A stretch of 35,183 nucleotides of DNA from IMG/VR virus record IMGVR_UViG_3300031772_000005; one strand, 5' to 3'. This DNA comes from a virus. Its lineage: Duplodnaviria > Heunggongvirae > Uroviricota > Caudoviricetes. This document shows, one piece after another, positions 1 through 35,183 of this stretch. Position 1 is the first letter of the stretch, and each line of letters opens with the position of its first letter. The position numbers and the translations under genes were made by a program. A model generated the notes under the pieces. The model had not been told where the DNA came from. It saw only the letters and a list, made by a program, of their open reading frames with translations, and did no database searches.

Positions 1-971
1 ATAAAAGGATTACCCTGCATCATAGGATTAAATCCTTGAGGTATCATTCTATTCATTCTTCTTGCTGCACGTCTTTCTTTACCATGACCCCATCCACCAA
101 ATTGTAATTCAGTATTTGTACCAATTTGAGGACTATCAAATATGTCATGTATACTAGTAGCATAAGCTGCAATATGGTGCATAGGATTTTCAGAATCAAT
201 ATTTTGATCAGGAAATATACCACCATCTTGTGCATAACCTTGCATCATTGGAGGTTGTTGTAAATGTTGCATGTACTGATTATACTGTTCTTCAGCTTGT
301 TGCTTAAGTGCAGCAGTATTAGCTTCATTTTTTACAGAACCTAAAAAGTTATTAACTCTTTCTTCTCTTCCACCTAATGGAATGTCAGTTGAATTTGTTT
401 TACCACCCTCTGCTTTTTTAGTAAGCTTCATGAAAGTATCAATATACTTTCTTTTACTTATAGGTCCGCCACGTCTAGCCATTTGAGGAACATCTTCTTC
501 ATCTTCAATAAATTGAGGATCTTCCTGATTAAAATCTACACCACCTTCTTCTGATTGAGCATACATCTGTTGAAGTTGTGCTTGTTGATCTTCGTAAGCT
601 ATTTGTTCAGCAGCTTGTCTATCAGTAGCTTCTTGTTCAGCATTTAATTCAGTAGCATCTTCATCATCTTCCATGGAAGTTGCTTGCTTAGCATCTGCTT
701 GCTCATTAATATAATCTAAAGCTACTTCTGATAACTGATTAACTTTTCTTGGATCTATGCTAGATTGCAATAATTGTTGTTGAGCTTGTTCTATACTACC
801 ATTAGGTTGTGATAAAGTTTGCATAATAAACATAACTATATCTTCATCTGTAGGAGCCGGAGCTTGTTGTTCTTGAGGTATACCACCTTCTTGAAAATAC
901 TGCTGAGTCTTATTAATATAAGATCCTTGTTCTCCACCAGCTTTATATATTCTTACACGTCTTTTTTCCAT
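1..971 (-). CDS. Gln/Glu-rich putative cargo (ejection) protein, 3' end outside the window
   Basis: Absent from the ORF track. ATG at 971; I read the frame codon by codon to the window edge with no stop (323 codons, MEKRRVRIYKAGGEQGSY...QGNPF). Multiple xxGG motifs. Confidence 0.85.
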   Translation of the reverse strand, partial: MEKRRVRIYKAGGEQGSYINKTQQYFQEGGIPQEQQAPAPTDEDIVMFIMQTLSQPNGSIEQAQQQLLQSSIDPRKVNQLSEVALDYINEQADAKQATSMEDDEDATELNAEQEATDRQAAEQIAYEDQQAQLQQMYAQSEEGGVDFNQEDPQFIEDEEDVPQMARRGGPISKRKYIDTFMKLTKKAEGGKTNSTDIPLGGREERVNNFLGSVKNEANTAALKQQAEEQYNQYMQHLQQPPMMQGYAQDGGIFPDQNIDSENPMHHIAAYATSIHDIFDSPQIGTNTELQFGGWGHGKERRAARRMNRMIPQGFNPMMQGNPF

Positions 972-1030
972 TGGTATTTGTATATAGTATAATATAATAA
1001 TTTTAAACTTAACATATAAACTTTTAATGT

Positions 1031-3628
1031 TTACATTTCTTCAACTGTATATCCTTGAGATATTAAATAGTTAATCATATCTTCATCAGCATCTATTTCA
1101 AAAGCGCCACCTTTTTGTTTTTCTTCAGGTTCAGATGTTGTTTCATCATAAACAAGTTTACCTGCATCATATAATGTAGGTATATAATAAGGTGTCGGAG
1201 AAGTTAAATAAGAATCTGGAGTAGCTGATTTAACTCCTTCTATAAAAGTATTTCCATAATTTCCTTTACTTCCTACAATAGCTGATGCTACTAATCCTGT
1301 ACCTAAAGCTGTACTTGCATATTTTTCAGCAAGGGCTTGGGGACCAGATCCCATAGTAGACATTTGAAATTCATTATTCATTAACTTTTCAGGATCTATA
1401 TTTACATACTTTCTACTAAAAGGTAGTCTTCTTTTTAAAGAAATACTTGGATCAGTTAAAGGTATTTCTTTTACAAGACCTTGATTATCAATAATATTAC
1501 GGCTTGCATTTCTTGTTGGATTATATCTAGGAGTTAACTTGCCTGCAAAATTTCTAAAAGTATCACCTGATCTAGGTATTACGTTATTAGATAACGATAA
1601 ATTTGTACCTGGAGCATTAGGATTAAATTCTGCTGCAAAAATATCAGATGACCTATTTTTACTATTCTTAATACTTAAAGGTTTTTGTTTAAATTTAAGT
1701 CTTTGAGGTAATACTTTATTAAACTGTGAATATAAAGGATCTTGAGGTAAACTAACATTAGAATTTTTTACACTATTTTCTAATACATCACCTAAAGGTA
1801 TATGGGCACCTTTTAATTTTTTACCCATAGGTATTAAATTAGCGGGACTTGTTGTAAGCATTGACTTTTGAAGTAATCCTGTATATCCTGAATCAATAAG
1901 ATTTCTTCCATATCTATCTAATTTTTGTGCAATAGACTTAACTTGAGGAAGTATAGTAGTTGCGGTATTTTTAGTAACTGTTGCTAATTTATTTATAGAT
2001 GGTGCAATTCCTTTAGCCATAGGCTTTAACATTTTACCTACACCAAAAGCATCTGATAAACTTAAAGCAGCTCCTAAGTAATCTCCTTGTTTAGCTTGTA
2101 CATTAGCATCTCCTACATAACCTAAAGGATTTAGCATATTGCTATACTTAGCAATATCTTGATCAGCTCCTGTTGCTTTCATATAATTAGCATAATCAGG
2201 ATTAGATTGATCATGTAATACTGTTCCTTGATCCATCATTGCTCCTTCACCTTTCATCCAGTTAGCTCCTGTAGTAATTGGATCTACCATAAAGGAAGAC
2301 ACATTATTAGCAATTGTATAACCCAGATTTTGTTGAGCTCTAGCTTTTTTATCTCTTTCTAAAAATAACTTATATTCATTAGCATCAATGTCTTTTTGTA
2401 TATTAGGGTTTTTTTGTATTTCTCTTAGCATTAATTCAGTCAACTCTTTAGGGTCTCCTTTTTGATTATAGTACTTGTCTCCTAAATATCTTGCAGCTTT
2501 GCCATTTTGAATTAGAAAGTCAGCTTGATTTTTTTGATCATTAAGGTCTCCTAATGGAGTTTTTTGTTGTGGTGCTTGACTCTTTGAACCCACAACTTTT
2601 GTACTTTCAGATACTTCTGGCTTTAATCGAGATTGATAATCAACTGGAACATTTGAATTATATTTAGAATTAGGTTTTACTGGAGCAGGTTTTTGAAATA
2701 AAATATTAGTAGCTCCAGCATTAGGATGATTAAACTGTCCAGCAAGTTGTGCTTTTGGTAATTCTTCTATTATGTACCCTCCATCTTTATACATTTTTAT
2801 CTCATCTGGAGTTAAGTCTAATTCTATAAATCCTCCGTCTTCTTCTTGAGGAATAGCTTCTTTAGTTTTATAATATTCTCCTCTACCATACATAGGATAT
2901 AATTCATCTTTACCAAAAATTCTATTACGTTGAGACATATTAAAATATTGCTTATTAAAATCTTTATCAATACTTACATATTTACCATTAATTTCATAAA
3001 GAGGTAGTCCGGAATATCCTTCAGTAGGTGTTGCTAATTTATAATCTTCAGGAGAATATGTACCAGCTTGTGGTATAAATATTCTGTCATTATTCATTCT
3101 AGGATAACCAGTTACATCAAGATTTTTAAGTTTTTTTAAATTGACTGGTTTACCTTTATCTGTCATATACGGATGTTCATTTAACCATTGCATAGTAGCT
3201 GCATGTTCACCACCTGATTGAAAGTATTTAGAGTTAGGATCAAATATTTTTTTCTTTTTAGATTTAACTTTTTTAAGTAATGGTGATTCACGGAATAATT
3301 TATTCTGTGCTTCTAAACTTCTAGAATACTTTTTAAGACTTCCTCCTTTTTTAGCTTGAGTAAGTTGAGGAAATTCATCAACATAATCAGCACCGGGAAA
3401 TTGATACTCTTGTCCAGGATACATCATCTGTGGTTGGCCTACATTAGGTTGTCCTAATACAGGATAGTTTACTCCCTTCATCGTAATATTACTAGCAGGT
3501 ATTCTAGTATTCTGACCAGGATATTTCCATTGACCTAATGGATCTCTGATAATATCTTTTGGTTTAGCCGGTGCTTTAGCTTTAGTTAAACCTTCAGTAG
3601 CTGTTTTAAGAACTTTTCTATTATGCAT
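1031..3628 (-). CDS. Putative cargo/ejection protein, 865 aa, multi-module
   Basis: Long ORF directly after the muzzle gene (TAATG overlap), the position of cargo genes in crAss-like phages; low-complexity linkers, xxGG motifs, hydrophobic segment ASTALGTGLVASAIVGS. Confidence 0.65.
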   Translation of the reverse strand: MHNRKVLKTATEGLTKAKAPAKPKDIIRDPLGQWKYPGQNTRIPASNITMKGVNYPVLGQPNVGQPQMMYPGQEYQFPGADYVDEFPQLTQAKKGGSLKKYSRSLEAQNKLFRESPLLKKVKSKKKKIFDPNSKYFQSGGEHAATMQWLNEHPYMTDKGKPVNLKKLKNLDVTGYPRMNNDRIFIPQAGTYSPEDYKLATPTEGYSGLPLYEINGKYVSIDKDFNKQYFNMSQRNRIFGKDELYPMYGRGEYYKTKEAIPQEEDGGFIELDLTPDEIKMYKDGGYIIEELPKAQLAGQFNHPNAGATNILFQKPAPVKPNSKYNSNVPVDYQSRLKPEVSESTKVVGSKSQAPQQKTPLGDLNDQKNQADFLIQNGKAARYLGDKYYNQKGDPKELTELMLREIQKNPNIQKDIDANEYKLFLERDKKARAQQNLGYTIANNVSSFMVDPITTGANWMKGEGAMMDQGTVLHDQSNPDYANYMKATGADQDIAKYSNMLNPLGYVGDANVQAKQGDYLGAALSLSDAFGVGKMLKPMAKGIAPSINKLATVTKNTATTILPQVKSIAQKLDRYGRNLIDSGYTGLLQKSMLTTSPANLIPMGKKLKGAHIPLGDVLENSVKNSNVSLPQDPLYSQFNKVLPQRLKFKQKPLSIKNSKNRSSDIFAAEFNPNAPGTNLSLSNNVIPRSGDTFRNFAGKLTPRYNPTRNASRNIIDNQGLVKEIPLTDPSISLKRRLPFSRKYVNIDPEKLMNNEFQMSTMGSGPQALAEKYASTALGTGLVASAIVGSKGNYGNTFIEGVKSATPDSYLTSPTPYYIPTLYDAGKLVYDETTSEPEEKQKGGAFEIDADEDMINYLISQGYTVEEM

Positions 3629-6600
3629 TACCTTTGAGATATTTGATTTTTACTATTACTTATTTTAAGAATCATATTTATGTCTCCTGAAACTTCTCTC
3701 TTCAAATGTAATACATTTAAATAATGTCTAAGTTTTTTTCTCTGTAAAGGATCCTTATTATAATCTAAGTTAACTGGATTAAGTGTTTTAATATAACCAT
3801 TAGATTGAGTAATCCAAAGATTTTCTTCAGTATGTGCACCAGGTAAAACAGTTGTACCTGGAATTACTGGAGTAGTATTAGGATAAGTTGATCCAATAGG
3901 AAACTCTCCTCTATCTCTAGTTATATCCCAGAATTGATTAAATCTATATTTGTTTTCTTCTTTAGAGAATAAGATATCATAAGAAGGATTAGTTAAATTT
4001 AATTTAGGATAAGCTAAACTTAAAGTAATATTATTCTTTGGAAATATATTTAAATTAAGATATCCGGATACTTGTTCTGAATTAAATACAACAGCTGCAT
4101 CAAAGTTAAAATCAAGTACTTGATACTGATCAACACAATTAAATTCAGATCTTTTATAACATTCTAACATATACTCCATAGACTTTACTGTAGTAATAGT
4201 CTGGCCTGTTACCATTGGTATTTCAACTTCAAAAGGATAATCTATACCATAGTAATTACAATAAGAATTACATGAATCATTATGTCTCCATACTCCATTT
4301 TCTTTAGTAGTCATGAAAGTATGCTTAGACGGCATAACTAAATCCGGATGCCAATCATGAAATGAAATCCAAAATTTAGATTTAGGATCATAACTAGCTG
4401 TCCATGAGGCATTTTCAAATAAAAGGGGGTCTCCTAAAGCAAAAGGAGTTTTACCTAACATAAATGCGTTAGCTTCATCATCATAAGTTACTCTACCGAC
4501 ATACTGTGGTTTTAATTTATAATCTTTTTTACAGAAGTATAATATACTATTCTGATTATCAAAAACTGATTGACATCCAATACCTGCTACTGGATTATCT
4601 TGATGTGGGTAATCTGGAAAATCTTGAGTAAGTTGATATGGCATAAATAAAGTATACCACCATTTTAATCCTTCAGAAGATATTTCTGTTATACCTTGTG
4701 TATATTGAAATATTTTACCTTGATTTTGTGACATATAAAACATACCTGCCGGAGTAGATATTACACTTCTTCTATTTTGAGAAGAACCATACTCATATGC
4801 ATCATCTGAAATTACTACGCTTTGAGGAGTTTGTGAAAATAAACCACCATCACCTATAGTAATTTTAGTACCAGCTTCAGTTTGTAATTGATCAATACCT
4901 TGAATAACTAAAGGACTTGCATTTTTAAATGTAATAAAGATACCAGTCTTAGCAAAGTTTTTAACCCCACTGATTTGATTTTTAAATTCTTTATAATTAT
5001 TAGCTAAGTATACATACCAACTATCTTTAAATGATTGTTGTTGTTGGGGTAAAGAATATATTATTCTATCTGGATAATATGTATAACATAACTTAGCTAC
5101 ATTAGGATCATAATACCTACTTTGTAAGGCTCCTTGTGAAAAATATTGTGTAAATATCTTAGATACACTTAATGAATAGTCATAAGCATAATAGTTACCT
5201 CTAGTAATAGTTTCTGGATTATTTCCAAATATAGCCGGTAAATCAGTAAAGTTATAAGGATTATAAACTTGTTCAGCTATTGTATTACCACTTTGTCTAA
5301 AATCTACAAGTACATCACTCTCTACAAAAAAGTCTCTTACTGAAGAATTGTTTAAATAAAAATATGATTTTTTAACTCTAAAAAATCCTGGATAATTACC
5401 ATGTGAATCATTATTATAGTCATAACCAGGATGAGATATTCCTAAACCTGATATCCAATCTGTATAGTCTAAATTATAAAAACCAGTAGGTAAAAAACCA
5501 GTTCCTGTAATAGTTCCATTTATAAAATTTGAAATATTAGATACACTAAAAATTTCTGTTAAATTATTTACATCATATCTTTGACTATTAGCCCAAAATC
5601 TTGGAGCTCCAATCATATTTCTTTGATAGTAATTATATTCAAAACCATCTGGTTGTCCATATAACCAGTCATAGAAAAAGAACATGCTGTTCTTTTCAGT
5701 ATATCTATTTATATAAGTATCTCCTCCAAAAAAGACTGGAGTACTTACTATTACTTGTTGACTTAATTGTCCAATACCTGGACAAAAAGTACTAGTAATA
5801 ATAGTTTCTATACCTGAATCAGATAAGTGTTGTTCACAAGGAGTTGCTATTAATTGCTTAATAGAATTTAACTGTCCATATTGATTATCTATTCTTACTT
5901 TAACTCCAGCATAATGACTAGCTATAGTTGTATTAAATTCATCAGTAGGATTATCTGTTGTATTAACACCCATACCTGCTATAGCTGCTGTACCTAATGT
6001 AACTAATGAATTATCTACAGAACCGTTAACAATATCAGATGGGCCATTAATAAATCTAGGTCCAAAATCCTGATTAAATTTATTAGTTGTTCTTAATACA
6101 ACTGTGTGAGAACGTTTAAGATTATTAATTTTATAGTTTAATCCACTAAATTCTGGAACTTGTTGTAATGTATCTTTTAAATAAAAACTATCTACAAGAT
6201 TAAATCTTACAGTACTAGTTGCTAAAGGTGCAAAGTATGTATCATAAAAACCATGTGCAATAGACTGTAATGCATAGTCATCATATGGAGCTAAAGCATA
6301 CATTAATCTTAATGCTATTTCAGCTCCTTCAGAAAAATAAAAAGCTGCTTGTTGTACATTTGCTACTATACTTAATGCTGTACCAAGATATTCAGTTTTA
6401 CCCATAGTTCTTGAATAATTCAATGTTTCATTTTGAATTACTCCAAGTCCTGCTGCTGTATTAGCAGCTGCTCTAAGTACAGCATTATATCCATCTAAAA
6501 TACTATATCCTGCAAATGCATCAGCAATATTAAGACCTGTACTAAAATATGTAGCTATTAAACCATTATACAGCCCTACTGCAGCTGACCATGCAGCTTG

Positions 6601-8880
6601 TCCAGCATATACAGTTGGATTTGTTTGTCCATATATTAAAAGATCTGCATAAGCTGCAGTACTTGGAGCTTGATTAAGAGTAAACTCACCACCTGTAGAT
6701 ATAATAGATTCAATAATACCAGCTACCAACATTGGAAACACTATTGCATCAGATAATAATTTAAATTGAGGATGTTGATCAGGTATTATAAATTGTTGAG
6801 TACTGGTTCCTTTTAAATTACCATATAATTTTAATTCACTATTAGATAAAAAAGGATGTCTAAATCCAGTATCCGGTGAATGAAAAGTTATTATATTAGA
6901 AGGAACTGACTGATTTATAACAGTTCCGTTTTCATCAGTCAATTTTATATAAGGGTCATTTTGTCCTGCTACATGTCCACCTATTAAACTACTAATAGGT
7001 GTGATAGTATTAAATGGATAATTAGGATATAATCCTGTTGGTAATCCAGTTGGACTATTAGTACCATTTTTTATATTATAAGTTCTAAGGTTATTAAGCA
7101 TACCCTTAGCAATAATAGTTTTATTACCTTCTCTTGATCCTCTTAATATTTCATATCCTAGAATACCGGGTATATCATTACCATCATTATCTTTAGGATA
7201 TATAATATTTTTAAAATCAACACCCATGATTCTAATTTTTTGACCACCATTAGTAAAATGGTTATCAACTTTATTATCTGGAAATTTATGATGTCTAATC
7301 GGTAAACCACATAAGTCATATGCGGGACTTGGTATACTTTGTCCTGTCCAACATTGAGATGTTGAATTCCATAGGTCCGGCCTATTATTAGGATAGATCT
7401 CAGTTGATTGCCAGTAACCCATTTTCCCTCTAGCTACAACTACTCCACCATCATCTAATGTTGATTGAGTTGTACTAGTTACAGTAGCTGTATTAATAGT
7501 TTGAAATAAAAGAGTATCTCCTGTTAAAGTATTAAGATCATTATAAGCTGTGTTTTCTATTTGTCCATTATAAGATACAGCTACTCTACCTGGTATATGA
7601 TAAGAAGAAGATTTATCTCCTGTATCATAAACCCATCTAATAAAGAAAGGGTATACTTCATCTCTTAAATAACTAGGTTTATGTCCTCCGTCAATATAAT
7701 AAGAAGCCGGATATTCTACAGATACCCATTCAGTTTGAATAAGATTAGCTAATGGTTGATAATTAAAATCAAATTTTGCTGTAGGACCCACTCTAAGTAA
7801 ATAGTTATTTACCTCAATCATCTGATCTGATTTTTCAAATACAGGTGTTTGAATAGGTAGTAGTCTTATAGGAACATTTATTAAATCTAATTTTATTTGA
7901 TCTAATTGTATATTAGTGGTTTGTGTAGAATATATTCCAATTTCTTTAGCTACAGTACCTTGATTAACAGTTTGTACTACTACTAATATAAACTCATCAA
8001 AATTTTCTGTATCAGCTTCTATTTCTATATTAAGAGATCCTTCTGAATCATTAACAGAATATATAGGTTGAATATTACTTCCTGAAAAGTAGTCAGTTAC
8101 TTTTTGACCATTAATAGAATAAGCTAAAGTAACTGAATAAGATCCATTTAATAATGTTCCCGCACCAACACCTGGACTAACTTTAATACAAGGAGTTTTC
8201 ATTAGTCTTGCTAAACGCAAAGCATCACAATCTAAATCAGTTGTATCTATACAATATTCACATGTAGTATCTGGTTTACATAATTGTATCCAAGCAACTC
8301 CTGGCCATTGCATTGTAAAAGTTCCATTGGTATATGTATTATTATTATTCCATACATAATCAGCTGATGGCCAAGTTTGAGGATCTCCTATATTAATATA
8401 TTTATCTGGATTTAAACCATCAGCAAAAAATACAGTCCATGAACAATTTTGAGTTTCTCTTGATGCTCCAGATATTAAAGAGTACTTACTAAAGTTTAAA
8501 CATATGTCTTGCACTATAGGTCTGTAATTACAACTGTCTTCTTCATATAAACCTATCTCAGATCCTATAGCTGGTCCTAATCCAGTAGATGCATAAGCTA
8601 CTGTAAATAAAACCCATTTATCACTATATAAATATATGGTCCCGATTATATATCTTTTAGATCCTACAGGGCCTAAAGTTTGACCTGCTATTGCACAATT
8701 TATATTTGATGACTCATTTGATAATGCACCTAAATCTCCTTCAAGAGTATTATTAGATGCATTACGTGCATGTGTCCACATACCTTCTGATACAAAAGAA
8801 GGATCAGAATCTTTATTAAGACCCTTTACAAAAGTATTAGTATTAGTATCTGTTGTACCTTGTATATTTTTTTTTGCCAT
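3628..8880 (-). CDS. Tail stabilisation / muzzle protein (P22 gp10-like), 1750 aa
   Basis: Size, beta-rich composition, N-terminal 'F.KGLNKD.DP......W..A.N' pattern typical of this family, and position after two ring proteins. Confidence 0.8.
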   Translation of the reverse strand: MAKKNIQGTTDTNTNTFVKGLNKDSDPSFVSEGMWTHARNASNNTLEGDLGALSNESSNINCAIAGQTLGPVGSKRYIIGTIYLYSDKWVLFTVAYASTGLGPAIGSEIGLYEEDSCNYRPIVQDICLNFSKYSLISGASRETQNCSWTVFFADGLNPDKYINIGDPQTWPSADYVWNNNNTYTNGTFTMQWPGVAWIQLCKPDTTCEYCIDTTDLDCDALRLARLMKTPCIKVSPGVGAGTLLNGSYSVTLAYSINGQKVTDYFSGSNIQPIYSVNDSEGSLNIEIEADTENFDEFILVVVQTVNQGTVAKEIGIYSTQTTNIQLDQIKLDLINVPIRLLPIQTPVFEKSDQMIEVNNYLLRVGPTAKFDFNYQPLANLIQTEWVSVEYPASYYIDGGHKPSYLRDEVYPFFIRWVYDTGDKSSSYHIPGRVAVSYNGQIENTAYNDLNTLTGDTLLFQTINTATVTSTTQSTLDDGGVVVARGKMGYWQSTEIYPNNRPDLWNSTSQCWTGQSIPSPAYDLCGLPIRHHKFPDNKVDNHFTNGGQKIRIMGVDFKNIIYPKDNDGNDIPGILGYEILRGSREGNKTIIAKGMLNNLRTYNIKNGTNSPTGLPTGLYPNYPFNTITPISSLIGGHVAGQNDPYIKLTDENGTVINQSVPSNIITFHSPDTGFRHPFLSNSELKLYGNLKGTSTQQFIIPDQHPQFKLLSDAIVFPMLVAGIIESIISTGGEFTLNQAPSTAAYADLLIYGQTNPTVYAGQAAWSAAVGLYNGLIATYFSTGLNIADAFAGYSILDGYNAVLRAAANTAAGLGVIQNETLNYSRTMGKTEYLGTALSIVANVQQAAFYFSEGAEIALRLMYALAPYDDYALQSIAHGFYDTYFAPLATSTVRFNLVDSFYLKDTLQQVPEFSGLNYKINNLKRSHTVVLRTTNKFNQDFGPRFINGPSDIVNGSVDNSLVTLGTAAIAGMGVNTTDNPTDEFNTTIASHYAGVKVRIDNQYGQLNSIKQLIATPCEQHLSDSGIETIITSTFCPGIGQLSQQVIVSTPVFFGGDTYINRYTEKNSMFFFYDWLYGQPDGFEYNYYQRNMIGAPRFWANSQRYDVNNLTEIFSVSNISNFINGTITGTGFLPTGFYNLDYTDWISGLGISHPGYDYNNDSHGNYPGFFRVKKSYFYLNNSSVRDFFVESDVLVDFRQSGNTIAEQVYNPYNFTDLPAIFGNNPETITRGNYYAYDYSLSVSKIFTQYFSQGALQSRYYDPNVAKLCYTYYPDRIIYSLPQQQQSFKDSWYVYLANNYKEFKNQISGVKNFAKTGIFITFKNASPLVIQGIDQLQTEAGTKITIGDGGLFSQTPQSVVISDDAYEYGSSQNRRSVISTPAGMFYMSQNQGKIFQYTQGITEISSEGLKWWYTLFMPYQLTQDFPDYPHQDNPVAGIGCQSVFDNQNSILYFCKKDYKLKPQYVGRVTYDDEANAFMLGKTPFALGDPLLFENASWTASYDPKSKFWISFHDWHPDLVMPSKHTFMTTKENGVWRHNDSCNSYCNYYGIDYPFEVEIPMVTGQTITTVKSMEYMLECYKRSEFNCVDQYQVLDFNFDAAVVFNSEQVSGYLNLNIFPKNNITLSLAYPKLNLTNPSYDILFSKEENKYRFNQFWDITRDRGEFPIGSTYPNTTPVIPGTTVLPGAHTEENLWITQSNGYIKTLNPVNLDYNKDPLQRKKLRHYLNVLHLKREVSGDINMILKISNSKNQISQR

Positions 8881-9917
8881 TACACTATTCTTGATGGTCC
8901 ATAATTATTACTATAGATACTATTTATGGAATGTGACTTAAACATATCATAATACTTACTGTACATAGCTTTTCTATTAGTTACCCATAGTTTCTTCATC
9001 TCAGCAAAGTTAGGTGTGTTAACCATACTTAAAGCATTGTTTCTAGCTGCCTTAAGTCTTTGTTCTATTAACCCAAGTTTTTGTGTAACATCCTCACCAT
9101 TCATGTATAAGTTCTCAAGCAATCTTTGCTTAAGTGCATATTCATAATATTCATTAAGTAAGTCATGATCCGGAACTAATAGACTTCCTTCCTCATCTTC
9201 TAGATTACCTTGATAGTTTAAATATATACTACATGTTTCCATATTAGTATATAAGAAACCATTTTTAATCCAACCTTCATTTGGTGTATTGTAATATAAG
9301 TTAGGACAGTCACATTCAATATTTTGACTAGTTTTCATTCTTAAAGGAATAAGACTACTATAAGTTCTTGTTTGTGAAGCATTTACAATTTGTACTAATT
9401 CATAAGCTTGACCTTTACAATTTAGAAATACTCTTGGTTTAATACAAGTATCTCCATAAGGATTATTTGGATCATATTGTCCTGGTAAATAAGAAGGTGG
9501 TCTTACAGATCCCTCACATGCTGCAGTATGATTACAAGGATTACTATTACATGTAGAACAATTAACGGAAGGAGGGGAACAAAAATCTACTGTAGATGGC
9601 GTTTCTGTATAAGGCACTTCTTGTATATTAGTTCCACCGATATCATATCCTGTATTTACAGAAAATTCACCACAGATGAATGCAAAATTAAATGTATAGA
9701 AATCATCCGGTAATTTTACTTTACCATGACAAACTTCTAATACAACTTCTTTTGTCATATTAATTCTAAGGCCAAGATCATATGTTACTCTTTTAGCAAC
9801 TTTAATAAGTTGTTGAGGTTCAATCATATTCTCTAAAGTATATCCTGAAAAGTCAATACTAATATCTTCAAGCAATTGCTCAAATGTACGGTACTTAAGT
9901 GTGTAGTTATAATCCAT
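8880..9917 (-). CDS. Tail ring / tubular protein with Cys-rich insertion, 345 aa
   Basis: Directly upstream of the muzzle gene; C-terminal 'VPDHDLLNEYYEYALKQRLLE' helix typical of P22 gp4-like adaptors. Confidence 0.65.
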   Translation of the reverse strand: MDYNYTLKYRTFEQLLEDISIDFSGYTLENMIEPQQLIKVAKRVTYDLGLRINMTKEVVLEVCHGKVKLPDDFYTFNFAFICGEFSVNTGYDIGGTNIQEVPYTETPSTVDFCSPPSVNCSTCNSNPCNHTAACEGSVRPPSYLPGQYDPNNPYGDTCIKPRVFLNCKGQAYELVQIVNASQTRTYSSLIPLRMKTSQNIECDCPNLYYNTPNEGWIKNGFLYTNMETCSIYLNYQGNLEDEEGSLLVPDHDLLNEYYEYALKQRLLENLYMNGEDVTQKLGLIEQRLKAARNNALSMVNTPNFAEMKKLWVTNRKAMYSKYYDMFKSHSINSIYSNNYGPSRIV

Positions 9918-10588
9918 TATCTTATAGCATTTTGACTGTCATCAGAACCATTTGTTGGAATGTTTAATGTTAAACTAAGTTCCTTAATTACAAACTGTTC
10001 AATTTCAGAAAATAAATATTCAGGAAAAGCAAATTGTTGTTCTTGTTTAGGTGTACAAGAATCATTTGGTTCACACATAAAATCTCCTGTGGATCCTTCA
10101 TATATTGCTTCTACTTTAATAGCATCCCAATCTACATTAGGTATATATAAATAACCATTTAAAAACCAAAAGTATATTTTCTTATTATATTTATGAGTAG
10201 ATGTTTTAGTCATAGATACATATAGAGAAGGTTCTGTTCTAAATAATTTTATACTTCCGTCTATAGAACTAGTATTTCTAATTATGGGCCCAAACATACC
10301 ATCAAAGATTGTAGGTAGTTTTTCTTTAGTTCTTTTAATAATACATCCTGAATGTATACCCACACAGTCAGCTTCAATTTTATCAATATCAATTAACTCT
10401 ACATAAGGTAATACATGAAATAGAGAACTCATTTTCATAAGTCTATTTTGGTTGTCTTCTCTTTTTAAAAGAGTCTTACCATACTTAAGTAAAGAAAAAT
10501 ATATTGTACGGTCTGTTAAAAAAGGATCCTCTTTAACAGCTTTCAATGTATTTCTTACTCTAGATATTGCTTCTCCTATTGTTGTCAT
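9917..10588 (-). CDS. Tail ring / tubular protein, 223 aa
   Basis: Synteny; adaptor-like N-terminal helix (TIGEAISRVR) and C-terminal 'FPEYLFSEIEQFVIKEL'. Confidence 0.65.
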   Translation of the reverse strand: MTTIGEAISRVRNTLKAVKEDPFLTDRTIYFSLLKYGKTLLKREDNQNRLMKMSSLFHVLPYVELIDIDKIEADCVGIHSGCIIKRTKEKLPTIFDGMFGPIIRNTSSIDGSIKLFRTEPSLYVSMTKTSTHKYNKKIYFWFLNGYLYIPNVDWDAIKVEAIYEGSTGDFMCEPNDSCTPKQEQQFAFPEYLFSEIEQFVIKELSLTLNIPTNGSDDSQNAIR

Positions 10589-11169
10589 AAGTCAAATTCA
10601 TTATATGTTTTAAGCTGGTAGGCTTCTTTATTTTTACGCATTTCTTTAAGAACTGTTCCTTGAAATATCTTACGTATCTTTTTCATAGGATCAACTCTAA
10701 TATAATTCATCCAGTTCTCAGGATATGTTTTAGCTAAAGTTCTTTTAAAATTTCTACACCCTACAAAAGCCCAGCATTCTCTATTTATAAATTTATATTT
10801 AGTAGAATCATTAGTATAAAATATTTTAGCTAGTTTACCATCTGTATCCCAATTAGTATTACTTACTAAAAAACCATATTTATTTGATTTACCAAAATCA
10901 ATATTATTTTTTTTACTAGTTTGACATGTACCAATAAACAGATTACCTAACTCTTCTGGAAATTTTACACCGTCCCTACTATTTATAGCTGTATCATAAA
11001 ACAACTCATTAAATTTTTTAATTATATTTCTTAATTCTTTATTATTTACATCTTTAAACCTGGGATGCTTTTCTTTAAATCTTTTAAAAAAATCATCACT
11101 CATAATATGGTGCACTTTTTCTGTATACCTCGGTGCATTTAAATCTGGTTTGTTAAATACTTTACTCAT
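10585..11169 (-). CDS. IHF/HU-like DNA-binding protein, 194 aa
   Basis: Basic; helix-helix then 'GVKFPEELGNLFIG' strand pattern of the HU/IHF fold; crAss-like phages carry such a gene in the tail module. Confidence 0.65.
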   Translation of the reverse strand: MSKVFNKPDLNAPRYTEKVHHIMSDDFFKRFKEKHPRFKDVNNKELRNIIKKFNELFYDTAINSRDGVKFPEELGNLFIGTCQTSKKNNIDFGKSNKYGFLVSNTNWDTDGKLAKIFYTNDSTKYKFINRECWAFVGCRNFKRTLAKTYPENWMNYIRVDPMKKIRKIFQGTVLKEMRKNKEAYQLKTYNEFDL

Positions 11170-11247
11170 GCTATATAGTTAATATACTAAAAAAAATCAA
11201 GACTAGGAAATTCTAGACTAAGCAAATATACTAATTTACTTAAACAT

Positions 11248-11278
11248 AAAAAATCTCTGGGATTTACGCCCCAGAGAT
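11248..11278 (-). terminator. Intrinsic terminator after the Cys-rich fibre genes
   Basis: Minus strand ATCTCTGGG-GCGTAAAT-CCCAGAGAT (9-bp stem) followed by a T run. Confidence 0.85.
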
Positions 11279-11320
11279 CTTTATTTGTTTGCCACAGAAA
11301 CCAACAAACTGTAACTTCTT

Positions 11321-11983
11321 TTATCCAATAATTGTTATACGTACTGTAAATGATTCTGCAGTAGCAGTGTCTATATAAAAACTAATATTTCCTGTTATAA
11401 CATCTGATGAAACTAATAAAGTTGGTTCATTCATAAGACTTACCCATTTATTTGAAATAGTTTCTAAAAACATAATGTTGTATGTAAAATCTGCTGATTG
11501 AATTGTAGGTGTAGTATTACTACAACCTAAAGTTATTAAACCACATGCTGCAAGATCAATACCAAGAAGAGTCAAGGTTACATTTTCAAGTACAACATTA
11601 TCAAAACTTTGAACATATTTTCTTACACCTGTATTTGAAACTGTATATGTTGTTGTAATACCTACTACAGTTGGTACTACTTCAATACCAATTCCGGCTT
11701 CAACAATTACTATTGGGATATTAGCTATCTCATTACAAAAGTAGTCTACTATATTATTTAATGCTATGTTAATTGGAGTAGTAGGATTTACTACAACAGT
11801 AGAGTCACATATGATAGCTAGATTAGTATATACAATACATTGTGAATCAAATGTTTCTGAACACAATTGTGCTTCAGGACAGTCTACAGGAGTAGGACAT
11901 GGTAGTGGTGATGTTAAGTAACTATCAGTACATCCGCACTTAGTACTATTTCCACAATTATTATTACATTTTGAACAAGACAT
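11321..11983 (-). CDS. Cys-rich virion fibre/accessory protein, 220 aa
   Basis: N-terminal CSKC..C..KCGC and further Cys clusters; shares a Cys domain with the neighbouring 545-aa protein; beta-rich C-terminus. Confidence 0.6.
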   Translation of the reverse strand: MSCSKCNNNCGNSTKCGCTDSYLTSPLPCPTPVDCPEAQLCSETFDSQCIVYTNLAIICDSTVVVNPTTPINIALNNIVDYFCNEIANIPIVIVEAGIGIEVVPTVVGITTTYTVSNTGVRKYVQSFDNVVLENVTLTLLGIDLAACGLITLGCSNTTPTIQSADFTYNIMFLETISNKWVSLMNEPTLLVSSDVITGNISFYIDTATAESFTVRITIIG

Positions 11984-11993
11984 ATTTTATATT

Positions 11994-13631
11994 TTAACAG
12001 ATTATACCAGTAATAGTAGATACAGTACATGGATTAATAAATGAAGTTAATCCATCTATTCTTACACCTAAACCTCCTAGTTCTTCTGCAAGAGTTGAAT
12101 TAACACTAAAAGGATATATTGATGCATCATAAAATAATTCTGTAGGTTGTAAACCTGCAGCTGCGGAATCATATACACTAGTTGCAGCAGAAAATTTAGG
12201 AACATGATCTCCAGCAGTTACAATAGATTGAATATAATTTATAGGTGATGTATTATAGGCTGCTGTACTTCCTGCTACTACACTATCTTCAGCATTAGTT
12301 GAAACTCCCCATTGTAAAACACCATTTGTACCAATATTAAGACTAGTTAAACTTGTTAACATAGTACTTGTAGTTCCTACATCAATAGGTCTAACAGCAA
12401 TTTTCCAACCTAAACCGTATGTTTGATCAAGTGTTTCTCCTACAGATAATATACCTGCTGGTATTACACTTGCTCCTTGATTAAATTCTATATAACCACC
12501 AACTCCAATATTACAACTACCAACTCCTGTAGCTGCTGTGTATGCATAAGGTGCTGCAAAATAACTATCATAACCAGGTGATGATTGATAACCATAAGTT
12601 AAAGCAGCTCCTCCTAATGTTGAAGCTAAAGGAACGGTTAGTAATCCTCTAAAATGTACAACATTACCAATACGTCTACATTGTGGTCTAAATGAAGCTG
12701 AACCTGTTTTTGCCATATCATAAAATGTAAAGCCTTCTAAGTTTATCCAACCTGTATCAATTATTCTTGCTGTTAATAATCCACCTGTGTAAGTTAAATC
12801 AATTGTACTTGTATCAGCAACTGTAAGTGATGCATTATATAAATCACATAAAGCAATCCATATATGATTAAGAGTACTAGCTACAGTACTAGATGTTGGA
12901 TTCCATGATGGATAAGCAACTTGCATTTGTACTCCTGGATTTGCTCTTGACATGTCTGTTCCAGAAATACATTCAGCAGCTATTGATGTAATTAATTCTG
13001 CAGTAGTTCCTGTAGCATCATAAAAATCACACCATACACCATTTATAAAAGCTTCAAGAATTATATCTATTTGTGAACTCCCTGGAGCTAATGTTCCAAT
13101 TTGACAATCAGTAATAAAAGAAGGTAATGTAAAAGTAGGATCTGGAGCATTTTCTAAAATAGTTACTCTAATATCTAAACTAGTTAATGCAGCGTTTATA
13201 AGTACAAGTTCATCAACAATACTACAAATCTTAGCTGCAATCATATTTACATAATCTGTAAGATTCATTGTAGTTTGATTACCTACAACAAAACAATCTG
13301 CTACAGTTACTAAACAATCTGGACATCCAGTAGTATTTTTAATTTCACTTGGGGTAATTCCTTGTAATTCACAAATTTGAGAAATTAAGAATTGAATCAA
13401 TGCTTGAAAGTCATTTGGTCCACAAGCTGTAATACCAAAACATGTAAGATCATAGTTAGCTACATTTAATGTATCTAATATTCCACATAGTTCTGTTGCT
13501 AATGCAAACACTACATCAGACACTGTATTTCCATTACATAGATTGATACATGGAATGTTAGGTCCTGCCCAAATAACACAATTACTTGATATTGGACTAC
13601 AGGGTGCTGTATTTAAATTTGTAGGTTTCAT
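11994..13631 (-). CDS. Tail/head fibre (putative receptor-binding protein), 545 aa
   Basis: Cys-rich N-terminus, heptad coiled coil (IVDELVLINAALTSLDIRVTILE), and 'DTGWINL...RRIGNVVHFRG' motif typical of phage fibre C-terminal domains. Confidence 0.7.
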   Translation of the reverse strand: MKPTNLNTAPCSPISSNCVIWAGPNIPCINLCNGNTVSDVVFALATELCGILDTLNVANYDLTCFGITACGPNDFQALIQFLISQICELQGITPSEIKNTTGCPDCLVTVADCFVVGNQTTMNLTDYVNMIAAKICSIVDELVLINAALTSLDIRVTILENAPDPTFTLPSFITDCQIGTLAPGSSQIDIILEAFINGVWCDFYDATGTTAELITSIAAECISGTDMSRANPGVQMQVAYPSWNPTSSTVASTLNHIWIALCDLYNASLTVADTSTIDLTYTGGLLTARIIDTGWINLEGFTFYDMAKTGSASFRPQCRRIGNVVHFRGLLTVPLASTLGGAALTYGYQSSPGYDSYFAAPYAYTAATGVGSCNIGVGGYIEFNQGASVIPAGILSVGETLDQTYGLGWKIAVRPIDVGTTSTMLTSLTSLNIGTNGVLQWGVSTNAEDSVVAGSTAAYNTSPINYIQSIVTAGDHVPKFSAATSVYDSAAAGLQPTELFYDASIYPFSVNSTLAEELGGLGVRIDGLTSFINPCTVSTITGIIC

Positions 13632-13660
13632 ATTTATGTATATTATTAATATAGTAAAAA

Positions 13661-15808
13661 TTATTGATTATTACAAGTTCCTGATGAACTTGATATGGGT
13701 GTATCACAACATGTACCTGAAGAAACACAAGTATAATCTGGATTAACTAATGTTGCTAAATTTATTAATTCATATTTTAATTCCCATTTTTCTCTATCTT
13801 CTGGACAACATGAAGTTATTCCATATCTTTTTTCTAATGCATTACTATACATTGCATCAGCAAAAGAACATACTATTTCTTCATAATGATCAATAGTACA
13901 TGTAGGTGTATTATATCCGGGTCTTACTGTTCTAACTATTTCTGGTACTACTGGACAATTAAAAGTTTTATCAACATTTGTACAGTCTCCATATATAGTA
14001 TACTCGTATTGATCTTGAGGCATTAACCATTTCTTTACACAAGTTTTTGGTGATATCTCATTAAGTAACATACCACTTCTTGAAGTTTGGATTATACCAT
14101 TACAATCTATCCAACTTAACATGTTACAGTTTACATTATCAATAACCGTGTAAGGGATATTAAATTGTTGATTCTTAGATCCACAAAAAGGTATAGTTAT
14201 TTCATTTTTATGTTGTGGAATATTAATATCATGTATTACACCAAGACAATCTGTATATGTTATAACACCTACAAATAATATAGGAACATTAATATTATAA
14301 TAAACACATGGATTAATTAGTTTTACTGTTTGACATGTACAAGGTAAAACATCTATTAAACATTCATCACAAGTTATATAAGCACCTTTTAAAAATACTA
14401 CAGTAGAACTTGTATGGTTTCTTGTTTCTGAAACTTGCCAGCATGTTTCTGGACACCAATCTAATGTTATTACATCTCCAATATTTGCAGATAAATCTGT
14501 AGTAGTTATAATATCTGGTTCTACTGATGTACAATCAGTAAGAAGATAATAAGTTTGTTCACATGTAGTACAATTAATAAATGAATTAGTGACTACAATT
14601 GCAGTATTACTTGGGGGTTGTAAAAAGAATTCTTCTACATACCAACATCCTGGACAAGCTTGTTCTATAACTTGATTAACATATACTGATAAATCAGTAG
14701 ACGTATACATTACATTTGCTGAGTTAGCGCAGTCTGTTAGTTTATAACTTGTGTATCCCGCACATGTTGCACAATCTACATAAGTAGTTGTAATAACAAT
14801 ATTAATAGCACATGCACAATCTTCTTTAGAGGTAGTTACTGTCCAACAATTGGTATAACCATTAATATGAAATGCAGCTCCTGTACCTAAAAAAGGTAAT
14901 ACTGATTCTGATGTAGTATAAATTGGATCTGCTAAACCATCACAGTCAGTTAATACATAACATGATTGCGGACATAGTTCATCTATGCATGCACCAAAAG
15001 TTGTAACTGTAGATCCATTTAAAGCATCTACAACTGGATATATATCTGAACAAAACTTTAATGGGCCAATAGCATCTACTATTAAATCAGCACTTACATA
15101 TGTAATACTTCCTGTATTTACATAATAACAAGTTGATGCACAACAATCAACTCCCATTGCATTAAATGTAACAACTTGAGGATCAAGACAATTTGAAGAT
15201 ATATTATCATATACTAAAAAACATATATCTGGATACTCTACAAGTGTAATAGATACACCAGTATTTGAATATAAACTTAAATCACTTACACTATTAAAAG
15301 GAATTATACTACCATCACAAGAATATAATGTATAACAAGGAGGGGTAGGACAAGCACCATCTATACAAGCTCCATAATCTAATATATCTCCACCAGTAAA
15401 CCATTGCTTAACACAGTATTTTAAAGATCTATCTCCTGGATTTAATATCTCGGTTAATTGTATATTACCGTTACAATCAATATATCTAAGTTGTGCTGCT
15501 ACAGTAGCTAAATTAATTGCTGTACTACATTGACATGGTGATGCTATACATCCACAATTTGCTGTATCACCACAACCACCTGATACAAGAGTAAATGTAG
15601 CAAGTAAAGGAGCATTAATTAAACCTAAAGGTGGTTGAGCAGGTAAACTAGCTGTGTAACATTGATTAGGAACTAAATCATTACCAAAACTATCTTGTAC
15701 TAAAATACCTGTATAATTATATACACCAGGTACTATACCATTAGTAATAAACTTTAAAGGAAGTGAACCAACACAACAGGGTGTAAGTAAAAGATAGTTA
15801 GCTGCCAT
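13661..15808 (-). CDS. Cys-rich repeat virion protein, 715 aa (start moved to MAANY)
   Basis: The track start at 15889 overlaps a separate small gene; ATG at 15808 lies just after that gene's stop. About 57 Cys by hand count, internal repeats. Confidence 0.75.
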   Translation of the reverse strand: MAANYLLLTPCCVGSLPLKFITNGIVPGVYNYTGILVQDSFGNDLVPNQCYTASLPAQPPLGLINAPLLATFTLVSGGCGDTANCGCIASPCQCSTAINLATVAAQLRYIDCNGNIQLTEILNPGDRSLKYCVKQWFTGGDILDYGACIDGACPTPPCYTLYSCDGSIIPFNSVSDLSLYSNTGVSITLVEYPDICFLVYDNISSNCLDPQVVTFNAMGVDCCASTCYYVNTGSITYVSADLIVDAIGPLKFCSDIYPVVDALNGSTVTTFGACIDELCPQSCYVLTDCDGLADPIYTTSESVLPFLGTGAAFHINGYTNCWTVTTSKEDCACAINIVITTTYVDCATCAGYTSYKLTDCANSANVMYTSTDLSVYVNQVIEQACPGCWYVEEFFLQPPSNTAIVVTNSFINCTTCEQTYYLLTDCTSVEPDIITTTDLSANIGDVITLDWCPETCWQVSETRNHTSSTVVFLKGAYITCDECLIDVLPCTCQTVKLINPCVYYNINVPILFVGVITYTDCLGVIHDINIPQHKNEITIPFCGSKNQQFNIPYTVIDNVNCNMLSWIDCNGIIQTSRSGMLLNEISPKTCVKKWLMPQDQYEYTIYGDCTNVDKTFNCPVVPEIVRTVRPGYNTPTCTIDHYEEIVCSFADAMYSNALEKRYGITSCCPEDREKWELKYELINLATLVNPDYTCVSSGTCCDTPISSSSGTCNNQ

Positions 15809-15809
15809 T

Positions 15810-15989
15810 TTATTTAATTTGATTAGATGGTATTGGTGTAATTTGATTTTGTAATGGTTTAATAATATTTTGATTTTTAGTAATTTCATACTTACCTATA
15901 CAAGATGAGCATGCTGATTTACCATCTGATGTTACTCTTTTTTGACATCCGCAAGAAAGATTTTTTTTACAATTTGAACACTGAGCCAT
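15810..15989 (-). CDS. Small Cys-rich protein, 59 aa (MAQCSNCKKNLSCGCQKRVTSDGKSACSSCIGKYE...)
   Basis: Below the ORF-track cutoff. Fills the gap between two genes, has an A-rich leader (AAAAACCAATAAATATG), stop 1 nt before the next ATG, and six Cys as CxxC, CGC, CxxC. Confidence 0.75.
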   Translation of the reverse strand: MAQCSNCKKNLSCGCQKRVTSDGKSACSSCIGKYEITKNQNIIKPLQNQITPIPSNQIK

Positions 15990-16008
15990 ATTTATTGGTT
16001 TTTAATAG

Positions 16009-16551
16009 TTAACAGTTTTTACAATCTAATTTATTTAATAATTTTAAAGCATAGTTATATAGTGTCATTCCTTTATCCGGTTCTAGACAAAATTCTACTT
16101 TAGCTTTAGCTGCATCTAAATACATTCTTATTAATCTTAATTGTTCTAATTTCTTTTTGATTAAAGCTGGTGGATCACACGCAGCAATATCTACTCTACA
16201 TAATATATTATTATACTTAATAAGAGCTTGAGTAATTCTTAAATGATTATATTCTACAAATACTAAATCATTTGGTGATACACTGTATTTAATTATATAT
16301 ACACCATCTGGTATATTTACATATGATGTACCACAATTAGCAGTTTGTAATTGTAAATCACATGCAGTTAGTATTTTATTAAATCCCGGAATAACATCAA
16401 TTTGATTTGAATAATTAAAACCTGGTACAGTAATATTTAATGTAGCACAAGTTAAAGGTACAATATCTGAATATACACTAGTATCTATTATACTTAAAAT
16501 ACATGCATTCATTACTGTAGGTACTTCTAAACTTAATACATGATTTGCCAT
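16009..16551 (-). CDS. Probable tail hub / fibre-docking protein, 180 aa
   Basis: Beta-sandwich N-terminus ('IPDGVYIIKYSVSPN') plus helical C-terminus; position after the auxiliary capsid-like gene. Confidence 0.5.
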   Translation of the reverse strand: MANHVLSLEVPTVMNACILSIIDTSVYSDIVPLTCATLNITVPGFNYSNQIDVIPGFNKILTACDLQLQTANCGTSYVNIPDGVYIIKYSVSPNDLVFVEYNHLRITQALIKYNNILCRVDIAACDPPALIKKKLEQLRLIRMYLDAAKAKVEFCLEPDKGMTLYNYALKLLNKLDCKNC

Positions 16552-16563
16552 AGTATAAAATAT

Positions 16564-16600
16564 AAAAAAGGGAAAGGAGTTTGAAACCCTCTCCCTTTTT
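16564..16600 (-). terminator. Intrinsic terminator after the 533-aa gene
   Basis: AAAAAGGGAGAGGGTTTCAAACTCCTTTCCCTTTTTT: GC-rich hairpin with G-U pairs and a U tract. Confidence 0.8.
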
Positions 16601-16622
16601 GATTATTAATTATTTAAATATG

Positions 16623-18224
16623 TTATTTCTTTACTGATGGGAAAGGTGTTACTGGAGTACAATCAGTTCCACAAGTAAACTCTTGGAATGCGCATTCAGT
16701 TCCACAACTTTCTAACCAATCATTAACAGCAGTTTCAAGATTTGGAATAGTAGCATTTGTAATAACTTCTAATAAATATCTGTCATTATCAAAAGTACCT
16801 GAAGGATTATTAAATCTTGGAACTACATGTAGTAAGTAGTAACGTGTATATAATGCAGTACGGTCAATTGCAGTAACTAATTGATTACCTTGAGTAATTT
16901 CACGAATTCTAAAATCAGATGCAAGGAAGTTTTGACGGTAAGACTCAGATAAAATCAAGTCACGTAAAACTGATTCACCAAGACCCATTGCTTGATTACC
17001 TTCACATTCTGTTACTACACAAATTCCTTCAAACTCACATGGATCACCGTTAAAATCAACTTCAGATGCATAAAGTTTAACTGGTTGCTTTTCATAAAAA
17101 TCAGATATTTGGAAAGTACAATCTCCAAATTTAGTATCTACATAAGCACCATTCATAATCATTCCTGCACAAGTTCCATCTACATGACCTGGAGATACAT
17201 AATTATCCCAAGTATTTGCACCAACTGCTAGCAAGAAAGCTGCTGAAGTTCCTGGTGCATACCACAATACACCTGCTTCATCTTGTACTATAATTTCTAA
17301 GAAAGATTTAGTTATTGGAGAATTAAGTAAAGCATTAGCCCAAAGAATAAATACTTCAGTTGAATCAACAGCTGTTGGAGCAAGCGCACCTGTAGCACAA
17401 CATCCTGTGTATGCATCAGCAATTAAATAAGCATTGTGATTTAACAAACGTAAAGCAGGAGAACCTTTAATATCTACACGTAATGAATAAGTTTCACCAC
17501 ATAAGAACTCTTTGCAACAATTTGCAGTACCTGCTGCTACACTTACAGTATCAATTGTTACAGTTGCATCACTATTACCACCTACTAATGTAACTACATC
17601 TGCAGCAGTATAACCTTTTCCTGGATTCATTACATCTATAATTGTAGGTACTCCTGCAGCTACAGTTGCAAAATATGTTAAACCTGTTCCTGTACCACCT
17701 GTAGTAGTAAATAAAACTGGAGTAACAGAGTTAGCATAACCTGTTCCATCAATATTATCTGTGTAAGTTAATACAGCTTCACCTGCAGTATAAGATGTTG
17801 AACCAACATTGATAACATTAGTACTAGGTAAACATGGGTCAACTCTATAAAAATCAGAAACATATTTAGGGTTAATCATTTTAGACTTGTTAGTCTCTTG
17901 ATAACCTCCTGCAAAAGGACCAATTTTATCATTAGTATAAATTGCAGAACCAGCAAGATAAGCTGAACAGCAATTAGCTAAATCAGATAATAGATTAGTC
18001 TTAGGATCAAAGAATCCAAAATATCCATTATTGTATGCAGTACCTAAAGCAGGTAATTGATTAAGTGCATAACTAGGAATATTATCCCCTGTAGGTAAAA
18101 CAAAACCAAATGAAGTATCTACATTAGTTAAAATAGTACCATTAAGTAAAGTTACACTTTTATTTGTCAAGGTACTTCCTGTACCTAAAAACGTTTTTTG
18201 AAACGCATGATTAAAATAAGCCAT
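16623..18224 (-). CDS. Abundant structural protein, probably auxiliary capsid protein, 533 aa
   Basis: Own AT-rich leader and own terminator (suggests high expression); beta-rich; syntenic with the auxiliary capsid gene of crAss-like phages. Confidence 0.55.
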   Translation of the reverse strand: MAYFNHAFQKTFLGTGSTLTNKSVTLLNGTILTNVDTSFGFVLPTGDNIPSYALNQLPALGTAYNNGYFGFFDPKTNLLSDLANCCSAYLAGSAIYTNDKIGPFAGGYQETNKSKMINPKYVSDFYRVDPCLPSTNVINVGSTSYTAGEAVLTYTDNIDGTGYANSVTPVLFTTTGGTGTGLTYFATVAAGVPTIIDVMNPGKGYTAADVVTLVGGNSDATVTIDTVSVAAGTANCCKEFLCGETYSLRVDIKGSPALRLLNHNAYLIADAYTGCCATGALAPTAVDSTEVFILWANALLNSPITKSFLEIIVQDEAGVLWYAPGTSAAFLLAVGANTWDNYVSPGHVDGTCAGMIMNGAYVDTKFGDCTFQISDFYEKQPVKLYASEVDFNGDPCEFEGICVVTECEGNQAMGLGESVLRDLILSESYRQNFLASDFRIREITQGNQLVTAIDRTALYTRYYLLHVVPRFNNPSGTFDNDRYLLEVITNATIPNLETAVNDWLESCGTECAFQEFTCGTDCTPVTPFPSVKK

Positions 18225-18286
18225 TTTTTTTAATTTTAATTTATAAACATATAATATAATATAATTAAAATATTTGAATAATCAAA

Positions 18287-18724
18287 TTATTTTAAGAATA
18301 AAAGTTTGTACTTAGTAGAATTTAGAGAATCCTTAACTGTATCTAGAGCATTTACTATTTCTGAATAAGGCATCTTGGATTGTAAACTAGACACCATACT
18401 GTAAATTTCACGGATATATTTTATAGCATCATCTACTGAATTTAATATTGTAGGAGAAGCTTCAGTATAACTTAATAGTTTTTCACTAGCACCTTGATAT
18501 CCTTCAGCTAAGTCATCAGCATGTCCAGGTAAAGCATCATATAAATCATTAAGTGCTTTATGACCAGCATATGAACCTACACCAGTTATTTTAAGATGTA
18601 ATTTATGAAATGATGTACCAGCATTCATTAGTTCTGATACACATGCAGCAGTCATAGAATCTATAGATCCTGTTGATGGTGCTGAATAACTTGCACTTCT
18701 TTTTAGCATTCTTTGAGTTTCCAT
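18287..18724 (-). CDS. Dps/ferritin-like four-helix bundle protein, 145 aa
   Basis: 'FHKLHLKITGVGSYAGHKALNDLYDALPGHADDLAE' matches the Dps-type H...H...DxxAE ferroxidase spacing. Confidence 0.7.
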   Translation of the reverse strand: METQRMLKRSASYSAPSTGSIDSMTAACVSELMNAGTSFHKLHLKITGVGSYAGHKALNDLYDALPGHADDLAEGYQGASEKLLSYTEASPTILNSVDDAIKYIREIYSMVSSLQSKMPYSEIVNALDTVKDSLNSTKYKLLFLK

Positions 18725-18729
18725 TATTT

Positions 18730-19434
18730 TTAATTATTACGTTCTGCTCCCTCTGTACCTCTAGAGAATTGATTTCCTGATTCTATATCTCCAGCAATAA
18801 CACTAGCTGTTTCATCTATTAAGAGTTCTATAATATCATCTTTAAATTCACATTCAACATCTACAGTAGATGCTACACCGGTATAAGGATCTACACAGTT
18901 TAATATTTGAATCTTAACTGGTTGTCTGTAATAAATGAGATTAGCATTACCTATAGTAAATTTATCATTAGTATATAAGTTAACTTGATTATTAATCAAT
19001 GTAGCAAAAGTTTCACCCCACTCAAAATTTGGAGTCTTTGCAAGATCTCTTAATAAGTTATTCACGTTAGCTTCTTCAGCTAGATATACTATCATTCTTT
19101 TATTAGTATCACAACACTCTTCTGTATTAGCAAATATATCTACTCTTTTCCACTGTAAGTAATTAGCCGGTATAGGAGCTGAATATAATATTTCTTTTTT
19201 AGAAATACCTAACGGTTGAGTATTAAGTAGTACTTGTAAGTCATCTATTCTTCTAGTAGAAGCTTCATCACCTTCCTTAACTATATTAATACCGTGTAGT
19301 TGTCTTCTAGCCCATTCAACTTGAACTTTATTAAACCCTTCAACAATTTGCCAACATTCAATGTTGTCATAGTCTTGACTATCTAATTTATTTAGACGTT
19401 GTTTAATCTTTATGGCAAGAGTGCTGTTTAACAT
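18730..19434 (-). CDS. Head-tail ring/adaptor protein, 234 aa
   Basis: 'IKIKQRLNKLDSQDY', 'E.ST.RIDDLQVLL' and 'YYRQP.KI' patterns of crAss-like ring proteins; synteny. Confidence 0.6.
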   Translation of the reverse strand: MLNSTLAIKIKQRLNKLDSQDYDNIECWQIVEGFNKVQVEWARRQLHGINIVKEGDEASTRRIDDLQVLLNTQPLGISKKEILYSAPIPANYLQWKRVDIFANTEECCDTNKRMIVYLAEEANVNNLLRDLAKTPNFEWGETFATLINNQVNLYTNDKFTIGNANLIYYRQPVKIQILNCVDPYTGVASTVDVECEFKDDIIELLIDETASVIAGDIESGNQFSRGTEGAERNN

Positions 19435-19437
19435 TAT

Positions 19438-20160
19438 TTATCTTTTTTTAGCTTTAGTATTTCTTGATTTAGGTATAGCTTTACTTACCAAAGACTTACT
19501 TAATACTTTATCAAAAGGCGCATTAAAAGTTTTTGAAAAAGGACTTGTACTAGGGTTAGATTTATTATTATTTTTAATTTTATTTACTTTTTGAATAACA
19601 TTTATATTTTTTTTAATTTTCAGAGCTCCTTTCACAATAGCTCCTAAATCAGCTTTTGGTAATGCTTTAGTTTGACCACCTACTTTATGATTTTTTAAAG
19701 CCGTTCCTGTAGCTTTCATAGTTTGTCCTTTGGCTTTTTGAGCAGCTCCTTTAGCTTTCATAGCCTGCCCTTTAGCCTTAAGTGCTTTACCAGCATCAAT
19801 AGATTCTTTAGCATTAGCTGCATTAAGTTTACTAAACCCAACAGCTCCTAAAGTTGCTCCAATAGTAGCAGATGCTCCAGCTACTTTAACATTTTTATAG
19901 GCTGCTGCACTTTTTGCATTTTTTGCATTTACTGCATCATTTTTAATTTTATTAGCAGTATTAGTAGCATTATCAGCATCTTGTTTTTCTTTTGTTGCTT
20001 TAGTAGCAGTAGTTTTAATTCTATCAGCAGCAATCTTATCTTTAATAGCTGCTGCTTGTTTAGCATATGCTGCAGCATCTTCAGCATCATCAGCAGCTTT
20101 AGCAGCTTTAGCAGCTTTAGCTTTCTTAACACTTTTTACAATTCCTCCTATTAGGCCCAT
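19438..20160 (-). CDS. Highly basic K/A-rich protein, 240 aa (putative internal/DNA-condensing)
   Basis: 49 Lys by hand count, K+A about 40%; heptad repeats, Gly/Ala hydrophobic segment, xxGG motifs. Confidence 0.7.
   Translation of the reverse strand: MGLIGGIVKSVKKAKAAKAAKAADDAEDAAAYAKQAAAIKDKIAADRIKTTATKATKEKQDADNATNTANKIKNDAVNAKNAKSAAAYKNVKVAGASATIGATLGAVGFSKLNAANAKESIDAGKALKAKGQAMKAKGAAQKAKGQTMKATGTALKNHKVGGQTKALPKADLGAIVKGALKIKKNINVIQKVNKIKNNNKSNPSTSPFSKTFNAPFDKVLSKSLVSKAIPKSRNTKAKKR
19687..19791 (-). repeat. Five degenerate 21-bp (7-aa) coding repeats
   Basis: GKALKAK GQAMKAK GAAQKAK GQTMKAT GTALKNH. Confidence 0.8.
20092..20118 (+). repeat. Perfect 9-bp tandem repeat x3 (AGCAGCTTT), encoding KAAKAAKAA
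   Basis: Read directly from the sequence. Confidence 0.9.
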
Positions 20161-20164
20161 GATA

Positions 20165-20749
20165 CTATATTTTTTTACCTGAGTTTTTTACACTCTTTTT
20201 AATAGATTTAGTTATTTTTCTTTCTGCTTTTTTTTCAGAAAAACCACCTAATTGTTCTTTTTTAAGAGGAAATGCTTTACTCATTGCTCCAGTTGCAGCT
20301 TTAGTACCTTTAGATTTTGATTTACTTGATATAGCAGATCCAATTACTGCTGCACCTACTGGTACACCAATCATTGCAGCACCTACTTTTTTAGCAGTTT
20401 GACCTTCATGATATGCATCCCAGTCTTCTACTCTTTTTAAATTTGAAGTAGCTTTTGCATAATGAGCAGCTTTAGCATTTTTAACAGCTTTTACACCAGC
20501 TTTTGCAGCTTTAACAATTGCACCTAATTGTGCTTTAGGTACCCCACCTTTTTTCATAGTAGCAATACCTGCATTAGCTGTATTAGTAGTTGCCATACCA
20601 TATACACCTTTTTTAAGTATTTCTGATCCACCAACTTGTGCTTTAGCATAACCAGCTCCTTTAGTATTAATAGCACGGGAGGACGCTTGTCCTCCTTTAG
20701 CCATTTTCTTTGTGCCTCCACAAGAAGCACATCCTAGTTTCTTTGCCAT
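20165..20749 (-). CDS. Highly basic K/A/G-rich protein, 194 aa (start moved to MAKKLG)
   Basis: ATG at 20749 follows the upstream stop at 20754; five xxGG motifs; shares PKAxLGAIVK with the 240-aa protein. Confidence 0.7.
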   Translation of the reverse strand: MAKKLGCASCGGTKKMAKGGQASSRAINTKGAGYAKAQVGGSEILKKGVYGMATTNTANAGIATMKKGGVPKAQLGAIVKAAKAGVKAVKNAKAAHYAKATSNLKRVEDWDAYHEGQTAKKVGAAMIGVPVGAAVIGSAISSKSKSKGTKAATGAMSKAFPLKKEQLGGFSEKKAERKITKSIKKSVKNSGKKI

Positions 20750-20753
20750 GATA

Positions 20754-21155
20754 TTATTTCTTTTTTGGTGAAGCTTTTTTAGGAGCAGTTGATATACCAC
20801 CTACTCTTCCTTTTGGAGAAGCAGCTTTAACAGCAACTTTAGAAATTGCTTTAGTAATACCACCTACTCTACCAGTTGCTGTTTTACTAGCAGAAACTTT
20901 AGAGTTAGCATTTACCATACCACCTGTTTTGTACATTTTTTTAGTTGCACCACCTTTTGATTTTATACCTAGTTCATCATCTGATGGAGTTGGTGCACTA
21001 TAAGTTTCTACTTGTTTACGTTTTTTAAATGATTCAGGTGTAGCAAATTTTGTTACAACTTTAGATGAACCTTTAGGTCCAAATACATTTGTTTGTCTAG
21101 TTTTAGTAGTAACTTTATTTCCTTCCGGATCAATTACTGTAGTTTTTCTTGGCAT
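20754..21155 (-). CDS. Highly basic K/T/G-rich protein, 133 aa
   Basis: Fills the gap with a normal leader; KSKGG, MYKTGG and two GRVGGI(T/S) repeats. Confidence 0.7.
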   Translation of the reverse strand: MPRKTTVIDPEGNKVTTKTRQTNVFGPKGSSKVVTKFATPESFKKRKQVETYSAPTPSDDELGIKSKGGATKKMYKTGGMVNANSKVSASKTATGRVGGITKAISKVAVKAASPKGRVGGISTAPKKASPKKK

Positions 21156-21176
21156 CTTATTTTATTTTATATATAG

Positions 21177-22190
21177 TTACATATTCCACAGTTTCTCAAT
21201 TTTCTGATTCATATCTTTCAATATATCCTCATTCATTGGGTTCTTGAGAAACTCTATTACATCTGAAACATTTCTACCTAACAACGTATTTGTTGATGCA
21301 TGATAAATATGTCCATCTGCCTTATTAATAATATACTTAAAAAATATGGAATCTTTAACAATTGCTTTAATTTTTAATGTTTCCATGTCTAAAGCTGCAG
21401 CTTCTAAGAAACCATTTGCAGCTCTTTCCTTATTTCCTTCAGTACCTTCACCACTAATATGTCTGTCCATACTCTCATATAGTACATCATTAGGAGTTGT
21501 TTTTTTATATTGAACACTTGTAGTATCCACAGCTTTTGCAACGTAAAATAACTTTGCACTATTTTTATCATAAAGTTTTTGCAATTCTGCACCAGCTTTA
21601 TTTCTTAATTTCTTATATTCAGTTTTAACAATAATAGTCTCCTCTATTTTATCTAAATAAAACTTAGGTGGTACTGCTCTTGATCTTGCATCTTCATAAC
21701 TTCTAGCTACTATAGAAAAGCCTCCGTTTTCAATTGCGTATAATTTAATTCTATCAAATGGATCTGATGGATCTAAGAATACAGGATTGTTTCCACATGA
21801 TAATGATATCTTATTAAAGAATTCAGCATTATCTGGTTTAATCAAAATCACTTTAGTCCAAAATTGTGGATCCTCAATATCTAATACATTAGCTGCTAAC
21901 TCTGCTTCAAGTTCTGCAACTGCTGTTCTTATCTCTCTAATTTTTGCAGCTTTCTCTTCAGGGTTTTTCATTAACTTAATTTCTGAAGCAAATTCATTTA
22001 AACCAGTTAGGTAATGTACTACTCCGTTTTTTTCAGTACATCCTAATTGTTCATTATGTGTAACTCCATCAAATAAAGATAATCCATAAGATTCTAGGCC
22101 CATATTAGATGCTGATTGATCAAAGTAAGGCTTAATACTTATAGCACTTGACTTAGATGCATTTGTTGTTTCAATGTGTGTGTAACTCAT
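21177..22190 (-). CDS. Conserved crAss-like capsid-module protein downstream of MCP, 337 aa, function unknown
   Basis: Long helical ORF in the conserved post-MCP position. Confidence 0.6.
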   Translation of the reverse strand: MSYTHIETTNASKSSAISIKPYFDQSASNMGLESYGLSLFDGVTHNEQLGCTEKNGVVHYLTGLNEFASEIKLMKNPEEKAAKIREIRTAVAELEAELAANVLDIEDPQFWTKVILIKPDNAEFFNKISLSCGNNPVFLDPSDPFDRIKLYAIENGGFSIVARSYEDARSRAVPPKFYLDKIEETIIVKTEYKKLRNKAGAELQKLYDKNSAKLFYVAKAVDTTSVQYKKTTPNDVLYESMDRHISGEGTEGNKERAANGFLEAAALDMETLKIKAIVKDSIFFKYIINKADGHIYHASTNTLLGRNVSDVIEFLKNPMNEDILKDMNQKIEKLWNM

Positions 22191-22217
22191 TTTGTTGGTT
22201 ATTAATTGTTGGTTATT

Positions 22218-22260
22218 AAAAAAAAAGAAAAAAGAGAAGGCTGTTTAGGACCTTCTCTTT
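22218..22260 (-). terminator. Intrinsic terminator after the MCP gene
   Basis: Perfect 10-bp stem AAAGAGAAGG / CCTTCTCTTT, 10-nt loop, long U tract. Confidence 0.9.
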
Positions 22261-22272
22261 CTAGGGTAATTA

Positions 22273-23889
22273 TTAGAATGATCCACCAGTAATTGGATTT
22301 CTCATAACAATCTTAAGAACCTTAGTTGGATCTTTAACCCAGATAGCTGGCATTGTTTGAGACATCATTACACGGTAACCGTTAAATTGTCCAGATGATT
22401 GGAATCCTTGAGTACGTCCCATGTAGTCCATAGTACCATTTTGATACCACCACTTCAATTGGTTATCCCAAGATAATTTCAACATAAAGATATTATCATT
22501 TGTATTATCAGTAATATCAAAGATAATGAAAGAATAAGATGACAATGGGAAACCATCAATGATTGGGTTTTCAATATCATTAGTGTGGATGTTATCAAAT
22601 GCTGGATTCAATACAAACTTAACATTAGCCAAGAATGGAATAACGTAAGAAGTATATGCAAATCCAAAATTCAAGTCCATTCCTTTACCAGTGATTGCAC
22701 CAATATCTGCAGCTTGAATTAACAAACCAGAAGATACAGCTTCACGTTTAATAGCCTCATTGACCATACGCATACCACCCATACCTGTTTGTACTACTAG
22801 AGAACGTTTAGGATCTGGACCTTGGAATTCAACTTTACCATTAAAGAAGTTGTAGATTTCTCCACGGAACAAGTCTAATGTAAAGTTATTCTTATTGTAA
22901 ATTCTTTTGTAAGAATTATCCAATTGCTTCCAAAGACCTACAGATAATCTAACATCATCTGGTCCATCTTGACGTACACGTCCACCATGACCCCACATAA
23001 GGTAAGTCTCAATATCCGTAGCAATTTTAGTTAAGTGAGCTGCTTCCATATTAGTTAAGAAAGTACGTGACAAATCACCATTGTCAAATGCTTTTTTAAC
23101 TGAATCTTTACCCATAGTTTTAACCATGTCCTCTAAAGAGTTCACAGATGGATCAATATTCTTATCAAAGTTTCTCCAGATTTCAGTTACAGGAACTGTT
23201 CCATCTGCATTCATTCCACCTTTAATCATCAAGTCTGCACGTGATGAAATAGAATAATGTACGTGAGCTTCAGCACCTCCTACAAAATTGTAGAATTCAC
23301 GGAAACCTGTGTTAGTTTGGATGTCAGAGAATCTTTCACCATATTCACCTCTTGCAGAAGACTTACGGAAAACCTTAGTTCCATTAGCAAGATACTTGTT
23401 ATCAAGATATTTGTAGTTATCATTGTTAACTAACTGTACTGTGTAGATAAAACCATCTCCAATTGGAAGGATATCATCTGCAGTAATGTACATCTCAACA
23501 CCGTTATATTTATCATAAGTGATGATATCACCATGACCAAATTCACGTTTGTTAAGTTTGATTTTGAAGGTAGTACCATCTACACCTTTGAAATCATTAC
23601 CTGATTCAATGTCTTCAATAATGTATGGTAAGTCTTGAGAAACCGGAGTTTGCCATTTGTACTCACCACGTGCATTATCAACATTGATAACATTTTTCCC
23701 TCCAAAGCTTGATAGCTGATAGAGAGGCATTTCTACTTTCTGTGCCATTGCCCATAAATCTACTGGGCCAAGGTCCATCGGCTCAGCATCTTTCAGCATG
23801 TTCACAAGGTGGTATGAATCTACATGTGATGATGCCGCATAGGAAGTATCACGTAGGAATATACCATTGTTTAAAACTGGAGTTGCCAT
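22273..23889 (-). CDS. Major capsid protein (HK97 fold, crAss-like), 538 aa
   Basis: Position after portal and scaffold, size, strong codon bias, own terminator, C-terminal 'PAIWVKDPTKVLKI..NP.TG' pattern of crAss-like MCPs. Confidence 0.85.
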   Translation of the reverse strand: MATPVLNNGIFLRDTSYAASSHVDSYHLVNMLKDAEPMDLGPVDLWAMAQKVEMPLYQLSSFGGKNVINVDNARGEYKWQTPVSQDLPYIIEDIESGNDFKGVDGTTFKIKLNKREFGHGDIITYDKYNGVEMYITADDILPIGDGFIYTVQLVNNDNYKYLDNKYLANGTKVFRKSSARGEYGERFSDIQTNTGFREFYNFVGGAEAHVHYSISSRADLMIKGGMNADGTVPVTEIWRNFDKNIDPSVNSLEDMVKTMGKDSVKKAFDNGDLSRTFLTNMEAAHLTKIATDIETYLMWGHGGRVRQDGPDDVRLSVGLWKQLDNSYKRIYNKNNFTLDLFRGEIYNFFNGKVEFQGPDPKRSLVVQTGMGGMRMVNEAIKREAVSSGLLIQAADIGAITGKGMDLNFGFAYTSYVIPFLANVKFVLNPAFDNIHTNDIENPIIDGFPLSSYSFIIFDITDNTNDNIFMLKLSWDNQLKWWYQNGTMDYMGRTQGFQSSGQFNGYRVMMSQTMPAIWVKDPTKVLKIVMRNPITGGSF

Positions 23890-23911
23890 TTGTACTATTT
23901 ATTTATTTATA

Positions 23912-25150
23912 TTAAAATCGTCTGAACATGCTACCACCTGAAGTTCTAGGTATGGTTCTCTGTCCTGTTTTTCTTGTTTTTTCTTCTTTATCATCTGCTT
24001 CATTAGTAGTAGATGATATCTTTCTTGCTTCTTCTGTTTTAAGCATTCTTACAGTTTTTTCTGTAACTGCTTTTCCACCTTGCTCTTGTAACTTTGCTTT
24101 ATATCCTACAGGATCAGCAAGTAACCATAAAGCTTCAGCAATTAAGTCATGTCTTGGTTCAACAAATTGATACTTCTCTAAAAGATGACCTAACATATTT
24201 GTAGGTTTACCTGATATAGAAGGATAGTTAGGTTGAACTAATCCTGAGTATAACATACTCTGAACTTTTTTATCTAACTTAACACCACTTAACTCTCCTA
24301 CTGACAATACATCATATACATTATCCATGTATTGTTTTGCTTGGTGAGCTTGTTGTTCTTTTTTATTTTCTTGATCCGCTAACTTTCTTGCAATAATTTC
24401 TTCTTGCATTCTATCTAACTTAGGTTTGAATTGCTTAGCTTTTTGTTCTAGCTTATTCATATCTCCCCAATCTTCAATCTCTGCTTCAATTTCTTCAGCA
24501 TCACCAAAATTTGTAGCATACAAATATTGTCTTGCTATTTCAGCTTGGTGATCTGTATTATCAGCATCTAATTCAAAAATCTCTTCAACGTGTGCTAATG
24601 ATCTAAATAAACCTTTTAAATCTTGACCACCATCAGCAACATACTTAGCTGCTACTTGTAATTCTTGTGGTAAAGAATTAAAAAATTCTTTTGGTGTATT
24701 TTCTCTAACTTTATTTTCTCTCTCTTGAAAGTTAGCTTCAAACAATTCTCTGAAATCTTTAGTAGTATATTCTTCTAAAGCTTTGTCATCATCAAATCCT
24801 ACTAAACTACCTTCTTCAATCATTTTTTGTGCTAATTCATATAGTCCAGATTTATCAACCTTTGGTCTACCTTTATTACCAGCATCTTCTTCTTGAGAGA
24901 TTAAACCATTTAGCTCATCTATTGTCTCATTAATTTCTATCTTTTCCTCAGCAGTAGTTTTAGTATCTGCATTTGGAGTGTCAAGGAACGTAGTATCCAC
25001 CATCTCTTTGGTGAACATTGTTTTTGGTTTTTCAACTGCTTTGTCACCATCAGGTAACATTACACTTTCTGCACCTGGCATTCCAAACATCTCATCTAGA
25101 TCTACCTCTACTTCACTTACCGTTGTAAGATTTTGTGCTTCTTCACTCAT
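23912..25150 (-). CDS. Acidic helical protein between portal and MCP, probable scaffold, 412 aa (start moved to MSEEAQ)
   Basis: D/E-rich N-terminus, coiled coils, basic C-terminal tail; classic scaffold position. Confidence 0.65.
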   Translation of the reverse strand: MSEEAQNLTTVSEVEVDLDEMFGMPGAESVMLPDGDKAVEKPKTMFTKEMVDTTFLDTPNADTKTTAEEKIEINETIDELNGLISQEEDAGNKGRPKVDKSGLYELAQKMIEEGSLVGFDDDKALEEYTTKDFRELFEANFQERENKVRENTPKEFFNSLPQELQVAAKYVADGGQDLKGLFRSLAHVEEIFELDADNTDHQAEIARQYLYATNFGDAEEIEAEIEDWGDMNKLEQKAKQFKPKLDRMQEEIIARKLADQENKKEQQAHQAKQYMDNVYDVLSVGELSGVKLDKKVQSMLYSGLVQPNYPSISGKPTNMLGHLLEKYQFVEPRHDLIAEALWLLADPVGYKAKLQEQGGKAVTEKTVRMLKTEEARKISSTTNEADDKEEKTRKTGQRTIPRTSGGSMFRRF

Positions 25151-25260
25151 TTTATCATTGTTGGTTATTAATTTAATATACGTATTTTTAAACAAATAAA
25201 CTTCTAATATTTAAAATAATCTAACTTTATAATATTATTTTCAGCATTATATAGCTAATC

Positions 25261-28005
25261 TTATTTCTTCTTAGGTTGTGGTTTATCAAATTTATTTTTA
25301 TTTGTTTGTGCAATTCTTAATGCATTAGCTGCTATTTCTTTTTGAGCTGCAATTTTTTCTCTTTCTATTTCATTTTTTGAATTTTGATTAACCATCTTGT
25401 TACTTTCTTTCTGTCTTTCTAATTGACTTTGATCTTGGTATTGTTCAGATTGACGGATATCCTTCATAGCATCTTGATAGTCAGACATTTTGTTTTCATT
25501 AACATCTACTGCTGCACCAAAACCTGCGGCTCTAATTTCAGCAACAACTACATTATTTTCAAGTTGATTAGCTTGTTCTTCAGCTCTAGCTTGAATATCC
25601 ATTTGCTTTTGTTTCTCTTGAGAAGCAATCATGTCATCCTGCATTTGTTTAGCATTCTGTTGTTCTTGCTGTTTTTGTTGTTGTAACTTAGCTTCAGAAT
25701 CTTTAAGTACATGATTAAGTTCTGCAATAGATTCTGACTGAACTACCTTACCTAGATCATATATAGAAGCTCCAGTAGTATTATTTTGTAATGACATTTG
25801 TTTTAACTGCTCTAGGATAGCTCTATGATTAGCTGTAGTAGTACAGAATATATTTAAATCTCTTAACATTAAATCAGTACCAAATACTTCAAAATTAACT
25901 TTCTCATCTGCACTAGTCATATAAGTAAGTCTTTTAGAAGGATTAGTACTATGATAATACTGTGCTAGATCTGTACGCATTTGATGTACTCTTGGCATTA
26001 AATAATCACAGTGTTGTATAAAGTAAGTTTCTGTTTGTGCATAAGATGCTGCAACAGCTTGTTCTACTCCGGTAGCTGTAGTTCTAGATAACTCTTGACC
26101 CATACGTTGAGGATTAACTCCAATTACTTCATAAGCTTGTTGCTTAAAATAATTAGCTAACTGTATCCTTGACATTAATCTGTTAGTCTGTTCTAGGTCT
26201 AATTTCTGGAAATGTTGAAAGTTTAATGCATTCTCTGTATTAGTAATAGAAGTATCTAATGGTAGCATCTGAAAATTCTTCATTGCTACATAAGCTTTAG
26301 CTAAATTATTCTTACCCCAATCTTCACCCATAGAATGTCTTGGTAAAGCATTTTGATCTAATAATATTACTGTACCTAGTTCATCTATTAATATATCTGC
26401 AATTTGATTATTTACTATATTATAACCTATTTGATAAGGCTTCATTAGATCTAGTAATGCAGTTGACTTAGTATTTCTATCAGAGAATACGGCACCTTCT
26501 ACAGGTAACTTACATCCATATATAGTAGCATCACCTTTAAATTGAAATTTAAGGGGCCCTATTTCAGGTCTATCAATACCTACATATAGAGGAGTAAATC
26601 CTCCAGGATTATTCATACCCCAAAAAGATGGAATATTAGGTCCAATTTTTACACCACCCCATACATTATTAATCCATACCCAATCTATATGTTCACCATA
26701 TATAACATTATCTTTAGTTTTATTTTTAAAGAGTCTTGTATCATAGATTGGTTTATCAGTAATTTTATAATCTTCAGTTACAATTTCTACTATAACTTGA
26801 CCATTATCAGCTACTTTAGTTAAGTGTCCTACTTTTATTTGAGACTTCCAATATCCGGTAGATACTCTTAATAAATATGCTGTACCTTGTTCATAATAAT
26901 CCTCACCTTCTGATAAAATATAATTAATTATATCTCCACCATTATGTGCTGAATTAGCCATTGCAGTAGTAAGTTGTCTCATACCTAATGAAGGCATATT
27001 AGTGTTCCACTCATGACTCTTAGTACCATCATAAAAAGTACCGTCATTTTGATAACCTCCAATATTATATCCAGCTGATCTAATAGGATAAATGGCCTCA
27101 AGAGATTCCATTTGTTCTGTGGTCATAAGATATCCATACTTATCTATAACGTCTGCTACAGTCATCATATCTGTCTTACCTACATAGTTTGATTGAGATA
27201 TATATCTTGCATCCGGAGACTTATGATAAAAGCATAATACAGGATTCCACAATTCTACCTCATAGTCATCTTCCATCATACGCATATGCCAGAACTCTCT
27301 ATCTGTAATAAGCATATCTCTAAAAGCTCTTTCTTCTAACTCTTCCATTCTAAATCGGCCTACATCTACTTTATGTTGATGTGTGGCCCATTCTTCTGCC
27401 ATAGATCTATAATCTTTTTTAAAGAATGATTCTATTTCAGGAAGTGATTTTAATTTTTCTGGACTTAATTCTTGTTGAGCTTCTTCAGATTCAGGATCTA
27501 AACCTTGTTCCATAAGAGCACTCTTTATTTTTACTTGAGCTTCAGACATTAAGGTTTCTTCTACCATAGATCTTTTTTGTTCCATCATCTCATTATATGT
27601 AAATTCATCTACAGCTCTATAAGTTAGTTTAGTAGATCTTTTAGCAAACTCTGCTACAAGTACATTAATTACATTAGGGATAATAGGATAGAATTTTAAC
27701 TCTAAAGCTGATGCATCTTCAGCAGTTAATACATCTATAATATCTTTATATTCATTATCTTCTTCTACTATGTAATCCGTCTTATCTATAATACCCTTAG
27801 CAAGTTTATAGTTTTTCATAAGTCTTCTTGCATTTCTGCGTATTTGCTTAAGGCCTTGCCACTCTAACCAATCTAAATTCCAAGCAGCCCAGTGCTCATC
27901 TTTTTCTATCTTAGGTATAAACTGTAAAGGTTGTGTAACACTACCTAATCTATTATGTTGTGTCTTTGCTCCAGCTTTAGCCTGCAATGCGTTTATTACT
28001 TGCAT
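25261..28005 (-). CDS. Portal protein, 914 aa
   Basis: Follows TerL; 'YPIIPNVINVL..E' motif and long Q/E/K C-terminal coiled coil typical of crAss-like portals. Confidence 0.88.
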   Translation of the reverse strand: MQVINALQAKAGAKTQHNRLGSVTQPLQFIPKIEKDEHWAAWNLDWLEWQGLKQIRRNARRLMKNYKLAKGIIDKTDYIVEEDNEYKDIIDVLTAEDASALELKFYPIIPNVINVLVAEFAKRSTKLTYRAVDEFTYNEMMEQKRSMVEETLMSEAQVKIKSALMEQGLDPESEEAQQELSPEKLKSLPEIESFFKKDYRSMAEEWATHQHKVDVGRFRMEELEERAFRDMLITDREFWHMRMMEDDYEVELWNPVLCFYHKSPDARYISQSNYVGKTDMMTVADVIDKYGYLMTTEQMESLEAIYPIRSAGYNIGGYQNDGTFYDGTKSHEWNTNMPSLGMRQLTTAMANSAHNGGDIINYILSEGEDYYEQGTAYLLRVSTGYWKSQIKVGHLTKVADNGQVIVEIVTEDYKITDKPIYDTRLFKNKTKDNVIYGEHIDWVWINNVWGGVKIGPNIPSFWGMNNPGGFTPLYVGIDRPEIGPLKFQFKGDATIYGCKLPVEGAVFSDRNTKSTALLDLMKPYQIGYNIVNNQIADILIDELGTVILLDQNALPRHSMGEDWGKNNLAKAYVAMKNFQMLPLDTSITNTENALNFQHFQKLDLEQTNRLMSRIQLANYFKQQAYEVIGVNPQRMGQELSRTTATGVEQAVAASYAQTETYFIQHCDYLMPRVHQMRTDLAQYYHSTNPSKRLTYMTSADEKVNFEVFGTDLMLRDLNIFCTTTANHRAILEQLKQMSLQNNTTGASIYDLGKVVQSESIAELNHVLKDSEAKLQQQKQQEQQNAKQMQDDMIASQEKQKQMDIQARAEEQANQLENNVVVAEIRAAGFGAAVDVNENKMSDYQDAMKDIRQSEQYQDQSQLERQKESNKMVNQNSKNEIEREKIAAQKEIAANALRIAQTNKNKFDKPQPKKK

Positions 28006-28010
28006 ATTGT

Positions 28011-30218
28011 TTATTTAAGATTTTTAAATGCAGATCTGTTCATACTTTTACCATTCACCATTTTAGATGACTTACCTAAATTACGAAAAGGACTACTGTT
28101 TAATTTATATAAATTTTTTGACTTTTCCAAATTTTTACCTGCTTCATCCATGATTACTTTCTTTGTGAAACCTCTGTTAGCTTGTTGAATTCTCATAAAT
28201 GCTACTAATGCAGAAAAGGCCACTAACCTATCCACGTTTAATCCATCTACATATGCATGCATTTCTTTTAGTAACATAATATCCGGGATTCTTTCAATAC
28301 CATAAGTAGTTTTAACTATAGTACCATCTTCTTTAGTTACTGTATCTAGTTCTTCTTTAGTATATTCTATAACATAACTAAGTAAATGATGCTTAAATAA
28401 TACACCGGTATTTCTCCAACCATAGTCTTGAAATACACTTTTATTAGCACCAAGATCCTTAAGAAACATTATCTGATCTTTCTGTACAAGATATCTTTGT
28501 TTTTTTCTAGATATCATATAATTAATAAAGTGAGATATATTATTTTCTACTACAGTCCAGGCATTGTACCATTCTATTATTAATTCTAATCTTTCATGAG
28601 TTTGTTTAATATCATCAAATCTTCCGCACCATGCTGCTACTATTTTGTCTTGTTCTATATAGGTCTCAGTTTCAGTACCAGTAACCTTAGTTACTTCAAC
28701 TGGAGCTTTCATTATATATATGGAACACAGTGAGTCTGAGGTAGTTGTCTTACCTTCAGCTACAGGATCAATAGATGCATAATACTCTCCAAATCCCGGA
28801 GTACCTTGTGGCCTTTCGTATACTACTAATACTCCTGTTTTATCTTCAGTCTTTTTAGTCATTGGAAATTCTCTAATAGGTAGCTTATTACTATCTCTAA
28901 CTTTTACCTTACCTGTTTCATCTCTAGATATATCAAGATACTCATATCCATATTCTTTATCTTCTATTCTTCTTATTTGAGCTGTTACTAAATGAGATGG
29001 GAATTTAGATACTTTTCTATGTTTAAATGCTTCCGCAATATTTCTTGGATGCTGGGATATCTCTAATTGATAATCTTCAGGATCCATAGTTCTTTTAATC
29101 TCTTCAAAATACTCATCTAAAGCTTTTAAAGATTCTTCTACTAAAGAGTTACCATAAGGATCTATGTAAGGAGGCATGGACCATTGTTCAGGTATAAATA
29201 ATCCTGACATACCTATAGTACCTTCTTCATCAATAAGATTACTTTCTACAGCATAAATTTCATTAGCTCCTGGATCCAGAATCATTTTCATAAGTGGTTC
29301 ACATTGATCTAAATCACCTACAGAACCTGCTGCAATAAATAATCCTGTAGTAATCATACCTGATTTTAGTGCAGGTTTAATATAACCATATGTAACATTC
29401 ATCTTTGGAGCAATACCAGCTTCCTCATGAAAAAAGAATTTAACCGGTCCCCCTACTCCATTTGTAGGACTTTTTTCAAAAGACATACCTTGTATAGTTC
29501 CTTTTAAACCTACTTCAGCTTTTCTATCTCCTTTTCTTACTTCAATCTTTTGTTGCCACATCATTACTTTATCAGGAGACATTGGTCTATACCAAGCAGT
29601 ATGTTCATTAAGAAAAGCTGCATATTCAGATAGAAACTTCCAAGTACCTTTCTCATTTATATAATCTTTTAGATTGGCCCCCATTTTAAGTGTGACACCG
29701 GCCTCAAACCATAACTGATTTATAAGCTTACCTGCGTGAAAATATGAAGAGGCTATCTGTCTTTTCTTTAGAATAGCAACATGCTTATAAAATAACTCAG
29801 CTAGTATTTCATATAAAGCCATATGATATTGTGCATCTCTTATCTGGGCAAAGTCAAACTTCTGTTGTTCTTTATCAAAGATAGGTAAGAAGTTTAACCA
29901 CATATAATAGTCTCTAGAAAGATACCATACTTTATCTTTAGATTTGACTAAGACACCTAATCTACATTTAGTTTTTTGATCTTCCCAGTATGTTACAAAA
30001 TCTTTAGATTTAAAAGGAGCTAAGCAATATACTTTATCATTTCTAAATTTAGTTGACTCAATAATAAATACTTCATTACTTACCTCATCAAATTCATATT
30101 CACCGGGTGTTTTAAATAGAGTTAGTACATAATCTCTCCAAGCATCTCTTGATTCAAATGATGTAGTTGTCCAAGTACCATTATCCCATGTGGGTATATC
30201 CGTATATATATTTTCCAT
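28011..30218 (-). CDS. terL: Terminase large subunit, 735 aa
   Basis: Walker A-like KKRQIASSY, Walker B FFHEEAG, RNase H-like nuclease motif YASIDPV and C-terminal DRLVA. Confidence 0.93.
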   Translation of the reverse strand: MENIYTDIPTWDNGTWTTTSFESRDAWRDYVLTLFKTPGEYEFDEVSNEVFIIESTKFRNDKVYCLAPFKSKDFVTYWEDQKTKCRLGVLVKSKDKVWYLSRDYYMWLNFLPIFDKEQQKFDFAQIRDAQYHMALYEILAELFYKHVAILKKRQIASSYFHAGKLINQLWFEAGVTLKMGANLKDYINEKGTWKFLSEYAAFLNEHTAWYRPMSPDKVMMWQQKIEVRKGDRKAEVGLKGTIQGMSFEKSPTNGVGGPVKFFFHEEAGIAPKMNVTYGYIKPALKSGMITTGLFIAAGSVGDLDQCEPLMKMILDPGANEIYAVESNLIDEEGTIGMSGLFIPEQWSMPPYIDPYGNSLVEESLKALDEYFEEIKRTMDPEDYQLEISQHPRNIAEAFKHRKVSKFPSHLVTAQIRRIEDKEYGYEYLDISRDETGKVKVRDSNKLPIREFPMTKKTEDKTGVLVVYERPQGTPGFGEYYASIDPVAEGKTTTSDSLCSIYIMKAPVEVTKVTGTETETYIEQDKIVAAWCGRFDDIKQTHERLELIIEWYNAWTVVENNISHFINYMISRKKQRYLVQKDQIMFLKDLGANKSVFQDYGWRNTGVLFKHHLLSYVIEYTKEELDTVTKEDGTIVKTTYGIERIPDIMLLKEMHAYVDGLNVDRLVAFSALVAFMRIQQANRGFTKKVIMDEAGKNLEKSKNLYKLNSSPFRNLGKSSKMVNGKSMNRSAFKNLK

Positions 30219-30220
30219 AA

Positions 30221-30736
30221 TTAAGAATCATATGCTAAACCTTGACCACCTCTAACTGTACTCTTCTGTTCTTCTTGAAGATCTTTATAAGCTCCTTTAA
30301 AGGACCCTCTAATAGCTTCATATTTAGCAGCCGCATTAACTAATGCTGTAATATTACCATCCCGGCCATCTGTAATAGATGTAGTTTCCATATATCTACC
30401 TAATCTATCTAACATAGATGCTATACCATTATATGCTCTGGATGTAGGAGTCTCATACATTCTTTCACAAAACTTTAAAGCAATAAATATAGAATCATCT
30501 TCAGTAGAAAAATTTCCTTCAATTTGTTTTAATATAAGATCTTCTTTATCTAATACTGGTGTATAAAAAAAAGGATTCAGATCAGGATTAGGACAAGTCA
30601 TATAGAATAAGTACTGATAAATTTTTAAATAATTATCCGGATACTCTTCCATAATATCTTTTAAAGCCTTTAATGAATAACAATGTTCTGTAGGTATCAG
30701 TACATTATTTTGTATATCAAATAGTTTGATTAACAT
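30221..30736 (-). CDS. Possible terminase small subunit, 171 aa
   Basis: Immediately upstream of terL; helical with C-terminal coiled coil. Positional inference only. Confidence 0.45.
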   Translation of the reverse strand: MLIKLFDIQNNVLIPTEHCYSLKALKDIMEEYPDNYLKIYQYLFYMTCPNPDLNPFFYTPVLDKEDLILKQIEGNFSTEDDSIFIALKFCERMYETPTSRAYNGIASMLDRLGRYMETTSITDGRDGNITALVNAAAKYEAIRGSFKGAYKDLQEEQKSTVRGGQGLAYDS

Positions 30737-30739
30737 AGT

Positions 30740-30976
30740 TTATGGATTTATTAGCGCATCAATAGCCGCATATGTTTCATTTACTGTTATAGGTCCTGTT
30801 CCTACCATCATTAATGTTGTATAAGCAGGTATTAGTACACCGTCAAATTGAACATATGTAAAATAAGCTACTACATTATTTAATTCAATTGTTGCAGGTG
30901 ATAATATGTAACTAACACCAAGAGATCCAATGTTTATTGTTACAGTATCTGTATCTAATTTATTTATATAAGGCAT
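30740..30976 (-). CDS. Small beta-rich hypothetical protein, 78 aa
   Basis: Fills the operon with 2-3 nt spacing; apparent paralog of its neighbour. Confidence 0.65.
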   Translation of the reverse strand: MPYINKLDTDTVTINIGSLGVSYILSPATIELNNVVAYFTYVQFDGVLIPAYTTLMMVGTGPITVNETYAAIDALINP

Positions 30977-30978
30977 AA

Positions 30979-31242
30979 TTATTTTTCTTTATTTGAGTTA
31001 TCATCTATATATTTTTTGTAGATATAATTAAATTCACCATATGATATGTCAATACAGTAAGTATCTCCGTATTCTGTATAGATTACAGTATATTCTTCAG
31101 GAATACTATCATCATCAAGTGATTGTCTATATGCAGTAACCATGCTTATATCAAAAGAAAAAGGCATAAGTACAATTGAATCTTGTCCGGTTAATTCTCT
31201 TACTTTTAAATTTGTCATTATAATTTTACAATCTACTATCAT
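30979..31242 (-). CDS. Small acidic beta-rich hypothetical protein, 87 aa
   Basis: ATGA overlap with the upstream gene; apparent paralog of its neighbour. Confidence 0.65.
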   Translation of the reverse strand: MIVDCKIIMTNLKVRELTGQDSIVLMPFSFDISMVTAYRQSLDDDSIPEEYTVIYTEYGDTYCIDISYGEFNYIYKKYIDDNSNKEK

Positions 31243-31535
31243 ACAAAAGGATTTACAGGTTTTGGTTTAGACTTTATATTAAATAATTTTTTAAAACCAT
31301 CAATAAATCCAGTTGTTATATAGGGGTTAAAAAATAAATTTTCATTATTAACTACAACATAACCTTTTAAATATTCTTGTTCACTTTCTGAATAGTTTCT
31401 GGTTAGTTTTTTATTTGGTTTAATCTTTACAAGTATCTTATCTTTATATCTAAATAATACTAAGCCTGAATAACCTAATATAATTGTTCTTCCTGGATAA
31501 TTCTTGTCATAATGCCTTACTTGATATAACTTCAT
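31239..31535 (-). CDS. Basic hypothetical protein, 98 aa
   Basis: Operon-filling ORF with tight junctions. Confidence 0.65.
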   Translation of the reverse strand: MKLYQVRHYDKNYPGRTIILGYSGLVLFRYKDKILVKIKPNKKLTRNYSESEQEYLKGYVVVNNENLFFNPYITTGFIDGFKKLFNIKSKPKPVNPFV

Positions 31536-31537
31536 AA

Positions 31538-32371
31538 TTATTTCTTTTTAAGTTTATGTTTGTTATCATGTAACCAGTTAACTATACTAATTACTTCATC
31601 TTTTAGATATGGTACTTCAATTGGAATAACTTCTTTTACAATAGGATTATTATCTTGATCATACTTAGTAATAGGATATCCCCATTTATCTATATCATCA
31701 TTTTCAAATGTTATGTGATGTAAATACATCTTGCCTACTTGTAACTTAGGATTATGTTTTAATATAATGTACATGTATATACTTAATTGTAAAGCATAGT
31801 GTACAAAACTACAATCATCTAAATGTGCTATTGGAAATAACATTTTTTTAGATACACCTTCCCAGTTTTTATAAGATTCAGTTTTGATTTCTTTGTTAGT
31901 TTTATAATCTATTATATCTACGTGACCATTTACTATTTCTACTAAATCTGATTGTCCACATATACCGGCTGATTTTAAATATACCATATGCTCAGGATAT
32001 ATACCATCTGTAATCTTTTGATTCGGTGCATATTTAATACCATCTGTTTCAACAGGCGTATATACTGGAAGCGGTATACCTTCTCTTTCTATAGATGCTA
32101 AACTACATAAGTCAGTTTCCCGTTGATTATGGTAAAATGTACCTAAACCACTTGCTCTATCAGATTCAGATTTCCATATTGCCCGTATAGATTCAGGAGT
32201 TAATCCAAACCATTTAGAACTTTTTTGTTTAGAACATTTAAGTGCAACTGCTTCTGCATCAAAAGGTTCTTTAAATTGAGATATTAATGTAGTAACACTT
32301 GTCCAATTTATAGGATTATCATGATCAAGACTAGTATAACTGTGATCTTCTGCTTTAAAATATATACTCAT
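31538..32371 (-). CDS. PD-(D/E)XK (RecB/Cas4-like) nuclease, 277 aa
   Basis: 'ICGQSDLV....IIDYKT' catalytic motifs and 'YALQLSIY' QxxxY motif; no Fe-S Cys set. Confidence 0.85.
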   Translation of the reverse strand: MSIYFKAEDHSYTSLDHDNPINWTSVTTLISQFKEPFDAEAVALKCSKQKSSKWFGLTPESIRAIWKSESDRASGLGTFYHNQRETDLCSLASIEREGIPLPVYTPVETDGIKYAPNQKITDGIYPEHMVYLKSAGICGQSDLVEIVNGHVDIIDYKTNKEIKTESYKNWEGVSKKMLFPIAHLDDCSFVHYALQLSIYMYIILKHNPKLQVGKMYLHHITFENDDIDKWGYPITKYDQDNNPIVKEVIPIEVPYLKDEVISIVNWLHDNKHKLKKK

Positions 32372-32401
32372 TTTCTTTTAAATTAGTTATTATTTTAATG
32401 G

Positions 32402-32713
32402 TTATAAATTATTTAATTTAGTCTCATCTTTTTCTGTTATCAATGCTTTCCATTTATGTGCAGGACAGTCTGAAGATAGAGCTCTTACTTTAAACTTAAG
32501 TGAACATCCACATAGTGAACAACAAGGTTGAGTACCTGGCATTACACATTTACTACCTTCTATATCTTTTTTAGGACAAGCATGACAAACTATTAGTCTT
32601 TGTTCTGCAATTGTTTCTACAAATTCATCACGAATAATACTATTTGTAACTCCTTCAAGAATTTGTTTTCTATTCTTCCAGATTGTTGTTAATTTTCCTT
32701 GCATTTTTTTCAA
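32402..32713 (-). CDS. Small Cys-rich, probably Zn-binding protein (~100 aa; start 32713 or 32704)
   Basis: CHAC...C...CCSLCGC...CPAHKW pattern. Confidence 0.7.
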   Translation of the reverse strand: MKKMQGKLTTIWKNRKQILEGVTNSIIRDEFVETIAEQRLIVCHACPKKDIEGSKCVMPGTQPCCSLCGCSLKFKVRALSSDCPAHKWKALITEKDETKLNNL

Positions 32714-33059
32714 TTAAAAAGGTTTCTTTTTTCAGTCTATTTTCATCTAACTTAACTTTAATATTATAAAGGTCTTTTAATCTTGATGTTAACCTGACTT
32801 TATTATGATAATTTTTATAGGAGTATGTATTAAGTTTTGCAATTATTCTTTCATACTTTAATATTAAATTATCTACAGTTCGTGGTTTAACTACAAACTG
32901 ACCTAACCCATCAATATTTATTTTAGTATGATTCATTGATGTTAGTTCTTGTCTAACTTCTTTATAAAAGAAAGTTATAATACTATCTACTAATAACTCA
33001 TTTAAATCATTATCTTCAACTAATTGCTTTATAATTTGTTTAGGTTTTTTTGGAATCAT
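32670..33059 (-). CDS. HU/IHF-like DNA-binding protein, 129 aa
   Basis: Two N-terminal helices then 'KINIDGLGQFVVKPR', the HU/IHF signature strand. Confidence 0.75.
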   Translation of the reverse strand: MIPKKPKQIIKQLVEDNDLNELLVDSIITFFYKEVRQELTSMNHTKINIDGLGQFVVKPRTVDNLILKYERIIAKLNTYSYKNYHNKVRLTSRLKDLYNIKVKLDENRLKKETFLIEKNARKINNNLEE

Positions 33060-33418
33060 TTACCTAAAAATTTATAATCTAATAATATATCTCCTGTTGT
33101 TTGTATTTTTAATTCTGGATTAATCATAATAAGTTTTTTATTATCCTTATCCTTTACAACTAAGTTATTTTTTTCAGATTTATTAATAGCATTTCTCACT
33201 GTTTGAGCAGATTTAAAAATTGGATCTTCTTCTGAAGATGCATCATAACAAAAATGTGTTAATTCAATAGAACCTGTTATACTCAACAAGGTTAAACATT
33301 TAAGATCAGATTCACTCATTGTTATATTATTTAAGTAACAATGAGTGATTATCTGAAATTTAATTATTTCTTGCTTAGTCATAACAGCACGTTTTTGTAC
33401 TTGGTTAACTAATGCCAT
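33056..33418 (-). CDS. Putative winged-helix DNA-binding protein, 120 aa
   Basis: 'SESDLKCLTLL...SAQTVRNAINKSEKNNLVVK' resembles a MarR-type wHTH with recognition helix and wing. Confidence 0.5.
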   Translation of the reverse strand: MALVNQVQKRAVMTKQEIIKFQIITHCYLNNITMSESDLKCLTLLSITGSIELTHFCYDASSEEDPIFKSAQTVRNAINKSEKNNLVVKDKDNKKLIMINPELKIQTTGDILLDYKFLGK

Positions 33419-33422
33419 TTTA

Positions 33423-33716
33423 TTATGATTTTTTTAATGTTCTTTTAGGCTCTTCAGTTTCCTTTTCTTCCTCTTCCATTTTATACTTTTCCATGCCAGC
33501 TGCATGTTCATGTTCTTGCTGACTCATTCTAGCATACTGCATTTGAATTTGAGTTCTTTTAAATCTAGCTTCATCAATACTAGCAAGTAAAGTCTCATAT
33601 TTTTCTTGTGCTTCTAAGTAAGGTAAAGATTCTGTATAGAACTTTAGCATCTCTTCTTTCTTAGCTGTTAACTCTTCTAGAGTTAATTCTTCTTCTACTT
33701 CATGTTGGTTTTCCAT
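33423..33716 (-). CDS. Acidic coiled-coil hypothetical protein, 97 aa
   Basis: First ORF after the sigma promoter; E-rich helical. Confidence 0.7.
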   Translation of the reverse strand: MENQHEVEEELTLEELTAKKEEMLKFYTESLPYLEAQEKYETLLASIDEARFKRTQIQMQYARMSQQEHEHAAGMEKYKMEEEEKETEEPKRTLKKS

Positions 33717-33738
33717 TGTTATACTTTTAAAGTTTAAA

Positions 33739-33769
33739 CAAATATATACATTTAAGTTTAAACTTCAAA
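33739..33769 (-). promoter_or_regulatory. Bacteroidota primary-sigma promoter (-33 TTTG, -7 TATATTTG)
   Basis: Minus strand TTTG-aagtttaaacttaaatgta(19 nt)-TATATTTG exactly fits the TTTG-N19-21-TAnnTTTG consensus; it sits just after a terminator and 22 nt before an ATG. Confidence 0.8.
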
Positions 33770-33780
33770 TATTTAAATGC

Positions 33781-33811
33781 AAAAAACCCAGATACTTATG
33801 ATACCTGGGTT
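33781..33811 (-). terminator. Intrinsic terminator after the lysis genes
   Basis: AACCCAGGTA-TCATAAG-TATCTGGGTT (10 bp, one G-U) plus U tract. Confidence 0.8.
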
Positions 33812-33830
33812 AATGTAATACTTTATAATA

Positions 33831-34046
33831 TTAATGATTTGGTCTATGGCAATTAAATTGATTTTTTTTGCATTTATTATTTTTTTTACCTTTTCTTGTT
33901 TCGTTACCACCAATACTTAACATAGCTTCTGGTACTCTAGATGCATTACTTGTTATCATATTTGTAGTTGCTTTGTTACCCGATGCAAAATCAAATGTAT
34001 TTATTCCTCCTACAGCATACGTGTGAAGTCCTTTAAAATTTTTCAT
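33831..34046 (-). CDS. Small basic hypothetical protein, 71 aa
   Basis: Starts 2 nt after the upstream stop and ends before the terminator; contains YAVGG and LSIGG. Confidence 0.55.
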   Translation of the reverse strand: MKNFKGLHTYAVGGINTFDFASGNKATTNMITSNASRVPEAMLSIGGNETRKGKKNNKCKKNQFNCHRPNH

Positions 34047-34048
34047 AA

Positions 34049-34207
34049 TTATCTATTTTTAATTGTGAAATTTAATATTGTTATCATGTAGAATTCTCTA
34101 GATATATCTATTTCTAAAGTAAATACATCTATAGCACCTAATCTACATCTAATGGCAAACTTATCCCATTGTTTATTTCTTGCTTTCCAAGAGTTTCTTA
34201 TTTTCAT
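34049..34207 (-). CDS. Small hypothetical protein, 52 aa (MKIRNSWKARNKQWDKFAIRCRLGAIDVFTLEIDISREFYMITILNFTIKNR)
   Basis: Below the ORF-track cutoff; TAATG overlap with the endolysin stop; exactly fills the gap. Confidence 0.65.
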   Translation of the reverse strand: MKIRNSWKARNKQWDKFAIRCRLGAIDVFTLEIDISREFYMITILNFTIKNR

Positions 34208-34725
34208 TACGCTTCGTTTTTACTGATTACCCCTTTAGCATCTAAATGAACCTTACGGACATTTGCTGGTTGAGCAACTTTCCATGCTGTTCTTCTTGCT
34301 TGATATAATCTTGATTTAACAATTCTAGTTACTGATACTGCATTTCCTTGATTTCCACCAAGTACATGATAACAATCTTTATCTTCTCCTACATAGATTC
34401 CAACGTGACCGCCACCATCTCTTTTGAAGGTAAGTATATCACCTAACATAGGTTCAGTAACTTTAGTTCCCCATTTTGCCCAAGACAAAGCCCATAAAGG
34501 TTTGTCTATTACTTCTAATCCTGCTTTATGACAAGCATACGCAATAAATAATCCACACCAAGGAATCTCATCTGCTGTATAAATCTTTTGTAAGTCAAGG
34601 TCTTTAGCCCAAGCCATAATAACTGGATTATGAACTTTTCCTACAACCTCTTTCACCCCTATAAGCTTAACTGCTTGAACAAGAATCTTTGGTGATTTTT
34701 CTGTATTTAAAAAACTATAACTCAT
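34207..34725 (-). CDS. Endolysin, NlpC/P60-like peptidase (TIGR02594-type), 172 aa
   Basis: Catalytic Cys in IPWCGLF, His in GGGHVG, and LGGNQ motif; adjacent to a holin. Confidence 0.85.
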   Translation of the reverse strand: MSYSFLNTEKSPKILVQAVKLIGVKEVVGKVHNPVIMAWAKDLDLQKIYTADEIPWCGLFIAYACHKAGLEVIDKPLWALSWAKWGTKVTEPMLGDILTFKRDGGGHVGIYVGEDKDCYHVLGGNQGNAVSVTRIVKSRLYQARRTAWKVAQPANVRKVHLDAKGVISKNEA

Positions 34726-35155
34726 TTAGGTTCTTTTTTATGTTCTTAGCTTTCATTACTAAATCAATAATCTTCTTAAGAAAAGAATATCCTTTTACAG
34801 CAGTAAAATTTTCATCTATACTTTTTACTTCAATAGAAAGAAGTACAAGCGCAATTACTTTTGTAAATAAGAAGTCTATGCTTATTACAGAATGTGTAAT
34901 AACATTTATCAAAAGAAAGTCCGCAGCATATACTAACATTATAGCAACTACATAAGAAATCATTTTAGGGATTAAGCCATGTCTAAATATTTTAGATGAA
35001 ACACCTTCTCCTGTCTTGTATGCTCTCCAAACACCAAAACCTGTATCTATTAAGATTGATAATATAACAAGTATTATAATTCCATTAATAGGCGCAAAAA
35101 ATAAAAGTAGTGTTTTCAAAATAGTCATTATGTTTGTAGAGATAATAGTTTTCAT
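34715..35155 (-). CDS. Holin (Bacteroidota phage type), 146 aa
   Basis: Three hydrophobic helices, 'ILIDTGFGVWRA' and 'EVKSIDEN' motifs, basic C-terminus; overlaps the endolysin start. Confidence 0.8.
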   Translation of the reverse strand: MKTIISTNIMTILKTLLLFFAPINGIIILVILSILIDTGFGVWRAYKTGEGVSSKIFRHGLIPKMISYVVAIMLVYAADFLLINVITHSVISIDFLFTKVIALVLLSIEVKSIDENFTAVKGYSFLKKIIDLVMKAKNIKKNLNEL

Positions 35156-35183
35156 TTTAAAATAGTTTAGACTTAGCTACCTT

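What the first reader, a model, noticed from the sequence alone, without database searches (positions are those of the whole stretch)
93..20963. Recurrent [MYFAK]-[AKQ]-x-G-G tag in five unrelated putative internal virion proteins: candidate cargo addressing/processing signal
Seen: the motif punctuates the <1..971 ORF (YKAGG 933-947, FQEGG 882-896, MARRGG 465-482, KAEGG 402-416, YAQDGG 219-236, LQFGG 93-107), the 865-aa protein (AKKGG 3341-3355, FQSGG 3209-3223, EEDGG 2831-2845, MYKDGG 2777-2794, KQKGG near 1106-1120) and the three basic proteins (KSKGG, MYKTGG, MAKGG, KAQVGG, MKKGG, EQLGG, HKVGG). These proteins share no other overall similarity and range from very acidic to very basic. The motifs often delimit segments of different composition. 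Knowledge: adenovirus protease cleaves (M/I/L)xGG-X and ASFV polyproteins are cut at GG-X; from memory, the processed C-terminus of lambda tape-measure gpH carries FATGG/YATGG. Inference: the tag marks proteins for loading into the capsid, ordered ejection, or maturation cleavage into peptides. I know of no described function for it in crAss-like phages.
Basis: partly seen in the sequence, partly recalled or inferred. Interest (0 to 1): 0.8.

Follow-up and report, generated by a model that had tools for sequence, protein, structure and literature searches.

The report
Gly-Gly joint motif in phage cargo
A short peptide (hydrophobic residue, Lys/Gln/Ala, any residue, Gly-Gly) really does recur, far beyond chance and conserved in hundreds of relatives, at the module boundaries of this crAss-like phage's ejected "cargo" proteins and in its small basic proteins; it most likely marks flexible joints between swappable modules, and it is still open whether it is also cut or used as a loading tag.

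Summary
All quoted coordinates are right. In 226 unique small basic proteins of relatives, the stricter form occurs 187 times against 8.5 expected. In three near-complete relatives, 71-83% of hits fall in the roughly 10% of the proteome encoded after the muzzle gene and in the basic cluster. In the 865-aa family the two glycines are nearly invariant, and homology to 119 relatives most often stops just after them. Cassettes (lysozyme, SET, YkuD) sit between motif copies. AlphaFold2 puts its confidence minima exactly on the glycines, after short helices.

The giant RNA-polymerase cargo lacks the motif. Six protease families expected for Gly-Gly or prohead cleavage are absent from four near-complete relatives, and a seventh, a metallopeptidase, is in only one. 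The portal-MCP gene is helical and scaffold-like. In crAss001 a modelled cargo domain includes the motif, apparently uncut.

My best reading is an uncut helix-stop plus Gly-Gly hinge that ends each cargo module (0.40). Rivals are a cleavage site (0.28) and a docking tag (0.20).

The same scan has noted this motif on other genomes. My literature searches found no description of it.

The parts
3..971 (-). N-terminal 323 aa of an acidic cargo protein (pI 4.6; full length 1104 aa in the nearest relative, L002). It is the second gene after the muzzle gene and has 8 GG sites.
   Evidence: It starts with the leader MEKRRVRIYKAGG that it shares with the cargo proteins of relatives.
933..950 (-). IYKAGG, a motif copy at the end of the N-terminal leader (residues 8-13)
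   Evidence: The same leader is seen in L001, L002 and L004.
882..899 (-). YFQEGG motif copy (residues 25-30)
   Evidence: identical in L002
465..482 (-). MARRGG motif copy (residues 164-169)
   Evidence: L002 has VMRKGG at the matching place
219..236 (-). YAQDGG motif copy (residues 246-251)
   Evidence: conserved in L002
1031..3628 (-). 865-aa modular cargo protein, the first gene after the muzzle gene. It is the positional analogue of crAss001 C1/gp45, but no sequence homology was detected.
3359..3556 (-). Constant N-terminal domain (residues about 25-90) of the 865-aa family. It is a beta-sandwich with pLDDT about 90.
   Evidence: It is present in all 310+59 homologues, including a 117-aa minimal form.
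3341..3358 (-). QAKKGG, joint 1 (residues 91-96). It follows predicted helix 90-94.
   Evidence: G95 is kept in 110 of 111 homologues. pLDDT is below 50 at 95-98.
3209..3226 (-). YFQSGG, joint 2 (residues 135-140). It is the main module boundary.
   Evidence: G139 is kept in 101/105 and G140 in 95/103 homologues. 45 of 119 BLASTP alignments end at 140-149. pLDDT is below 50 at 139-141.
2750..2848 (-). Internal copy of the cargo C-terminal element (GG, then a strand, a helix ending MYKDGG, then YIIEEL), followed by PKAQ. I read it as the fusion joint of two ancestral cargo genes.
   Evidence: 14 alignments end at 290-299. Helix 274-282 is predicted with pLDDT about 80.
1034..1123 (-). EKQKGG followed by the C-terminal element of the 865-aa protein
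   Evidence: The same element ends most family members.
3628..8880 (-). 1750-aa muzzle-like virion protein. It is context only and marks the start of the cargo gene block; it has no motif hits.
20754..21155 (-). 133-aa basic protein (pI 10.6) with IKSKGG and MYKTGG
20165..20749 (-). 194-aa basic protein (pI about 10.4; the real start is probably the ATG at 20749) with KMAKGG, KAQVGG, TMKKGG and KEQLGG
19438..20160 (-). 240-aa Ala/Lys-rich basic protein. It is only a weak member (NHKVGG), but its homologues in relatives carry clear copies.
23912..25195 (-). 427-aa acidic, all-helical, scaffold-like protein between the portal and MCP genes. It is context only: it sits where a prohead protease would be expected, and it is not one.

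Best explanation
The motif is an uncut inter-module joint. Its consensus is K-[M/Y/F]-[K/Q/A]-x-G-G-[small residue or Tyr]-[V/I/T]. It acts as a helix stop (a hydrophobic residue plus Lys/Gln cap) followed by a Gly-Gly hinge, and it closes each cassette of a family of modular, ejected cargo proteins. It also recurs in the disordered small basic proteins encoded after the MCP.

The cargo proteins are built as a constant N-terminal beta domain, then a variable number of GG-terminated cassettes (lysozyme, L-Ala-D-Glu peptidase, YkuD, SET and unknown modules), then a constant C-terminal element of about 25 aa. The hinges keep the modules independent, so the chain can be stored partly unfolded and threaded through the portal and tail channel. 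Cassettes travel together with their joint when they are swapped.

Any addressing function more plausibly lies in the constant N-terminal domain and C-terminal element than in the GG peptide.

What is shown: recurrence, conservation, placement at module boundaries, restriction to these gene blocks, and the predicted flexibility.

What is inferred: that the motif stays uncut, that it works as a hinge, and that this serves extrusion.
For: - Two-sided logo: K at -4, M/Y/F at -3, K/Q at -2, then GG, S/A/T at +1 and V/T at +2. This fits a hydrophobic-staple helix cap.
- AlphaFold2 ends helices 90-94 and 274-282 directly before GG, and puts its only short pLDDT<50 dips in the N-terminal 160 residues at 95-98 and 139-141. 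The scaffold-like protein shows the same pattern at its invariant KYVADGG.
- Homology breakpoints pile up right after GG: 45 of 119 at 140-149 and 14 at 290-299.
- P0034 equals P0028 plus a 189-aa insert bounded by FYQDGG and RYQDGG. A SET domain lies between NYKKGG and NFKKGG.
- Minimal family members consist of the N-domain, GG and the C-element only; one is 117 aa on an 84-kb contig.
- In the C-terminal element the GG lies 6-8 residues from the stop codon, and its first Gly is often replaced (QGY, AGY, DGW). That is how a structural turn behaves, not a cleavage site.
- Pro after GG is only mildly depleted: 3.7% against 5.2% background, and 2.1% against 6.5%.
- No GG-specific or prohead protease was found.
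- In crAss001 gp45 the resolved segments start at or just after motif copies. FSAYGG ends at residue 210 and the modelled helix spans 214-245. AFGG at 425-428 lies inside the modelled domain 425-552.
Against: - The near-invariance of the hydrophobic and Lys/Gln positions, and the motif's presence in proteins of opposite charge, is stronger than expected for a passive linker. It hints at a recognising partner or enzyme.
- Conservation that runs up to GG and then stops is also the classic look of a P-side protease site.
- Many cargo proteins start with a 12-20-aa leader that ends in GG.
- The small basic proteins have no folded modules to join.
- Only one AlphaFold2 model supports the helix-cap picture, and joint 2 has no predicted helix before it.
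- I could not inspect the crAss001 coordinates. No proteomic data exist for this lineage.
Confidence: 0.4

Rival explanations
1. Maturation cleavage code. The cargo proteins, and fused forms of the small basic proteins, are polyproteins. A host protease or an unrecognised viral protease cuts them after Gly-Gly. This removes N-terminal leaders and C-terminal elements and releases the enzyme cassettes.
For: - Each cassette ends with the motif, and conservation stops right after GG.
- 12-20-aa leaders end in GG.
- Small residues (S/A/T) dominate after GG in the basic cluster, and Pro is somewhat depleted.
- The same modules occur fused or split among relatives.
- The literature proposes cleavage of fused crAss cargo polyproteins (bioRxiv 10.1101/2020.03.07.982082).
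- There are precedents with unknown or host proteases. Lambda gpH loses about 14 kDa from a Gly-rich region (PMC12617516). If pb2C is the 92 residues stated in PMC12617516, T5 pb2 is cut three residues before its only C-terminal GG.
- My peptide-mass re-analysis did not find crAss001 gp45 at its full-length gel position. That result is inconclusive.
Against: - No C48, C5, C39, S78, S77 or ClpP protease in four relatives that are at least 96% complete; DUF2201 peptidase in only one of the four.
- The gene between portal and MCP is helical and scaffold-like.
- The GG in the C-terminal element lies 6-8 residues from the stop and is often replaced.
- The spacing differs from the adenain consensus by one residue.
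- Pro after GG is tolerated.
- The crAss001 model 425-552 contains AFGG.
- crAss001 gp47, gp49 and gp50 run at full length, with peptides from both ends.
- The motif also occurs in a relative that infects a cyanobacterium, so a host-specific protease is less likely.
Confidence: 0.28
2. Multivalent loading or docking tag. The motif is a short linear motif that binds a pocket on a procapsid component (scaffold-like protein, portal or inner shell). Proteins carrying several copies are therefore co-assembled into the head, as with the capsid targeting sequence of T4 internal proteins.
For: - It meets the usual criteria for a short linear motif: it lies in disordered segments, is conserved on both sides, is multicopy, and occurs in unrelated proteins of opposite charge.
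- It is enriched in the first 20 residues of the small basic proteins: 55 against 30 expected.
- It is confined to two virion-module gene blocks.
- In crAss001 the portal-bound domain of gp45 begins at a motif copy.
Against: - The giant RNA-polymerase cargo lacks it, and phi14:2 virion cargo lacks it.
- No receptor has been identified.
- The constant N-domain and C-element are better candidates for the address, because they are present in every family member, including the 117-aa minimal form.
Confidence: 0.2
3. Compositional or nucleotide-level artefact, or an AT-hook-like DNA-binding element of Lys-rich proteins.
For: The basic proteins are 19% Lys and 10% Gly. K-K-G-G could in principle be encoded by a Shine-Dalgarno-like AAAGGAGG.
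Against: - Shuffles that keep composition, global or local, never reach the observed counts.
- The codons are mostly GGT GGT, with GGA under-used at the first Gly.
- The motif is equally clear in the acidic protein (pI 4.6) and in acidic contexts such as YFQEGG and YAQDGG.
Confidence: 0.04

Closest known systems
Cargo protein C1 (gp45) of Bacteroides phage crAss001 (Bayfield et al. 2023, PMC10172136)
   Same: - It is the first gene after the muzzle gene and is of similar size (842 against 865 aa).
- It is a proven virion cargo protein, partly in the tail barrel and partly bound to the portal.
- It carries the same kind of motif: FSAYGG, FAEGG, KAFGG, NAFGG, FAYGG and KAKGG.
- The resolved segments begin at or just after motif copies.
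   Different: - No sequence similarity was detected (BLASTP E 0.64; no PDB hit by phmmer).
- The crAss001 flavour is aromatic-Ala-x-GG rather than Met/Tyr-Lys/Gln-x-GG.
- gp45 has a Gly-rich predicted transmembrane segment that the 865-aa protein lacks.
Capsid targeting sequence of phage T4 internal proteins (general knowledge; T4 reviews listed but not read)
   Same: A short peptide shared by otherwise unrelated proteins that are packed in the head and injected.
   Different: - The T4 sequence is a single N-terminal copy of about 10 aa, removed by the prohead protease gp21 at L/I-x-E.
- Here the motif is multicopy, internal and terminal, centred on GG, and no prohead protease was found.
Gly-Gly-X processing sites of adenovirus (adenain, (M/I/L)-x-G-G|X) and African swine fever virus polyproteins
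   Same: A hydrophobic residue upstream of GG. The substrates include small basic core proteins and polyproteins of a large dsDNA virus.
   Different: - The hydrophobic residue is one position further from GG (P5 rather than P4).
- No clan CE protease (Pfam C5, C48) was found in four near-complete relatives.
- Cleavage has not been shown.
Pre-toxin demarcation motifs of polymorphic toxins, such as VENN in CdiA and PxxxxDPxGL in Rhs (general knowledge)
   Same: A constant N-terminal region, a short conserved peptide exactly at the point where homology ends, and interchangeable enzyme modules downstream.
   Different: - Here several joints occur per protein, and a constant C-terminal element follows the variable part.
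- The modules are cell-wall enzymes and other cargo of a virion, not toxins with immunity genes.
C-terminal region of siphophage tape measure proteins: lambda gpH (FATGG, YATGG) and T5 pb2
   Same: - These proteins are stored in the tail lumen and ejected ahead of the DNA.
- Lambda gpH carries aromatic-Ala-x-GG-aromatic copies in an unresolved, Gly-rich segment.
- Both are processed near such sequences by an unknown or host protease.
   Different: - There are only one or two copies, with no cassette architecture.
- The lambda cleavage site is unknown.
- The T5 site, as inferred from a 92-residue pb2C, is three residues upstream of GG.
- The kinship rests only on the motif and on a 10-residue MMYPGxxYQ match.

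Membership tests
Substrates of a clan CE (adenain/Ulp1-like) Gly-Gly protease | Consensus (M/I/L)-x-G-G|X, that is, the hydrophobic residue at P4 | tested here: not met
   The logo puts M/Y/F three residues before the first Gly (P5) and K/Q at P4.
Substrates of a clan CE (adenain/Ulp1-like) Gly-Gly protease | A cognate cysteine protease encoded by the virus | tested here: inconclusive
   Pfam C48 and C5 give no match at E<=1 in G001-G005, four of which are at least 96% complete. The window's own genome is not held, and a divergent enzyme could be missed.
Substrates of a clan CE (adenain/Ulp1-like) Gly-Gly protease | Mature termini at GG in virions | not testable with these tools
   No proteomics exist for this lineage. 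The crAss001 MALDI re-analysis gave no verdict for gp45.
T4-type capsid targeting sequence | A single N-terminal peptide removed by a prohead protease | tested here: not met
   The motif is multicopy and mostly internal. No S77, S78 or ClpP protease was found. The gene between portal and MCP is helical.
crAss001 C1/gp45 cargo protein family | Detectable sequence homology to gp45 | tested here: not met
   BLASTP best E 0.64. phmmer against PDB chains found none. No Pfam hit.
crAss001 C1/gp45 cargo protein family | Gene position directly after the muzzle gene, before the RNA-polymerase block | tested here: met
   The RNA polymerase lying downstream in the same genome comes from scan note e1-1874977, which I did not re-test.
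Short linear motif (general criteria) | Lies in disordered or flexible segments | tested here: met
   pLDDT is below 50 exactly at 95-98 and 139-141. The basic proteins are low-complexity and rich in K, A, G, S and T.
Short linear motif (general criteria) | Conserved at the same positions in orthologues and recurrent in unrelated proteins | tested here: met
Short linear motif (general criteria) | A defined binding partner | not tested
   No partner is known. The single co-folding job is reported under Tried and rejected.
Polymorphic modular proteins with a demarcation motif | A constant region, then a conserved junction peptide, then interchangeable modules | tested here: met
   Breakpoints fall at 140-149 in 45 of 119 alignments. 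Downstream modules include lysozyme, YkuD, SET and L-Ala-D-Glu peptidase. An insert is bounded by two motif copies.

The most novel reading that the evidence does not exclude
The motif is the recognition code of a so far unidentified Gly-Gly-directed maturation step. That step would process ejected polyprotein cargo and small basic core proteins in crAss-like and related aquatic phages. It could be the same chemistry that cuts the tape measure proteins of lambda and T5, whose protease has been unknown for fifty years.
Probability: 0.2. Interest if true: 0.85.

Novelty: new variant of a known kind. Interest (0 to 1): 0.58.

Why it matters
Crassvirales and their environmental relatives are among the most abundant phages known. 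This lineage alone has more than 6000 protein clusters for one structural gene. How they load and eject megadaltons of protein cargo is an open question raised by the crAss001 structure.

A simple sequence rule that finds the joints of cargo proteins has practical uses:
- It gives a handle for annotating cargo genes that have no detectable homology.
- It allows enzyme cassettes such as lysozymes, peptidases and methyltransferases to be delimited for expression.
- It allows reporter fusions to be designed to test loading and ejection.

If the joints turn out to be cut, this would define a new phage maturation code. It would also give a concrete candidate sequence for the unmapped cleavage of lambda gpH.

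Tried and rejected
- **Co-folding.** I co-folded the scaffold-like 427-aa protein (alignment A3) with residues 1-145 of the 865-aa protein (alignment A2). The result was no verdict (score 0.00; controls not run). I do not use it either way.
- **Family and structure searches on the motif proteins.** Pfam and PHROGs found nothing for the two large proteins or the three basic proteins. PDB sequence searches with the 865-aa protein and with a profile of the conserved EAEGGE...RHSxGG domain found nothing.
- **Fold search of the N-terminal domain.** The best Z was 5.2, to cupin-like beta-sandwiches, which is not informative.
- **Hidden zincin protease.** I looked in the giant RNA-polymerase protein of G002, which has HEAWH at residue 827. 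Pfam gave nothing relevant.
- **Peptide-mass fingerprinting of the published crAss001 gel bands.** Bands 3-9 assign cleanly to gp47+gp50, gp49+gp44, gp20, gp26/gp22, gp22/gp25, gp25 and gp23. gp45 was not found, and bands 11-13 are not held, so there is no verdict on gp45 processing.
- **Shine-Dalgarno-like nucleotide signal.** Rejected on codon usage.
- **Near-identical DNA in the cultured-phage collection.** None found. The window's own assembly is not held.
- **Homology of the conserved domain of the third cargo gene to the portal-binding domain of crAss001 gp45.** There is only a suggestive 22-residue resemblance (E 8.5).
- **Literature searches for the motif.** No description was found.

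Full report
**What the window is.** All genes lie on the minus strand. They form the structural module of a distant crAss-like phage:
- large terminase (28011-30218)
- portal (25261-28005)
- a 427-aa protein
- MCP (22273-23889)
- a 337-aa protein
- three Ala/Lys-rich basic proteins
- ring-like and appendage proteins
- a 1750-aa muzzle-like protein (3628-8880)
- an 865-aa protein, followed by the start of an acidic protein that runs off the window

There is no near-identical cultured phage. The closest cultured MCPs are those of Leptolyngbya phage Lbo-JY46 (29% identity) and Cellulophaga phages. The lineage is very abundant in metagenomes: more than 599 matching stretches for one gene in IMG/VR and more than 6300 protein clusters for another.

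None of 2000 shuffles reaches 12, and local 40-residue shuffles give the same answer. It occurs 0 times in the other 26 ORFs, portal included.
- That test uses a pattern fitted to the same data, so I applied the unchanged pattern to relatives.
A stricter form, [MYFW][KQRA].GG, occurs 187 times against 8.5 +/- 3.1.
- Neighbouring shell and tail proteins have 0.00-0.07 hits per 100 aa, against about 1.0 in the basic cluster.
- The logo is two-sided: K, M/Y/F, K/Q, K, G, G, S/A/T, V/T, K.
- The glycine codons vary synonymously, mostly GGT GGT, and GGA is avoided at the first Gly. The signal is therefore in the protein, not a Shine-Dalgarno-like sequence.

**Where the motif is in whole genomes.** I scanned all ORFs of three relatives that are at least 99% complete. 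Of all hits, 15 of 21, 27 of 33 and 19 of 23 fall in three to five genes that make up about 10% of the proteome. These are the genes directly after the muzzle gene and, in one of the three genomes (G002), the basic cluster after the MCP. Binomial P is 1e-10 to 3e-23. The 4301-aa RNA-polymerase protein of one relative has only 2 hits. So the motif marks a subset of presumed internal proteins, not all cargo.

The same holds among cultured phages:
- crAss001 gp45 has six to eight copies of an aromatic-Ala-x-GG flavour, while gp46, gp47, gp49 and gp50 are not enriched.
- phi14:2 cargo proteins, proven in virions by MS/MS, are almost free of the motif.
- Lbo-JY46 has four strict copies, all in two cargo-like proteins.

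**The motif sits at module boundaries.** The 865-aa protein has 310 homologues of similar length and 59 shorter ones.
- In BLASTP alignments to 119 of them, G95, G139 and G140 are kept in 110/111, 101/105 and 95/103.
- Homology ends at residues 140-149 in 45 cases, that is, right after YFQSGG. It ends at 290-299 in 14 cases, after an internal copy of the C-terminal element.
- What follows varies: phage lysozyme, YkuD, SET, a chitin-binding domain, L-Ala-D-Glu peptidase, or unknown modules.
- One protein equals another plus a 189-aa insert bounded by FYQDGG and RYQDGG. A SET domain lies between NYKKGG and NFKKGG.
- Minimal members on long contigs consist only of the constant N-terminal domain, a GG joint, and a conserved C-terminal element of about 25 aa. 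That element is an acidic strand, a helix ending in hydrophobic-x-x-x-G-G/Y, and a final strand. The shortest such member is 117 aa.
- Cargo proteins of relatives also share an N-terminal leader: M-K-I/V-R-I-T-x-K, often followed by LPKAQ and GG. The window's acidic protein starts this way.
- The 865-aa protein carries an internal C-terminal element followed by PKAQ at residues 262-296. I read this as a fusion of two ancestral cargo genes.

**Structure.** AlphaFold2 with a 79-sequence alignment gives a confident beta-sandwich for residues 25-90 (pLDDT about 90).
- It places its only short sub-50 confidence dips of the N-terminal 160 residues at 95-98 and 139-141, the two joints.
- Helices 90-94 and 274-282 end immediately before a GG.
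- The N-terminal fold has no informative match (best Z 5.2).

**Searching for a protease.** Pfam models for Ulp1-like (C48), adenain (C5), C39, HK97 (S78), T4 (S77) and ClpP proteases find nothing at E<=1 in five related records, four of them at least 96% complete.
- A DUF2201 metallopeptidase, which an earlier scan note reports in this genome, is in only one of the four.
- The 427-aa gene between the portal and MCP genes is acidic, extremely conserved and predicted all-helical at low confidence. That is scaffold-like and not a protease fold.
- A candidate HExxH in a giant protein of one relative has no Pfam support.

**Experimental data from other phages.** In crAss001 the paper models gp45 residues 214-245 in the tail barrel and 425-552 on the portal.
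- In the sequence, FSAYGG ends at residue 210 and AFGG occupies 425-428. Ordered segments therefore begin at joints, and one joint is inside a modelled chain.
- I re-analysed the published MALDI peak lists. gp47, gp49 and gp50 run at full length with peptides from both ends. gp45 could not be located in the bands that are held.
- Lambda gpH does contain FATGG and YATGG. A 2025 structural paper states that about 14 kDa is removed from a Gly-rich region, that the site and the enzyme are unknown, and that residues about 690-817 are unresolved.
- T5 pb2 has a single C-terminal GG (AEGGMMYPG). The stated 92-residue fragment would begin three residues before it.

**Reading.** The data show a conserved peptide that terminates each module of polymorphic ejected proteins and that also recurs in disordered basic proteins.
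- I favour an uncut helix-stop plus Gly-Gly hinge (0.40). The reasons are the helix ends and confidence minima, the C-terminal copies only 6-8 residues from the stop with a replaceable first Gly, tolerance of Pro after GG, the missing protease, and the crAss001 model.
- Cleavage after GG (0.28) explains the one-sided breakpoints and the leaders at least as well. It has precedents with unknown proteases, and it cannot be excluded without mass spectrometry.
- A docking tag (0.20) fits the general criteria for short linear motifs. It is weakened because the RNA-polymerase cargo lacks the motif, and because the constant N-domain and C-element are better candidates for the address.
- Chance, composition or a nucleotide signal are essentially excluded.

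**Novelty.** My literature searches found no description of this motif. Earlier notes of this same scan report it on other genomes, with similar conclusions. I re-tested their main claims on this DNA and did not rely on them.

Noticed in passing
window 23912-25195 (-): The 427-aa acidic protein between the portal and MCP genes has more than 6300 homologous protein clusters, with the best 120 listed at 70% identity or more. It is predicted all-helical at low confidence, which looks scaffold-like. It has an invariant KYVADGG at residues 184-190 where a helix ends, which resembles the motif.
   Followed up: partly
window 20165-20800 (-): The 211-aa GTG ORF overlaps the upstream gene by 47 nt. The real start is probably the ATG at 20749 (MAKKLGCASCGG...), giving 194 aa.
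   Followed up: partly
L002:11030-11419; also L001, L003, L004, L011, L013, L014, L018, L022 (alignment A1): The third cargo gene of relatives lies beyond the window's left edge. It has a strongly conserved domain of about 130 aa (ANxEAEGGE ... RHSxGG[VT]P ... F[IV][FY]SD) with no Pfam, PHROG or PDB sequence match. It faintly resembles crAss001 gp45 residues 460-480, inside the portal-bound domain, and phi14:2 g070 residues 83-92.
   Followed up: partly
window 2750-2848 and 1034-1123 (-); relatives L001-L022: Cargo proteins share a constant C-terminal element of about 25 aa (acidic strand, helix, G-G/Y, strand, stop) and an N-terminal leader (M-K-I/V-R-I-T-x-K ... LPKAQ). LPKAQ-x-G also recurs in the small basic proteins, for example at 20165-20749 and 19438-20160.
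   Followed up: partly
P0028, P0034, P0072, P0096, P0102, P0103; L015:8133-11249: Homologues of the 865-aa protein carry interchangeable enzyme cassettes: GH24-type lysozyme, YkuD, SET methyltransferase, a chitin-binding domain and L-Ala-D-Glu peptidase. This is a polymorphic ejected-effector family.
   Followed up: partly
window 3400-3429 (-), residues 68-77 of the 865-aa protein; T5 pb2 residues 1132-1141 (L128): There is a ten-residue match, MMYPGxxYQ, between the invariant core of the cargo N-domain and the start of the T5 tape-measure C-terminal fragment (pairwise E 0.005). It could be chance.
   Followed up: partly
crAss001, L103 and L124 (published MALDI data): Peptide-mass re-analysis assigns gel bands 3-9. 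[quoted passage not shown]
   Followed up: yes
L035:4368-4514, L084:4393-4539, L071:4382-4528 and others: The basic clusters of relatives hold a conserved 48-aa Cys-containing protein (KKWIQKAVNP.HKG.CTP ...) and a roughly 90-aa module ending in WNC or WKC. The window's own cluster lacks both. Gene number and fusion state in this slot vary widely between close relatives.
   Followed up: no
L071:4594-5007: An HNH-endonuclease-like 137-aa ORF is inserted at the end of the basic cluster in one relative.
   Followed up: no
phage record PP438436.1 (L129): The closest cultured relative by MCP (29% identity) infects a cyanobacterium (Leptolyngbya), not a member of the Bacteroidota. The host of the window's phage should therefore not be assumed.
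   Followed up: no

Follow-up and report, generated by a model that had tools for sequence, protein, structure and literature searches.

We propose that positions 11321-16551 of the window, that is, of the whole 35,183-nt stretch of DNA analysed here, encode the tail hub, with its fibres, of a crAss-like podovirus from aquatic habitats, stapled by disulfide bonds; we put the probability of this reading at roughly 60%. In agreement with the original prediction, five adjacent genes with Cys-rich products of 180, 59, 715, 545 and 220 aa (hereafter p180, p59, p715, p545 and p220) occupy the minus strand here (Table 1), together containing 105 Cys in 1,719 aa (6.1%). The length predicted for the third product was supported by every homologue, all of which start at the position of Met28 of the 742-aa ORF, and its estimated Cys content of about 8% by the count of 57. 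That the five genes form a virion appendage module was likewise sustained by the hub fold of p180, by Collar heads in relatives of p545, and by the synteny of the block, located between the hub gene and the gene for ring protein 2 (R2) in 76-80 of 80 related loci.

Table 1. Genes and gene segments of the tail region, with their positions in the window.
Feature	Position	Strand	Description
Ring protein 1 (R1)	8880..9917	-	Pfam CrAss_Ring_1, E 4e-9, residues 209-316 only
R1, insert	9417-9581		Additional Cys-rich insert, residues ~113-167
Ring protein 2 (R2, tail barrel)	9917..10588	-	Pfam CrAss_Ring_2, E 6e-22; 4 conserved Cys
p194	10585..11169	-	Same module, directly upstream of R2
p220	11321..11983	-	220 aa, 13 Cys, 5.9%
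p220, N-terminal domain	11729-11983		Cys/Pro-rich, residues 1-85
p545	11994..13631	-	545 aa, 20 Cys, 3.7%
p545, N-terminal anchor	12822-13631		Conserved, Cys-rich, with heptad-like stretch, residues 1-270
p715	13661..15808	-	715 aa from Met28 of 742-aa ORF, 57 Cys, 8.0%
p715, C-terminal anchor	13664-13957		Conserved, residues ~618-715; CC pair and Cys-rich tail
p715, repeats	14354-15337		Four type-1 repeats
p59	15810..15989	-	59 aa, 6 Cys, 10.2%
p180	16009..16551	-	180 aa, 9 Cys, 5.0%; ends in CxxC
p533	16623..18224	-	17 invariant Cys, three CC pairs, Cys-rich C-terminal tail
p234	18730..19434	-	Conserved virion structural protein; phrog_29507, E 1e-12

The window belongs to an aquatic crAss-like phage. 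Its products matched the Pfam families Crass_capsid (E 1e-31), crAss_MUZ (E 7e-24), CrAss_Ring_1 and CrAss_Ring_2 (Table 1), all beyond the curated Pfam cut-offs, and PHROGs identified the terminase and portal. Capsid, both ring proteins and muzzle make up the same virion gene set as in Bacteroides phage crAss001, and the two phages also agree in having R2 downstream of the hub gene: the order p234, p145, p533, p180, p59, p715, p545, p220, p194, R2, R1, MUZ in the window can be set beside gp34/35, gp36, gp38, gp39, gp40, gp43, gp44 in crAss001, with three fibre genes and p194 separating the hub pair from R2 in the window. The fibres gp22-gp26 of crAss001 are encoded after the portal and contain 0.3-1.3% Cys. 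In contrast, no fibre genes follow the portal in the window, so that the fibres must be encoded elsewhere; the candidates, with 3.7-8% Cys, are those that separate the hub gene from R2. Habitats also differ, being aquatic here and the gut for crAss001.

The 715-aa protein family was carried by 205 IMG/VR loci. Among GenBank phages, neither the DNA of positions 11321-18224 nor p715, p533 or p545 had a match, and p180 had only a weak gut-virome match; in the literature we found no paper on Leptolyngbya phage Lbo-JY46, which encodes a relative of p180 (see below), and none on cysteine-rich crAss-like fibres. The clade is without a characterised member, its nearest cultured relative being an unstudied cyanophage, yet aquatic metagenomes contain it very commonly (the p533 family has at least 3,412 protein clusters, and 1,560 share the N-terminal anchor of p545). 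The cultured phages that encode a related R2 have Flavobacterium, Cellulophaga and Leptolyngbya as hosts.

Outside the five-gene module, Cys amounts to 1.04% of the residues encoded in the window, against a base composition expectation of 2.7% (odds ratio for the module versus the rest 6.2, Fisher p 2e-34), and the capsid, a scaffold-like and two downstream virion proteins contain none. The same contrast was seen in 80 of 80 related loci examined and again in a complete 113.5-kb relative, whose Cys-rich structural proteins all lie within this block and whose cargo giants have 4 Cys in 9,376 aa. The remaining Cys-rich ORFs of this relative are small and non-structural (nucleases, ClpS, DUF5872 and unknowns). 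Composition bias was rejected as the cause of the enrichment, because the module lies about 2.3-fold above the base-composition expectation and the rest of the window below it, and because the Cys are conserved by position.

The AF2 model of p180 (pLDDT 95.6) has two domains, an FN3-like beta-sandwich (residues 1-105) followed by a three-helix bundle (residues 107-176). Its best fold match among 48,161 PDB representatives, top again when the search was repeated, was 7qoj_G / 7qol_W, with both domains aligned (Z 9.3, rmsd 3.6 Å, 145 of 177 residues); chain 7qoj_G is Tail hub protein A (THA, gp38) of crAss001. All other matches covered one domain only (98 residues at most, Z 8.7 at most), and the THA score exceeds those of single-domain FN3 matches by less than 1. 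Sequence similarity to THA was not detectable, hhalign returning non-significant probabilities of 1.1% and 0.5% with 17- and 62-sequence profiles, respectively, and an ESM Atlas look-alike search for p180 found nothing; PDB sequence-profile searches with p180, p545 and p715 gave no match. Like gp38, p180 is encoded in the tail module upstream of R2, with a small partner gene next to it, and the two proteins have 5.0% (p180) and 5.1% (THA) Cys. Fold and gene position thus suggest that p180 is a homologue of THA. The p180 family comprises 551 representative clusters and includes a 174-aa protein of Lbo-JY46 (hhalign 99.1%), a phage that is available in culture. As another candidate THA, p194 was rejected for showing no likeness.

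The gene for p59, found in 77 of the 80 loci, directly follows the hub gene, the place of THB in crAss001, and from this position p59 could have a THB-like role. It consists of an invariant six-Cys motif, C-x2-C-x5-C-x-C-x11-C-x2-C, and a variable tail, compared with the 114 aa and 2 Cys of THB. Neither Pfam nor PHROGs contained a family for p59, p715, p545 or p220.

The features of p545 fit the tail fibre or receptor-binding type, the anchoring end being conserved, the distal end hypervariable, and the relatives bearing receptor-binding domains of known type. The C-terminal half varies in the alignment and ends in a co-varying Cys pair (535/545), and among the 120 clusters listed for the anchor the C-terminal heads included Collar (PF07484) in 3 and CBM_5_12 (PF02839) in 8. 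Language-model look-alikes, which we take as leads, were trimeric viral fibre proteins. In the virion, p545 would be a tail fibre or receptor-binding protein. In p220, found in 76 of 80 loci, the N-terminal domain carries CxxCGC, PCPTPxxCPxPxxC and then a motif in common with the N-terminus of p545 (hhalign E 5e-4, probability 30%), followed by a variable C-terminal part; some relatives retain only the N-terminal domain, with about 80 aa and 13% Cys. This protein would be a second fibre, or an adaptor, in the particle.

The third candidate fibre protein, p715, is a chain of small beta domains with two interleaved types of Cys repeat, which were defined by eye from conserved motifs and were not reported by BLAST self-comparison. 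It has a variable N-terminal part and a conserved C-terminal anchor, and 29 of its 55 invariant columns, over half, are Cys. Divergence was fastest in p715, with a median identity across loci of 35% versus 93% for the capsid protein; p715, p220 and p545 together ranged from 35 to 44%. Its 42 homologues matched no Pfam family. The AF2 model (pLDDT 78), which at its full 715 residues was too long for these searches, gave no usable PDB match (Foldseek/VIA wide, best Z 3.6), and comparison with BFVD and the ESM Atlas returned uncharacterised phage proteins only. In a distant homologue, P0041, this C-terminal module is joined to a BNR propeller head. These features suggest that p715 is a modular, fast-evolving appendage or fibre protein, probably located in the virion.

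Cys-rich segments also occur in neighbouring virion genes. The CC motifs and Cys-rich tail that had been predicted for the upstream 533-aa protein (p533) are present, the former as three vicinal CC pairs. Its residues 75-255 gave PHROG matches to virion structural proteins and the family, at about 61% identity, retains all 17 Cys; p533 is a conserved core virion protein. R1 contains 12 Cys, compared with 2 in crAss001 R1, and a Cys-rich insert that sets it apart from its counterpart. In p234, possibly a further ring protein, Cys 27, 107, 108 and 180 are 100% conserved and include an invariant CC pair. With 3 Cys, of which one is invariant, p194 does not count as Cys-rich; it occurs in 75 of 80 loci and matched no family in Pfam or PHROGs.

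An architecture built on Cys, as originally predicted, presupposes that Cys positions are conserved, and in each protein of the module Cys was conserved more strongly than any other residue, by a wide margin; for Cys versus other residues the values were 0.98 versus 0.71 in p180, 0.79 versus 0.29 in p715, 0.85 versus 0.40 in p545, 0.74 versus 0.26 in p220, and 100% for the six Cys of p59 versus 0.35. In R2 the value for Cys was 0.99. Most Cys are invariant and therefore carry no co-variation signal. The variable ones appeared and disappeared pairwise in six proteins, namely p715 (490-521, 158-207, 196-222 and the 225/240 columns), p545 (103-106 and 535-545), p220 (147-154), p533 (131-518, r 0.92, linking the C-terminal tail to an internal Cys), R1 (123-134) and p180 (columns 95/108). 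On independent tree branches the partners changed together in 6/6, 3/3, about 3/4 and about 2.4/4 cases, versus no joint change for non-partner control Cys; taken singly, each of these tests draws on few independent contrasts, p 0.03 being reached in one alone. Paralogous repeats showed the same pairings at homologous positions. Gain and loss by pairs is the signature of disulfides and not of Cys4 zinc sites, and the co-varying Cys would therefore be disulfide partners.

Alternatively, and in our view somewhat doubtfully, the fibres could be stapled by metal, most of the conserved Cys being ligands of Zn(Cys)4 sites or clusters (zinc ribbons, treble clefs or metallothionein-like tails) that allow small domains to fold in the reducing cytoplasm without oxidation; such sites could coexist with disulfides at a subset of positions. 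In the AF2 model, repeats C and D of p715 combine a CPxC knuckle in a beta-hairpin with a CxxC at a helix start, which is treble-clef geometry, p59 has the invariant arrangement CxxC...CxC...CxxC, and some p715 relatives end in CxC-rich, metallothionein-like tails. His is rare in the module proteins, as in Cys4 sites, and zinc would dispense with an oxidase, none of which was found in relatives. Against this, variable Cys change two at a time and not in threes or fours: repeat A has lost its knuckle Cys jointly with the first Cys of the helix and has kept the Cys next to them, and the paralogous repeats A and B are without half of the putative zinc ligands. In addition, no zinc-finger Pfam family matched any of the proteins, odd Cys counts predominate (110 of 117 sequences in the p533 family), and the homologous hub of crAss001 uses disulfides.

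Returning to disulfides, the original prediction had envisaged a lock that cures either on lysis or by means of a phage oxidase. We searched 16 near-complete relatives, all carrying the module and nine of them at least 90% complete, and found no Erv1, DsbA or glutaredoxin and a thioredoxin in one; the Erv1 search was weak, control genomes likewise being without a match. As possible hidden oxidoreductases we considered the Cys-rich ORFs that the complete relative has outside the block; those with a family match or readable motifs were nucleases (EndoVII by Pfam, HNH-like by motif), ClpS and DUF5872, and the remaining ones had no match to any family. Since no thiol oxidase was found in the relatives, the most likely source of the bonds is oxidation at or after lysis. 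Paired Cys changes agree with the predicted lock, and the lack of an oxidase among the relatives searched agrees with its first form rather than its second.

The disulfides might also act as a switch, with particles leaving the cell reduced and immature and becoming stable or infective only once oxidised or, alternatively, with reduction at the host surface releasing or rearranging the fibres and triggering ejection. A precedent exists in cyanophage Pam3, whose fibres are disulfide-linked to Cys-rich baseplate wedge loops and released by DTT, which also triggers contraction, and for which its authors proposed a redox-dependent mechanism (PMC9942802). The many CxxC at helix starts, as in thiol-disulfide oxidoreductases, and the lack of a phage oxidase in relatives would agree with such a gate. 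However, the sequence does not distinguish a switch from a static brace, and most pairs lie inside small domains, where they would serve as staples; we regard gating as quite improbable. A related proposal, which we also consider unlikely if slightly less so, is that the appendages depend on oxidative curing, fibres being reduced and loose in the cytoplasm and locked and fully infective only after meeting oxygen outside the cell; CxxC motifs would then help bond shuffling, and reduction at the host surface might partly reverse the process and trigger infection. It is very unlikely that the Cys-rich genes encode secreted or intracellular accessory proteins within a structural operon, or that they are a composition artefact: p715, p545 and p220 match no named family, but the block keeps its place between the hub gene and R2, the fold of p180 matches that of a virion hub protein, p545 relatives bear tail Collar heads, and Cys positions are conserved far above background with Cys elsewhere depleted.

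For the disulfide-stapled tail we envisage the following arrangement. The hub protein p180 and its small six-Cys partner p59 would form the hub onto which the tail fibres dock; p545 and p220 would be fibres whose Cys-rich N-terminal anchor is conserved and whose distal parts are exchangeable, and p715 a fibre made up of small beta domains, its conserved anchor being at the C-terminus. Cys pairs within and between small domains would act as staples that stiffen the fibres, and the Cys clusters, vicinal CC and unpaired Cys at the anchoring ends and in the hub, R1 and R2 could provide covalent links between subunits, as in the crAss001 tail. Proximity of thiols in the assembled particle may help the bonds to form at or after lysis. 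The gene identities, the p180 fold match, the conservation and pairwise co-variation of Cys and the lack of known oxidase families in relatives are observations; that the Cys pairs are disulfides, which partners join which subunits, and when the bonds arise are deduced from them.

This arrangement would be an unusual chemistry for tailed phages, as predicted, in the Cys density inside the fibres; the principle itself has precedents in crAss001 and Pam3, and the module would be an extreme variant of it. In crAss001, cryo-EM of the virion showed THA to be disulfide-bonded to hub and ring proteins (PMC10172136): the tail hub combines THA (gp38) and THB (gp39) with rings R1 and R2 (PDB 7QOJ, 7QOL; Bayfield et al. 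2023), with THA bonded to THB, R1 and R2 in a 12-fold collar. Pam3, from freshwater, is also an aquatic phage, has its N-terminal fibre segment anchored by a disulfide to a Cys-rich platform, the type of bond proposed here, and has no dedicated oxidase described. In contrast to the phage of the window, it is a myovirus with an unrelated baseplate and with one junction Cys per fibre chain, compared with dozens inside the fibre body.

The CC pairs of p715, p533 and p234 and the PCPTPxxCP of p220, at chain ends of presumably oligomeric fibres, are reminiscent of interchain cystine knots. The C-terminal CC knot of collagen III and the CPxCP hinge of immunoglobulins tie the chains of trimeric or dimeric extracellular fibres, for whose folding an oxidising secretory compartment offers dedicated catalysts. 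There is no homology to these proteins, and oligomers and bonds alike are presumed in the phage fibres. Among large DNA viruses, poxviruses make virion disulfides despite a reducing cytoplasm by means of sulfhydryl oxidases of the E10R/Erv1-ALR type with thioredoxin-like partners, a pathway whose oxidases were lacking in the 16 relatives searched above.

The module provides a first map of tail parts for these phages, comprising hub, partner, fibres and anchors, and its fibre proteins are the most cysteine-dense among those compared. It becomes directly testable how disulfide-rich virion parts can arise in bacteria, whose cytoplasm is reducing, when the virus supplies no oxidase. The combination of conserved anchors with swappable heads would help to predict hosts and to study receptor binding. 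Should the bonds turn out to be redox-sensitive, phage decay and infectivity would respond to oxygen gradients, and if oxidative curing holds, the ambient redox state would directly control phage infectivity in water columns.

A phage tRNA-Cys as an adaptation of Cys supply was also considered and rejected, none being encoded in the window or in the complete relative. Separately, we observed that the genome of Lbo-JY46 carries two tRNA-Cys.

All genes in the window lie on the minus strand, at a GC content of about 30%, and Pfam and PHROGs comparisons recognised a crAss-like virion operon, in which five module genes (p180, p59, p715, p545 and p220, named after their length in aa) and the preceding p533 gene sit between the DUF5856 gene and that for ring protein 2 (R2). 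Unlike in the gut phage crAss001, no fibre genes follow the portal in the window, which fits fibres being encoded in the Cys-rich module. As originally predicted, the five genes are Cys-rich, with 6.1% Cys as compared with 1.04% in the rest of the window (Fisher p 2e-34) and with 2.7% predicted from base composition. The length of 715 aa also proved correct, because homologues begin at Met28 of the longer ORF, one base past the p59 stop codon. Four proteins lack Cys altogether, namely the capsid and 427-aa proteins and, downstream, those of 865 and 323 aa.

Features of the window, with Cys content, conservation of Cys versus other residues, and co-varying Cys pairs
Feature	Position	Strand	Basis	Cys content	Conservation, Cys vs others	Co-varying Cys pairs
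103-aa ORF	32402-32713	-		8 (7.8%)
Terminase	28011-30218	-	Pfam/PHROGs
Portal	25261-28005	-	Pfam/PHROGs
427-aa protein, scaffold position		-	Pfam/PHROGs operon annotation
Crass-type major capsid protein	22273-23889	-	Pfam/PHROGs
DUF5856 protein	18287-18724	-	Pfam/PHROGs
p533	16623-18224	-		17/533 (3.2%)	0.94 vs 0.52	131-518; two more joining internal positions to the C-terminal tail
p180	within 11321-16551	-		9/180 (5.0%)	0.98 vs 0.71	one, in 13% of relatives
p59	within 11321-16551	-		6/59 (10.2%)	1.00 vs 0.35
p715	within 11321-16551	-		57/715 (8.0%)	0.79 vs 0.29	490-521; 158-207; 196-222; S225/A240 columns (in 75% of relatives, absent in window p715)
p545	within 11321-16551	-		20/545 (3.7%)	0.85 vs 0.40	103-106; 535-545
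p220	within 11321-16551	-		13/220 (5.9%)	0.74 vs 0.26	147-154
Ring protein 2 (R2)	9917-10588	-	Pfam/PHROGs
Ring protein 1 (R1)	8880-9917	-	Pfam/PHROGs			123-134
Muzzle protein, 1,750 aa	3628-8880	-	Pfam/PHROGs

The p180 model (pLDDT 95.6) comprises a beta-sandwich and a three-helix bundle. Comparison with 48,161 PDB representatives gave as best match, over both domains, the crAss001 tail hub protein A (THA, gp38; 7qoj_G / 7qol_W; Z 9.3, rmsd 3.6 A, 145 residues); a second look at the top 1,000 Foldseek chains returned the same best match, and the remaining matches were only single FN3 domains or helix bundles. Because sequence profiles did not detect a relationship with THA, we base the assignment of p180 as a putative THA homologue on its modelled fold and size, the position of its gene, and a Cys density (about 5%) that both proteins share. 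The p59 product, with an invariant Cys6 motif, has the same gene place as tail hub protein B (THB) in crAss001, a position suggesting a THB-like role. In the same gene block of Flavobacterium phage Fpv1 (NC_031914.1), gp19 (7837-8583) has 248 aa and 5.2% Cys, the ring-2-like gp26 has 3.4%, and adjoining genes 0-1.9%. In this cultured phage of a fish pathogen, gp19 is a candidate for the hub protein.

The N-terminal 270 residues of p545 are conserved and include a heptad-like stretch as well as 14 almost invariant Cys, and its C-terminal half is variable. This anchor is common to 1,560 protein clusters, some with a C-terminal phage tail Collar domain or CBM5/12. We assign p545 as a tail fibre or receptor-binding protein. 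The p220 protein has a Cys/Pro-rich N-terminal domain, with a short motif in common with the p545 N-terminus, and a variable remainder; some relatives are reduced to the 80-aa N-terminal domain. The fastest-evolving gene is p715 (median identity 35% vs 93% for the capsid protein), and in its model (pLDDT 78) small beta domains are strung together ahead of helices predicted with low confidence. It contains two interleaved repeat types in four copies each, CY-x-L-x-D-C ... C-W ... CxxC (type 1) and Y-I-D-C-x-G ... C-V-K-x-W (type 2). A distant homologue, P0041, has a BNR propeller that precedes two type-1 repeats and a C-terminal module shared with p715, indicating that the p715 C-terminus is a conserved anchor and the N-terminal part an exchangeable end. 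P0041 and a further distant homologue, P0042, both with a BNR/Sortilin-type beta-propeller head on the anchor plus two Cys repeats, are cases of natural head swapping. We infer that the fibres are present in the virion. Finally, p533 is a well conserved core protein and exceptionally common in metagenomes: a search limited to 8,000 candidates gave at least 3,412 clusters (at 90% identity) with about 61% identity, and its 17 Cys are all invariant across 117 sequences.

The 715-aa family comprises 42 protein clusters and 205 IMG/VR loci, on contigs as long as 123 kb, of which two carry terminal repeats. The order MCP ... p234, p145, p533, p180, p59, p715-like, p545-like, variable, p194, R2, R1, muzzle recurred, together with the same Cys profile, in 10 loci each examined in full, and every module gene was matched in most of 80 related loci. 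The Cys-rich fibre module belongs to an aquatic clade that is very abundant but without characterised members. The closest cultured phage, judged by capsid protein (29% identity), R2 and hub protein, is the cyanophage Leptolyngbya phage Lbo-JY46 (PP438436.1), unclassified within Caudoviricetes; its crAss-type capsid protein, R2 and hub homologue indicate that crAss-type tails extend to cyanobacterial phages. It also has two tRNA-Cys genes. Phages of Flavobacterium psychrophilum and Cellulophaga also have a related R2.

Cys was the most conserved residue in each of the six proteins, and variable Cys change in pairs in p715, p545, p220, p533, R1 and p180. On the p715 family tree, partner Cys changed together on independent branches in 6/6 (p 0.03), 3/3, about 3/4 and about 2.4/4 cases, and non-partner combinations showed no joint change; the 490-521 and S225/A240 pairs occupy equivalent positions in two repeat copies. 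Such paired gain and loss is predicted for disulfides, whereas Cys4 metal sites, the basis of a metal-stapled appendage, predict losses by threes or fours. Judging from motifs, zinc may be bound at the invariant CPxC and helix-start CxxC of p715 repeats C and D, by p59 or by the CxC-rich tails of some relatives. Odd Cys counts prevail in p533 (110 of 117 sequences), p180, p234 and R1, so that every chain retains one or more Cys available for inter-subunit links. Conserved vicinal CC pairs occur in p234, p533 and p715.

A phage thiol oxidase had been proposed as one possible means of curing the appendage. Among 16 module-carrying relatives, nine of them at least 90% complete, we found no DsbA, glutaredoxin or Erv1/ALR (the Erv1 search lacking a positive control), which does not support this proposal. 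Thioredoxin occurred in a single relative (109 aa, PF00085, E 3.5e-32; locus L083, genome G004, 96428-96721) and is therefore an accessory gene, outside the Cys-rich module. With no known oxidase in the relatives, the bonds, if real, arise without a known viral catalyst. They would probably form at or after lysis.

In crAss001, THA and THB build twelve fibre-docking hubs that surround R1 and R2 and receive the N-terminus of fibre gp22, and disulfides stabilise barrel and hubs (PMC10172136); in Pam3, fibres are anchored by disulfides (PMC9942802). These precedents contradict the premise that such chemistry is foreign to tailed phages. THA tops the crAss001 virion proteins in Cys (5.1% vs a mean of 0.67%). 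Fibre Cys, however, amounts to 3.7-8% in the window, as compared with 0.3-1.3% in crAss001 and 1.8% in the Lbo-JY46 fibre. Disulfide hubs and disulfide-anchored fibres being known, what is new is the dense, conserved Cys stapling carried into fibre bodies and anchors, and also, unlike in crAss001, the Cys-rich insert of R1 and the Cys6 mini-partner of the hub.

In a complete 113.5-kb relative (G005), Cys represents 1.03% genome-wide and Cys-rich structural proteins occur only in the module block; other Cys-rich ORFs encode nucleases (EndoVII by Pfam, HNH-like by motif), ClpS, DUF5872 and unmatched products. Its capsid and scaffold-position proteins contain no Cys, and five consecutive giant proteins (2,065, 3,841, 2,215, 759 and 496 aa; L088-L090, 55136-83320), encoded where one would expect the virion RNA polymerase and cargo proteins, together carry just 4 Cys across 9,376 aa. 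Cys seems to have been purged from proteins obliged to unfold and travel through the tail.

The DUF5856 protein (145 aa; PHROG 'starvation-inducible regulator') has Dps/ferritin-like helices. Its gene lies within the virion operon, flanked by those for a ring-like protein and p533, and its conservation extends to 59 of the 80 related loci. The 103-aa ORF, with CxxC and CC-x-L-C-G-C motifs, had no family match and neighbours early or DNA-metabolism genes; it probably encodes a small zinc-binding protein.
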